Positions 1 to 64,000 of a stretch of DNA of 64,000 bases are shown here, one piece after another. Numbering within the stretch: position 1 is the first letter of the stretch; each line of letters begins with the position of its first letter. Position numbers and translations under genes: made by a program. The notes under the pieces are model-generated. The model made no database searches and was not told the DNA's origin. It was given only the letters and a program-made list of their open reading frames with translations. The DNA lies in assembly GCF_004010195.1 (NCBI RefSeq), contig NC_057721.1, forward strand, positions 51,845,414 through 51,909,413, given 5' to 3'. Origin of the DNA: Chiloscyllium plagiosum. Taxonomy: Eukaryota.

Positions 1-1539
1 TCTGGTTCATTGCAAAGCACTCGGTCCAGAATAGCCTGCTCTCTTGTGGGCTCCATGACAAGCTGTTCCAAAAATCCATCCTGTAAGCATTCCATGAATT
101 CCCTTTCTTTAGATCCACTAACAACATTATTTACCCAGTCCACCTGCATATTGAAGTCTCCCATGATCAATGTAACCTTGCCTTTCTGACATGCCTTCTC
201 TATTTCCCGGTACATGTTGTGTCCCTGGTCCTGACCACTGTTAGGAGGTCTATACACAGCTCCACTTATGTTTTTTTTGCCTTTGTGGTTCCTCAATTCC
301 ACCCACACAGACTCCACATCATCCGACGCTATGTCATTCAATACCATAGATTTAATTTTGTTCTTAACTAACAAGGCAACCCCACCCCCTCTGCCACCTC
401 TCTGTCTTTTCGATAAGTTGTAAAACCATGGAGGTTTAACTGCCAGTCCTGACCCCCCTGTAACCAAGTCTCTGTGATGCCTACTACATCATAATCATTC
501 ACTATTATCTGTGTCATTAGTTCATCGGCTTTGTTATGTATGCTACGTGCATTCTGGTAAAGTGCCTTAATGCTAACTTCCTTATCATTAGAGATTTTGG
601 AAGTCATATGTCCTAAGTTATCCTTGCTTTTTACTGCATTCTCGGTCTGCCTCAATTTTAAATCCGCCTGGAAACATTCTATCCTGCTGCTTATCTTGCC
701 ATTTACCTCCATACTCCCTGTTGCTTTCACTTTCCCTTCCCCCCAACTCAGAAGTTTAAAGTCCTACTGACCATCCTATTTATCCTCTTCGCTAGAATAT
801 TGGTACCTGATCGGTTCAGGTGGAGACCGTCCCAACGGTACAGATCCCCCCTGTTCCATAACTGATGCCCCATGAAGTGGAATCCCTCTTTCCCACACCA
901 ATCCCTTAGCCACGTGTTTACTTGCCTAATTTTCTTGTCCCTATGCCAATTGGCACGTGGCTCGGGCAGTAATCCGGAGATTATGACCCTTGAGGACCTG
1001 TGCTTCAATTTCCTGCCTCGTGCTTCGTAATGCCCAAACAGGTCCTCCACCCTAGTCTTGCCTATGTTGTTGGTACCAACGTGGACCACAACAACTGGAT
1101 CCTCCCCCTCCCGCTCCAATATCCTTTCATGCCGGTCGGAGATGTCTCGCACCCTGGCATCGGGCAGGCAACACACCATGCGAGACTCCCGATCCGGCTT
1201 GCAAAGGATACTATCTGTCCCCCTAATTATAGAATCCCCTATAACCACTACTTGTCTATTAGCTCCCCCCTCTTGAATGGCCTTCTGGACCATGGTGCCT
1301 TGGTCAGTTGGCTCATCCTGTCCAGAGCCCTTTTCCTCATCCGAACAGGGAGCAAGAATCTCGTACCTGTTGGACAATGTCAAGGGCTGAGGCTCCTCCA
1401 CTCCTGAACTCCGGTTCCCCCTACCTGCCTCACTTACAGTCACACTCTTTTGTGCCTGATCACTAGCTGAATGTGAATTACTTAATCTCCCAGGTGTGAC
1501 TGCCTCCTGAAACAAAGCATCCAGGTAACTCTCCCCCTC
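1..1539 (-). mobile_element. CR1-clade LINE 5' part: ORF1 SGNH esterase (748-1515) and start of ORF2 APE endonuclease
   Basis: ORF1 motifs VIGDSIIR, HVGTNN, DGLHLN; ORF2 motifs YQNARSI, GITETWL. Confidence 0.9.
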
Positions 1540-2830
1540 ATTTCATTGTAATTCCCTTTATTCAACTTACACAGTTGGTTCCAACTCAGGTTTCTCACTT
1601 TCAGGCTGAATGTTAAATTACTCATGTTATGAGCACTACTTCTACTCTGATCATTTATCAAACCTTCCTTGTTACCTGTTACCAGATCCAAGCTAGCATG
1701 CTCCCTGATTGGCTCCATCTCACATTTCTCTAGGAATGCGCTTTATGAATTTGTTGTTGCAGCTATTCTTTCCAATGTGACTAACCCAATCAACATGAAA
1801 ATTAAAGTCTCCCATAATTATTGTTTTATTCTTTTTACATGCTCCCAATTATTTGTTAATTTTGTAGTTTTTTCCACAGGGTGGTTAGTGTTTGTGTCTA
1901 TATGTTGGTAGAAGTAATGTTATCTTTTAGTTGTTTTTTAACCTCTCCCCAAATGGACTTTATCATCCAAACCCAGATCATCTGTCACAGTTGTCCTCAT
2001 TTCATCTGTTGTCAGCAGTGCTATGCCATCGCCTTTTCCATCCCTCCTGTCTTATTGAAAGGTTAAATATCCTTGAATGTTAAGTTCCCAGTTTTGATTT
2101 CCTTGTAATCATGTTTCTATAATGACTATGGGACCATTTTCATTACTGAGATTGTTACCTTTTTTAGTTCTGTGTGTGATTTAGCCCTAAGTTCATATTC
2201 CCTCAGCAAAACCTCTTTCCTCTTTCTATCTATATCATTGGTACCTACATGCACCACGACAACTGGATATTTCCTTTCCATTCCCAAGTCCTTCTGCAGC
2301 CCAAGCACCAGGCAGGCAGCACAGCCTTTGGGACTCTCAAACCTGACTACAGAAAAGTGTTATTCCCTTGACTATGTTATCCTGATCACAACTACTTTTT
2401 TCTTTTCTTCCCCCTTCTTGAACAGTTCCCTTTATCATGGTGCTATGGTTAGTTTGCTCATCCTCTTTATAACCTCCACTCTCGTCTGCAGAAGAAGCAA
2501 GAATCACAAACCTGTTAGACAAGTCCAAGGGCTGAGGATCCTTCAGCACTACCTGCTGGAAACTTCTGTCTGCGTCGCTTGCAGTCACATCCTCCTGTTG
2601 CTGAGCACTGACCAAACTTGAGGTGGTCAACCCAAGGCGTTTGACTGCCTCCTGAAACACAATGTCCACATAACTCTTCCCCAAACTGTGTTGCAGTGTT
2701 CGAAGCTCAGGCTCCAGCTCATCAAATCTGAGTCTAGAGTTCCTCAAGCAGGCAATTTCTTTTACAAATGTAATTACTATGAACTACAGTGTGGTCCACT
2801 GCTTCCCACATCATGCAGGTACAATAAATT
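1540..2830 (-). mobile_element. Older decayed CR1 (ORF1 esterase and endonuclease remnants)
   Basis: ORF fragments VVVVHVGTNDI and PQPLDLSNRF, homologous to the ORF1 of the adjacent copy, with frameshifts. Confidence 0.8.
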
Positions 2831-3299
2831 GCTTGGCCTATTTCATTTACTTATTTCTTAATTTATTGTTTTAAAAATTCTTACTGATCTTTTGGTTTGT
2901 AATCTGTGTAGATATTTCTGCCATTTGCACACAATCTGAAAGTAATCTATCCCAGTAGTCAAATTAGCAGCTATTACTAATCAATGAAACAGTTTTTCTG
3001 TGATGTTACTCTTTGATTTGTGCTCTGCCCCCAGTCCTCAGCTTCAGTTCATCCTGTTTGTAAAAAAAAAACCTTGCAAACTGAGCTAATTAAAAAAAAA
3101 AGAAAAAGCACCTTTTGTCCTCTGCACCAAATTTCAATGCTGCCTCCAAAATCCCTGAAGTATTTACTTAGACTATGTTTCACTTGAAATGTGATCTCTC
3201 CTTCCTAACAATGTGAAGCATATATGGCTGAGAAATAGACAGCAAATGCAGCTGGACCCAATACGTGATCTTCCTTGGTGCTGCTAGTGACAGGAAAGG

Positions 3300-4900
3300 C
3301 ATTTGATATACAGACGAGGAGCAGGAGTAGGTCATTCTGTACCTTGGGCCTTTATTTTTGTCATTATCAGATAGTGGCTAATTTAACTGTAATCTCAAAT
3401 TTGCATTTCTACTTACCTCTGATAATTGTTCCCTCTTGCTTACTAAGAATCAATGCACTTCTGCCTTAAAAGTATTCAAAGACTTTGTTTTCAACACCTT
3501 TTTCAGGGAGACTTCTGCCTTCCCTCTATTTTACATGGATAATCCCTTAACAGTGATCCCTACTTCTAGATCCCTTTGTAAGAGAAAATGTTCTTCCCAT
3601 ATTCATCCTGTCAAGACCTTTTGAGCTTTTATATAGTTCAATCAAGTCAAGTCACCTCTAACTCCACTAAACTTGAGTGGATGTAAGGCCAGCCTATTCA
3701 GCCATTTCTTATGGATCAACCTGTTTATTCCATGTATTGACAAACCTTCTTTGAACTGTTTCCCATGCAGTTACTTCCTTAAATAATGTGACCAATACTG
3801 CACACTACTTCAGATGTGGTTGCACTAATACCCAGTATAACTGAAGTATAACCTGCTTCATTTTGTTCTCCTAGTAATAAATGATAACGTTCCATTATCT
3901 ATCTTAATGCTTGCTGTGCCTTCTTACCAGCCCCTTGTAATTTATGCACTAGGGCACCCAGATTCTTCTGTACAGGAAATTGGTTAAGCCACTGTTCGAA
4001 CATTGCGTGCAATTCTGATCTCCTTGCTATCAGAAAGATGTTGTGAAACTTGAAAGGGTTCAGAAAAGACTTACAAGGATGTTGCCAGGGTTGGAGGATC
4101 TGAGCTACAGGGAGAGGCTGAACAGGTTGGGGCTGTTTTCCCTGGAGCATCGGAGGCTGAGGGGTGACCGTATAGAGGTTTACAAAATTATGAGGGGTAT
4201 GGATAGGATAAATAGACAAAGTCTTTTCCCTGGGGTCGGGGAGTCCAGAACTAGAGGGCATAGGTTTAGGGTGAGAGGGGAAATATATAAAAGAGACCTA
4301 AGGGGCAACTTTTTCACGGAGAGGGTGGTACGTATATGGAATGAGCTGCCAGAGGATGTGGTGGAGGCTGGTACAATTGCAACATTTAAGAGGCATTTGG
4401 ATGGATATATGAATAGGAAGGGTTTGGAGGGATATGGGCCAGGTGCTGGCAGGTGGGACTAGATTGGGTTGGGATGTCTGGTCGGCATGGATGGGTTGGA
4501 CTGAAGGGACTGTTTCCATGCTGTACATCTCTATGACATTGCGATTAGATGTTTATTTTTGCTGCCAAAATGGAAAATTGCACATTTTTCCTCCATTCTA
4601 CTCCATTTGCCATATTTTTGCCCACTCACTTGATTCTATCTCTAACTTTTATTAGCTACTTTATGTTCTCTTCATGATTTCCTTTTCTATCTTTTGTCAT
4701 CAGCAAATTTGACAACTACACAAGTGACTTGAGAGATGGAGGCAAAAATACCAGTTATTATATCCTCTCAACCTGCAGAAGCCATTATGATTCCTGTCCT
4801 GTTAGCTGAACCATCTTCTGTGTCAATATGTTACCCCATATACCATGAGTTTTTACTTTGTTCAATAACCTTTGGATGTGGCACTTTGAGTCAACTATTT
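3300..4900. mobile_element. Decayed - strand CR1 3' region with a younger + strand CR1 3' end (about 3985-4545) nested in it
   Basis: ORF 4043-4462 LERVQKRLTRMLPGL...FSLEHRRLRGD...TRGH...FFTERVVRIWNELP is the CR1 RT C-terminus. The flanks carry reverse-strand CR1 sequence. Confidence 0.85.
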
Positions 4901-5429
4901 TCTTCCCAATGTTCCCTAACCCTTGACCCCCTTAGGCTTTAAGGGCCAGGTCACAACAGTATTTCAGAAGCTGTAAATTAGAAGTTAAAAGACTGCTTGA
5001 AATATTCAGATCTGAAAGCATCTGTGGAGAGGAAAAGTGAGTTAATATTTCAGGTTGCTGGCATTTTGTCAACTGGAAGGTGGCTGTGGTTGGTTGGGCT
5101 CAGGAGCCTAAATAGAATCAAAATTTTGCTTTGTCTTTTAATGCACAAAAAATGTATTTTAGTTCAGAAGTATGCACTGTGTTGCAAAATGCAATGGATG
5201 TTTAATGAATCCTGCAGTGTAATCATTCACAGTACCATCTATTGAACTAAGTTGAGGTGTGGGAAGAGCTTTAGGATTTTATGGCTTTTGTGGTTTAACT
5301 GAAATAAATTATTTGGGTGCTTAAGTGCCAATAATAAATGATCTTAAAATAGAATGCAAAAGCTGTTACAAGATGAGTAACATCAAATTTAATTTCTTCC
5401 CCAGTAAATTTTGATTTTAAGTTTAAAAC

Positions 5430-7027
5430 TGTTGTAAGAGTAGGCAAAAGTAAACATTGGGCCACTTCAAACTGATGCTGAAAGCCTAATGATGGGAGAT
5501 AAGGAAATAGCTGGAGAACTTAATAAATACTTTGCGTCAGTCTTCACAGTGGAAGACATGAGTAATATCCCAACAATTAAAGAGAGTCAGGGGGCTGAGT
5601 TGAGTATGGTTGCCATTACAAAAGAGAAAGTGCTAGAAAAGTTAAAAGGTCTTAAAATTGATAAATCTCCTGGCCCCGATGTGCTACATCCTAGAGTTCT
5701 GAGGGAGGTAGCTGAGGAAATAGCGGAGGCATTGGTTGAGATCTTTCAAAAGTCACTGGAGTCAGGGAAAGTCCCGGATGATTGGAAGATCGCTGTTGTA
5801 ACCCCATTGTTCAAGAAAGGATCAANNNNNNNNNNNNNNNNNNNNNNNNNNNNNNNNNNNNNNNNNNNNNNNNNNNNNNNNNNNNNNNNNNNNNNNNNNN
5901 NNNNNNNNNNNNNNNNNNNNNNNNNNNNNNNNNNNNNNNNNNNNNNNNNNNNNNNNNNNNNNNNNNNNNNNNNNNNNNNNNNNNNNNNNNNNNNNNNNNN
6001 NNNNNNNNNNNNNNNNNNNNNNNNNNNNNNNNNNNNNNNNNNNNNNNNNNNNNNNNNNNNNNNNNNNNNNNNNNNNNNNNNNNNNNNNNNNNNNNNNNNN
6101 NNNNNNNNNNNNNNNNNNNNNNNNNNNNNNNNNNNNNNNNNNNNNNNNNNNNNNNGCAGAAGGATCTAGACAGTTTGGGAGAGTGGTCTAGGAAATGGCT
6201 GATGGAATTCAATGTGGGCAAATGCGAGGTCTTGCACTTTGGGAAAAAGAATAGAAGCATGGATTACTTTCTAAACGGTGAGAAAATTCATAAAGCCAAA
6301 GTACAAAGGGATCTGGGAGTGCTAGTCGAGGATTCTCTAAAGGTAAACCTGCAGGTTGAGTCCGTGATTAAGAAAGCGAATGCTATGTTGTCATTTATCT
6401 CAAGAGGGTTGGAATATAAAAGCACCGTTGTGCTACTGAGACTTTATAAAGCTCTGGTTAGGCTCCATTAGGAGTACTGTGTCCAGTTTTGGTCCCCACA
6501 CCTCAGGAAGGACATACTGACACTGGAGCATGTCCAGCGGAGATTCACACAGATGATCCCTGGAATGGTAGATCTAACATACGAGGAAGGGCTGAGGATC
6601 CTGGGATTGTATTCATTGAAGTTTAGAAGATTAAGGGGAGATCTAATAGAAACTTACAAGATAATACATGGCTTGGAAAGGGTGGACGCTAGGAAATTGT
6701 TTCTGTTAGGCAAGGAGACTAGGACCCGTGGACACAGCCTTAGAATTAGAGGGGGTAAATTCAGAACAGAAATGCAGAGACATTTCTTCAGCCAGAGAGT
6801 GGTGGGCCTGTGGAATTCATTGCCGCGGAGTGCAGTGATGGCCGGGACGCTAAATGTCTTCAAGGCAGAGATTGATTAAATTCTTGATGTCACAAGGAAT
6901 TAAGGGCTACGGGGAGAATGCGGGTAAGTGGAGTTGAAATGCCCATCAGCCATGATTGAATGGTGCAGTGGACTCGATGGGCCAAATGGCCTTACTTCCA
7001 CTCACTCCTATGTCTTATGGTCTTAAG
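5430..7027 (+). mobile_element. 5'-truncated CR1 LINE (RT region, spans an assembly gap)
   Basis: KSPGPDVLHPRVL, VPDDWKIAVVTPLFKKG, FNVGKC, RDLGV, TRGH motifs, then a 3' tail. Confidence 0.9.
5826..6155. other. Assembly gap (others at 41108-41135 and 59661-59806)
   Basis: Runs of N, all inside retroelements. Confidence 1.
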
Positions 7028-7189
7028 ATTTTGAGTGTTGAAACTTTTATGTCGCAAATCCTATAAATTTTGTAACTGCTATAAAAATGTAAAATTTCTT
7101 ATACTCCAGTAGAATGAGAGTGTATGCTGTCCTGAATATAGTAAAGAGTGAGAATACATTTTGCATTCATGCTGCTTTGTTCTTTTTAG

Positions 7190-7370
7190 GCTTGGAGAAA
7201 GCATTGCTGCGAATAATGCTTATAAACAGCAGAACACTGACCATGTAATGAAAAAAGTTCCAGTCCATCAGCATTCAGCAAGCTTTGTCAGATCAAAATG
7301 TTCAAGTACAACCAATGTTGCCAGATCTAATATCCATGAGTTAATTGATAAATTGCAATTAGGAGTGGAG
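7190..7370 (+). CDS. CIP2A: CIP2A internal coding exon (first one visible in the window)
   Basis: tttttag| acceptor, |gtttgt donor. Encodes LGESIAANNAYKQQNTDH...NIHELIDKLQLGVE, which matches human CIP2A LGESIAANNAYRQQETEH...NIEELIEKLQSG as I recall it. 181 bp, phase 2 to 0. Confidence 0.95.
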
Positions 7371-7699
7371 GTTTGTATTGCATGTTCATTGGATATATAA
7401 CGTATTTGTCAATGTTATCATTTACCTTTTAATATTGTGCTGAAATCTAGTTGATGCTAACTCTTTATTAGAGGGTGTTGGAAATGCTGTTGAGCCACGA
7501 TGTATCTCATGTAATCTTTCTGTTTAGTCATGGGATATGGATATCACTGCAAGATCAGCATTTATTACTTGCTCGTAAATGTTCTTGAGAAGAAGTGAGT
7601 AACTACCATCTTGAACTGATGCACCTATGTGGAAATAGGAAAGGAACGCCATGATTTTGACCCTCTGATCAAGAAAGAACATTGATATCTTTCTGGGTC

Positions 7700-8825
7700 A
7701 GTAGACAATAGACGCAGGAGTAGGCCATTCAGCCCTTCAAGCCTGCAACGCCATTCAATATAATCATGGCTGATCATTCCTAATCAGTATCCTGTTCCTG
7801 CCTTATCTCCATAACCCTTGATTCCACTATCTTTGAGAGCTCTATCCAACTCCTTCTTAAATGAATCCAGAGTGTGGGCCTCCACTGCCCCCTGTGGCAG
7901 AGCATTCCACACAGCCACCACTCTCTGGGTGAAGAAGTTTCTCCACATCACCGTCCTAAATGGTCTACCCCGTATTTTTAAGCTATTTGCATTCATTGGT
8001 CAGAACATTGAGTATAGGAGTTGGGATGTCACATTGTGGCAATGCAGGGACATTGGTGTGACCTCTTTTAGAATACTGTGTACAATTCTGGTTGCACTTC
8101 TATAGGAAAGATGTTGTTAAACTTGAGAGGGTGCAGAAAAGACTCACAAGGATATTGCCAGGACTGGAGGGTTTGAGTTGCGGGGAGAGGCTGAATAGGC
8201 TTGGGCTTTTTACCCTGGAACATTAGAGGCTGAAGGGTCATGAGGGGCACAGATACAGCGAATAGCAAAAGTTTTTTTCCGAGGGTGAGGGAGTCCAAAA
8301 CTACATGGCATAGATTTACAGTGAAAGAGGAAAGAATTAACAAGGACATGAGAGGTAACTTTTCACACAGGAAGTGGTGTGCGTATGGACCGAGCTGCCA
8401 GAGTAAGTGGTCAAGGTGGGTACAATTACAGCATTTAAAAGGCACCTGGATGGATATTTGAATAGGAAGGGTTTAGAGAGATATGGGCCAAATGCTGGCA
8501 AATGGGACTTGATCAGATTGGGGTGTTTGGTTAGTATGACTCAGACTTCACTGCAGTACCGAGGAGAGCTCAACAGTAAAATGAAACTCTAAGAAGAAAA
8601 AAACTTGTCCTCATCTTAGTTAATTTTAAATTGTCCCTAATTCTAGTCATCCCCACAATGGGAAATTTCCCTTCAACATCCACCTTGTCAATCTCTCTCA
8701 GAATCTTAGAAATCTCATTAAGATCATCTCTCATTCTTCAAAACTCAAAAGAATGCACATCTGATCTAGCCAACTTTTGCTCATCTTAGAACTCAGGCAA
8801 TAAACCTTTTCTGAACTGCTTCTAT
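7700..8825. mobile_element. Cluster of CR1 3'-end fragments (- 7704-7983, + 7984-8540, - 8590-8825)
   Basis: FFTQRVVAVWNALP-type translations on both strands. Confidence 0.8.
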
Positions 8826-8829
8826 TATA

Positions 8830-8962
8830 ATTCCTGATGAAGGGCTTATTCCTGAAATGTTGACTCTCCTGCTCCTTGGATGCTGCCTGACCTGCTGTGC
8901 TTTTCCAGTGCCATACTGTTCGAGTCGGAACTCCAGCATTTGCAGTCCTCACTGTCTCTCTA
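8830..8962 (+). mobile_element. Short PLE (Neptune-type) terminal fragment beginning at a hammerhead-like motif
   Basis: ttcCTGATGAagggcttattcctGAAAtgttga...gatgctgcctgacctgctgtgcttttccag...gcagtcctcact, same family as 49075-49291. Confidence 0.75.
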
Positions 8963-8974
8963 ATACAATAATGT

Positions 8975-9391
8975 TCTTTTTTGGCCCCGGGGACTTATCA
9001 ACCTTCAGACCTAACAGCTTCTCCAACACCAAATCCTGGCAAATATAGATTCCCTTAAGTTCAGGTCCTTCAGCCACTGTTACCTCAGGGGGATTGCTTG
9101 TGTCTTCCCAAGTGAACACAGGTCTGAAGTACCCATTTAATTCCTCTGCCATTTCTTTGTTCCTAGTAATATATTCCCCTGTTTCTGTCTTCAAGGGCCC
9201 AATTTTTGTCCTAACCATTTTTTTGCCTTGCACATACCTAAAAAAGCTTTTACTATCCTCCTTAATATTCTTGGCCCGTTTACCTTCGTACCTCATTTTT
9301 CCTCTGTGTATTTCTTTCTTAGTAATCCTCTGTTGCTCTTTAAAAGCTTCCCAGTCCTCAGTTTTCCCACTTATCTTAGCTATGTTATACT
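8975..9391 (-). mobile_element. CR1 ORF2 internal fragment
   Basis: ORF 8949-9296: KSFFRYV...IGPLK...MAEELNGYF...KVDKSPGP. Confidence 0.85.
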
Positions 9392-9392
9392 T

Positions 9393-10098
9393 AATTAATT
9401 GTTGATCTTTGTGTGGTCATTCAGTTGAATAACAGGTGAATGGTGGAGTAAATGATGAGTTGTGACGTGGCATAGTGTTCTTGTATATCTGCTGTCTTTG
9501 CCCTTCAAGTTGGTAGAGGTTGCCAGATGGGCAGGTGCTGTTAGAAAAAAAGTACGCAACAGTGTATTTTGTAAATGATATCTTGTAAATAGAGCCATGT
9601 TGCGTGATGGTGGAGTAAATATTCAAAATGATGTTGGGATGTTAGTCAAGTGGGCTGCTTTATCCTAGATGGAGCCTCTTGAGTGTCAGAATTGTGTGGA
9701 AAAATTGAAAATGTTTTAATAGTGTTTCTTGAATTGTATATACAGTAAACCTTTTATTAACTGGCACCTATGGGAGCAGGAGTGATCCAATTGATCATAT
9801 ATTCCAGATAATCAATACATTCACATAACCACTAAAATCACACTAAATAATAAAAACATAATACAAGGTGTATACACTTTACTGTTATACTTTATTTACA
9901 GTATAGATCACAAATTTAAAGCAAAGCTGCATTATTATAAAACCTATCGGCAGAGGGCCTTCTTATTTACACCCTCAACTGATTTACTCTGATATCATGG
10001 CAGCTCACATATTTGAGGAGATATTGACTCGAAATCGAATTAATTGTTGATCTTTGTGTGGTCATTCAATTGAATAACAGGTGAATGGTGGAGTAAAT
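9393..10098 (+). repeat. 61-bp direct repeat (9393-9453 and 10038-10098), one mismatch
   Basis: aattaattgttgatctttgtgtggtcattca(g/a)ttgaataacaggtgaatggtggagtaaat. Confidence 0.9.
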
Positions 10099-10224
10099 AA
10101 ATATAAAAGAACTATCATAATTGGACAAATTAATACAATAAACTTCATGGTATCTGAGGTGCAGAATTTTGCCAGTTTATCAAATGTGCCTTTAATAAGG
10201 TGCTAGTTAAAGCAAAGTTTGTTG
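9743..10224. mobile_element. Tigger/pogo-like non-autonomous DNA transposon (MITE)
   Basis: TA|CAGTAAACCTTTTATTAACTGGCACC ... GGTGCTAGTTAAAGCAAAGTTTGTTG|TA, i.e. degenerate ~26 bp TIRs with a TA target duplication. Confidence 0.7.
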
Positions 10225-10505
10225 TATTGAAAACTGGCTCAAAGCATAAGTACTAAACTTATCTGCCATGTGGTTATAATGTAATACCAAAAACAGAAAT
10301 TGTTGGTGAAACTCAGCAACATCTGATTGACAAACCAGAGATAAAGTTTCAAGTCTGGTCACTCTTCATCAGAACTCTCTTATAATTTAAGTTTTGTTGT
10401 CAGTTGTTTTATGTAAACTATGAATATTTATAAACTGGTTTGGTTTTTTAATGGCTAAGCCAAAAATCCTGAAATAATTTGTGTTTTTTATTTGGCTGAA
10501 TAAAG

Positions 10506-10580
10506 GTGAAGGAACAAGTTAAGGATGTGAGACTGTCAGATGTGATGGATGTGTATGAACAGAAACTTTCATCTCTCGCT
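10506..10580 (+). CDS. CIP2A: CIP2A coding exon
   Basis: taaag| ... |gtaagt. VKEQVKDVRLSDVMDVYEQKLSSLA (human [25 protein letters not shown]). 75 bp, phase 0-0. Confidence 0.95.
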
Positions 10581-11918
10581 GTAAGTAACAATTAAAAGTT
10601 GGTAATTCTACATGCTACATGTTACAGAAACAGAAATCATGTATTGCACAATGAGGCCTTATTTTAAAAGTTAGAAAATAACTTCTAAAGATCTGAGGAT
10701 ATTTTAAAACTTTCTCTCATTTGTGCAGTTTCTTTTGCAGGATGTTTTCTGACAACAGAAATCCAGATTGTGAAGGGATTGTTGAATTGTTCTTTAGTTT
10801 GATGCAGCAATTACACTGTAGTAGCAGATAACATTAGCGGCTTTTTTTAGCACTTCAAGACTGAAGTAGTGTCCTTTTATTGTATAATGTAACATTTTTG
10901 AAATCAGCCTAATAATCTATCATCACTCAAATACTAAGGCCCACAAAGCAAGTGTATTGCCAGAGAATTAAGAACCAACGGCAGATGAAAAAATAAATAA
11001 TTTAAGTGAGTTAAAAACAAATTATAGTGGAATTAATTGTTAATAAATATAAAGACTAATAAGACCTACTGGTATATAAAAAGAAAGTAGTTAAGTGTGG
11101 GTCTCTTGCAGGATGCAACTGAGGAAATGATAATGGGGATCACAGAAATGGCAACTTACTTAAACCAATATTTACATTAATCTTCATGGTTTAGGGCACT
11201 ATAACACCCCAAAAGTAACAGATAAACAAGGTGCTAATGGGACAATAGACCTTCCAACAGTTTCTCATAAGCAGGTGGGAGTTGAACAAAGGCCTTCTGA
11301 TCCAGAGATATGGGCACTACTACTGCCACAAGAACCCTTTTTTCTGTTACTTTTATTCCCTTTATCCTCCTCCACTAAATCATCTGTGTTTTTGAATCAG
11401 TTATCAATTTACACTCAAAGCCCATTGGGGCAGTGCAATGACAACAAATGCACTTAGACATGTATATTTTCAGTTGATATTTTTAAAATGTGACAGTAAA
11501 TACGTTTAAAAATTTATTCTAAATGTCTACTACTGTCAGTGGAAATGGATGGTGAACCTCAATTAAATCTATCCCACCCAACCTGCCCTTCCAGTCAGCC
11601 AATTAAGCTTAAAAGGTCTCTACAAAACATAAAATTTACAGTTGCCGCAGCAAAAAACTGGGAATATGAAGGATTATGCTGATTAAAAAAGGCTGAAAGG
11701 TTATAAATTTAGAACATTAATTGGAGGTAAACTTCATAAGAATGCTTTTGGTTGAAAATAAGGTACTAGTGCAGTCTAGCTAAGGGTAGAGAAGAAACAT
11801 TCGGGGGAAAAAATTACTTTCTGTTATTGAGCAACATTGATGAAACAGCTTGGCTTGAGCTATTTACAGTTCAACAACCAACTTAAATCAGTTGGCTGAA
11901 TGGTTAAATAGATAATGA

Positions 11919-12248
11919 GGTCAGCACGGTGGCTCAGTGTTAGCAATGCTGTCTCTCCGTTCCAGGGACTCTAGTTCGATTCCAACCTCAGGTGATTGTG
12001 TGGCGTTTGCACGTTTTCCCAGTGTCTGCGTGGGTTTCCTTTAGGTGCTCTGGTTTCCTCCCACAGTCCAAATATGTGAGGTTAGGTGAATAGGCCATGT
12101 TAAATTGCCCATAGTGTAGGTTAGGTGCATTAGTCAGTGGTAGATATAGAGTAGGGGAATAGGTCTAGGTGGTTTAATCTTCAGAGGGTCGGTGTGGACT
12201 TGTTGGGCCGAATAGCATGTTTCCACATTGTAGGGATTCTAATTCTAA
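11919..12248 (+). mobile_element. HE1-type tRNA-derived SINE
   Basis: A box TGGCTCAGTG, B box GTTCGATTCC, central gggtttcctc...ggtttcctcccacagtccaaa domain, CR1-like tail ending in ATTCTA repeats. Confidence 0.85.
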
Positions 12249-12979
12249 TATTAGTCAATCCACTTCACACAAGCCCAAAATTGTGAGGTTTTTCCACCAT
12301 TATGTAATATCTCAATTTGTTTTTTCTGGTTTATGGGTGAAATGGCTCAAAATGTATCTATTTTTGAAGTGAGACCGCTTCTTTCCTATTTGAAACTGAC
12401 AGTTGAAAGATATGAAATAGCAGGGAAGCAATTTCCTTTTTTCATTTTCCTGAAAAGGTCTTTGTTCAATTCCCTCCTGCTTATGAGACTGTTAGAAGGT
12501 CTATTCTCCCATTAGCAACTTGATAATCTGTTACTTTTGGGGTGTTATAGTACCCTAAACCATGAAGAATGATCTAATTATAGGTTTAAATAAGTTGCCA
12601 TTTTTTTATTCCCCATTATAGTGCAACATACTTATTTTGGGGGATAATTTTGGTCATGGTTGCCCACAGTTTATCTGTAATTTATTTCTTTTCTTTTGTG
12701 TTGCTTGCATGTGGAGATTGGAGGATGCATCAAAGGCCACTTGTGTCTCCTGTTTCTATAACATTACAAAGTGATAACGTTCATGTCGAAGTGGCTGTCC
12801 CATTATTTATTCATTTGCATTTCTCTCTTCACTGTAATTGGGCATGTCAACAGAGTGCATATATGCATTTGATTTACAGATTTTAGAACACTGCAGACTT
12901 TGTTAATATTGAAACACATTTCAGGAAAAAAAATGTTTAGCATGAATATAATTTAAGATCAAGCTTTTATTTTGCTTAG

Positions 12980-13090
12980 TCCAAAGAAAACCGTTTACAG
13001 GACTTATTGGAAGCCAAGGCATTGGCCCTAGCACAGGCGGATCGTTTGATCGCCCAGTACCGCTGTCAGAGAGCCCATGCAGAAGCCGAG
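12980..13090 (+). CDS. CIP2A: CIP2A coding exon
   Basis: ttgcttag| ... |gtattt. [37 protein letters not shown], nearly identical to human. 111 bp. Confidence 0.97.
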
Positions 13091-13473
13091 GTATTTTGAA
13101 TACAGCTTTTTCTCATCTGTTCTCTTAAATTGCACAATTCGGGTTTGTTCATTGTAAAAGTTTTGTCAAAAGTAGACTAATTCTCGAGCTTGCAATTTTT
13201 CTAGTTTTATGGATTTATGAAGTATAGCAAGATAAGGCACAGATTGGTGGTTTAGCTATGCCAATATCTATGAAATGGAAAGTAAAAAGGTAATCAAATA
13301 AGAGATGTTAGTACTATAGAAATCTCTAACGTCTGAAGTTCTTTTATTCTATGGAAGTGAACAACAACGATCAATCATTAAATATTTTTGTAAATATTTT
13401 ATAGTTCATCAATAATATGATATTTAGTCTGAATTATTACATATCATGAATTATTAGGTTTTTATTGTTGTAG

Positions 13474-13670
13474 GCACGACAGTTAGCTTCACTTCTAATG
13501 GATGCAGAGAGAAAAAATGAAGAACTTGATGGAGTACTGAAGACCCAACTGTTGGAATCCGACCGTGCCAAAGCTGATATTGAAGAACTTTATCAGCATA
13601 ATTGTAAATTGCAGGCTATTTCTGAAGAGCATGAGTCCTTAAAGGTTACCTCTAAAGGTCTTGCTCAAAA
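13474..13670 (+). CDS. CIP2A: CIP2A coiled-coil exon
   Basis: gttgtag| ... |gtaagg. [43 protein letters not shown]... 197 bp, phase 0 to 2. Confidence 0.95.
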
Positions 13671-13859
13671 GTAAGGTTTAGTGATTTCTGATATTGTTTT
13701 GTGCAATAATCCTTGGCTGCCGTCGTAATAAGCCAAATGATTTGCAATGTAATAATTCTGTGAAATGAATTACAGCAGTAGCATCCATGTTCATAGACAA
13801 CAATTAATCTACTCTTTTATGGTAGCACAGAACATTAGCACAAATGAGTTTTATTGTAT

Positions 13860-14762
13860 TTAACGAAAGTCATAGAGTCCAGGAATTCAATACAAGGGTT
13901 CTTCAGAGTAATATCCTAGGTCCAGCTGCATCAAGGATTTCTCTCCATCATGAGGTCAGAACTGGCGATGTTGCTGATGATCATATAAGATTCAGCACCC
14001 TTGCGACTCCTCAGGTATTGAAGCTGTTTGTGTCCAAATGCAGCAAGACCTGGACAACATCCTGGCTTTGACTGTTAACCGCTCATAACTGATTCTTACC
14101 ACTCAAATGTAATACAATGACTATCTGCAACAGGAGAAAACCCCAAGCCATCTCCCTATAATTTTCAGTGGCATTACAATCACTGAACCCCTCCACTTTA
14201 AATGTCCTGTGGATTATAATTGAACAGAAGCTGAATTGAATCAGCTATATATATCCTGAGTGCAACAACTGAAATTCTGTGGTGTGTAACTCGGCTCCAT
14301 CTACGAGGCTCAAGTCAGGAGTGTGATGAATACCCCTTATTTACATGGATGGCTGCAGCTCCAACAGCATTTCCTTCACCATTGATTCAGTGGCGCTTGT
14401 GTCTACCATTCAACGTGTGCTGCAACTCATCAAATTTCCTTTGATAGCACCTACTAATCCCATGATCTTTACCACCTAATAGGTGAAAGGCAGCAGGTGC
14501 ATGGGAGCACCACCACCTGCAAGGTCCACTCCAGGCCCCACACCATCCTAACTTGCAATTATATCACCATTCTTTCACTATATCAAAATCCTGCAAAAGT
14601 CTTCATGGTAGCACTTCGGGTGTTTTTATGCCCGAAGGATTGTAGCAGTTCAAGAGGCCAGTTGAACCACATCTCCTTTTGAAGGAAATTAGGGATCTCC
14701 AATAAATGCTGGCTGAGCTGACAAGCTGACATAGTCCACATCCCATAAACAAATAAAAATAA
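13860..14762 (+). mobile_element. Decayed L2/CR1-type LINE 3' part
   Basis: RT remnants (QGSxLGP-like and ADD-like). The 3' tail caataaatgctggc...cacatcccat..aataaaa is shared with the SINEs at 32075 and 36408. Confidence 0.65.
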
Positions 14763-14881
14763 ATACACTTCAGTAGCTCTAATTATACATAACAAGGTGT
14801 ATTTTTCACTGAATAACTTCTTGAAAATATGTTCCATAAATCCAGTTCCAGATTTGTATGTTTACGTAAATTTCATTTTAG

Positions 14882-14995
14882 TCTTGAGACAGTCGAAAGG
14901 CAACTTGAAGAACTACAGACTGAACACAATTCCTTAAGTAAACAAAGTGAATTGCTCAAAAAGCACATTGATACCCTTAAACAACAGAATGATAG
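14882..14995 (+). CDS. CIP2A: CIP2A coiled-coil exon
   Basis: cattttag| ... |gtaagt. (N)LETVERQLEELQTEHNSLSKQSELLKKHIDTLKQQND(R). 114 bp, phase 2-2, frame continuous with its neighbours. Confidence 0.92.
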
Positions 14996-15139
14996 GTAAG
15001 TCCACATTCTTACCTTTGATTAGATCTACTCTCAGTTCTGAATTCAGTAACAATGGCTTTAAGTCATGCATTTATCAAGTTTTTTTTTTATTTAGGAAAA
15101 CCACAAAACAGCTTGTCATTTCATTTTTTTGAATCTTAG

Positions 15140-15222
15140 ATGCCTTGCTCAGTTGGCAGAGTTGGAAGCACAGAAAAACGATTTGTGCATTCAGTTAAAG
15201 GAAAAGGATGCTAAATTATTGG
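15140..15222 (+). CDS. CIP2A: CIP2A coiled-coil exon
   Basis: atcttag| ... |gtacgt. CLAQLAELEAQKNDLCIQLKEKDAKLL. 83 bp, phase 2 to 1. Confidence 0.92.
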
Positions 15223-15364
15223 GTACGTCTTTTGGTACATCTGTTATTGATGATAGTGTTGTCTCTATTCATTGTTTGAACAGAAACATTGAATTGTGCA
15301 AATATGCTTGAAGTGGCTGATCTCAGGAGTACAATGTAATTAGCCTCATTTATGATATAGTTAG

Positions 15365-17265
15365 GCAGAAGTGGGTAATGTAGATGCTGGAGATCAGAGT
15401 CAAGATTAGAGTGGTGCTGGAAAAGCACAGCAGGTCAGGCAGTCCTGAGCTGGAAGATTGGAACTGAGGTAAGGTGGGGGGAGGGGAAATGAGGAAACTG
15501 GTGAAGTCCACATTGATGCCATGGGATTGAAGGGTCCCAGGGTGGAAAATGAGGCGTCCTACTTCCGGGCATCATGTGGTGAGGGAGTGGCAGTGGGGGG
15601 GACTCAGGACCTGCATGTCCTCAGCAGAGTGAGAGGGGGAGTTGCAATGTTTGGCCTAGGGTTGGTTGGGTTAATTGGTATGGGTGTCCCGGAGACGTTC
15701 TCCGAAGTGATCTGCGAGAAGGCATTTGGTCTCCCCAGTGTAGAGGAGGGAATGGTCTTTGCGGAAAGGGGTGGGAAGGGAAACATATCTCTGGTGGTGG
15801 AGGAAATGTCAAACCGGTGTAAAAGGGTAACCATGGGCACCCGTATGGACCCCAGTTATGCCTCTCTCTTTGTCGGCTACGTAGAACAGTCCATCTTCCG
15901 TAGTTACACCGGCACCACTCCCCATCTCTTCCTCCGCTACATTGATGACTGCTTCGGCGCCACCTCGTGCTCCCGCAAGGAGGTTGAGCAGTTCATCAAC
16001 TTCACCAACACATTCCACCCCAACCTTAAATTCACCTGGACCATCTTTGACACCTCCCTCCCCTTCCTAGACCTCTCCATTTCCATTAATGATGACTGAC
16101 TTGACACTGACATTTTTTACAAACCCACTGACTCCCACAGCTACCTGGATTATACCTCTTCCCACCCTACCTCCTGCAAAAATTCCATCCCGTATTCCCA
16201 ATTCCTCCGCCTTCGCTGTATCTGCTCCCAGGCGGACCAGTTCCACCACAGAACACACCAGATGGCCTCCTTCTTTAGAGATCGCAATTTCCCTTCCCAC
16301 ATGGTTGAAGATGCCCTCCAACACATCTCATGCACATCCCGCTCCTCCGCCCTCAAATCCCACCTCTATAACCGTAACAAGAACAGAACACCCCTGGTCC
16401 TCACTTTCCACCCTACCAACCTTCGCATTAACCACATCATCCGCTGACATTTCCACCACCTCCAAACGGACCCCACCAACCGAGATTTATTTCCCTCCCC
16501 ACCGCTTTCCACAAAGACCTTTCCCTCTGTGACTACCTGATCAGGTCCAGGCCCCCCCAACGACCAACCCTCCCATCCTGGCACCCTCCTCTGCCACCGC
16601 AGGAATTGCAAAACCTGCGCCCACACCACCTCCCTCACCTCCATCCAAAGCCCCAAAGGAGCCTTCCACATCCATCAAAGTTTCACCTGCACATCCACAA
16701 TGTCATTTATTGTATCCGTTGCTCCCGATGCGGTCTCCTCTATATTGGGGAAACTGGACGCCTCCTTGCAGAGCGCTTCAGGGAACATTTCTGGGACACC
16801 TGCACCAATCAACCCCACCGCCCCGTGGCCCAGCGTTTTAACTCCCCCTCCCACTCTGCCGAGGATATGCAGGTTCTGAACCTCTTCCACTGCCACTCCC
16901 TCACCACCTGACGCCTGGAGGAAGAACGCCTCATCTTCTGCCTCTGAACACTTCAACCCCAGGGCATCAATGCGGACTTCACCAGTTTCTTCATTTCCCT
17001 TCCCCCAGTTCCATCCTTCCAGCTCAGTACTGTCCTCATGACCTGTCCTAACTGCCAATCTCCCTTCCCACCTATCCGTTCCATCTCTCTTGTTCTCACA
17101 TGATCTGCTATTACGCTCAATCCATTTTTAACTAACAATAGTCTCCATTAACAGTTATTCTTCTAGTCTGATGATTATCCACTGCTTTGTCTATCCAACT
17201 GTTCTTGTCTCTCTTTGGGCTCCATCTCCACATAGCATTTATTCCTTACCCCCTCCCTCATTCTA
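15365..17265 (+). mobile_element. Penelope-like element, Neptune-type, with an inverted 3'-end copy at its left (15365-~15805) and RT-linker-GIY-YIG on + (15810-17000)
   Basis: MGTRMDPSYASLFVGYVE, LRYIDDCF, LPFLDL, CKTC linker, NVIYCIRCSRCGLLYIGETGRLLAERFREH. Contains stops and frameshifts. Confidence 0.88.
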
Positions 17266-17267
17266 TA

Positions 17268-17730
17268 AGGATGTTGCCAGGGTTGGAGGATTTGAGCTAT
17301 AGGGAGAGGTTGAATCGGCTGGGGCTGTTTTCCCTAGAGCATCAGAGGCTGAGGGTTGATCTAATAGAGGTTTATAAAATCATGAGGGGCATGAATGGGG
17401 TCAATAGACAAGATCTTTTCCCTGGGGTGGGGGAGTGCAGAACTTGAGGGCATAGGTTTCGGGTGAGAGAAGAAAGATATAAAAGTGATCTAAGGGCAAC
17501 TTTTTCATGCAGAGGGTGGTATTTGTATGGAATAAGCTGCCAGAGAAAGTGGTGGAGGCTAGTACAATTGCAGCATTTAAAAGGCATCTGGATGGGTACA
17601 TGAATAGGAAAGGTTTGGAGGGAAATGGGTCGTGTGCTGGTAGGTGGGACTAGATTGGGTTGGGATATCTGGTCAGCATGGGCGAATTGGACCGAAGGGT
17701 CTGTTTTCAAGCTGCACATCTATACGACTC
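17268..17730 (+). mobile_element. CR1 3' end
   Basis: MLPGLEDLSYRERLNRLGLFSLE..., near-identical in type to 4075-4545. Confidence 0.9.
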
Positions 17731-18559
17731 AAACAACATCCTACCCAGCCAATCTCTTTCATTATTGAAAAGAAAACCCTCTACATTAGTTGAAACCTAT
17801 TCATTCTTTTGAATGGGCCATTTAAAGAGCATCTCAAGATTATCCCTTCTGAGCAAGCTATTGCTGTGTGCCTTTAGAGTCAACCACTTATGACTAGTGA
17901 TTTGACAACAGGTACCAGACGCTCAGACCCACAAATTTTGGAACATCAAGTACTTTATCCTTTTGCCTTCAAGAATAGCCACTGGCCAGGGTTTTTTCTT
18001 TACAATGCCAATCTGTGGAGAGAGACTCTTTTCTATCTCGTTTCCTGACGAGTATAAGCGTGTTTTGGGGCTAGATATATGGATATACGTTTATACATTT
18101 GTTTTACAAGCCCACATTGAGCACAATTTAGCACATTTACAAGTCTGGATGGCTATGGACAATTCTGTAGTCTATTTGATTTAACTAGATAGAACCCTAA
18201 TGCTGCTGGGTAATTGGAGAAATTGTTCATGGAGAGACTGAATGAACTAGAGGATAGAATAGTATTGGAGTAATAATATTGAATTAAGAAACAACCATTT
18301 ATGAATACATAGCTTTAGGAAAGAAAACACCATTAAAGAGCAGTTCAAATACAAGATTCCATTTAATAATTTCTTCAATTTGCATCCTGATGAATTGGAA
18401 AATCTCAAGCACTGGGTTATTTCAGCACCTTGTTACAGGAGAAACTGCTTCACAGTGGGAGAATGGCATCAAATACAAAAGAGCGCAATTGATTATAATA
18501 TTTGCACTCTGCATATTAATTTCAAATCACTAAATCATTTTTCCTATAATGATTGACAG

Positions 18560-18699
18560 GTTTGGAACAAAAGCTCAAGGCACAGCAAGAAAAAACAAAG
18601 ATATCGGAGAAGGAAAAAGAGAATCTAGAAGAAGCTATTGGCGTTCTCCAAAAGGAGCTTAGCAAGACAGAGGTAACCAGGAAAGAGCTCAGTATTAAG
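18560..18699 (+). CDS. CIP2A: CIP2A penultimate coding exon
   Basis: ttgacag| ... |gtaatt. GLEQKLKAQQEKTKISEKEKENLEEAIGVLQKELSKTEVTRKELSIK (human ...RKELSRTEQIRKELSIK). 140 bp, phase 1 to 0. Confidence 0.95.
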
Positions 18700-18789
18700 G
18701 TAATTGATGTCTTTAGAATAGTTATTCAGTCTGCCTTTCAGAAGACTAGAGAATTGCATGTAATGATTATGATAACTGGTTTGGACATA

Positions 18790-18912
18790 GTCAAAAGTCA
18801 CACGACCCCAAGTTATAGTTCAACAAACTTATTTGAAAGTGCTGCTCCTTTGTCAGATGAAGTGGACTTCTGATTTTGTACACCCCAGTTCAACACTGGC
18901 ATCTCCACATTG
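18790..18912. mobile_element. Internally deleted fold-back PLE fragment (same family as 58542-58758)
   Basis: aaaagtcacacgaccccaagttatagttcaacaaac ... tgtacaccccagttcaacactggcatctcca. The flanks taactggtttgga/taactaatttgga look like a decayed TSD. Confidence 0.55.
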
Positions 18913-19586
18913 TAACTAATTTGGAGTCATTGTATGATTCTGGAGAGGACTGAGTTATTCCAATGGTGTCTGACTATTTGATAGTGAAAGTAAACTTCTG
19001 ATCACAGGGGATACATCTCCATTTGCAGACGAGACCAGTATAGCAGAGTCTAACCTGAGAGAATATCAAGCTGTTTTACTGCTTTGTAACTAAAATCTAA
19101 TTAGGGATGCAAAATGGCTGCTTTGAACAGTGGTATAACCAAAAAGAGGAAGACATATCCTAACCACTGCCTTGAACACAGCCGGAATAATTTGATAAGT
19201 TCTGTTTCAATTTTTTTGGATAGCTGTCCCTTTCCAAGTTTGAGCACATACCCTAATTTTGTGTAAATTAACACTCATACTTAACAGCTTTAATAATGGT
19301 TGAATGAAATTGAGAAATCCCCTTTAAAGGATGTGTCCTTCTAAAAGTATTATGTGACTTGAGAAATGGCAGATGATGATGTTTGAATGCCCTTGTCCTT
19401 CTACATGATAGTTTGCAGGTTTGGAAGATGACAACAGAAACTTTGGGGAAGTTTCTACAGTGCATGTTTTATATGGCCTCCACTGCTGTCACTATGCATC
19501 TGTGTCGGAGGGAATGGGTCTTGAAGCTTGTGTATAGGGTGTCAGTCAAGAAGGTTACTTTGTCTAAGATGGTCTTGAGCTTCTTC

Positions 19587-20118
19587 ATAGGATCTTTACA
19601 GTGTGGAAGCAGGCCATTCAGTCTGTCGAATCAATACCAACCCTCCAAAGAGAATCCCATTCAGAACCCACCCCACCCTAACACTGCATTTCCTATGGCT
19701 AATTCACTTAACTTGCACACTATGGGAACTTTAGCATGGCCAATCCACCTAAACTGCACATAGAATCTTAGAATCCTTACAGTGTGGAAACGGGTCAATC
19801 AGTCCATCATGTCTACACTGACCCTCTGAAGAGCATCCCACCCAGACCCACCCCTCTACTCTGTCCCTGTAACCTCACATTTCTCATGGTTAATCCACCT
19901 AGCCTGCGCATCTCTGGACTCTATGGGCAGTTTATCATGGCTAATCAGCCTAACCTGTGCATCTTTGGACTGTGGGAGAAAAACTGAGCACCTGGAGGAA
20001 ACCCATACAGGCACAGAGTATGTGCACATTCCACACGCAGTCACCTGAGGGTAGAATCAAACCTGGGTCCCTGGCGCTTTGAGGCAGCAGTGCTAACCAA
20101 TGAGCCTCCATGCTGCCA
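19587..20118 (-). mobile_element. Two HE1-type SINE pieces (partial 19587-19760, full 19760-20118) inside an old LINE fragment
   Basis: Reverse complement of ggcagcatgg..ggctcattggttagcactgctgcctca head; tail ending in ATTCTA repeats. Confidence 0.8.
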
Positions 20119-20705
20119 CATTCTTGAGTTGATTCCATCACCCTCCTGACCTGTGCCTTATAGATGGCAAATTGGAAGTCAAGAGGTGAGATACTTACTT
20201 TCTACAAAATGAACTAACCACTCACGTTAGAGTTTTTTTTTTCAACTCATAAGCTAACTCCTTTTCTCCCTCGATATTGCCACACCTGCTGAGTTTTTCC
20301 AGTGCTTTCTGTTTTAAATCACACCAGAAATTTATTTTTAGTTGACGGCTGGAATTGATTTCACTTAATTACTATTTAGCTTTCTGAAAAAAATACATTT
20401 CTAAGATTTTGCATATAGTCAAGCATTCTCTATTGAACATACTTTAAAATCAAAACACTACAAGATATTGCGCAATGTTTCATTCTGTTTTCAGCTTGTA
20501 GTAATATTCTGAAACTCATGACTAATTTGAATACATTTATTGGTTTGGAATTTCTGATGGGTTACATTGTTTTTTTTTCCCCAGTGCAATTGAACAAACA
20601 TGCAAAATTTCAAATGCATTTGCTGAGGCATGAAGTTTAAGAGCAGAGATGCTGGGACTATATAAAATGTTGATTAGGCTACAGCTAGAGTATTGTGTGT
20701 AGTTC

Positions 20706-21272
20706 AAAGTTTGTGAGAAGATTTGTAGCTCGGGTGCTCGTTGCTGTGGTTTTGTTCGCCGAGCTGGAAGTTTTTGTTGCAAACGTTTCGTCCCCTGTCG
20801 AGGTGACATCCTCAGTGCTTGGGAGCCTCCTGTGAAGCGCTTCTGTGGTGTTTCCTCTGGCATTTATAGTGGCCTGTCCATGCCGCTTCCGTTGTCAGTT
20901 TCAGCTGTCCGCTGTAGTGGGCGGTATATTGGGTCCAGGTCTATGTGTTTGTTGATGGAGTTTGTGGATGAGTGCCATGCTTCTAGGAATTCCCTGGCTG
21001 TTCTTTGTTTCGCTTGCCCTATAATGGTAGTGTTGTCCCAGTCAAATTCATGTTGCTTGTCGTCTGCGTGTGTGGCTACTAGGGATAGCTGGTCGTGTCG
21101 TTTCGTGGCTAGCTGATGTCAACCGGAAGCGGCAGGGACAGGCCACTATAAATGCCGGAGGAAACACCATAGAAGCGCTTCACAGGAGGCTCCCAAGCAC
21201 TGAGGATGTCACCTAGACAGGGGACGAAACGTTTGCAACAAAAATTTCCAGCTCGGCGAACAGAACCACAGC
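20706..21272. mobile_element. Fold-back Penelope/Poseidon-type PLE fragment with a 17-bp TSD, inserted in a CR1 remnant
   Basis: Reverse arm 20706-~21115 (GIY-YIG C-terminus plus pseudo-LTR) and forward arm 21117-21272. AGTATTGTGTGTAGTTC is duplicated at 20689-20705 and 21273-21289. Confidence 0.9.
21197..21236 (+). ncRNA. Minimal type I hammerhead ribozyme motif in a PLE pseudo-LTR (mirror copy at 20779-20818 on -)
   Basis: GCA CTGAGGA T GTCACCT-AGAC-AGGGGAC GAAA C GTT TGC: stem I GCA/TGC, catalytic core, stem II, palindromic ACGT in place of stem III. Confidence 0.7.
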
Positions 21273-21344
21273 AGTATTGTGTGTAGTTCTGAGATCTGCA
21301 TTGTAGTGATTGCATTGAAAATGGTGCAGAGAAGATTTACCAGG

Positions 21345-21682
21345 ATTGTTTTTTCTTTATTTCATCCCAGTATGAGGGTGTTGCTGCTAGGCCAGCATTT
21401 ATTGCCCATCCCAAATTGCCCAGAGGGCAGTTAAGAATCAACATCTGGAGTTACATGTAGGCCAGACCAGATAAGGATGGCAGTTTCCTTCCCTAAAAGA
21501 AGTTAGTGAACCAGATGTATTTTTCTGACAATCAACTCATGGTCATTATTAGACTCCTGATTCCAGATTTTTATTGAATTCAAATTCTACCATCTGCTAC
21601 GGAGGGATTCGAACCTGGGTCCAAGAATATTATCTGGTTCTCTGGGTTAACGTCCAGCAAGTGCCACTAGTCCATTGCCTGC
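21345..21682 (-). mobile_element. tRNA-derived SINE of a second family (L2/CR1-type tail)
   Basis: On the - strand: B-box-like GGTTCGAATCC, then the conserved body and tail seen at 32075-32440, 36408-36720 and 44325-44700. Confidence 0.7.
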
Positions 21683-21689
21683 CCATATG

Positions 21690-22137
21690 TTGCGTGGGTT
21701 GGAGAATTTTATTGTGAAGAAAGATTGGACAGACTGTGCTTGTTTTCCTTGGAGCAGAGGAGGCTGCAGGGTGACATGATTGAGATTTATGAAATTAGAA
21801 GCAAAAATGGTAGACGGGAAAAAACATTCACTCTTGGTGGAGGGATCGATGATTGAAGGAATAAATTTAAGGCATCGGGCAGAAGGTTTAGAAGAGATGG
21901 AAGGAGATGTCTTTTTTTTCCCCATGAAGAGGGTGGTGGGAACTGGGAAAACTCACTGCCTGCAAAGGCTGTAAAAGTAGCAATTCTCATAACATTTAAG
22001 AAATATTTAGATGTACACTTGCAATGCCAAGGCATTCCAGGCTATGGAATGAGATGGGATTCGTATAGTTATGTACTTGCTTTTGATGGGTGCAGATTTG
22101 ATGGGTTGAAAAATATTTTATGTAGAACTTTATGACT
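21690..22137 (+). mobile_element. CR1 3' end (continuation of the remnant starting near 20620)
   Basis: FSLEQRRLQGDMIE-like and RVVG..W translations, followed by a tail. Confidence 0.7.
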
Positions 22138-22920
22138 GGAATTCCAATACGTATCGAGTTTCCATAGTTCACAAAGCCATGTAGCAGATAAAAGTAATCA
22201 TTATTAATAGTTTCTGTCCATTTCTTCTTTGGGCCTTAGGGCAGACTCTTAAATTTTTTTTATTTCTATTTTTATTTACAAGGCTGGTCATAGCTTTCAA
22301 ATGCGAAAAGCAGTGTTTAACTAAGAAAGTCTCCTGTGCACCAGTGAAATGCACCAGTGAAACTCCTGAGTAATCTTTTGTTTTATTTATAGTCATATGT
22401 GTTGGACCAGACTCTCTTTAAAAAAATTTCTGTTGTCAACCCATTTTCGGCTGTGATAATAAAACTGCAACAGGTTACTACATTACATTTAAAAAAAAAT
22501 CCTTAACACATTTCTTACCAAACAAAATTCCAAAACGTTGTCTGGTCCATGGCAGATTTTACATTTGGCAACGTGCAAATGAACATGAACGGACAGTTAA
22601 ATAAACAAAAATTGCTTCTAGAAACTAGTGTAATTCTGAGCTCAACTTGCACTTTGGGTGCTGATATGCCCAAAGCACCAAGTCTAAATAAGGGACTTGT
22701 TGAAAGTATTAAATTTGTTCAGTTTAATGAAATTGAATGCAAGAGTTTGATGTAAAGGTACTTTTGAACTTAACAATTTCTATTTATTTGAAACTATTTT
22801 CTGTTATCGTGCACCATTCCCACCCCCACCTCCACCAGTTAGTTTTGTTTCACATTAATAAACTGTGTTCTACAGATCTGTCTATTATAATAAATGTTAA
22901 CTTTGTGTCTCGCCCTGCAG

Positions 22921-23091
22921 TTGTCAACTCTAGAAGTGCAGAAATCCCAGGTAGAAACACAATTGCAACAAAAAGAAGCCCTTGTCCAAGCTCAGCAGGA
23001 CGAACTCAACAAGCACTCTCAAATGATAGCAATGATTCATAGTCTGAGCAGTAGCAAACTACAATCAAATACAGTAAATCTCAGTCTCTAG
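22921..23091 (+). CDS. CIP2A: CIP2A last coding exon to stop
   Basis: ccctgcag| acceptor. [56 protein letters not shown] (human ...[29 protein letters not shown]). Confidence 0.97.
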
Positions 23092-24022
23092 CCATGTTTC
23101 TTCTCATTTTTAATGCTGAGAGAAATGGCCAATGTTTGCTTGCAGTCCTTGTATCTGATGCATTTAATATTCACCCTATAGGATTAAAATTGTAATTTAC
23201 TTTTAAGAAAGAATTTGTAACCATTTATATTTGAAAAGGGTTTGCTTCAGATTTGAGCATTTCAAGTTGCTGCTTTTTTGAGTTGTACTGTTTTAAGCAC
23301 AATTGGTAATAAGGACTTGGCAAACCTGGAAATTGCAGTCTTTAAATATGATGTGAAGATTCTAAACTGTGTTTTTGACTGCATTATTATGTCAGCCTCT
23401 GGTCATAATCTGACTAACTGTGTAAATAGTTCAAGACAAAATTTGTACTATTTGGCTAGTACTGTTTCTTTTGGCTAGATATGATTTCAGAATCTGAAAT
23501 TATCTGTTTCATATTTGGGCAAATTTATGCTAGAATTCTCTAGTTATATTAATACCAGGCTTGAATTAGTTTTTCAGTGTACTGTCCTGGATTCTGATGC
23601 CAAATGCTATATTATTCCAGAAGCAATCCATTTTATCTTAATTGCTAAGAATATCTTAATTGTACTATTTAGCAGTCTGTGCACGATGCAAATGTATGGA
23701 AATTTTATATATTTTTCAATGTTTTTATAAATTTCCTTCATTAAATTGGGAAAGCACTGCTTTGAATTTAAGAAAAATTACCTTACTTATTTTGTATTAA
23801 AATAACCAACATTATTTTACGAAAAGTACATAAAATATTTGGACTTGCACATTTCTATCACCTGTTTGATTCCTGCTCGCTTTTGTAATGAATTTTGGTA
23901 CTGTCATGAACCTGTCATTTTTAGATGTACTGTCTCCTTTTCAGTGGTTGTGTACAGCCATATAATTGTGTTAATCTTTAGTTTTCTTCCTTTCCCCACA
24001 GAGAAAGTAACATTTTTTTAAA

Positions 24023-24046
24023 AATAAAAATGTACTTGAAATTAAA
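24023..24046 (+). terminator. Candidate CIP2A polyadenylation signals (AATAAA 24023-24028, ATTAAA 24041-24046)
   Basis: Hexamers at the end of about 0.95 kb of AT-rich, repeat-free sequence after the stop codon. Confidence 0.55.
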
Positions 24047-24740
24047 TGCAAACTATCATTCATACCAAACTTCAGTGTGGAATACTTTTTCTTCCTTAGA
24101 AGACTGATCCAGGAAAAGCTGTAGTGTATTGTTCTAATACATTGTCATTGCAATTGATGCATTTATTGACTGCACTTTCTGAAATTCCCATCTGGCCATC
24201 CATTACTTCCACCCTCAATCATCCCTACGCAATTTTGCACCTTTCTCTGAAACACCAACCTGCAGCTGTATGCATGCAACTGTAGTCACTCAACTACAAT
24301 CTTTTCTCGTTGTGGGAACTAAGAGCAGAAGAAGCAAGGATGGCATTCAAGCTATTTTGCACCTTGGCACAACAGAAGAGAGGAGGCATTGGAGTTTAAT
24401 GGTTTTGACTGCATGCCCATTGAAGTAGTGAGGTAAAGAATTCCCAGCTACCTGGTGACACTTAAGTATAAAACTACCCACTTGGTCATGTTCATTTCGA
24501 AGAAATGTCAGATTGTGTTTTATACATAACTTGTCTTTCCAGTACTCATTCCTCCTTTTTATTTCCCATACAGCCTTCAGGCAAGCAGCATGATTTTTTT
24601 GGAGGTCTCAGAGGTGTATTCCTCCAATGATCAAAGTTCTTTTAAAAGCATAGATTTTTGTTTTAAAATTGAGAATTTCTGGTATGTTATGATCCATATG
24701 ATATGAACCCAGGCCTCTGGCCCAGAGGTGGGACATTTAT

Positions 24741-25049
24741 GGGTAGCACAGTAGTTAGCACTGCTGCCTCACAGTGCCAGAGACCCAGGTTCAATTCCCG
24801 CCTCAGGCGACTCTCTGTGTGGCGTTTGCACATTCACCCCGTGTCTGCGTGGGTTTCCTCCTGGTGCTCCGGTTTCCTCCCACAGTCCAAAAAATGTGCA
24901 GGTTAGGTGAATTGGCCATGCTAAATTGCCCGTAGTGTTAGGTGAAGGGGTAAATGTAGGGGAATGGGTCTGGGTGGGTTATGCTTCAGTGAGTTGATGT
25001 GTACTTGTTGGGCCAAAGGGCCTGTTTCCACACTAAGTAATCTAATCTA
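24741..25049 (+). mobile_element. HE1-type SINE
   Basis: ttagcactgctgcctcacag, B box GGTTCAATTCC, (TAATC)n tail. Confidence 0.88.
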
Positions 25050-25074
25050 CTGTACCACAATACCTTACTCTTTT

Positions 25075-28070
25075 TAGGGTGGCAGGGGACTGAGAACCAG
25101 AAGAGAAAACAAGTAGGCAGCATGATGGAAACTAAGAATTATGAAGGTAACATTAATAAAGGGAAGAATAGGCAGAGAGCAGGTGAGCGCAAAAGAACTG
25201 GTGGCCTAAAATGCATCTACTTTAATGCAAGGAGTATAGTGTGTAAAGCAGATGGACTTAAGGCTTTGGTTTGGTGCCTGGGAGAATGACATTATTGCCA
25301 TCACAGAGACTTGGTTGAAGGAAGGGCATGTTGATTGGCAACTAAATGTTCCAGGATATAGACGCTTCAGACAGGACCAGGAGGGAAGTAAAAGAGGGGG
25401 CGGAGTTGCATTGCTGGTCAGGGACGATCAAAGCTGTGCTAAAGGAGGACACTGGCAGTCTTGGGTAGTGAGGCATTATGGGTGGAGCTGAGAAATAAGA
25501 ATGGTGCACTTACATTGTTGGGGCTGTATTACAGACCTCCCAACAGTGAGCGTGAGGTAGAAGAACAAATAGGTAAACAAGTTATGAGTAGATGTAGAGG
25601 TAATAAGGTAGTGGTGATGGACGATTTTAATTTTCCCAGCATTGACTGGGATATTCTTAGTGCCAGAGGTCTGGATGGAGTAGAATTTGTACGAAGTCTC
25701 CAGGAGAGTTTTCTAAAGCAGTATGTCAATAGTCTGACGTGGGAAGGGGCCATATTGGACCTGGTACTGGGGAACTAGCCAGGACAAGTGGTAGAAGTTG
25801 CGGTAGGGGATTTCTTTGGGAATAGTGACCACAATCCTGAAAGTTTTAGAATACTAGTAGATAAAAAAAGAGTGGTCCTCGGGGAAGAGTACTAAACTGG
25901 ACCAAAGCCAATTATATCAAAATTAGGCAGGAGCTGGGAAATGTGGATTGGACACGGCTATTTGAAGGAAAGTCCACATTTGAGATGTGGGAGGCTTTCA
26001 AAGATAGGTTAACGGTAGTGCAGGATAGGCATATCCGGTTGAAGGCAAAGGATAGGAAGGACAAGATTCGTGAACCGTGGATCACAGGAGAAATGGTACG
26101 ACAAGCAAAGAGGAAAAGGGAAGTGTACATAAGGTCGAGGCAACTAAGAACAGAACGGGCCCTGGTGGAATATCAGAAGAGTAGGACAAGTCTTAAGCAA
26201 GGAATCAAGCGGGCAAAAAGGGGTCATGAAATAGCTTTAATAGCAGAATTAAGGAAAATTGCAAGGCATTTTATTATATAAGAAGCAAGCAAGTAACTAG
26301 AGAAAGGATTGGTCAACTAAAAGATAATGAAAGAAGGCTGTGTGCCAAACCTGAGAGAATGGGTGAGATTCTGAATGATTACTTTGCATCAGTGTTCATT
26401 GAGGAGAGGAACATGATAAATCTTGAGATTAGAGATAGAAGTTTGATTAGTCTGGATCACATTGGCATAAGTAGTGAAGATGTATTGGGTAGGCTAGAGG
26501 TCATTAAGGTGGACAAATCCCCAGGACTGGATGAGATCTATCCTAGGTTGCTGAGGGAGGTGTGAGAGGAAATAGCTGGGGCCCTAACAGATATCTTTGT
26601 GGCATCCTTAAACGCAGGTGAGGTGCCGGAGGACTGGAGGGTAGCTTATGTTGTCTCCCTGCACAAGAAGGGTAGTAGGGATATTCCAGGTAACTACAGA
26701 CCAGTGAGCCTGACATCGGTGGTGGGGAAGTTGCTGGAGAGGGTACTGAGAGATAGGGTCTATTTATATTTAGAAAAGAATGAGCTTATCAGTGATAGGC
26801 AATGTGGTTTTGTGCAGGGAAGATTGTGCCTTACCAACTTGATAGAGTTCGTTGAGGAAGTGACCAAGTTGTTTGATGAAGGAAGGGCTGTTGATGTCAT
26901 ATACATGGACTTTAGTAAGGCATTTGATCAGGTTCCCCATTGTAGACTAATGGAGAAATTGAAGTCACATGGTGTGCAGTGTGTTCTAGCTAGGTGGATA
27001 AATAACTGGCTGAGCAACAGGAGACAGAGAGTAGTAGTTGAAGGGAGTTTCTCAAAATGGAGAAAGGTGTTCCACATGGATCAGTATTGGGGCCACTTGT
27101 TTGTAATATACATAAATGATCTAGAAGAGGGCACTGTTGTATGATCAGCAAGTTTACTGATGACACAAAGCTTGGTGGAGTAGCAGAAAGCATAAGGGAC
27201 TGTCTGAGAATACCGGAGAATATAGATAGACCGGAGAGATTGGGTAGAAAAGTGGCAGATGGCTTTCAATCCAGACAAATGTGAGGTGAATCAATTAGGC
27301 AAGTCTAATTCTAGAGCGAATTATACAATGAATGGAAGAGTCTTGGGGAAAGTTGATGGGTAGAGAGATCTGGGAGTGCAGGTCCATTGTACCCTGAAGG
27401 TGCTACACAGGTGGATAGAGTTGTCAAGAAGGCATATAGTATGCTTGCCTTCATTGGATGGGGTATTGAGTATAAGAGCTGGCAAGTCATGTTAAAATTG
27501 TACAAGACATTGGTTCGGCCGCATTTGGGATATTGTGTACAGTTCTGGTCGCCACATTACCAAAAGGACGTGGACGCTTTGGAGAGGGGGCAGAGAAGGT
27601 TAGCGAGGATGTTGCCCGGTATGGAAGGTGCTAGCTATGAAGAGAGGTTGAGTAGGTTAGGTTAATTTTCACTAGAAAAAGGAGATCGAGGGGAGACCTG
27701 ATTGAGGTTTACAAAATCATGAAGGGCATAGACAGGGTGGATAGAGACAAGCTTTTTCCCAGAATGAAGGATTCAGTAACGAGAGGTCATGCTTTCAAAG
27801 TGAGAGGTGGAAAGTTTAAGGGGGATACACGAGACAAATACTTCATACAGAGGGTGGTGGGCATTTGGAATGCGTTGTCAGCAGACGTGGTAGAGGCAGG
27901 CATAGTAGATTCATTTAAGAAGCGTCTGGACAGATGCATGAGTAGGTGGGGAGCAGAAGGATACAAATGCTTAGGAATTGACCGACAGGTTTCGACAGTA
28001 CATTTGGATCGGCTCAGGCTTGAAGGGCCGAAGGGCCTGTTCCTGGGCTGTAAATTTTCTTTGTTCTTTG
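25075..28070 (+). mobile_element. Near-complete but disabled CR1 ORF2 (APE endonuclease plus RT)
   Basis: YFNARSI, AITETWL, YYRPPN, DFNFP, LDLVL, SDH, PGNYRPVSLTSVVGKLLE, YMDFSKAFD, YINDL, TRGH. Multiple stops and frameshifts. Confidence 0.92.
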
Positions 28071-28294
28071 ATTATCTCCGATCTCTTTATATCATCAGAA
28101 TCGATACTCTGATATCAGTATGTACAGTTGGGTTTTCATCCGATGAATGCAACTTCACAAGTGAGTTTATTTAATTGAAAAGTGATGGGTCAGGACTCTT
28201 ATGGCACAATGGTAATGTCCCCACTGGGCTAGAAAGCTTGTGTTCAAATCCCACTGCTCTAGAGATGTCATAATACGTTTGAAGTTGACAAAGG

Positions 28295-28735
28295 CTCCTG
28301 CTCCTTGCATGCAGCCTGACCAGCTGTGCTTTTCCAGCACCACACTTTTTCACTCTGATCTCCAGCTTCTGCAGTCCTGTCTTTCTCCTAGAATATCAAA
28401 GTCATAGAGTCATAGAGATGCACAGCATGGAAACTGACCTTTCGGTCCAACCTGTCCATGCCGACCAGATATCCCAACCCAATCTAGTCCCACCTGCCAG
28501 TACCCGGCCCATATCGTTCAAAACCCTTCCCATTCATATACCCATCCAAATGCCTCTTAAATGTTGCAATTGTACCAGCCTCCACCACATCCTCTGGCAG
28601 CTCATTCCATTCACGTACCAACCTCTGCATGAAAACGTTGCCCTTAGATCTCTTTTATATCTTTCCCCTCTCACCCTAAACCTTTCCCCTCTAGTTCTGG
28701 ACTCCCCGACCCCAGGGAAAAGCCTTTGTCTATTA
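28295..28735. mobile_element. Neptune-type terminal fragment (+, 28295-28390) followed by a CR1 3' end (-, 28400-28735)
   Basis: ctcctgctcc...cttttccagcacc...ctgcagtcc, then an (AGTCATAG)n tail and reverse CR1 sequence. Confidence 0.8.
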
Positions 28736-28960
28736 AGTGCTGGGGGATCTTGTCAGGGTGGGTATGGAAATAATGTTTTCTTGTGGGACAATCAAGAACT
28801 AGAGGCCATTGTTAAATTTCTTTCAAAAAACATTGTCACCAATTCAAGGCATAAGCTTATTCTTAGAGAGTGTCGGGCTCTGATTTTGTGTTCAATTTTT
28901 TTCTGATCTTTAAGCAGTTTAAATCGATCCCTGACCCCTGGTTCTGGACTTTTTAGAGGA

Positions 28961-29623
28961 TGTGTGAAATGAAGGGGTAGTGGACCTATGTTTCAGGGCA
29001 AAACAATCTCTGCATTTATTTAAAATGCAAAAGATAATTTATAATACAAGAAAATGATAATGCAATAAAACAATGTGAGAAACGAAGCTCACTCACTTCA
29101 ATAATTTCAGTCCGAGACAAGATCTGAAGCAATCAGTACGTTTACTATACGCTTGCAAGCGTGGTGCCTGGAATAGGGCATGCAGAGTTTAGCAAGTACA
29201 TATCTTATATAGGATTCACTACTCCAAACCCGGTGCCCATTACTATTGTTTATTTCTTGCCTTATCCGGCCTTGTGCATAACAAAGTACAAGTTTTACTT
29301 GGCCATTTCACAACATCCTACTGTGACCCATTGTTAGTTATATCCTCCTTCACTACTATCTACTTCCCCCACCTGTGACATTTCCTCCCTTTCCCCAACC
29401 ATATTGATCCTTCTGACCTTTTAATTGGGGTTTGTTTTAGTGTTTTTGCAGAAGTGGGAAACAGATGGTTACAACTACTGCTTGTACAAGCATATCTGGC
29501 TTAATCTACATCCTCACAGCACCTTATCTATTTGTCTGTAACATCTACCATTGTTTGCAGGCACATTTCATTCTTGTATGCACATTTTAGCTAATACAAA
29601 AACAATTATATATTTCCTCCACA
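28961..29623 (-). mobile_element. Possible solo LTR
   Basis: TGTG...CACA termini. On - there is a TATA-like CTATATAAG and a downstream AATAAA (29020-29015) before the end. No TSD recognised. Confidence 0.35.
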
Positions 29624-29739
29624 TAGTTTTCATTCTTGTTGACTCAGCTCTTGGTTGAAACAATTGTACACTGGTGTGAGTGCATTTACCTTGCATAAGT
29701 AATTATGATTGCAGAAGTAACACTACTTTACCTATATCC

Positions 29740-30725
29740 CACATTAGTGAGATAGTTGATTCATTGGATTTAATTTTCCAAAGCTCATTTGATTTGGAGA
29801 AGGTTCCTTTAGAGCGGAAAATACCTAATGCAACACCTTTATTCAAAAAGGAGGGAGCCAGAAAGCAGGAAACTACAGACTAATTAGTTTAATATCTGAC
29901 ACAGGGCAAACATTGAACACTATTACTAAACACTATTACTTGGATAAGTTCATGCTAATTTGGCAGAGGCAACATGATTTAATCAAAGGGAAATTGTTTA
30001 ACCAATTTATTGATTGTGAAGATGACATAGAAACCTATAAAGGGATGTAGATAAATTAAGTAAGTGGGCAAAGATCTCGCAAATCTAATGGAAAAGTGTG
30101 AAGATGTCAGAGCTGATGAAGAGCCACCTGGGCTCAAAACATTAGATTGCTCTCTCTCCATGGATGCTGCCTGACCTGCTGTGATCTTCATCATATTTTG
30201 TTTCCAGTAACAGATTGTTATGTTTTAGTGTGAAGAAAATTGAATGCAAGAGCAGGGAGGTTATGCTTCAGTTACATTAGATATTGGTGAGACCATATCT
30301 GGAGTACTGTATACAGTACTGAACATTGTATTAACTGTTCGTGTGTTAGAAGTAGATAAGAAAAGGTTTACTAGACCAATATTGGAATGAGCAAATTGAA
30401 AAGAAGTTGCACAGGATAATCCTGTACCCTCTGGAGTTTAGAAGAATCAGAGGCGGCCTAATTGAAACATATAAAATGCTGAGGAGCTTGACCAGGTAGA
30501 TGTTGAAAGGATGCTTCCTCTTGTGGGAGAATCTAGGAGCAGGAGTCATAGTTTTAAAAAAGAGGCACCGATTTAAGACAGAGATGAAGAAAACAAATTA
30601 TTCTCAGAAGATTGAGTCTGAAAAAGTCCCTTCCTCAAAAGGCATGGATGCAAAATCTATAAATATTTTTAAGACTCAGGTAGACAGATTCTTGATTACC
30701 AAATAGATGTAAGATTATTGGGTGT
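29740..30725 (+). mobile_element. Heavily deleted CR1 with a short hammerhead-bearing PLE fragment inserted at about 30105-30208
   Basis: TPLFKKEG and FRRIRGGLIETYK remnants. The insert reads gCTGATGAagagccacctgggctcAAAAcattag...gatgctgcctgacctgctg. Confidence 0.7.
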
Positions 30726-31727
30726 AGAATAGAATAGAATATGCTTTTTTGTCACTTGTACTCCAGTACAGAATACAGGAGTACAATAAAAAGTATTTAC
30801 AATGGCACCATCTTAGTGTCAAATAACAAGTAGATTTAACAAGTTAAGTCCACTAATAACTTGCATTCATGGTTCAACTGCATTTGTGTGACTATCTTGG
30901 AGAAATTAGCCCAATAAAGCAAACAAGATTGGGTGAAATTGACAAGCTGTTTATTACAGTGATATTGCTGGAAGAGAAATTGACTAGGCTGACACAGAAC
31001 TGACAGTACAAGTAGATCAAGGGTTCTCTTCCTTGAGCTGAGGATGAAGCCAGGTTTTATAGGAATCTTGTACAATAAGTTTAATTAAAATGGGGAAAGA
31101 TGCAATGTATTTGGAAATCAGAAGAATGATCTGATTGTCGATACAATGTAACATCCTGACAGTATCGATGGGTTCTTGATAGGATCAGGAGTTCTCTTTG
31201 CAGAGAGGCGAGAATGTGTTTTTTGAACCAGTAAGGTGCTTCCATTGTTCCTGTCCTGGGAACGAGTTGCTTGGTGGTGCCTCTCTGTCTGACCTGTTCT
31301 TTGTCTGGCTTTGGAGTTGCTGTGTTATGAGACTGCCCTCGGGGTTTTGGAACAGCTGTGTTGACCTGGTATCGTTAGTGCGTTTGGGAAGTGTATTCCC
31401 TTGTCTGTGTCTGGTTTCACTTGTCAGCCTGTTTGGTCACTGCTGAGGCATTCTGGGAGCTTCTGCTAAAGTTTGGCCACATTTGCTTTCCTATGTTCTG
31501 TGTGGGTCAATATGGGTAGGCAGGATGGCAGATATTTTCCCACACTACCATACCATGGTTTAAAAAGGTGTTACCTTCATAGTACTGACAAAATTAAGTA
31601 GATGATTTTAACCACAAGTAACAATAATCATTCAGCTCAGTGCAGTTACAGCAGCAGATATTCCAACACAATGTTGGTTTCTTGGTCTTTCCTCTTCATT
31701 TCAGTTTCTGTTTTTAAATGAGAATAA

Positions 31728-31846
31728 TCAGAATAATGAAACATTCAGAATAATCATTAAGAGGATGATAAACCCAACTATTCCTGCAGCTGCGATCATT
31801 CCAAAACGTTGCCGACTTCTTGGAATTTCATTTTGAGTTCCAGGGT
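31728..31846 (-). CDS. HHLA2: HHLA2-like stalk plus transmembrane/hydrophobic terminal exon
   Basis: aaatttcag| phase-1 acceptor. DPGTQNEIPRSRQRFGMIAAAGIVGFIILLMIILNVSLF*, TGA at 31730-31728. The spliced CDS is 371 aa from ATG 57955, or 389 aa from ATG 58009. Confidence 0.75.
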
Positions 31847-32074
31847 CTGAAATTTGAACAAAGTGAACCTTATCAAACCTCATATAATTCACACATAAAA
31901 TATATTTGTAAATTTAAAACTAAACATAAACATAAACAGAGAATTTAAATAAAAATTCAACTGCAAATGTTGGAAGTATAATGAAAACGGAAACTAAGTT
32001 GGGTGAGGTGATCATTGCATTAATGATATAGAAGTAACTAAAGAAGGGTTAACATATCCCACCACTAATATTGC

Positions 32075-32440
32075 TGCGTGGTGGAAATGTCACTGGCGTA
32101 ATAATCTAGACCTTGGGTTTATGGGTTCAAAACATGTTGTGGCAGCTGATGGAATTTAAATTAAGTTAATGAAAATGAAATCTGGATTGAAAGCTAATGA
32201 TGGTGCAACTGAACGCTGATTGTTGTAAAAACCTATCCAGTTTATTAATACCCTTTAGGAAAGGAAATCTGTTGTCCTTATTTGGTTTGGCCTAAATGTG
32301 CCTCCTGACCCACAATGATGTGGTTGGCTTTTAATTGCCCTTTGATAGCCTAATAATCCACACTGTTTAAGAGCAATTAGAGATGGGCAACAGATACTGG
32401 TCTTGGCAGCGACATCCATATCCCAAATAAAGAATAAAAT
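32075..32440 (+). mobile_element. tRNA-derived SINE, second family
   Basis: gggttcaaa B-box remnant, ctttaggaaaggaaatctg body, gggcaa..atactgg..catatccc..aataaaa tail. Confidence 0.65.
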
Positions 32441-33659
32441 GTCAATAAAGTTGGTAAAATGTTAGACCAAATAACCATGGGAAGTAATACTTGTGTAAAG
32501 TACATTTTTGAGTACTGTGATCAGTTCTGTCCTGTGAGGAACATTCAAATACTAAAACAATGTAGACAAGAGTTTGAGGGTGATTTCAAGACTGCTGATT
32601 TCCCTTTCCTTGATATTAATCCAGATGGCAGTATTTGTTATCAGAATCAACAGAAACAATGTCTCTAACACAATTGACTGAGAGATGATCTTAATACATG
32701 AAATGATATAAAAAAGATAATTCTGGAAAATAATTTCAAACTGAATTGTGAGGGTAAAACTAGGATAACGATGTAACAATTGAGTAAAAAGCTCATTTAG
32801 GGCAAAGATCAGAATATTCTTCAAATGCCCCTGTATTGGGCAATCAATACATAGAATAGAAGATTGATATCATTATCATCAATTATAAACCTTTAATTAT
32901 ACAATATTTATCTGATTATATAATTACATAACACATGGACCTTAACATCAACAAGACATTGTTTATAATGGTTTCCTACAAATTGACAGCATATAATAAA
33001 ATGCGTGATAAAGTACTTTGTGAAAATATAGGGCAGGAATTTAGTTGTCAAAATATTCTCACTAGGATATCTGGCCTTATCTGTATGTATCTCATGGTTT
33101 ACTGAACACACTACAATACTGTAAAAAGAGTATTTATAACAGCACTATGTGATTGTATATGTGTCCATCAGAGGGAGCTGATCAAAAGGTTATACTTTTC
33201 AATTTTAAAAATTCTTGATGAATGCTATATTTGAGTCAAAATATAAGAATAATGGTTACATATGAAAATGTTATTAAATTTCTTCACCTTTATTTTAACA
33301 AAAGGGCTGAACCATTTTAAATGGATAGAAATAGTTTTGGCCAAGTTTTTGGTTGTTTGCCTTGCTCTCATATATTTGAATTTTTTGCTCTTCCACTTAT
33401 TTTTCATTTTGTATTGTTCCTGCGAATCACCTCGGAATGTTTTACTGAGCTAAATACAGTTTTTTTTAAAAGAAGTTTCTTTATTGCCTGTATGACAAAT
33501 TTCACCCCTATATATTTCATTGGTTTAAGAATATGTTAACTCTTTAGAGTCCAGATTGAGGATTGAATATTTTCAGTCTTAAATATGGACAACCTGTTCA
33601 AAACTAAATTTTAAGTATAAGGATAAAATCTAAGCTCTGAAGTACTGTCACATTCAATT

Positions 33660-35065
33660 GTGAATATTGGTGGACAATTAAACAATTAACTGGAAGAGGA
33701 GGCAACTCCACAAATATCCTCACCATCAATGGATAGGGAAGCCCAGCAACATCAGTGCTAAAGACAAAGCTTGCATGCATCCTCAGCTAGACGTGCCAAA
33801 TGGAAGATCTACCTCAGCTTTCTGCTCAAGTCCCGAGCATCACAGATGTCAGTCCAGCCAATCTGATGATCTTCCACATGATATCAAGTAGAGGCTGAAG
33901 GCACTGGGTACTGCAAAAGTTATGGCCCTAACAATGTTCCACCAATAGTACTGACAACTTTGCTCCAGATTTGCTGTACCAGTGTCCAAGCTCTTCCTTT
34001 ATGGACACAAAACTGGCAACTACCCGGCACTGTAGAAAATTGTCCAGGTGTATCCTGCCTACAAATAATAGGGCAACTCCAACCCAGCCAATTACCGTCT
34101 TTCAGTTTACTCTTAATCATCACCAAAGTGAAGGAAGAGGTCATTGACAATGCTATCAAGCAGCACTTGACCAGCAACAACCTGCCCACTCATGCTCAGT
34201 GTGGGTTCCAGCAGGGCCACTCAATTCATGACCTCAGAACAGCTTTGGTCCAAACATGGACTAAAGAGATGAATTCCAGAGATGAGGTGAGAGTGTCTGC
34301 CCTTGGCATCAAGACAGTATTTGACTCAGTGCGGTATGAAAGAGTAGTAGAAAACTAGAATCAACGGGATTCTCCCCTAGCTGGAATCAACCCAAGTCAA
34401 AAGAAAACTGTGGTTGCAAATTGACCATCGCAGTCTCAGGACATTACTGCAGGAATTACTCATGGTTGTGTCTTAGGCCCAGCCAGATCCTTTCTCAATA
34501 ACATTCACTTTATCATAACATAGAAGTTGAGATGATCACTGATGATTGCACAATGTTCAGCACCATTATCAATTCCACAGATACTCAAGCAGTCTGCACA
34601 TGGACCTGGACAACATCACAGGTTTTGGATGATAAGTGGCAAAGAACATTCATGCTACACAAGTGCCACTTTTAACATCCTGGGGGGATGAACTGGTCTG
34701 ACAATGCAAGTATTTGGTGACAAAAGCAGATCACAGGCTAAGAATTCTGGGGCAGTTCATGCCCCTGCTTGTCCCCCCAGTGCTTGCCTACCATCCATAA
34801 AGCAATACAGTTTACTTGCTTGCATGTGTCCAGCTCCAACAACACTCAGGAAGCTCAATACCACCTAGGACAAAGCAACCTGCTCAAGAGTCACCCATTC
34901 ACCACAATTGCCTACCACCTACAAGAGGCAATTCACCTAGGCTGCATCAACAACACTTTCCAAATCTGCAACCTCAACTACTGAGAAGGACATGGTCAGC
35001 AGATTCATGGGAACACCATAAGCTGCAGCTTCCACTCCAAATAACTCACCCATTCTAACTTGGAA
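33660..35065 (+). mobile_element. Decayed L2/CR1-type LINE RT region
   Basis: QCGFQQGHS..DL.TALVQTWTKE and ALGIKTVFD remnants. Confidence 0.7.
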
Positions 35066-36090
35066 CTAAGAGACGGAGTACAAGAAAGAAATGGACAACT
35101 TAATGGTATGGTGTAGAGGCAAGAATCTCTCCTCAAAGTCAGCAAAATGAAGGAGCTAGACATTGACTTCAAGAAAGAGACAAGATTAGAGTGGTGCTGG
35201 AAATGCTCAGCAGATCAGGCAGCATCCGAGGAGCAGGAAAACGACGTTTCGGGCAGGAGCCCTTCATTAGGAAACTCCTGCCTGAAACGTCGATTTTCCT
35301 GTTCCTCGGATACTGCCTGACCTGCTGAGCATTTCCAGCACCACTCTAATCTTGACTCTAATCTCTAGCATCTACAGTCCTCACTTTCGCCTATCGACTT
35401 CAGAAAGTGAAGTGTAAGACACACCTGTGACTGTATCAGTGATGCTGAGATGGAGGTAGTCGAGAGCTTCAAGTTCCTACAAGTAAATATTATCAATGGT
35501 TTATTCTAATCAATCCATGTCAATGCTACAGTCAAGGCAGCACATCAACGGCTTTACTTCCTTAGAAGCTGAAGGAAATTTGGCATGTCCACAATGATTT
35601 TTATCAATTTTTATAAATGCACCATAGAAAGCATCTATCCAGATGCATCACAGCTTGATATGGCAATTGCTCTGCCCAGGACTGAAAAACTAATCCAGAG
35701 AGTTGTGAACACAGCCAAATCCATCATGAAAACCAGCCTTCCTTCTATTGACTCCACCTACGTTTCCCGCTGCCTCGGAAAGCAACTAGCATAATAAAAA
35801 AAAACCCTCCCACCCTCATTATATCGGGCAGAAGATACAAACATTTGAAAACAGCACCCATAGATTTAAGAACAGCGCCTTATCTGTTGTTATCACACTT
35901 ATGAATGGACCCCGTATATATTAGAGTTGACCTTTCTCTGCACCGTCTTTGCAGCTCTAACACTATATCTGCATTCTGTTCTGTTACCCTGATGTATTTA
36001 TGTAAAGTATGATTGGTCTGATTAGCACACAAAACAGTACTTTTCACTGTACTTTTGTTCTTACGATAATAATAATTCAAATCAACAACC
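35066..36090 (+). mobile_element. Rex1/Babar-like LINE 3' part carrying a nested fold-back PLE fragment
   Basis: KxKELxIDF and FYKCTIES remnants; aataataattcaaatcaa tail. Confidence 0.65.
35178..35392. mobile_element. Fold-back Neptune-type PLE terminal fragment
   Basis: Inverted arms caagattagagtggtgctgg...gtttcgggcaggag / ctcctgcctgaaac...ccagcaccactctaatcttg. Flanks attgacttcaagaaag / atcgacttcagaaag form a decayed TSD. Confidence 0.8.
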
Positions 36091-36407
36091 AAATTTGAGG
36101 TCTTACTTTTTTTGGCTAAATGTCAGATTCATCCAGTCTCACAGGGTTTCTGTTGATGGGGTCCAATGAGATGTCTTGCTGTATCTTATTAAAGTCACCT
36201 CATTAACTGTATACCCTGGCCTAGTGTTGCCCCGCTCACCTAATTCAACCACTTGCAGCAGCGGATATCTGCTGCAGGTCCAGCATCTTTGACACTATAC
36301 CATTCTTAAAAGGCTGCTGTGTACCCAGACAGGCATTGGCCATCATGCCTTGCCCCTCACCGGCAAGTAATATCACAGCAGCTACAAAGCCATGCTACTC
36401 AAAGGGA

Positions 36408-36720
36408 AGCGATGGCCAGTGGTATTACCACTGGACTACTATCCAGAAACTCAGATAAGGGTTTTGGGGACCCGGATTCAAATCCTGACATGACAGATGA
36501 TGAAATTTGAACTCATTGTAAAAGAATTTGGGATTAATTGTCTTATGATGACTATGAAACCACTGCTAATTGTTGAGGAAACCTCCTTTAGGAAAGGAAA
36601 CTACCATCCTTATCTGATCCGGTCTACATGTGACTCCAGACCGACAGTGACGGGCAGTTAGGTATGAGCAATTAATGCTGAGTTATCCACTAATGCCCAC
36701 ATCCTGTGAGTGAATAAAAC
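36408..36720 (+). mobile_element. tRNA-derived SINE, second family
   Basis: gatggccagtggtattaccactggacta head, GGATTCAAATCC B box, shared tail. Confidence 0.7.
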
Positions 36721-36949
36721 AAGTTTCCCTCACCCATAAGATCCCATTCTCTCATCCTGGTGTAATTTAACTAGCAGGCCATTTTGTTTTAATTGCCTTT
36801 ATCTACGCTCAGTCACTGTTACCCTGCCATCAGCACCCATTGTCCACCTAACATCTTGTCATTGTCCAACAGGAGAACATCACATACAGAAACCAGTTGA
36901 ACAAATCCAAAGCGATCTTTAATTTGCAAAAGCGAACATAAACAAAATG

Positions 36950-38160
36950 AACGGAGGCTGCTGGTCATCCCCACAATGCAAACCAAATGGAGTTGATGAC
37001 TAACAAATTCCATGATGGTCTGCTGCATCCAGCTCTCATTTACTGAAACTGAGTGACAGTCAGGCTCTGTCTGTCTTGTAGTGCCTGAAACACCTTAGCT
37101 CTGTCATGCACAAAGAGAGCTTCCTCCTCCCCAGTGTCCTTCTCCTTCTCCTAAGAAGACTGCTCCCATACTCTGAGTTCCATATCATTCAATCGTATGG
37201 AGCACTGCATACCAGGAGGTGTGAGACAATCTTTCTGGACTATCCCAAAGGACCCTTTGCCCAGACCAGTCCAAGTAGCAGAACCACATCTTTAGCAGCC
37301 CCTATCGTCTGCTCCACCATTGCCCTGATCAAACCATGGATAACATTTTCTCTGTGCTTTTCTTCATTTGGGGGCCATACAATGTTGTCAAAAGCAATGA
37401 TCACAGTGAGTAGCTCTTGTTCCCCAGTAACCTGCCTTGTAAGGCTGCTGGATCCCCAAGTGCAACAGGCCCCTGAGAGTGCTCCATGATGTAGGAGATA
37501 TAGCAGCTGCCAGGATGGTACACCTCCAGGAAATGGTGATGGTAATCACAGAGTCACCAGAACCTCAATGGGATGGTTACCCTTCCTGTTGATAAATTTC
37601 ACAGTGTTGTGATACGGCCCTCTCAGCGTCATGTGCGAATAGTCAATGGCACCCTGCACCTGGAGGGAGGCAGGTCTGTTCCCGAATCCTACTGCCTGGG
37701 CTGCAGCACTGACCTCAGCAATGGAAAACAAAATGTACCTTGCACAGATGATATTGGTGTCTGTCCTGATAAATTTGTGGAAACATGACTGAGAGATTCT
37801 ACACAGCTACCTGTTGCTTCCAGAAGATTTAATGCAGCTGCCACCTTCACAGTCACAATGAGAGGATGATCCTTTATTTCTGTAGCACTTGTCCCGCTCC
37901 ATCATCTGGCATCATTCCATCACAGTGCTCTGGGACAGAGGGAGCCTGCATTGACACTGCGTTTTGTTCATCCCAAGGAAATGAAATTGGGGGGTGAGAA
38001 ACTTCTCTTTGGCACTCTACATATTGAGAGTCCCTTTGACTGTGACCTATCCCTGAGTGGGGTGCCCCTCACCCTCCATCGGGACCTGCTTCTGCTCCTG
38101 GGCTTGTCGGTGGCCTTGGTCTTGTTGCATCTGTTTTCACGTTTTTTAGGAAAGTAGTCA
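36950..38160 (-). mobile_element. Possible decayed Tx1/L1-like element
   Basis: GC-richer block with a fragment translating as PYHNTVKFINRK. No intact catalytic motif was seen. Confidence 0.3.
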
Positions 38161-39499
38161 CAGAGATCAACATTCCATCAGTACTGAGCACATGCCATTT
38201 GCTGGAAATGACTAAAATAGGGAACATAAGAAACAAAGCAGTTTCTCCACTCTGAGAAGAACCAGTCATGGCATAGTCTGCAGATGTGAACAGCACACAC
38301 TCCTGCACACAGTGAGACATGCTATACCCCAATAACAAGGGCCTTGTCTCCATCATTCTTTCTGCTTTAGCCTCAGAATAAGCATCAACTTTAAAAAGGT
38401 AATGCACTAACTGAGTAACCAATATATTACATTGAAAGGCAAGTACTTTGATATTGTGTCAAAACTTTTCAGTTTATACTCATCGGGACATTTCACAAGA
38501 TTACTAATTAGAGGGAAGAACCAACATTAATATTTGTGAGAGGAGATTGTTTGACACATGGTCTCTGATTTATAGAGATGTTGCCATGGAGTATGAACCA
38601 ATTAATGACAATGAACTTGCTTTGTTTAAATTTTGAACCAGTCAAATTTAAACTTTAATCAAGTTATTGCCCTGAGAAATGAGCCAGTCAAAACTGTCAA
38701 CTCTGTGAGTTGAAACAGAGACGGTGAGTGTGCATGTTCTTTCTACAGGTAGTTAGTTCTCCCATAATGCCATGGTTGCGTTCCAGCGAAACCTTAAATA
38801 ATAGAAAATCACTTAATATAAATAATGGGACATATGGGGTTGGGACGGACCGGCAAACAAAAATGCTCACAATAGCTCAAAAATCACCCGAAAGTCTAAT
38901 ACAAAGTATGGCACATCCTTAATGACGATTTAATTCATATTTATCAATGAGATAAAAGTAAATTTAACACAGTACGTTTAAAAGTAGTGTTAATGCAGGG
39001 ACAGAGGGTTATCATGGTGCATAAGGTAAACTCCGTATTCCTGTTAAGCGAGCTATATTATACATTCTCTCCTTACGTTCAAAACTCTTTATAACAGCTA
39101 GCCTCTCTTCCAGTGTTCCAGCCTTTCTTTTGTGATCAGCATCTGCAATTTTATCACCAAGATGCTTCTTGCTAACATTCTTGTCACTATGCCCCTCAAT
39201 GATTTTATAGAAAGAGATAATCTAGGAGTAGTGTGCCTTTCACATGTGTACATTTCAATGTAACTCTCTCAGAAAGCTGCTCTGTCAGCAGCTGACATCA
39301 GTGCATGTGCAGGACAGCACAAAGATCAGCACTGACATTGAAGCATGCGCAAAATGAAGCACATGAAACGATCACCATTGGAATCACGCTATTGCAAACA
39401 GAGGTATGTATTCTCGAAAATACCGTCCCTTAATTCCTCAGTGAAGTTATAAGCAAATCACGCTGCCAGAATGCACATTAGATAAAGATGCCTATAGTC

Positions 39500-40140
39500 C
39501 TTTATTACTAAAGAGATTGAGTTTAAAAGCAGGCAAGTTATGCCGCAACTGCATAGCATGATGGTGAGGCCACATCTGGAGTACTGCACACAGTTTTGGT
39601 CTCCTTACTTGAGAAAGGATGTACTGGCACTAGAGAGGGTGCAGAGGAGGTTCACTAGATTGATTCCAGAGTTGAGAGGGTTGGCTTATGAGGAGAGACT
39701 GAGGAGACTGGGATTATATTCATTGGAATTTAGAAGAATGAGGGGGGAAATCTTATCAAAACATATCAAATTATGAAGGGAATAGATAAGATAGATGTAG
39801 AGAGGGTGTTTCCACTGGCAGATGAAACTGGGGCAAGAAGGCATAGCCTCAAAATTAAGTGGAGCAGATTTAGGACTGAATTGAGAAGGAACTTCTTCAC
39901 CCAAAGGGTAAGTGAATCTGTGGAATTCCCTGACTAGTGAAGTAGTTGAAACTATTTCAGTAAATTTTTCTAAAGCTAAGATAGTTTTTTTTAACAATAA
40001 AGGAATTAAGGGTTAGGGTGAAAGGGCAGATAAGTGGAGCTGAGGCCATGAAAAGACCAGCCATAATCTTATTGAATGGTGGAGCAAGTTTGAGAGGCCA
40101 GATGGCCTACTCCTGCTCCGAGTTCCTATGTTCTTACGTT
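39500..40140 (+). mobile_element. CR1 3' end
   Basis: VRPHLEYCTQFWSPYLRKDVLALERVQRRFTRLIP. Confidence 0.9.
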
Positions 40141-40445
40141 CACCCTCATGTTTCAGTATCTCTATAACATCTTGCAGCCTTGTAAAATTCCTTCCATCTT
40201 CCTCATTCCTCTGATACTGGCCTTTTGTTCATCTCCATCCCCCATTCCATTAGAAACAAATTTCTGGAATGTCTTAAATCCTTCTCTTTATTGATTGTCC
40301 ACTTATTCTTTCAGGCCTTTCTTAAAATCCTCAATTTAGACCAAACGTCTTGTCACTTCTTCTTTAGTTTGGCACTTGTTACCATTTGAAGTGGGTGTTT
40401 TGCATTTTTTTTGTTAAATGTTTGTTCTTATTGAATCATGAAGAA

Positions 40446-41887
40446 ATGTTGTGGTTCTGTTCGCCGAGCTGGAAGTTTTTGATGCAAACGTTTCGTCCCC
40501 TGGCTAGGCGACATCATCAGTGCTTGGGAGCCTCCTGCGAAGCGCTTCTTTGATGTTTGCTCCGGTGTTTATAGTGGTCTGTCCCTGCCGCTTCCGGTTG
40601 TCAGTTTCAGCTGTCCGCTGTAGTGGTTGGTATATTGGGTCCAGGTCGATGTGTTTGTTGATGGAGTTTGTGGATGAATGCCATGCCTCTAGGAATTCCC
40701 TGGCTGTTCTCTGTCTGGCTTGCCCTATGATAGTACTGTTGTGGCCCTTTTGAATAGTGTCCTGATGCAGCTTCGTTTGTGTGTGTTGGGGTGGTTACTC
40801 TATTCAAAAAGGCCACAACACACTGCAGTACACCAGAACTGCAAAAAGAAGAAGAGGAACACCTATACAAGGTATTCGCCAAAAACGGATACCCGCGCAA
40901 CTTCATCAACAGATGACTAAGAGAAAGACCACGGAACGAGGACATACCACAACCAAAAGGACTAGCCACACTACCATACAACAGGAGCATCTCGGAACTG
41001 ACAGCCAGACTACTGCGACCCCTAGGACTCATAACAGCACACAAACCAACAGCCACGCTCAGACAACAACTCACCAGAACGAAAGACCCGATACCCAACA
41101 TGAGCAANNNNNNNNNNNNNNNNNNNNNNNNNNNNGCTATTGTTTCTCTGGCTAAGGTTTTGTCAATCGAGGTGAACAGTGCCGTCACGTCGAATGATAT
41201 CATGGTTTCTTCTTTGTCTATGTGTATATTTCTGATGATGTCCAAGAATTCCTGTGTTGATTGTATAGAGTGTTTGGATCCGCTGACTAGGTGTTTCAGT
41301 TTCTGTTGTAGTTCTTTGGCCAGTTTGTATGATGGTGTCCCTGGCAGTGATACTATGGGTCTGAGTGGGATGTCTGGTACGAATGTAGTGTACAAAATAC
41401 CATGCAAGGATTGCACAAAACACTATATAGGACAAACAGGAAGACAGCTAACAATCCGCATACATGAACATCAACTAGCCACGAAACGACACGACCAGCT
41501 ATCCTTAGTAGCCACACACGCAGACAACAAGCAACATGAATTCGACTGGGACAACACTACTATCATAGGGCAAGCCAGACAGAGAACAGCCAGGGAATTC
41601 CTAGAGGCATGGCATTCATCCACAAACTCCATCAACAAACACATCGACCTGGACCCAATATACCAACCACTACAGCGGACAGCTGAAACTGACAACCGGA
41701 AGCGGCAGGGGCAGACCACTATAAACACCGGAGGAAACATCAAAAAAGCGCTTCGCAGGAGGCTCGCAGAAGCACTGATGATGTCGCCTAGCCAGGGGAC
41801 GAAACGTTTGCAACAAAAACTTCCAGCTCGGCGAACAGAACCACAACAACGAGCACCCGAGCTACAAATCTTCTCACAAACTTTGAA
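40446..41887 (+). mobile_element. Rearranged Penelope/Poseidon-type PLE with inverted pseudo-LTRs and a 15-bp TSD
   Basis: RT (PLRPIVS, SFDVTALFTSI) on -; GIY-YIG (NVVYKIPCKDCTKHYIGQTGRQLTIRIHEH) on +. TTGAATCATGAAGAA at 40431-40445 and 41883-41897. Confidence 0.9.
41772..41811 (+). ncRNA. Minimal hammerhead ribozyme motif (mirror copy at 40484-40523 on -)
   Basis: GCA CTGATGA T GTCGCCT-AGCC-AGGGGAC GAAA C GTT TGC. Confidence 0.72.
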
Positions 41888-43046
41888 TCATGAAGAATGC
41901 ACTGTAAAGTCCACTGGAAGTTATTTGTAAGGGATGAAAGTTTGTTCATTGTTGCAATAATGGATGTGCAACCCAGCCTTCTGAAAATTGATCTTAATTT
42001 TGTTCTCACTCGCTTTAAGAAATATGCATGTAAAAGAAAGGGATCTTGTTACCAACTATCATGTTTAAATCATTTTTTCTGTAGAATTTCCCTACAAATT
42101 AAATTGAAGATATCTCTCCATTCTTTCATCTGTCTGAACATATGGTTTCATTTTCATTGTATCTAGTTTAATTTTTTTTTGGTTTCGCTTCCTGTCCAAT
42201 TATTATATTTTACATTATAATAGCATCTGGCAGTAGATGTTGTTTGGCCTGTTTGTCTGGTATTGTGATCCAATATTACATGAGCTAAAATTGTAAGAAA
42301 ATCATGTTTAAAGAATCTGCCAAGGCACTAGCTGTAAATTTAATATGTAACGCTATACAAAGCACTACATTCTCTCCAATGGAAGTCAGATTGGAGGTCT
42401 CCTTTTATTTTCGACCCAACATCTGTCAATGCTGCTTCATTTTTCTCTTTCCTCTATATATACTTTGGGGACTTAATATTCAGTTTGGAGGTTGCTCAGG
42501 AGAGAATTAAGTAGTTTTGCTTCCCAGTTCATTTATCTCTTACTACGAATGTGATTCCTCATTAAAAATAGATTTAGACAGGAAGTGAACAATCAGAGAC
42601 AAGTCCAAGATGGAGATTCAGATACTGTGAGTTGGTGACTGGTCTCGAAGGCCTTGCACCTTTTATGAATTGCCAGGAGGATTGGGAGACCTACAGTTCC
42701 TTGACCCTTTCTCAATGTAATGCTTTGCCCAATCAGAAATTATTTGACAACTAATCAGCACCCTTCTCAGTTGTAATATAAACTGTTATGATTGTTTAAA
42801 GTTTGGCATCCTTACATTTGTCCTAATTAGCACAAGGTGAAAACAAGAGATGGCGACATTTAACACATGCTTCTCTACTGAGCAAAATTCAGATATATTT
42901 GTCATATAATTCAAACCTAATTTAGAATTATATAAATATCATAAGATGGAGGTAAGTAATGATGAAGACTTGGAAACCAAATATTAGCAAAAATAATTCT
43001 AACAATTATATTCATTTCATACAAACAAGCAAAAAAATCCATTCAG

Positions 43047-43163
43047 GCAGAAGTGGGTACTGCAGATGTTAGGGATTAGAGGAGTGATGAAGGGCTTTTG
43101 CCCGAAACGTTGATTTTCCTGCTCCTCAGATGCTGCCTGACCTGCTGTGTTTTTCCAATCTTG
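43047..43163. mobile_element. Deleted fold-back Neptune-type fragment with a 16-bp TSD
   Basis: aaaaaaa(t/c)ccattcag at 43031-43046 and 43164-43179. Contains TGATGAagggcttttgcccGAAAcgtt. Confidence 0.75.
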
Positions 43164-43624
43164 AAAAAAACCCATTCAGTCTGGTTCCTTGCAAAGATCC
43201 AAGAAATTACACCTCTTCCATTTCCTCTTCTTCAAATCACCCAACAACACTAGGTACAGTGACAACTTAAAGACCTGAAAGGCAAGAATGTTTACTTTGG
43301 CCTTCCATCCTTTTTAGGAGGGAATTGGGTTCAAATGTAGCACAGACATAAGAAGAAGGACTTTCTCAATCTCTCACTTGTGATGCTCATATTCAAAATG
43401 AATTTAGTAAATTCAGAATAAGTTAGTAATCTCAACACAGTTCCAGGAGTGTCCAACTCTGTGGCTAACAACTGTCTGTACTATGATCCAGAATACTAAA
43501 AGAAGCAATAAGAAATTGCATTTTTTTTAACATGGAGCATGCATATTACAAAACACAGGTGAGTTAATTGAATCAAATATTATAATATAATTTGATCTGT
43601 AACCATAAAATATTGATAGCTTAC

Positions 43625-43936
43625 CTATTCTTAGAATGTAGGTGAATACTTTCATTGCATCTTTGGTGCTGATTTCACAGGTATATTCTCCCTCATTATG
43701 TGGAGTTACATTTTGCAGTTCAAGGGATGAAAGTTTCTGAATGTTTGACATTCCAGATTGGGTCGTCAAACAATTTGTATGTACATTGCCATATTGCTGC
43801 GTTGACTCACAAATCTTTAACGAAGGAGATGTTTCTGTTTTTCTAAATCTCCATTTAATTATGACATTTTGATCATCATTGATGAAATCATCACAAGTAA
43901 TTACAATGGTTTCACTTTCGGTTCTGTTCAATCTGC
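43625..43936 (-). CDS. HHLA2: HHLA2-like IgV domain 2 exon
   Basis: gttttttaag| ... G|gtaagc. GRLNRTESETIVITC...IIKW...SLELQNVTPHNEGEYTCEIST...YILRI. 312 bp, phase 1-1. The V-C-V order is the HHLA2 hallmark. Confidence 0.88.
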
Positions 43937-44324
43937 CTTAAAAAACAAATATAATGTCGTTTTACATCTTACCATTTTGTATACTCCGAAAATTGAAGAA
44001 TTTGTTATGTAATGGTTATGAATAATTGTGCCATAACATTAGGGCAGCACTTTCCTGCACATAGCAGATGCAATTACAGTGATGCAAGAGTTGCAGTCTT
44101 GTATCTGCATACTGTAAAAAAAAACTCAAACAAGTGGTATAGCAAACAATTTACAAGTTAGAAGGGAAAAGGTAACAAGGAAATAGCACAGTTCCAGCAA
44201 CAGTAATTGGTTCCCTTAGTGATAAAGCCGGGAGCCTTCCATTAAAGGCTGCAACTCTTTCATCTCTGTGGTTCCAACAGAGAGTGGGCCAAGTTATATG
44301 GGCAACAGTTCCTAACATCTTTTT

Positions 44325-44700
44325 TTAAATGTATTCTTTCATGGGATCTGGGCAGCACTAACAAGGTCAGCATTTGTTGCCTATTCTTAATTGCACTTGA
44401 ACTGAGTGACTTGCTGTGTCATTTCAAAGTCAACCACATTGCTGTGCATCTGGAGTCAGTTAGGTAAGACCAGATAAGGATGCCAGATTTTCTTCCCTAT
44501 TGGGAACCATTTGATTATAGCAACAGCAAGTGATTATAGTTTCATTGTCTACATTCCTAAGAACTGGCTTTCAATTCCAGATTGATTGATTAAATTTAAA
44601 TTCCACCAACTACTATGGTGATATTTGAACCTGTGTCCCAGAACATTTACCTGGCCTCAGGATTATTAGGATCAATCACATCGTCACTGCACCACTGTCG
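44325..44700 (-). mobile_element. tRNA-derived SINE, second family
   Basis: Reverse complement of the 32075/36408 family. Confidence 0.65.
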
Positions 44701-46391
44701 CCTCAAGGTCACACCTTGTTGTAAAACATTCAGGAAACAAAGAAAGGAGGGATAAATTCTAAATGTGGCAAAATGGCTGATCTTACCAATGCAAAATACA
44801 CTACGTCTGACTCAAACAAAGATGATATGTTTGGCTTTTGACAATTTAGATGTTGTGTTGTTCGTTATGTATTGATATTGGAGCATGCTCAAATCACGTT
44901 AGGAAGTAAATTTACTGCTATGGGCCTTAAAGACTTCCAGGAACTTAAAGATACGCTAATCCTTTGAAAATGCATTAAAATGTTTGATAGCAATGTAGGG
45001 AATATGAGAGTCCTCTGTATCAATGTTCATAGTATTACGTCTTGCTGTAGGATGTGAATCCATTGGAGAATTGGAGGACATACCATTTATTTCTATATCT
45101 GCATGGTGTGGAGAGTATTACAGGAAGTGCTAAGACAACAATGACCAGAGGAAGTGAAGACATTACACAGGTATTCCAGCCACTTTATATTCTTTGACAC
45201 CTCAAGTTCAGGATGCAACTTAGACAAGGTAACAAAAGTTGAAGTATTAAAGTGCATAGCCCAGCTGTAGTATTTATGTACTACTTAAAAAGAACGACAC
45301 TACTAGTGTTACAACCCTAATAAAAATAGCAGAAAACACTGAAATGACACAGTAATTATTCAACATCTGTGAAGAGACTAGGCATTTTATGGCATTTTAA
45401 GTGTGACAAATGCTTTCACGCTCCAGTTGGACAATTTTAGTCTAGATCTCCTGTTGGAAAACTGATTGAATCAAGTATCAACCTTATTTTACATCTCATC
45501 AGTTCAATGGAGAGTATTGTTGGCTTGAATCTATGTCCAGATGATCTTATTGGTTTTCCATTGGGCAAGGAATGATAAAGTTGCTACCCGTATATTTAGC
45601 TTTGTTCCTATCTGACACGCAACTAGAATTGTTGATGAAGCACAAAGGGATGGGACTAAAGTCACGAACCATGGATCTCAGTTTCTTATTGTGTAACAGT
45701 CTGAAATTAAGTGTACAGATGGCGCAACGCAGAGGATGATTGGTCACGGTTAGTTAAGGTTTTTCCACTGTTATTCAATCCACCATTTCTCTGAAGTGAA
45801 AGGATTTGCATCTTGGATTGGTCTGCTTTTAAACTAAGGCTTTGTTAGTCCCACTCCCCTTTACCAGTAACTCAGTTGGTCATCCTTATCAGCCTTATGC
45901 TACCAGGAATCTGGATGTCAGCATGGCTAAGTAATTACAACTCTTTCTTCACACTGTATACTTTATAATAGTAAAATACAGAGTGTTGCTTCTCTCTTGA
46001 TCTCCTTCCCAGACTCTTGTCTTTGAAATAAAATTAAATACTTTAATGCCTTACTCTCCATTTAAAGTATCATTTTAACTTGATTTGAGCAAACTAAAAT
46101 CACTTTGTTACATCTCCATGAACTGACTTGGTATTCATGGACAACATAATGCAAAGAACAACAGGAAGGTTCTTCAAACTTTATCCCAGGCATATAGAAA
46201 GAAAAGTATAGCAGCATCTTCACTTATGGTGACAAAAAGAAAAGTATGAACCACAGAAAATAATGCAATTATAGGTGCTATTTAACCATCAACGTTTATC
46301 CAATTCAAATACTACCACAATTCTCTAATATTGTATCTGTGTGAAAAATAAAATTTGTGAGTATTTTTAAGGATTATTTAACAATTGTTAC

Positions 46392-46685
46392 CTTTCATTT
46401 TCCAGGTTGCAGTCCATGACTGCTGCAATCGTTCATTCGTGATATTACATTTGTAGGTTATGTCTGATGTTTGATTAATCTTCAACATGCTCTGAACACT
46501 GAAAAGACCATCTGGATCAGTAGCCACTTCCAAACTTGCATCTTGAGTTAAGTCATTCTCGTTATTATCTTGCCATGTTACTAACGGTTTTGGATAACCA
46601 CCCAATGAAGAACAGGCAATATAGGTTACATTGGTTGCATGGGATAGCATATTTGGGTTTTCTAATGTTACATTCTTCCAATGAG
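46392..46685 (-). CDS. HHLA2: HHLA2-like IgC domain exon
   Basis: tttcttttcag| ... G|gtaaca. AHWKNVTL...IACSSLGGYPKPLVTW...DGLFSVQSMLKI...YKCNITNERLQQSWTATWKMK. B7 IgC motifs, with an HHLA2-like QxWxxxW end. 294 bp, phase 1-1. Confidence 0.92.
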
Positions 46686-46989
46686 CTGAAAAGAAATAGT
46701 AATTATTTGATTCCATATTAATACAGCTTAATGTACATTTATTACCATTCATCATATATAGTAATGGGAGTGAAAATCTGGACAAATGTAAAATGCTCTG
46801 CTGATTCATTATCGCACACTATAAATTGTGTAAAAATACCCCCAGTTCTGTGAAAGTACTTCTGTAAAATAAATAATTGTATGCAAAATTGATATAAAGT
46901 ACTATATTAACTTGCAAAAACAAAATATCTTCCAAGTCATTTCATAAAGTGCAAGAACAACAGGCCTGTGAGCAACGTTAGAACTCATA

Positions 46990-48360
46990 GAATGGAAGAG
47001 CTAATGGAAACATGGATTTAAAATTGGCTGACTGACAGGAAACAAAGTTTAGTGGTGATCACTTGTTTTTAGACACAGGAAATATTTATAGTGGCGTTCC
47101 CCATAGATCAATGATAGGACCCCAGCTGCTCCTGATATGTGTTAATAAACCATGCCTTGACATGTAGGGCAAAACTTCAAAATTTGCAGATGATACAACA
47201 GTTGGAAATATTGTGATCTCTGAGGTGGGTAGTGTAGATGGGCTATTGGAATGGACAGATAAGTGACAGATGAAATTTATTACAGAGAAAGGTGAAGTGA
47301 TTCAGTTTGGGAGGAAGAGTGAAAAGAGACAGCATTAAATAAAAGGCACAATTTTAAAGAAGCAGAGGAATGGAGGTGAATCAAATAATTAAAGGTGACA
47401 GGAGAGATTGAGAGTATGGTTAATAATACATGCAGCACCCTGGGCTTTATCCATGGTGGCATTGAATAGAAAAGCAAACAAGGTTAATTTGAGATTTGTA
47501 TTAAATTTGTAGTCTCAATTGAAGTCCAGCTTGTTACATCATACTTAGGAAGGATGTAAGTCATTAAAATGTATAGAGAAAAATTCCCAGGAATGGAGGC
47601 AGGGATGAGGAAGTTAAGTTACATAGAAAAAAATGGAAACGTTAGCGCAGTTCCCTTGGGAGAAAAGAAGATGGAGAGGAAATTTGTTAGAGTTATTGAA
47701 ATCATGATGAGTCTTAACAGAATAGATACAGAGAATTTGTACCAGTTAGTAGAAGGATTGAGAATCAGAAGGCATAGATTTAAGGTAACTAGGGCAGCAC
47801 GGTGGCTCAGTGGTTAGCACTGCTGCCTCACAATACCAGGGATCCGGGTTCAATTCCCGCCTCAAGCAACTGTCTGTGTGGAGTTTGCACATTCTCCCAG
47901 GGTGGGTTTTCTCCGGGTGCTCCGGTTTCCTCCAAAAGTCCAAAGATGTGCAGGTTAGGTGAATTGGTCATGCTAAATTGTCCGTAGTGTTAGGTGCATT
48001 AGTCAGAGGGAAATGGGTCTGGGTGGGTTACTCTTCGAAGGGTCGGTGTGGACTCGTTGGGCCGAATGGCCTGTTTCCACACTGTAGGGAATCTAATCTA
48101 ATCTAATCTAACGAATAAACCAATAGTGATAAGAAGAAAATCTTTCTCACAAAGTGAATGATTAAGATATGAAATGCACTGTCTGAGGACGTGATGGAGT
48201 TTAGGTCAAATAAGGATTTCAAGCGTGAATTAGATCGTTATCTGAAGAGGAAAGTCTTTACAGGGCTATGGGAAGAAGGCAGGGAAGTGGCACAGGATGA
48301 GTTCTTCTTCACAGATCCAGCATGATACAATGGGTTGAATGGCCTTATTTTTGTGTAACT
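46990..48360 (+). mobile_element. Decayed CR1 RT region with a nested HE1-type SINE (47792-48111)
   Basis: SKFADDT remnant. The SINE has A box TGGCTCAGTGG, B box GGTTCAATTCC and an (AATCT)4 tail. Confidence 0.85.
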
Positions 48361-48750
48361 GTTGTATAACATTTATGGATAACAGAAACCAAGAGAAAAG
48401 AAGAGACTAATTAGGGGCATTGCAAAGTTTGCTTGCAGTGATGGATTTCAAGGAGGTTTTCAAAGAAAGATTGACAAGTGGTGAACCACAGGGTAGGGAG
48501 AGTAAATCTACCCGACATTTATTTTAATGTTTCTCATTATATTATGTACTGAAAGAATATGTAGTATTGCTAAATATAAGTAAATATGTTTTTAATACGT
48601 GTCTGGAAATCTTCAATTCTAAACAAAGTTTCATCACTCTGGAACAAGCCTGAGTCATCACTCTAGTTGAAACAATTTACCTTTAAAATTGTTTTGAAGT
48701 ATTGGGTTACCAAAGCTTAACAGTCAAATGTACTAATTACTGTGTGTAAA

Positions 48751-49057
48751 TTAGAATCCCTATAGTGTTTGGCTCATCAGGTTGGCACCAATCCTCTGAA
48801 GACCATCTCACCTAGACCCAGCCCCCTACCCTATTCCCATATTTCCCATGGCTAATATACCTAATCTACACATCCCTGGACACAACAAGGCAATTTACTA
48901 TGCCCAATCCACATAACTTGTATATTTGTGAACTGAGGGAGGAAATCCATGCAGACATGGGGAGAATTGTGCAAACTCCACACAGACAGTCACCTAGGGC
49001 TGTAATCAAACCCAGATTTCTGGTGCTGTGAGACTGCCCTGAGCCACCACATCGCCA
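48751..49057 (-). mobile_element. Older HE1-type SINE
   Basis: Reverse of the gactgtctgtgtggagtttgcac body and tail. Confidence 0.7.
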
Positions 49058-49074
49058 TGGTAAGAAATATAGGA

Positions 49075-49292
49075 GGAGAAAGTGAGGTCTGCTGATGCTG
49101 GAGATCAGAGCTGAAAATGTGTTGCTGGAAAAGCGCAGCAGGTCAGGCAGCATCCAGGGAACAGGAGAATCGACGTTTCGGGCATAAGCCCTTCTTCATT
49201 CCTGAAGAAGGGCTTATGCCCGAAACGTCGATTCTCCTGTTCCCTGGATGCTGCCTGACCTGCTGCGCTTTTCCAGCAACACATTTTCAGCT
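49075..49292. mobile_element. Young fold-back Neptune-type PLE fragment: perfect 90-bp inverted repeat, 14-bp TSD
   Basis: Arms 49109-49198 and 49203-49292 are exact reverse complements with loop TTCC. TAAGAAATATAGGA at 49061-49074 and 49292-49305. CTGAAGAagggcttatgcccGAAAcgtc at 49202-49229. Confidence 0.92.
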
Positions 49293-51501
49293 AAGAAATA
49301 TAGGAACATAGGGGCAAGAATGGGCCATTCAACTCTATTAAGACTGCTATACCATTTAACAGGTCATGACTGCTCATTCACTTTGATGCCATTTACTTAC
49401 ACTATCTCTATATCCTTTTATGTCAATAGCATTTAGAAACCTTCAATCTCTGCTTTAAACATACTCAATGATTGAACTTCCACAGCTCTCTTGGGTAGAG
49501 ACTTCAAATAATTCACAACCTTCCGTGTAAAGAAAATTCTTCTCATTTCGATCCCAAGTGGCTTCCTTGCTATTTTGAAATTGTGTACTTTGGGTCTCAA
49601 CAGCTTAACTAGCGGAAACAAGTCACCTGCATCTTTTCTTCTGTCTCTTTAAGTATTTAATAGGTTTCAGTGAGATTGCCTCTCATTCTTCAAAACTCCA
49701 ATCTCCCCAATTCTCTTCATTGGACAGTCCCACTATCCTGGGAACAAATCTGGTGAAACTCCCTCTACACACTCCCTCTATATGGCAATATCTTTCCTAT
49801 CATAAGGAGACTGAAGCTGCAACATGTAACTCTGGTGAATTCTAACAAGGTTCTATACAATTCAAGCAAGACTTTGTTACTTCTGTACTCAATCTTTTAG
49901 CAGTAAAGGCTAATTTACCATTTGCCTTTTACCAATTTATAAATTGCTTGATGCATGTCCATATAAGTTTTCAGTGACTTATTGACAAAGACACCTAGGT
50001 TCCTTTTGTATATCTACACTTTTGAAATGCTTACCATTTAAGAAATACCCTGCTCCTCTTACAGAAATGAAAAAAAAAACGGAAAGGAAAAAACATACAA
50101 CATGACTGAATAAGCAAGAGGATAAGGAACATAGATCCCTTAAATAACAAAGCTGGGGAAATAATAATGGTGAAACAGGAGATGGCAGAGGAGTTGAAGA
50201 CACGACCAGCATTCCAAAATTGCTACATAATTGAGTGGCAAGAGAGGGAAAGGAAATAAATTCAAAAACTGTCATAAGAGAAAAAATACTATGGAAGCTA
50301 AAGACTAGTAAACTCCTAATGGTTTGCATATTAGGATATTAGAGGAAGTAACTACAAAGATGGTAGATGCACTGATAGTAATTGTTCAAGAAACCTTAGA
50401 TTCTAGAAAACTCATGGAAGATTAGAAAACTGCTAATGTAACAGACTTATTCAAAAAGGAAAGGAAACAAAAGCAGGAAGCTACAGGCCAGCTAGTTGAA
50501 CATATGCTATTGGGAATATATTAGAATTGATCACAAAGATTTTAATAACAAAAGCATTTAGAAAATCATAACAGAAATCAAGCAGAGTCAGTAGGGCTTC
50601 TTGAAGGAGAAATCAAGCCTATTATTATGCCTATTAGAATTCTTTGAGGAGGTAAAAATCAGAATAGATGATGGGGAGCCTGTAGATTTAATATTTTTTA
50701 GATTCCCAAAAGACATTCGATAAGGTACCACACATTAGGCTACTTAATAAGAAAAGTGCCCATGGGTGTTGAAGGTAGTACATTAGCATGGAGAGAGGAT
50801 TGGCAAACTAGTAGAAGACAAAGAGTTGGGTTAAGGGGTGGCATTTTCAGCATGGCAACCCTGAAACTAATGACAAACCACAAGGATCATTGCTGGACCC
50901 ATAATTATTTACAATATATATTAATGACTTGAAAGAGGAAAGTGAATATACTATTGTCAAGTTTGTCGAAGATACAAAGAATAGGTAGGAAGGCAAGCAG
51001 TGAGGATGAATCTACAGAGGGTAAGTGGGCAAAACCTTGGCACATGGAATATAATGTGGGAAAATGTGAGATCATGCAATTTGGCAAGAGAAGTTGAGGA
51101 GCTGAATATTGTGCAAATAGAAAAAACTACAGAAAACTGTAGTTCAGAGGGATTTAAGTATCTTTGTACATAAATGAGTAAATTTAAGTTCAGCAGATAA
51201 TAACAAAGACAAGTAGATTGCTAGGTACAGAAGGTCGTTTGTATGAGGAGAGATTGATTAGTTTGAGCTTGTAAACATTGAAGTTTAGAAAAATGAGAGA
51301 CAACCTGATTGAAACATAATGACTAGATACTGAGAGGCTGTTTCCCACTGTGACAGTGACTAAGACCAGATAGGAAAATCTCAAAGCAAAAGGTGGCCCA
51401 GTTAGGACAAAGATGAGGAAGACTTTCATCTCTCAGAAGGTAGTGAATATGCAGAATTCTTTACTGAAGAAGGCTGTAGATGTTGGGTCATTAAGCAATG
51501 A

Positions 51502-51662
51502 GGAGAAAGTGAGGACTGCAGATGCTGGAGACCAGAGTTGAAAAATGTGGTGCTGGAAAAGCACAGCAGGCCAGGCAGCATCCGAGGAGCAGGAGAATTG
51601 ATTCTCCTGCTCCTTGGATGCTGCCTGGCCTGGTGTGTTTGTCCAGCACCATGTTTTTCAAC
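51502..51662. mobile_element. Fold-back Neptune-type fragment with a 14-bp TSD, hammerhead core absent
   Basis: TCATTAAGCAATGA at 51488-51501 and 51663-51676. The arms meet at ggagaattgattctcc. Confidence 0.85.
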
Positions 51663-53271
51663 TCATTAAGCAATGATCACTTTACACTGTGCAGTCATTT
51701 GGCCATGCAGCTGCTTCAAGGTTCTGTACACTCTAATCAGTTTGCTGTGTCAACGCAGTGTTTTCTGGTTTCAGAAATCAATGTTATGCATAGATCTTGG
51801 AGACCTGCCTGTCAAAAGAGAAATGATAGGGAGTTTTGTTGTTAAATATATTCAAGGATGGGATAGACAGATTTTTAGTTAGCAAAGGAATCAAGGCTTA
51901 TGGGGAACAGGCAGGAAAATGTAGATGTGGATTATAAGGTCAGCCACGTTATCACTGAATGGCAGAGAAAATACTATGGGCTGAATAACCCCTCTATACT
52001 TTTATGTCTTGTAGTCCTTTATTCAGATAGGGAAGGGTCAGAATGAAACTACAGACCAGTTAGCTTAACAGCTTTCATTAAAAAAAATTAGATGCTATCA
52101 CTAAAAAAGTTATAACAGGGCACTTAGATATAATCATTCAGCATGGCTTTGTGGAAGGCAAATCACATTTGATTAGTCATTTGGTTTTCTTTACATGAAG
52201 AATTTACATGTATTATGGTTGAAGTGGAACCAGTGTATCTATGTTACTTAGATTTCCCGAAGGCATTTGATAAAAGTGTCACATTAAAGTTTGTTATGAA
52301 ATATAAATGGTCATCGTGTAGGCAGTAATACATTAGCATGAATAGAAAATTAGCGGTTAACAAGAAGCAGAGATTATGTATAAATGTAATGAGTGGTGTG
52401 CCAGAGGGATCAGTACTTCAACTACTTGTAAGTTATATAAATAACTTGAATGAAGGGAGGATAATTAAGTTTATTAATGACAGGAAGCTGGATGGAATGT
52501 AAATTGTAAGAAAATATAAGCAGGTCACAAAAAGGTGTAGATTAATTGAATGAGTGACAATCCACCAATTGGATTGTAATGTATGGAAATGTAAAATTCT
52601 CAATTTCGGCAGGAAGAATAAAAAAAAATATATTACTTCAATGATGAGAAATTACAAAGCTCTGAGATGCAGAGATCTGGGTGTCTTAGCACATGCATCA
52701 CAAAAGATTGGTATGCAGGTACAGTAAGTAATCAGGGAAGATAACAAATGATCTAAGTTATTATGATTGATATTGATATGAAACTAGGGATATTATGCTT
52801 CAGTTGTGCAGGGTACTGATGAGGCAACATCTAGAGTACTCTGCACAATACTGGTCCCCTTATTTAAGTAAGAATCTAAATACATTGGAGCAGTAGAGGG
52901 AAGGTGTACCAGATTAATAACTTGAATGGTGGCTGATCTTTGAGGAAAGATTAGGCAGGCTATGCTTGTACCTTCAGGAGTTTCAAAGAGTCACAGGCAG
53001 CCTGATTAAAATAAACGGTCGTAAACTCTTGACAGGGCAGCTGTGGATAGAATGCTTTCTTTAATGTGAGAATCTAGAATTAGGAGACACTATTTGAAAC
53101 TAAGGGGCTGCCCATTTAAAACACAGATTAGATTAACATTAGACGAACATTTTTCTCTTGGAAGGTCGTAAGTCTTTGCAACTCACTATCTATAAAGATG
53201 CAGAAGCAGAAACTTTGAAAAATTTGAATGTGGAGGGAGCTAGATTCTTGGTAAGCAAAGAGTTAAAAGGT

Positions 53272-53460
53272 ACAGCAGTTCAGGCAGCATCTGAGGAGCA
53301 GTAAAATAGACACTTCGGGCAAAAGCCCTTCATTCCTGATGAAGGGTTTTTGCCTGAAATGTCGATTTTACTGCTCCTCGGATGCTGCTTGAACTGCTGT
53401 GCTTTTCCAGCACCACTAATCCAGAATCTGGTTTCCAGCATCTGCAGTCATTGTTTTTAC
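53272..53460. mobile_element. Fold-back Neptune-type fragment
   Basis: acagcagttcaggcagc...cccttca-ttcc-tgatgaaggg...gctgcttgaactgctgt. Decayed TSD caaagagttaaaaggt / caagggttgaaaggt. Confidence 0.8.
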
Positions 53461-56400
53461 CAAGGGTTGAAAGGTTATCAGGGATAGGAATGTGGATTTG
53501 AGGTTACAGCCAGATCAGCTACGATTCTATTAAATGGCAGAGCAGGCTCGAGGGGCCAAATGGTTTACTCCACGTTTCTGTGTATTTACACATATGTTTG
53601 GACAAATAAAACCCACACCTTTCATAGCCATCAAATCTTGGAGTAGAACTCACAGTCTAAACTTCTGTCTCAGAAGCAAGGAAATGCCATTGCACAGCAA
53701 ACACTCTGGATAGTGCTGTACTTTCGCAGTGCAATAAAGTTTATAACCTTAAAAGGATTGTGAAAGCTCAGGCTTAGTAAATATGCTGACTGTTTGTTAA
53801 AAATGAAATTTGATTTCCTAACTTTTTTTCTTAGCTTGTAGAGCAATAGATTAATTCTCCTCTCAGGACTCAATAGCTTGTCTACCTCTTTGGTGGAACA
53901 ATGTTGATTAACTCCAGAAAAAAATTAAAAGAATGAATACAGCCATAGCTCAAATAAACAACATTAATGCCAGTTTTTATGTAAAAAAAGGTCTTGCAAT
54001 GATGGAATTTGAGGTGCCCCTTTCTCTTTCTACTAAAAAATTGGGAGATGACTTTGTTTGGATGATTAGTTTTGAATGAGCTAAAACTTTATTCTTTCTG
54101 TTCAGGTGTGACAAAACAATTTGATTTATTTGAGCTTCACCATTAATTCCAATTCATTTACTGCCAGCCTCAATGTCAAGAAATTGCACTCTCTTCCATA
54201 AAACAAATGTGAGAAATGGTGCCTACAAGACTAACCCCTTAACACTCACGTTTCTTATCAAGTTTTTATTTTATAATTTCTCAGGATCCTTATCAGTCTC
54301 TTAGGCAGTGAATCCTAAAGTAAGACCCATAAATCAGCATAGCCATGGCCATAAATGGAACTTATGCATTCACATTAAAGTATATTAATGGCATATATCT
54401 TTTGAGATATTTCCAATTTGATCAGTACTGAACTGAACTATGACACCTATCAAATGAGGATATCTTTGAGATATGGATCTCAGGTGGATATTTTTGTTGT
54501 GCAATGACAGAGAGTTAATTAATAATCTTGCTCTAAAGGATACTTTAGAAAAGAGTAAACTTCATATGATGGAATTTTAGATTAAGAGTGAGAGTGAAGT
54601 AGTTCAATCAGAAATAGGTTTGTCAATCTATTCAAAGGGAAAAATGAAGGTATAATGGGAGTCCAAAACTAGACGGCAGAGTTTTAAGGTGAGAGGGGTC
54701 AGATTTTAAAGCGATCTAAGGCACAACTTTTTCATGCAGAGGGTGGTGCATCTATAGAATAAGCTGCCAGAAGAAGTGATGGAGGCTGGTACAATTACAA
54801 CATTTAAAAGGCATCTGGATGGGTAAATGAATAGGAAGGGGTTTAGAGGGATATTGGCCCAAATGCTGGCAATTGGGACAAGATTAGTTTAGGATAACTG
54901 GTTCCCATGGACGAGTTGGACAGAATGGTCTGTTTCTATGCTATATAGTTCTATGACTATAAGGGAAGAGAATAGTAGGGAATAAGGAAATCAAAACTAA
55001 ACAAATTCTTTTAATATTTTTAAGGTAGTAATCAGTAAATTCTTGGTAAGCAAGGGGTGAAAGGTTATCAGGGGTAGGAATGTGGATTTGAGCTTACAAT
55101 GAGATCAGCTATGATCTTATTAAATAGCAGAGCAGGCTTGAGAAACCAAATGGGTTACTCCATGTTCGTGTGTATTTACATATATATTTGGGCAAATTAA
55201 ATCCACAATCTTACATTTTTTTAACTAGGTATTAGTTTCTTTGAGTTTCATGGATTGTTTCTCTTCACAAGGCCTAGCAAGTTTAATAGGTGCATCGTAT
55301 CAAATGCACCTTGCTAACTGTATGATCCACTCCTATGTTGCTCTACTTGTCTGAATCTAGCACCATTCTATTACTCGCAATACTTAGAACAACTCATTGC
55401 TACAAGGATATCCTGCAATGGACTGACATCCTGGAGCCAGCACCATCTTTAAAAGAACATTGAGTCCCAGCCAAGTACCATAGGTCAAGAGTTGTCTTGC
55501 ATGGGTTCCTGATATTTGCCTCAATATGGTAGATAAGGGAAACTGGTGTCAAGAGTGTGGTGCTGGAAAAGTACAGCAAGCCAGGCAGCTGGAAAGGGAC
55601 AAGGGAAACTGGTGCCCCACTTTACAGGCTATGCAAGTTATCCTGCTTTATTAGGAAAAAAAGACAGAATATTTCTTAAATAACAAGAGACTAGAAGAGT
55701 GAGCTTTAAAGACACTTGGATATCCTTGCTCATGAGTCTCCGAAAGTCACCATGCAAATACAGGAACAATTAACAAGACAAGTAATATGTTACCTTTCAT
55801 TACATGAGGCTTTGAGTAGAGAAGTAAAATTGTTTTGCTACAAATATAAAAGGGCTTGGTGAAACCATGGTATATTGTGTCATTTTGTGAATATTGGTTT
55901 TATTAGCTACTTGCCAGAGAGTGAAACAGAAGTTAAACCATTTAAATCTTGGATTAGAAGGATTGTCCTGCGAGGAAAGATTAAATGAACTGGGCCTACA
56001 TTCTCTGCAGGTTTGAAGCACGAGAAATTCTCATTCAAATGTAGAAAATTCTTACAGGGATTGACAGAGTAGGTCATGGAAAGCTATTTCCCCTGGCTGT
56101 GGAGTCTGGAACCAGGGGACATAAGCTCAGAATATGGGCTGGCCATTTAGGACTGAGAGGTGGAGGATTATTTTCATTCAGAGGATGGTGAATCTTTGGA
56201 ATTTTCTCCCTCACTGGCTGTGGAGGCTCAATCATTGAATATATAGAATTGTGGATATTAAACATTATGAGGTACAGGGATGGCAACTGAAAGTTGTATT
56301 AAAATAGAAGATAAGCCAAAACCTCAGTGGATGGTGGAGTCAGTTTATGAAGCAGAATATCCAATTCCTATTTCTTATGTCTTTTACAAATGAAGTTGAG

Positions 56401-56619
56401 GTAAAGATCAGTGCTGGTCTAATTGAATAGTGTTGACTGACGTTCTCCCATTTCCATCTTTTTAAGTAAGTATTATTTAACAGTTTAATTTTGACAATAT
56501 ACTTTAAATTTACTTCTTTAAATTCTTGTTAAGTGTTAAACATTTTCACATTGTGTTAGTTCCAAATTGCAACTCAATTCATAGAAGACATTTTCAATGG
56601 AAAATTACATATTTCTTAC

Positions 56620-56946
56620 CAGCCACTTGTAGCAAGACATCAGTTTCTTGTTTCCCTCCAGGCGTACTGACATAGCATTGGTACTCTCCTTCGTCATTCT
56701 TATTAAGTTTTGAAAGCTGAAGGGATGCATTTCCTCTCATTATCTCATTCTTAAAAAGCTTTGTTCTTCCTCTGTAGTTTTCATCTTGGTTCGATAGCTG
56801 ATCGCTTTCTCGATAAAAGCTGTGAATTACAATGGTGCCAGAGTGCAAAATGCGCATCCAGTGAAGAACTACTCCAGCTATAGGTGATGGTTGAAATTTA
56901 CATGGCAAAATGACTTCCTTGGAAATTATACCCATGATGCTCCCAT
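56620..56946 (-). CDS. HHLA2: HHLA2-like IgV domain 1 exon
   Basis: tcttttccttttag| ... G|gtaaga. DGSIMGIISKEVILPCKF...LHW...IHSFYRESDQLSNQDENYRGRTKLF...GNASLQL...DEGEYQCYVST, a classic B7/butyrophilin-type V domain. 327 bp, phase 1-1. Confidence 0.92.
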
Positions 56947-57891
56947 CTAAAAGGAAAAGAATATGCTTGAAATTTATGATCCAAATTTCAAAAACAGATC
57001 ATGTCAATTAACCATGAAGTGAATGTTCACCAGCAATAATTATGCACAGTGAGCATCACAATTTAGAGGGTGGCTATTGGAAAAGATTAAGATAACAAAG
57101 GTTCTGTGCCTAAACCTAGAATTGTGGCAAGTAAAATTGATTTATATTATTCCAGGAAGGCATAGATAACCTCTGGTTTCTTAACTTTACTGCAAAATTA
57201 TTTTCCTAAACTTCTTTCCTCTATTTCTCCGCATCTATATCGAAAAAAAAATGTGCAAAGCTCTTGGATTTCTTTGTTATTAAAATTGAGATCATTCAAT
57301 TAATTGCCTAAAATAACACGGCCCCCTGAAACCATTTACATCTCCCCCTTGCTAAACCCTATTTAAGATGTATTGTCTTGCCTGGTATAGTGTGAAATGA
57401 TTAGAAATCGACATATGAATGCCCTTTTGGAATAGACAGCCTGTCAGTTCCATTTAATGAAAACTAATCTTGACAAAGGTGTAGCCTCTTTTCTTTTGAA
57501 ATAAGGGTGTGACAAAATGCTAATATCTACCCTTCTAATTCCATTTTCCATAACCTTAATATTCTTTATTTTTTTAAACACGATCTAGTTCTCTATTAAA
57601 TATTTTATCAGAGTTGTTATTCTAACACCCCTCCAGATGTGCTAGTAAATAAAGAACAATGGATCCATGATTTTGAAACATACACTTCCCACCCTCAGTG
57701 AATATTCAGTAAGTAGTTGTGATCAAGCAGTGCTGATAATTCTAATTTTAATACATTGTGTAAAAAGATTCTGCTATTTTCCACTTTATTACAGTAATTT
57801 GTCCTTTATTTTAATGTGTTTATAGTTAATTGAACCCTCAGTAATTTTATAGCATAAGGCAATATGTAAATATCAGAAAAAAGGTTGTCAC

Positions 57892-58009
57892 CTGTAGTCA
57901 CAGTCTGCAGTTGCAAAATTCCAAAAACATAAAAACAGACTATTCCACATAACATTGTCGTGCTTCTTTGAGTTTTCAATTGGCTGTGTTTAAGTATATT
58001 TCCAAACAT
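57892..58009 (-). CDS. HHLA2: HHLA2-like signal-peptide exon (ATG at 58009, or in-frame ATG at 57955)
   Basis: MLCGIVCFYVFGILQLQTVTT followed by a phase-1 donor G|gtgaca. An upstream acceptor ttttttaacag| gives exon start 58080. The phase joins correctly to the IgV exon. Confidence 0.75.
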
Positions 58010-58541
58010 AATGTTGCAAGTAGAATCTTATTTCATTCTCAGTGAACAGGTCAGGTCATTCCTTAAGAATCATCATTCAACTGTTAAAAAAGGCCAAATT
58101 ATGAAAAAGATCACTGAAAAAATACTTCCATAGCACATAAGTTGCACAATATTCAAGAACATAGTGACTGTTGATTAGTTTATCACCAGCACTTGACCCC
58201 CACAGGAGACGTCTTCTTCAGTGTCTAGAATGAGTGGATTCTCTTTTTTTAAAGCAATGAATTCAGATATGTTATAACACACTCAAGAGCAGCTGGGGCA
58301 TCAGCCCAGATCTATTCACTGGGGTCAATTCACTTTAGAGAATTAATTTTATCCGTCATTACCTGGTTTGGCTTACATGTGACTCCAGACCAAAACAGCA
58401 ATGTGATCGACTCTTAATTGTCCTCCGGGCAAATAGGAAAGGGTAATAATTGCCGGCCTCACCAATGATGCCCATATCCCATAAATAAATCAACAAGGTC
58501 AGGACGGCAGGTTTAATATATGTGTGACTTAGATCAAGATA

Positions 58542-58758
58542 TGACTTGGAGATGCTGGTGTTGGACTGGGGTGTACAAAGTTAAAAATCACACAACAGCA
58601 GGTTATAGTTCAACAGGTTTAATTGGAAGCACATTAGCTTTTGGAGAGCCGCTCCTTCATCAGGTGGTTGTCACCTGATGAAGGAGTGATGCTCCGAAAG
58701 CTAGTCCTTCCAAATAAACCTGTTGGACTATAACCTGGTGTTGTGTGATTTTTAACTT
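58542..58758. mobile_element. Fold-back PLE-type fragment of a third family, with a hammerhead motif at the apex
   Basis: Arms aagttaaaaatcacacaac...ccttcatcaggtg / cacctgatgaagg...gttgtgtgatttttaactt. CAC CTGATGA A GGAGT-GAT-GCTCC GAAA G CTA GTC at 58672-58706. TSD acttagatcaa(g/a)ata. Confidence 0.8.
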
Positions 58759-59449
58759 AGATCAAAATAGGAAGTTGACAGTCTGGGCTGGCCACTAAAC
58801 CACCAGGTGTGATGAAATGAACATAACGCATTTTGAAACATTCACAGAAAATGTCATTCTTGATGGAAGCAAGGAAGGAAAAAGGGGGAAGGGAGGGAAT
58901 ATCGCAGAGAGGATACAAATGATGAGAGGGAAACATGCAAATGAATATTGTGCAGGAGGCTGATGATCGATGTTTTGAAACTGATGCGAGAGAACCAATC
59001 ACTGGGGCCAAAAGTGGAAGTTAGTGTTAAGGAATTTACTGGGAACATTGTTGACTAAGCAAGTGAGGAGTCTCATGGACAACTCAACTTGGAGTGTTCA
59101 CTGAAAGCAAAGAAAAAGAAGATATAAGGAGATGAAAGAAAGGGAAAGGTTTTTCACTTAAATAATGGCTTTCATGATCCGAAGATATTTCAAAGCGGTT
59201 ATGTACTTTCTTTAAGCAAAGTGAAATCATGATTGTAAGATAGGAAATCAGATGAATCAGAAGCTAAATATATAGCACGGTTTGTGTTAGTGTTTTGGCA
59301 GGACCCTTGTGGAGGTGGGATGTATTTGACATGAACAAGGAAGGTCAAGGAAACAGTAGCGGCAGCTAATTGGGTGATCTTTAATGATGAGTAAGAAACC
59401 CATAAATTCATTTTAAAGTCTGTTAGATGTGAGATTGGAAGGCTTAGAT

Positions 59450-61120
59450 AGAGTCATAGAGTCATAGAGATGTACAGCATGGAAACAGACCCTTCGGTCC
59501 AACCCGTCCATGCCGACCAGATATCCCAACCCAATCTAGTCCCACCTGCCAGCACCATATCCCTCCAAACTCTTCCTATTCATATACCCATCCAAATGCC
59601 TCTTAAATGTTGCAATTGTACCAGCCTCCACCACATCCTCTGGCAGCTCATTCCATACACNNNNNNNNNNNNNNNNNNNNNNNNNNNNNNNNNNNNNNNN
59701 NNNNNNNNNNNNNNNNNNNNNNNNNNNNNNNNNNNNNNNNNNNNNNNNNNNNNNNNNNNNNNNNNNNNNNNNNNNNNNNNNNNNNNNNNNNNNNNNNNNN
59801 NNNNNNAGCACCTCACATTTATCTGAATTAAATTCCACCTGCCACTTCAGCCCATTGGCCCATCTGGTCCAGGTCCTGTTGTAATCTGAGGTAACCCTCC
59901 GCTGTCCACTACACCTCCAATTTTGGTGTCATCTGCAAACTTACTAACTGTACCTCTTATGCTCACATCCAAATCATTTATGTAAATGACAAAAGGTAGA
60001 GGACCCAGCACCGATCCTTGTGGCACTCCACTGGTCACAGGTTTTTGAGCCAGTACTGTATCCAAATGGCTAGTTCTCCCTTTATTCCATGAGATCTAAC
60101 CTTGCTAATCAGTCTCCCTTGGGGAACCTTGTCGAACAATAAACAATAGACAATAAACAATAGGTGCAGGAGTAGGCCATTCTGCCCTTCGAGCCTGCAC
60201 TACCATTCATTATGATCATGGCTAATCATCCTCAATCAGCATCCTGTTCCTGCCTATCTCCATAACCCTTGATTCCACGATCTTTGAGAGCTCTATCCAA
60301 CTCTTTCTTAAACGAATCCAGACAGTGGGCCTCCACTGCCTTCTGGGGCAGAACATTCCACACACACACCACTAACTGGGTGAAGAAGTTTCTCCTCATC
60401 TCTGTCCTAAATGGCCTACCCCGTATTTTTAAGCTGTGTCCTCTGGTTCGGCATTCATCCATCCAGAGTGTTCAATCCTTTAATAATCTTATACGTCTTA
60501 ATCAGATCCCCTCTCAGTCTTCTAAACTCAAGGGTATACAAGCCCAGTCGCTCCAATCTTTCAGCGTAAGATAGTCCCACCATTCCAGGAATTGACCTCG
60601 TGAACCTATGCTTCACTCCCTCAATAGCCAGAATGTCTTTCCTCAAATTTAGAGACCAGAACTGCACACAATATTCCAGGTGCGGTCTCACCAGGGGCCT
60701 TTATAGCTGCAGAGGAACCTCTTTGCTTCTATACTCAATCCCTCTTGTTATGAAGACCAGCATGCTATTAGCTTTCTTCACTACCTGCTGTACCTGCATG
60801 CTTGCCTTTATTGACTGGTGTACAAGAACACCCCTTTACTTAACTTGACTCCGCTTAGGTAGTAACGCCTTACTGAAGTCCATATAGATCACATCTACTG
60901 CTCTTCCCTCATCTACTTCTTCAAAAAACTCAATTAAGTTTGTGAGACATGATTTCACGCACAAAGCCATGTTGACTATCCCGAATCAGTCCTTGCCTTT
61001 CCAAATATATGTACATCCTGTCCCTCAGGATTCCCTCCAACAACTTGCCCACCACTGAGGTCAGACTCACCGGTCTATAGTTCCCTGGCTTATCCTTACC
61101 ACCCTTCTTAAACAGTGGCA
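59450..61120 (-). mobile_element. CR1 RT region with a second CR1 3' end (about 60140-60840) nested in it
   Basis: [25 protein letters not shown]; PGNYRPVSLTSVVGKLLE; (AGTCATAG)n and (ACAATA(A/G))n tails. Confidence 0.9.
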
Positions 61121-62810
61121 GTGTATATGGCAATCAATTGATGGTATCTTTGCCACTCAGAATGATCTGACTCTATTGGGTAATATCAGGAAAGCAGAAT
61201 AAGGTCTAACAGCACTTATGAGTGGACAACACCCTGTGACAGATAGTGAAGCCAGTTGTGCAGCAGATACATTCAGTGTTTTGACGTATGGTCTTTCAGT
61301 TGTAATCTCCCAAAATGAATTTAAAACTGGACTCTAAAATCAATAGAATAGAGAATAGGAAATCAGTTTATGGTTTAAGGAAGAATCTTGTGCAGGACAC
61401 CAGGTGAATTCTTTATTCTTCTTCATAAGACCCTATGTTATAGGAGCAGAATTAGGTCATTTGATCCAGTAAATCTTCTCCACCATTTGATCATGGCAGA
61501 TATGTTTCTCAACTCTGTTCTCCTGCCTTCTCCCTGTTACCTTTGATCCATTTACTAATCAAGAACCTATCTATATCTATCTTAAGTACACTCAATGACT
61601 TGAATAGAAAGATTATTCAATCTTTTATGTCCACCTGAACAACCCATGTGCCCTTGATTTAGTTTCATTCAAAAGACTGAAACTTTAATTTTGAAGCATT
61701 CTGCTCATTTGTGTCATATTTTAATAATTATTTTTTGCCTTGTTGGAAGGATTAGCAAACTGAAAGTGGAATTGCAGAATCCCCATGTGACCCCTTAATT
61801 CATAAGGATGTGTTGTTTATGTGAACTCACCTGTAACTCCACAAGAGTTGTGTACCAGTGCCATGAACTGTGCAGCATCAGTGTCAGGAAAGTCTTGGGG
61901 AAGTTGCAGCTTCTGAAGAAGTCCCTTGTCTGGAGTCTGATATGTTGGACAAGATTCAAAAGAAAGGAACAAGAAGAACTGAAAACAAAACTGAGCACAT
62001 TTATGGGCTCAATCTTACCTCAAATCTACTGTGTCAGTTTTGATTCATTTCATGGAGTTTTTTGTGAACTCACATTATTAACTATGTACTATGCCACTAT
62101 GGCACCCTACTAATTGTATTTTCCCACTCCTCACAGACAGAAGTACCCAGCCACTGGTGAGATCTTTTTCAGCTCTAGCAGATCTTGAGATATTTCTTTG
62201 TCCAAATGTTACACAAGAACTTTTCTCCTTTTGTGTCACTTAGACTAAATTGTTTGCATCCTTTCATATTTCACCAACATTACAATTTCTTGCTCCTATC
62301 ACCAGTGTGCTCTCCATAAATCCAACTTTTAACCTGAGCGTCAAGTAATGTAAGTAATCTAATCTAATTAGGTAAATGGACTGAATTAGGTCAGTTATAG
62401 GTTAGAAATGCAAAGTTGCAAAGCCTATTTCTCAGCCACAATCTAAGTGTGGATGGGTCCAATCAATTTTTGATTTACTAATGGGATGTGAACATCAATG
62501 GCTGGGCCATTTATTGTCCACTCCTAGTTGCCCTCGAGAAGCTGTGTCCTTGAACAGATGTTGTTCGTTTGCTGTAGGTAAATCCACAATGACATTAAGG
62601 AGGGGGATTCAGTATTTTAACCCAATACAGCATATAGCACTGGTGTGCTCAATCTGTACCACATGCCATTTTGGTTCGGCCCATCTGCTGCCTGTGATTT
62701 AGTTATCTCGCATTTCTAATGGAATTAAAGAACAGTAATATCATTCTTATTTTGCAGAAGTGTCAGTACATCATTCTCACACATTCCATGGTACCAACAT
62801 GTTGCAAACT

Positions 62811-63875
62811 TGATGCGTATAAAATTGTAAAATGGGAAAAGCATTTTTAAGATGGTGTCTTTTTCTATGCTTAGAGATTTTAAAAAATGGATGTCTGTGA
62901 ACAGCACTTTAAGGTTTGCAGGAACAGAGAGCAGTTGAATTGAAACATTTTGTATCAAAAGGCTAAGCAGTAGTTTTTATCAAGACAACAGGTTTTAAAT
63001 TTAGCCAAAAAATTTAAATCAGGCACTTAGCTACCAAAAGCCTATTAAATTTAAATCTGATGGTTTTGACAACATAGGACCAATCCTATTGTAAGAAATT
63101 GATATGTCATCATAGGTATATAAGAAGGAGGCAATTGGACAGAGCCCCAGGCCTAACAGCCGTCGCTAAGAGATAACAGCTCTCAGCTCTTAAAGAGAGA
63201 CTAAATTCTATTTTGAGAGACTAAATTCTATTGTTTTGTTATATAAGTGGGTCTTGTATTTATTGTAACAGCATACCATTAGAATCTTGCATTATTCGGG
63301 AACAGTTAATAGTTAGAGGGGAATTGTTTGGTCTGTTAATAGTTTAGTTAATTTGTTCACTGTTAGAGTTAGATAAATAAATTGTTACTTGTGGATTATA
63401 AAGTGAGTGTCAGGGATTTCTTTTACTTAACCATCAGAAATTTTTATTTATTTCAAAAATATACTTTATTCATAAAGTACTTTGATGGTCTGTACAGTTG
63501 GACATGCCATACATATGTAAACATTCCATTTCCTTGCATACTGAAACAGAGTAATCATTCCTATTTATAGGTCTGTATGATTACATTTTTAGCTGAGGCG
63601 TCAGCAGAGCCCAAATGACTGCGTGGGCCCCCTGTTCTTCTTTAGGCAGGCAGACGTTACACAGTGGTCTTTCTCCACCGCGCCTTGGCGGCAGCTGCCC
63701 CAAGCTTCAGCGCGTCCCTCAACACCTACCATCAGAAATTGCTGAACAAAAAATGGATTACACCCCTTCTCACACTCCTTTTAACAGATTTGAAGATGAG
63801 GCACTCCCCTTTGGTAGCTTCAGTTTTAGTTCATGGTGGGGGGAGGGGTAGGTAGTCAACCTCTGCTTAATAACA
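62811..63875 (+). mobile_element. Possible solo LTR interrupted by the Tx1-like insert
   Basis: AACT|TG ... TAACA|AACT could be a 4-bp TSD. Internal TATATAAG (about 63117) and AATAAA (about 63376). A 20-bp tandem duplication lies at about 63195-63232. Confidence 0.35.
63443..63727 (-). mobile_element. Tx1/L1-like LINE 3' end with a 13-bp TSD
   Basis: ACCATCAGAAATT at 63430-63442 and 63728-63740. AATAAA and an A-rich tail on -. ORF end RDALKLGAAAAKARWRKTTV*. Confidence 0.75.
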
Positions 63876-64000
63876 AACTCCATAAACTAGGAGTGAACTA
63901 TGCCCTACAGTTGCTACTAGGCCTTGCAACCGATGGCACAATACCACATTGTATTTGTAGTGACTGTAACAAGGTCAGCCAGGAATGAGTTCCCTGATCG

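What the first reader, a model, noticed from the sequence alone, without database searches (positions are those of the whole stretch)
8830..58758. Dispersed set of minimal hammerhead ribozymes carried by at least three Penelope-like families
Seen: the motif stemI-CTGANGA-N-stemII-GAAA-palindrome recurs in otherwise unrelated repeats. Poseidon-type: GCA CTGA(G/T)GA T GTC(A/G)CCT..AGGGGAC GAAACGTT TGC (21197, 20779-, 41772, 40484-). Neptune-type: CTGA(A/T)GA A GGGC....GCCC GAAACGTC (49202, 53336, about 43085, 8834). Third family: CAC CTGATGA A GGAGT...GCTCC GAAAGCTA GT (58672). Weaker copies lie at about 30114 and about 10370 (-). Stem II differs completely between families but stays base-paired. 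The stem III palindrome switches ACGT to AGCT. Among the Poseidon copies, differences fall only at N7, the internal mismatch and the loop. Established: PLE pseudo-LTRs are known to carry minimal type I hammerheads that lack a stable stem III and cleave as dimers, and an extra base between A9 and G10.1 occurs in natural hammerheads. Inference: this genome is seeded with ribozyme-bearing mini-elements at roughly one per 6 kb here, mostly inside introns. Caveat: stem I of the Neptune-type motif is only about 2 bp.
Basis: partly seen in the sequence, partly recalled or inferred. Interest (0 to 1): 0.8.

Follow-up and report, generated by a model that had tools for sequence, protein, structure and literature searches.

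The report
Cap-marked Penelope hammerhead stubs
These tiny self-cutting-RNA (hammerhead) motifs sit in the end repeats of several Penelope-type jumping genes, a known kind, and most of them here are short, likely inactive stubs whose ends suggest they were copied from the capped front of the element's uncut messenger RNA.

Summary
The motifs are real: 6 strict minimal hammerheads in the window against 0.005 in shuffles; five more named copies are damaged. They are pseudo-LTR ribozymes of Penelope-like elements, a described class. The 'third family' is a second Neptune-type element (one full-length copy has the motif in both pseudo-LTRs). Three narrow patterns alone match 98,813 places; an arbitrary 1.36-Mb sample gives about one pseudo-LTR piece per 3.2 kb. 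Cores are invariant across families while stems covary, but dispersed copies decay at the flank rate, and all six intact window copies are predicted to be locked in inverted-repeat hairpins; one of them is sense to the mapped B7-family gene. Less familiar: 5' ends of Neptune stubs stop abruptly at an initiator-like A at or just before stem I, often after an extra G (75/100 vs 29/100; 52/100 vs 15/100). In one family poly(A) is added about 30 nt after the predicted cut, short of where DNA copies end. This likely marks run-off cDNA from the capped, uncut mRNA leader. The scan noted the same reading on other DNA of this genome. Cleavage and the start site are untested.

The parts
20703..21273 (.). 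Poseidon-type (F1) insertion: two head-to-head 3' arms, hammerheads at 20779-20818 (-) and 21197-21236 (+), 17-bp target duplication
40447..41887 (.). Poseidon-type (F1) insertion with RT and GIY-YIG-like fragments, hammerheads at 40484-40523 (-) and 41772-41811 (+), 15-bp target duplication; the ORF stop codon lies in the stem II loop and an ATG is formed by A9, the extra U and G10.1
   Evidence: ATG position as in anole PAc (PMC11167929)
8830..8957 (+). Neptune-1 (F2) solo stub beginning at the first base of stem I; C3 at 8834; C11.1 and C15.2 decayed
49074..49292 (.). Neptune-1 (F2) fold-back stub; intact motif on + (C3 49202, predicted cut after 49229), minus arm lacks C3; 14-bp target duplication
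53272..53461 (.). Neptune-1 (F2) fold-back stub; + motif (C3 53336) with CpG decay, minus arm broken in the core
43052..43157 (+). Neptune-1 (F2) stub lacking C3, preceded by a short inverted piece
35189..35389 (.).
51502..51662 (.). Neptune-1 (F2) fold-back stub without ribozyme; both arms begin at or next to the predicted cut; 14-bp target duplication
15349..17130 (.). Neptune-1 fragment: inverted F2 pseudo-LTR end (15349-15442, ribozyme deleted) plus RT, CX4CxxC linker and GIY-YIG pieces on +
   Evidence: (PF01541 E 7.8e-05)
58542..58758 (.). Neptune-2 (F3, the 'third family') fold-back stub; + motif C3 58675, predicted cut after 58703; minus arm starts at the inferred +1 and has G12>A
   Evidence: family link
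30113..30205 (+). Decayed stub of an older fourth family (F4); G12>A
10278..10376 (-). Decayed F4 stub beginning at the first base of stem I, preceded by G
31728..56946 (-). Host B7-family gene (IgV exon 56620-56946, IgC 46392-46685, IgV ending 43625, transmembrane exon 31728-31846); plus-strand motifs inside it are antisense to its pre-mRNA

Best explanation
The motifs are minimal type I hammerheads in the pseudo-LTRs of Poseidon- and Neptune-type Penelope-like retrotransposons, and most Neptune copies are short stubs that were likely made as run-off cDNA from the capped, uncut 5' leader of the element's mRNA. Shown: family identity, copy numbers, the sharp 5' boundary, the extra G, the F3 poly(A) site, neutral decay of copies. 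Inferred: transcription starts at an initiator-like A that is the first base of stem I (F2, F4) or 5 nt before it (F3); the ribozyme lies in a short repeat present at both ends of the mRNA, where the two copies would supply each other's stem III; reverse transcription starts inside the leader, 85-125 nt downstream, and runs to the cap, adding a C opposite it; two such cDNAs joined head to head give the hairpins. The dispersed stubs are predicted to be inactive; selection acts on the master elements only.
For: Identity: GIY-YIG/RT upstream of each family; L309+L316 carries the F3 motif in both pseudo-LTRs 3,044 nt apart, with the ORF ATG 121 nt after C3. Boundary: in 140 arbitrary 10-kb stretches, 5' ends in a 10-nt zone around the inferred +1 versus the 40-44 nt upstream are 49 vs 10 (F2, n=166), 14 vs 2 (F3, n=46), 35 vs 4 (F4, n=98); no such cliff in 17 Poseidon copies. 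Extra G among non-native letters just before +1, first 100 listed: F3 75 vs 29 one base inside, F2 52 vs 15; Fisher p 9e-11 and 4e-8. TATAAA 30-32 nt before +1 in 4 of 4 long F3 seeds. RNA run X19: F3 reads about 10:1 one strand over the motif, poly(A) at +56/+60 (411 and 327 reads), depth flat across the cut; DNA copies end at about +80-94 or +115-124, beyond that site. Internal RT start at both ends of the tail and no need for cleavage in vitro: PMC11167929.
Against: No direct 5'-end data: X19 shows no place where many molecules begin, and depth upstream of +1 is about half to two thirds of that over the motif. 63 of 166 F2 ends lie inside the motif rather than at +1. In several loci the G is also present in the target duplication or the inverted arm, so it is inferred to be selected by pairing with a cap-derived C, not always untemplated. 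F2 has only a TATA-like TTTATC. Tails are as common on long copies as on stubs. The poly(A) argument is clear only for F3. F2a ends at the cut number 123 against 28 at one control position, so some cut RNA may be copied; 36 of the first 100 read AG before GAAT, which fold-back microhomology explains.
Confidence: 0.7

Rival explanations
1. The dispersed copies are working ribozymes that cut host pre-mRNA (as monomers, in trans, or with protein help) and are kept by selection.
For: 62 of 105 F2 and 18 of 36 F3 copies that cover the core keep all 11 core bases; raw core mismatch is below raw flank mismatch in F2 and F3 (3.5 vs 5.5%, 3.4 vs 6.4%); F3 RNA is present in run X19.
Against: The difference mostly goes after matching for base; G12 decays at CpG rate; inverted arms give predicted stem II pairing near 0 in 5 of 5 hairpin cases folded; four of five motifs in the B7 gene are antisense; reads run flat across the cut; published min-HHR monomers do not cut (PMC4209133).
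Confidence: 0.07
2. Stubs are ordinary random 5' truncations of cDNA primed on read-through RNA of 3' pseudo-LTRs; the boundary comes from RT stalling or junction microhomology at the motif, and the G from target preference.
For: Many ends lie inside the motif; microhomology at junctions is common; long and short copies share both 3' end points; 5' truncation with inversion is typical of these elements (PMC8557442).
Against: Random truncation gives no cliff (p 1e-26, 1e-8, 9e-22); the cliff is on the far side of the structure; the G is fixed to +1 in two families with different neighbours and absent one base inside.
Confidence: 0.13
3. Stubs are copied from short capped RNAs made by the many solo pseudo-LTRs that keep their promoter (a SINE-like non-autonomous cycle), or hairpins arise by self-priming on antisense RNA as proposed for rotifer elements.
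For: About a fifth of F2 and a quarter of F3 copies keep 40 nt or more of upstream sequence; F3 has TATA, initiator-like and poly(A) signals within about 100 nt; antisense self-priming is proposed in PMC3846280.
Against: F3 RNA is polyadenylated before the points where DNA copies end; a G at the sense +1 is not expected from an antisense template; the two arms of hairpins end at different points.
Confidence: 0.1

Closest known systems
Minimal hammerheads (min-HHR) in pseudo-LTRs of metazoan Penelope-like elements (Cervera and De la Pena 2014, PMC4209133)
   Same: Type I, no stable stem III, palindromic 15.2/16.2, extra base between 9 and 10.1, G10.1-C11.1 pair, short stem I, many sequence families, mostly single motifs from truncated elements, some opposite-strand pairs; reported from fish Poseidon and Neptune elements.
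   Different: Scale: 98,813 exact matches to three patterns here against about 4,000 (coelacanth) and 9,000 (Xenopus) there, by different methods. The parts read do not mention sharks, a start site at stem I, or a cap-derived G.
Poseidon of Anolis carolinensis, PAc (Frangieh et al. 2024, PMC11167929)
   Same: F1 has the start codon at the head of stem II, the cut 28 nt later (26 in PAc), two 3' end points about 35 nt apart that bound a tail, and both-strand insertion products.
   Different: In F3 the ATG is 121 nt after C3, so the ribozyme is wholly in the leader; PAc cleavage was shown with protein, nothing was assayed here; no 5' cliff was seen in 17 Poseidon copies.
Insertion units of EN+ Penelope-like elements with inverted pseudo-LTR, tail and target duplication (Arkhipova et al. 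2013, PMC3846280; Craig et al. 2021, PMC8557442)
   Same: Head-to-head inverted arm, tail on one end, target duplication, TATA and initiator-like motifs in the pseudo-LTR.
   Different: Here most Neptune units are under 135 nt per arm and bounded at the inferred start site; the data favour a sense, capped template over the antisense self-priming suggested in 2013.
Non-LTR retrozymes (bioRxiv 10.64898/2026.07.22.740005)
   Same: Derived from Penelope pseudo-LTRs, carry type I hammerheads, found in one cartilaginous fish.
   Different: Retrozymes are head-to-tail tandems; the window's copies are solo or head-to-head.
Minus-strand strong-stop DNA of LTR elements and the cap-derived 5' G of full-length LINE-1 insertions (both recalled; searches retrieved no paper)
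   Same: Internal start of cDNA in the leader, run-off at the cap, a short repeat at both RNA ends, an extra G at the 5' junction.
   Different: No tRNA primer or integrase; priming is by target DNA; a strand transfer was not shown here.

Membership tests
min-HHR of metazoan PLE pseudo-LTRs | Core boxes CUGANGA and GAAA-UH with G10.1-C11.1 and an extra base after A9 | tested here: met
   6 intact in the window; majority state in all five family profiles
min-HHR of metazoan PLE pseudo-LTRs | No stable stem III; palindromic 15.2/16.2 | tested here: met
   ACGU in F1, F2, F4, F5; AGCU in F3
min-HHR of metazoan PLE pseudo-LTRs | Stems I and II covary between families | tested here: met
   Stem I GCA/UGC, CCA/UGG, AUUC/GAAU, AGUU/AACU, CAC/GUG; stem II of 4, 5 or 7 pairs; read by eye from profiles, no R-scape
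min-HHR of metazoan PLE pseudo-LTRs | Present in both pseudo-LTRs of a full-length element | tested here: met
   F3: L309+L316, 3,044 nt apart; L310 and L317 agree. Not tested for F1, F2, F4
min-HHR of metazoan PLE pseudo-LTRs | Self-cleavage as a dimer or with protein | not testable with these tools
   No assay; reads run flat across the cut; two junctions at the cut fit the U6-fusion lead
Neptune clade | CX2-5CxxC linker before a C-terminal GIY-YIG | tested here: met
   F2: CHRRNCKTC; F3: CHGGRCKTC; definition from PMC8557442. F4 not linked to an ORF
Penelope/Poseidon clade | C-terminal GIY-YIG without the linker; ATG inside the ribozyme | tested here: met
   F1 loci; endonuclease recognised by motif, Pfam gave no hit for the window fragment
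Neptune and Poseidon clades | Placement in an RT tree | not tested
   No tree was built
Non-LTR retrozymes | Head-to-tail tandems with a hammerhead in each unit | tested here: not met
   Window copies are solo or head-to-head; not surveyed genome-wide
Rfam hammerhead families | Covariance-model match | tested here: not met
   No hammerhead model among 18 matches at E<=10

The most novel reading that the evidence does not exclude
Neptune elements replicate through a strong-stop-like step: the mRNA begins at the ribozyme and ends just past its second copy, the hammerhead fills a terminal repeat at both ends, and hundreds of thousands of cap-marked run-off cDNAs in this genome record reverse transcription of the uncut leader. 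The two terminal ribozymes would pair to cut only a side fraction of RNA (decapping it), so the ribozyme is a brake or switch and not the maker of the template.
Probability: 0.5. Interest if true: 0.65.

Novelty: new member of a known kind. Interest (0 to 1): 0.42.

Why it matters
How Penelope-like elements rebuild their pseudo-LTRs and what their hammerheads do are open questions in the papers read. If the stubs are run-off copies of the capped leader, the genome itself maps the start site, shows that uncut sense RNA is the main template, and predicts simple 5'-end and in vitro tests. It also gives one of the largest natural sets of minimal hammerheads. The dispersed copies themselves are probably inert, so this is not a new layer of host regulation.

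Tried and rejected
Rfam: no hammerhead match, only hairpin look-alikes below cut-off. A splice acceptor before the conserved ATG-like word in F4: rejected, both CAG and TGG variants occur, as expected from CpG decay. A splice junction as cause of the 5' cliff: rejected, no shared upstream exon in 60 loci. Peak of 5' ends at the cut: 10 vs 14, 2 vs 4, 2 vs 24 in the sample and 123 vs 28 genome-wide with one control: inconclusive. Tail enrichment on stubs: not seen. Sequencing runs: no RNA holder listed; X20 laid no reads; X19 is a poly(A) single-cell library, about 2% read, and cannot show caps. First try for a full-length F3 copy failed in 20 stretches; 2 of 13 further stretches reached a 5' pseudo-LTR with the motif. 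T-run before the F2 cut: 0 of 13 matches had the upstream word seen in F3; the two F3 junction sites were not among the 48 best U6 matches, so their U6 identity is unverified. The protein atlas did not answer, so the plus-strand exon at 18560 is unnamed. Lunse et al. 2017 was not held.
Full report
Positions written +n or -n count from C3 of the CUGA box (= 0).

Observation. All named motifs are in the sequence. A strict descriptor finds 6 in the window against 0.005 in 200 shuffles, and 27 in 574,807 bases of arbitrary genomic stretches against 0 in 10 shuffles; the window is about twice as dense as that sample. Five of the 11 named copies are damaged in the core or palindrome. The four F1 motifs are two insertions, each an inverted pair with a target duplication. 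Rfam has no matching hammerhead model.

Genome. G000 is a 3.56-Gb vertebrate genome; 'shark-like' is my recollection from its repeats and the label in other scan notes, not a call result. Exact patterns match 11,199 (F1), 69,815 (F2b/c) and 17,799 (F3) places, with 0 for reversed controls. In 140 stretches of 10 kb at round coordinates (1,357,921 non-N bases), 424 pseudo-LTR pieces were counted after dropping those at stretch edges or beside N: about one per 3.2 kb, roughly 1.1 million if scaled.

Identity. F1 follows a GIY-YIG-like reading frame without a linker; its stop codon lies in the stem II loop and an ATG is formed by A9, the extra U and G10.1, as in anole Poseidon. F2 follows a CX4CxxC linker and GIY-YIG. 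F3 does too, so it is a second Neptune-type element; L309+L316 has the motif in both pseudo-LTRs 3,044 nt apart and the ORF starts at +121, at the end of the tail. Clades are assigned by the linker only; no tree was built. The weak copies at 30113 and 10372 belong to F4, an older family with 4-pair stem I and 5-pair stem II, not linked to an ORF here.

Selection. Between families the core is constant while stems change and stay paired. Between subfamilies, varying non-CpG columns are 0 of 10 in the core of F2 and F3, but 4 of 7 and 3 of 6 at free positions; in old F4, decay blurs this (2 of 10 core columns vary). Within copies that cover the core (105 of 219 F2, 36 of 72 F3, 48 of 98 F4), raw core mismatch is lower than flank in F2 and F3, but after matching for base it is 36 vs 39.8, 12 vs 18.8 and 57 vs 47.4. 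G12 sits in a CpG and is changed in 18/104, 10/35 and 18/48 copies. So masters are under selection and dispersed copies decay.

Window context. A B7-family gene (V-C-V-TM) runs on the minus strand from 56946 to 31728. Of the five named motifs inside it only 40520 is sense, and it has a 99% complementary arm. Folding of five hairpin cases gave stem II pairing near 0; the 40447-41887 pair was not folded. No two sense copies lie in tandem, so the dimer that published work requires is not available in cis. In the sample 77 of 166 F2 and 20 of 46 F3 copies have a head-to-head partner.

The 5' boundary. Among copies over an identity floor (166 of 219 F2, 46 of 60 F3, 98 of 98 F4), ends in a 10-nt zone around -4 (F2, F4) or -8 (F3) outnumber those in the 40-44 nt upstream by 49:10, 14:2 and 35:4; the zone was chosen after a first look at 60 of the 140 stretches. 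32, 12 and 7 copies run past -55, and many end inside the motif. The boundary base is the A of an initiator-like word (consensus recalled), which in F2 and F4 is the first base of stem I; F3 has TATAAA 30-32 nt upstream, one F4 seed CATAAA, F2 only TTTATC. Where the base before that A is not the native C (11,124 F2 and 2,437 F3 places), it is G in 52 and 75 of the first 100 listed; one base inside it is G in 15 and 29. In 60 loci viewed the G is often shared with the target duplication or the inverted arm, which fits pairing through an added C but weakens 'untemplated'. That RTs add C opposite a cap is recalled; searches found no paper.

RNA. In run X19 F3 reads are strongly one-stranded, carry poly(A) at +56 and +60, and cross the cut (+28) with flat depth; no pile-up of starts is listed. 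DNA copies end near +85 or +121, past the poly(A) site, so they were not primed at the poly(A) end; leader or read-through RNA is needed. This agrees with internal initiation and with cleavage being dispensable in vitro. F2a shows A-rich loose ends at +87 in 57 reads with weak agreement, which does not settle the point for F2.

Does it cut? Not tested. Ends at the cut are not clearly enriched. Following a lead from other scan notes, a T-run search found 1 F3 match genome-wide, and a wider pattern 2 of 4 matches, in which a word I recall as the U6 3' end joins exactly at the predicted cut; F2 gave 0 of 13, and U6 identity was not confirmed.

Mechanism. Inferred: the mRNA starts at the ribozyme and, in F3, ends about 30 nt past its second copy, so the motif fills a terminal repeat and the two copies could complete each other's stem III. 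Target-primed RT starts at either end of the tail in the leader and runs to the cap; failed extension leaves a stub, and two such cDNAs from the two target strands give the hairpins. Cutting would remove the cap (F3) or cap and start codon (F1).

Literature seen. PMC4209133 parts 1-2 of 4; PMC11167929 parts 1-2 of 4; bioRxiv 10.64898/2026.07.22.740005 parts 1-3 of 5; passages of PMC8557442, PMC2377424, PMC3846280, PMC6765202; Lunse 2017 only through that review. No supplements were read; they may list cartilaginous-fish motifs or junctions. Searches listed no paper on a cap-derived G, a strong-stop step or shark pseudo-LTR ribozymes; most subscription papers are not covered. TATA and initiator motifs in pseudo-LTRs are in print.

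Earlier scan notes. I recorded the cap reading before looking. One search shows four notes with the same reading on other DNA of this genome; they are repeats, not support.

Verdict. A new, very abundant member set of a known kind. The finding as written is ordinary; the cap-marked boundary is a testable clue to an open mechanism.

Noticed in passing
window 51502-51662: Fold-back stub whose two arms both begin at or next to the predicted cut; could record cut RNA, but the centre is also a natural TCGA palindrome.
   Followed up: partly
G000:C52879:991-1020 and G000:C30:18156237-18156263: A word recalled as the U6 snRNA 3' end joins F3 exactly at the predicted cut; U6 identity not confirmed.
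   Followed up: partly
window 41775-41887; L022, L050, L076 downstream of the motif: In F1, F2, F3 and F5 a short arm downstream of the ribozyme has two alternative pairing partners, one before and one inside the tail; may relate to the two RT start points. Seen by eye only.
   Followed up: no
window 41760-41800: In F1 the ORF's last codons run through the CUGA box and stop in the stem II loop, overlapping the next copy's ATG in another frame.
   Followed up: partly
window 18560-18699 (+): Coiled-coil exon that resembles the CIP2A C-terminus (recalled, untested); with the V-C-V B7 gene this suggests an HHLA2-like locus.
   Followed up: no
   Followed up: partly
L076, L112, L089, L073: More hammerhead families in the sample: F5 (Poseidon-like, perfect 7-pair stem II, two variants) and F6 (4-pair stem II, 3-nt loop).
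   Followed up: partly
L037, L188, L198: Chimeric stubs in which an F2 arm is joined head to head to an F3 arm, or one family sits directly against the other.
   Followed up: no

What the first reader, a model, noticed from the sequence alone, without database searches (positions are those of the whole stretch)
49075..58758. Truncation and fold-back points cluster just 5' of the hammerhead core
Seen: in three independent insertions the inversion apex sits directly 5' of the core: 49199-49202 (cttca-ttcc-tgaag), about 53333 (cttca-ttcc-tgatg) and 58667-58671 (caggtg-gttgt-cacctg). In the insertion at about 35273 the long arm also ends there. Non-inverted fragments at 8830, about 30110 and about 10375 likewise begin within a few bases of CTGATGA. 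Inference: either reverse transcription stalls and snaps back right after copying the ribozyme, or a short non-autonomous RNA starting at the ribozyme (retrozyme- or SINE-like) is the mobilised unit. Arm lengths differ between copies, which favours the hairpin being made anew at each insertion over a fixed MITE being amplified.
Basis: partly seen in the sequence, partly recalled or inferred. Interest (0 to 1): 0.7.

Follow-up and report, generated by a model that had tools for sequence, protein, structure and literature searches.

The report
Penelope copies end at RNA cap
The short hairpin-shaped repeats are end pieces of Penelope-type jumping genes, and about two thirds of the copies that reach their small hammerhead ribozyme stop a few bases in front of it, likely because the capped RNA begins there and is likely copied twice, once onto each strand of the cut target DNA, which offers a testable clue to how these poorly understood elements move.

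Summary
The repeats are pseudo-LTR ends of endonuclease-bearing Penelope-like elements (PLEs), with tens of thousands of copies in the genome. Of 95 arms picked by their 3' end, 46 break at +1..-8 relative to the core's first base, a per-base rate 16-25 times that on either side. Genome-wide, only 9,630 of 31,178 exact cores keep the 7 upstream bases. Ends at an Inr-like A carry an extra G (65 of 100; 77 of 100 in a second family; control 8 of 100), the mark of a copied cap. The predicted ribozyme cut site shows no excess. All 77 TSD-bounded hairpins have one tailed and one tail-less arm, and the arms share subfamily variants. In 38 the tail-less arm is the longer one, which snap-back cannot make. 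Best reading: priming at two sites near the RNA's 5' end, run-off at the cap, and joining of two cDNAs. The inverted copy, tail, pLTR promoter and dual start sites are published. I did not find the cap-end pile-up in print. No RNA start was shown. The scan found this before on other DNA of this genome.

The parts
49061..49074 (.). Left copy of the 14-nt target-site duplication (right copy 49292-49305)
49075..49198 (-). Family A (Neptune-type PLE end), tailed arm: 36-nt tail plus body reaching +2
49197..49292 (+). Family A tail-less arm from -5/-4 (Inr-like A at 49198) to +91; hammerhead-like core starts at 49202; 0 mismatches to the other arm over 90 nt
51501..51664 (.). Family A hairpin folding at +29/+30 (counter-example); tail on the left arm; 13-nt TSD at 51489 and 51664
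53273..53460 (.). Older family A hairpin; left arm reaches about +6, right (tailed) arm starts at about -5; core at 53336
58540..58758 (.). Family B hairpin; tailed left arm reaches -8 and is followed by a C shared with the right arm (fits a cap copy), right arm starts at -3; core at 58675; TSD at 58529 and 58757
35176..35395 (.). Older family A hairpin; tail-less left arm reaches -3, tailed right arm starts at +16; TSD-like repeats at 35165 and 35396
8830..8960 (+). Solo family A copy starting at -4, with tail; core at 8834
30113..30189 (+). Old hammerhead-like fragment of another family; start near the core not provable
10290..10375 (-). Old hammerhead-like fragment of another family; start near the core not provable
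20701..21273 (.). Family C PLE inverted insert, one tailed and one tail-less arm, 15-nt TSD; apex far upstream of the core (control without pile-up)
40447..41887 (.). Family C inverted insert with GIY-YIG-like ORF end and an assembly gap; TSD at 40433 and 41885

Best explanation
The hairpins and stubs are insertion products of endonuclease-bearing Penelope-like elements whose 5' ends pile up 1-8 bases before the hammerhead core, likely because the element's capped RNA starts there, and each hairpin likely comes from two cDNAs primed on opposite strands of the cut target. Steps: (1) inferred: Pol II starts at an Inr-like A in the pseudo-LTR (-4 in family A, -8 in family B). (2) Shown: that end runs on through the core and a 36-nt tail into the ORF (ATG about 163 nt from the core), so the two 3' end points (+91 and +127) lie about 95 and 131 nt from the RNA start. 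(3) Inferred, from the Anolis PLE in vitro work: the protein nicks both strands and starts reverse transcription at these two internal sites, one on each nick. (4) Inferred: cDNAs primed at the 5'-proximal copy run off the RNA end and copy the cap as an extra base. (5) Shown in the junctions: the ends are trimmed and joined by 1-3 nt microhomology, to each other (hairpin) or to the target (solo stub), inside a 13-16 nt duplication. Copies primed at the downstream pseudo-LTR would pass this point. The ribozyme is a landmark next to the start site, not the cause.
For: Pile-up; family B 16 of 40 arms at +1..-12, 0.055 per nt against 0.006 and 0.004. Extra G: base before A(-4) is G in 65 of the first 100 of 2,986 matches (hand count; background 26%, p 3e-16), against 8 of 100 for ends at -3. 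Family B: G before A(-8) in 77 of 100 (hand count). By eye about 8 of 21 family A G's in fetched loci fit neither the target nor the other arm, and the rest sit in microhomology. An extra G at full-length 5' junctions is read as a cap copy for L1 (PMC11702581, passage). Predicted cut site +29: 356 ends against 404 at control +31. Tail rule: 77 of 77 TSD-bounded hairpins and 120 of 134 pairs have one tailed arm; tail-less arm longer in 38, tailed arm longer in 14, level in 18, ambiguous in 7. Arms share variants: 4 of 64 discordant at +43 against 32 expected. Where one arm passes the pile-up and its partner reaches the core, the partner also passes in 7 of 7 (one of them runs into an assembly gap at -7; p 0.0003), as a hard RNA end predicts and a chance stall does not. 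The ORF follows the tail; GIY-YIG match. Two start sites, both strands nicked, predicted dimer and a binding motif in the first 172 nt of the ORF: PMC11167929. Promoter in the pseudo-LTR: PMC2377424.
Against: No RNA start was seen. The one raw-read RNA run that laid (single-cell polyA) shows loose ends at -4 but no place where many molecules begin, and those loose ends can be read-through of genomic copies. The commonest mapped end is -3 (17 of 95), not -4 (8), so trimming has to be assumed. The extra G could be cap-independent terminal addition, and in family B part of it fits the other arm (5 of 16 G loci). Family C shows no pile-up. In ORF-start chimeras of a sister subfamily the downstream copy mostly starts 13-45 nt upstream of the core. 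14 of 134 pairs break the tail rule, all among those without a clear TSD. One RNA copied twice cannot be told from two RNAs of one source locus. Part of the hairpin set came from loci picked by 5' patterns; in the 35 not so picked the split is 18 tail-less longer and 7 tailed longer.
Confidence: 0.7

Rival explanations
1. A short non-autonomous RNA starting at -4 (from solo stubs or prematurely ended transcripts) is mobilised in trans, SINE- or retrozyme-like; the rest of the mechanism is the same.
For: It predicts the same capped end and extra G. Stubs far outnumber ORF-linked ends (31,178 cores against 1,130 ORF-start matches). One 224-nt tandem array with a core in each unit was seen.
Against: Short (53) and long (23) arms carry the same variant combinations at similar frequency, with no clear private lineage. 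No tandem array or tRNA gene in the window. In the Anolis element the protein needs sequence downstream of the start sites, which stubs lack (inference across clades).
Confidence: 0.15
2. Reverse transcriptase stalls after copying the ribozyme and the cDNA folds back on itself.
For: Some junctions use a 3-nt self-complementary match (TTC with GAA) that one strand could form. Many breaks lie at +2..+13 near stem II (17 of 95).
Against: Tail on the shorter arm in 38 of 77 hairpins cannot be copied from a tail-less first strand. The extra G is specific to one position. The region folds no better than shuffles (z 0.23). The end differs by family and is absent in family C. Passing is coupled between arms.
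Confidence: 0.06
3. The RNA end at -4/-8 is made by processing (a nuclease, or protein-assisted cleavage other than the hammerhead cut), and the enzyme adds a C at any template end.
For: It explains a hard end, the coupling of arms and the extra base without a cap. No start site was observed.
Against: The end falls on the A of an Inr-like sequence in family A and on a C-A step in family B. The hammerhead's own predicted cut site shows no excess.
Confidence: 0.06
4. Hairpins arise by self-priming on an antisense template, as proposed for rotifer Penelope elements (PMC3846280, passage).
For: Published reading of head-to-head palindromes at PLE inversion junctions.
Against: It does not explain a sense-strand extra G before an Inr-like A, solo stubs with the same end, or the 77 of 77 one-tail rule.
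Confidence: 0.03

Closest known systems
Insertion unit of EN+ Penelope-like elements (Penelope/Poseidon, Neptune): 5' truncation, adjacent inverted copy, 30-40 bp tail on one end (Craig et al. 2021, PMC8557442; Arkhipova et al. 2013, PMC3846280; passages read)
   Same: Inverted copy, one-sided 36-nt tail, TSD, hammerhead motif in the pseudo-LTR, C-terminal GIY-YIG, CxC..CxxC linker.
   Different: Those passages treat truncation as variable and the tail as optional. Here most copies are 100-250 nt, end at one place with an extra G, and every TSD-bounded hairpin has exactly one tail.
Anolis Poseidon in vitro (Frangieh et al. 2024, PMC11167929; abstract, main text and start of the methods read)
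   Same: Two internal reverse-transcription start sites bounding the tail, both strands nicked and extended, predicted dimer, ribozyme cleavage not needed.
   Different: Different clade. In the parts read it does not treat inverted insertions or the RNA's 5' end. In family A the ATG lies downstream of the tail, not at stem II.
L1 twin priming and the cap-derived extra G (PMC11702581; passages read)
   Same: Second cDNA primed on the other target strand, TSD kept, microhomology at the junction, extra G at complete 5' ends.
   Different: L1 twin priming copies two adjacent, almost non-overlapping parts of the RNA. Here both cDNAs would copy the same stretch, giving a near-perfect palindrome.
Minimal hammerheads of metazoan PLEs (Cervera and de la Pena 2014, PMC4209133; parts 1-2 of 4 read) and non-LTR retrozymes (bioRxiv 10.64898/2026.07.22.740005; part 1 and passages read)
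   Same: Thousands of dispersed minimal motifs tied to truncated PLEs, including pairs on opposite strands 100-700 bp apart.
   Different: Retrozymes are tandem arrays with a ribozyme in each unit. These inserts are single or head-to-head and do not start at the cut site.
MITEs
   Same: Short, non-coding, palindromic, very numerous, flanked by a duplication.
   Different: Lengths and apices vary, ends are asymmetric, and arms match each other better than other copies.

Membership tests
EN+ Penelope-like element (Neptune type) | C-terminal GIY-YIG endonuclease upstream of the pseudo-LTR | tested here: met
   PF01541, E 1.7e-5, above cut-off, in family A locus L293; family C only E 0.018, below cut-off
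EN+ Penelope-like element (Neptune type) | Telomerase-like reverse transcriptase in the same ORF | tested here: inconclusive
   A YIDD-bearing fragment lies about 1 kb upstream of a core across an assembly gap in L296; the short pieces gave no Pfam match; no intact ORF was held
EN+ Penelope-like element (Neptune type) | CX2-5CxxC linker before the endonuclease (Neptune) | tested here: met
   CNCRRCKTC in L293 and a decayed version in family B locus L191; definition
EN+ Penelope-like element (Neptune type) | Minimal hammerhead motif in the pseudo-LTR | tested here: met
   Core boxes and stem II present; family A's young subfamily reads CUGAAGA; no Rfam hammerhead match
EN+ Penelope-like element (Neptune type) | Inverted 5'-truncated copy and 30-40 bp one-sided tail | tested here: met
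EN+ Penelope-like element (Neptune type) | Phylogenetic placement of the RT | not tested
   no full RT was held in this gapped assembly sample
Active hammerhead ribozyme | Self-cleavage after +28 | not testable with these tools
   no excess of copies starting at +29; helix I is only about 2 bp by reading
MITE | Copies share fixed ends, length and symmetric terminal repeats | tested here: not met
   51 lengths among 77 hairpins; asymmetric ends; same junction with either tail polarity, 4 and 5 cases
Non-LTR retrozyme | Tandem units, each with a hammerhead | tested here: not met
   none in the window; one 2.5-copy array elsewhere
Non-LTR retrozyme | Circular RNA intermediates | not testable with these tools
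   no suitable RNA data
SINE | tRNA-derived Pol III head | tested here: not met
   no tRNA gene in the window (ARAGORN would miss decayed heads); the 5' end is PLE pseudo-LTR sequence
SINE | Own lineage with private variants | tested here: inconclusive
   same variant combinations in 53 short and 23 long arms; small sample

The most novel reading that the evidence does not exclude
Shark-type Neptune PLEs transpose by a dimer that copies one RNA twice from two fixed start sites onto the two nicked target strands, and mostly do so at the RNA's capped 5' end. The genome therefore holds tens of thousands of strong-stop-like cDNAs that map the transcription start to the base and explain both the inverted pseudo-LTR and the one-sided tail of PLEs in general.
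Probability: 0.5. Interest if true: 0.65.

Novelty: new variant of a known kind. Interest (0 to 1): 0.48.

Why it matters
How PLEs form inverted pseudo-LTRs and a one-sided tail is stated as open in Craig et al. 2021 (section 15), and the role of their hammerhead is unclear. These copies give in vivo rules to test: one tail per hairpin, both arms from one source, ends at a capped start, and no use of the ribozyme cut site. They favour double priming over self-priming models and give a base-exact prediction for CAGE and for the existing in vitro PLE assay. They also warn that such hairpins can be mislabelled as MITEs or microRNA precursors (only sub-threshold miRNA matches in Rfam).

Tried and rejected
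DNA similarity search of the own genome returned nothing because common words are skipped; pattern counts were used instead. Core-anchored sampling was rejected as biased and replaced by 3'-anchored sampling. Rfam gave no hammerhead match, only sub-threshold hairpin families. Ribozyme-cut templates were rejected; the small bump at +24..+33 (6 of 95) overlaps short palindromic words. MITE amplification was rejected. RNA: no RNA holder listed; X20 laid no reads, and X19, X1 and X4 could not show a start. The scripted sorting of junction G's picked wrong arm ends in several rows, so the by-eye reading is given as approximate. Literature searches found no paper describing a cap-end pile-up or twin priming for PLEs. 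The library lacks most subscription papers, Repbase entries were not available, and supplements (for example Fig. S2 of PMC11167929) were not read and may bear on this.
Full report
Setting. The window lies in a 3.56 Gb gapped assembly (G000); that it is a cartilaginous fish is my recalled impression, not a tool result. Positions below are counted from the C of the hammerhead core (+1).

What is in the window. Inverted repeats are confirmed at 49109-49292, 53266-53406, 58578-58758, 35176-35359, 51535-51664 and 20742-21273. They belong to three families with hammerhead-like cores: A (49202, 53336, 8834), B (58675) and C (21200, 41775, 40520). The 30113 and 10372 fragments are older families whose starts cannot be fixed.

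Identity. Long family A copies continue upstream into a GIY-YIG domain (PF01541, E 1.7e-5) preceded by a CxC..CxxC linker and, in another locus, a YIDD-bearing fragment. This fits Neptune-type PLEs as defined in Craig et al. 2021 (passages and section 15). Downstream, the 36-nt tail continues into an ORF whose ATG lies about 163 nt from the core. Family B has a similar decayed ORF. Family C has a weaker GIY-YIG match.

Is the cluster real? Picking copies by the core forces breaks to lie at or before it, so I anchored on the 3' end (57,710 exact matches) and fetched 95 of the first 100. Of these 95 arms, 46 break at +1..-8: 0.12 per nt against 0.005 over +63..+2 and 0.007 over -9..-158 (9 arms censored by gaps, five rows of the whole set fixed by hand). 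Adding 17 arms from 800 kb of contiguous stretches and the window gives the same rate. Genome-wide, 9,630 of 31,178 exact cores keep -7..-1, while 27,158 keep 9 further bases downstream. Family B: 16 of 40 arms break at +1..-12, five of them at -8. Family C: all 7 core-anchored copies extend more than 100 nt upstream.

What the ends are. The family A end sits on the A of TCATTCC, which fits the Inr consensus (recalled). Among copies ending at A(-4), the next base is G in 65 of the first 100 listed (2,986 in all; background 26%). For ends at -3 it is G in 8 of 100. In family B the base before A(-8) is G in 77 of 100. In fetched loci the G is partly in microhomology with the target or the other arm and partly unexplained by either (about 8 of 21 by eye). 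For L1, an extra G at full-length junctions is read as a copied cap (PMC11702581, passage). The predicted hammerhead cut site is not used: 356 ends at +29 against 404 at +31. The region folds no better than shuffles. D. virilis Penelope has its promoter in the pseudo-LTR (PMC2377424, passages). RNA reads showed loose ends at -4 but no molecule starts, so the start site is inferred, not shown.

How the hairpins form. Of 134 head-to-head pairs, 77 have a TSD of 9 nt or more and no gap (58 of them 13-16 nt), and all 77 have one tailed and one tail-less arm; of all 134, 120 do. The tail-less arm reaches further 5' in 38, the tailed arm in 14, 18 are level and 7 ambiguous; in the 35 not picked by a 5' pattern the split is 18 to 7. 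A cDNA folding back on itself cannot put a tail on the shorter arm, so two primings are needed. Arms of one insert share subfamily variants (4 of 64 discordant at +43 against 32 expected; mean divergence 3.7% within and 6.7% between inserts). Where one arm passes the pile-up and the partner reaches the core, the partner passes too in 7 of 7; three other partners broke far downstream and one candidate was a separate insertion. Lengths vary (51 among 77) and one recurrent junction occurs with either polarity, so this is not a MITE. Short and long arms share variant combinations, so a separate lineage is not apparent.

Mechanism. Frangieh et al. 2024 (PMC11167929) showed for an Anolis PLE two internal start sites bounding the tail, nicking and extension of both strands, a predicted dimer, a binding motif in the first 172 nt of the ORF, and no need for ribozyme cleavage. 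Applied here (inference), the complete binding site would lie at the RNA's 5' end, so both cDNAs would run off at the cap after about 95 and 131 nt and join each other or the target by short microhomology. Against this: no start site was observed, -3 is the commonest mapped end, family C shows no pile-up, and a sister subfamily's chimeras mostly join further upstream.

Novelty. The inverted copy, tail and TSD are published, as are opposite-strand pairs of minimal hammerheads. I found no paper on the cap-end pile-up, the extra G or the strict one-tail rule in nine searches of a library that lacks most subscription journals; supplements were not read. Earlier reports of this scan on other pieces of the same genome reached the same reading; I had noted mine before looking. 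Verdict: a real feature of a known class of element, with a new and testable mechanistic signature; interest 0.48.

Noticed in passing
L369:1378-1942; also G000:C1:16163040-16163294 and C2:96929372-96929815: Head-to-tail arrays of 205-224 nt units carrying the ORF start; in L369 the 224-nt unit (2.5 copies, 99% alike) spans core, tail and ORF start. Such arrays would meet the working definition of a non-LTR retrozyme and show how one can arise from a PLE end.
   Followed up: partly
L367, L372, L373, L380, L381 (around position 1500-1650): In 5 of 30 ORF-start loci a piece ending 30-110 nt into the ORF is joined directly to a copy starting at -3..-5, one with an extra G; this fits a template jump from the RNA's 5' end.
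   Followed up: partly
L357, L364, L371, L374-L376, L378: A sister subfamily with a different stem II loop and 3' end; in its chimeras the downstream copy mostly starts 13-45 nt or more upstream of the core.
   Followed up: no
window 41382-41890: In family C the reading frame runs through the hammerhead region, with ATG codons at the core and a TATA-like word about 57 nt upstream, as described for Anolis Poseidon; this family shows no pile-up.
   Followed up: partly
window 49202 and 31,178 genome copies: The young family A core reads CUGAAGA with a helix I of only about 2 bp, so the ribozyme may be weak or inactive while the family spread widely.
   Followed up: no
L215 and L216 (G000:C1:3.888 and 3.892 Mb); L099: Stubs duplicated together with their flanks by later local duplication; these are not independent insertions.
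   Followed up: no
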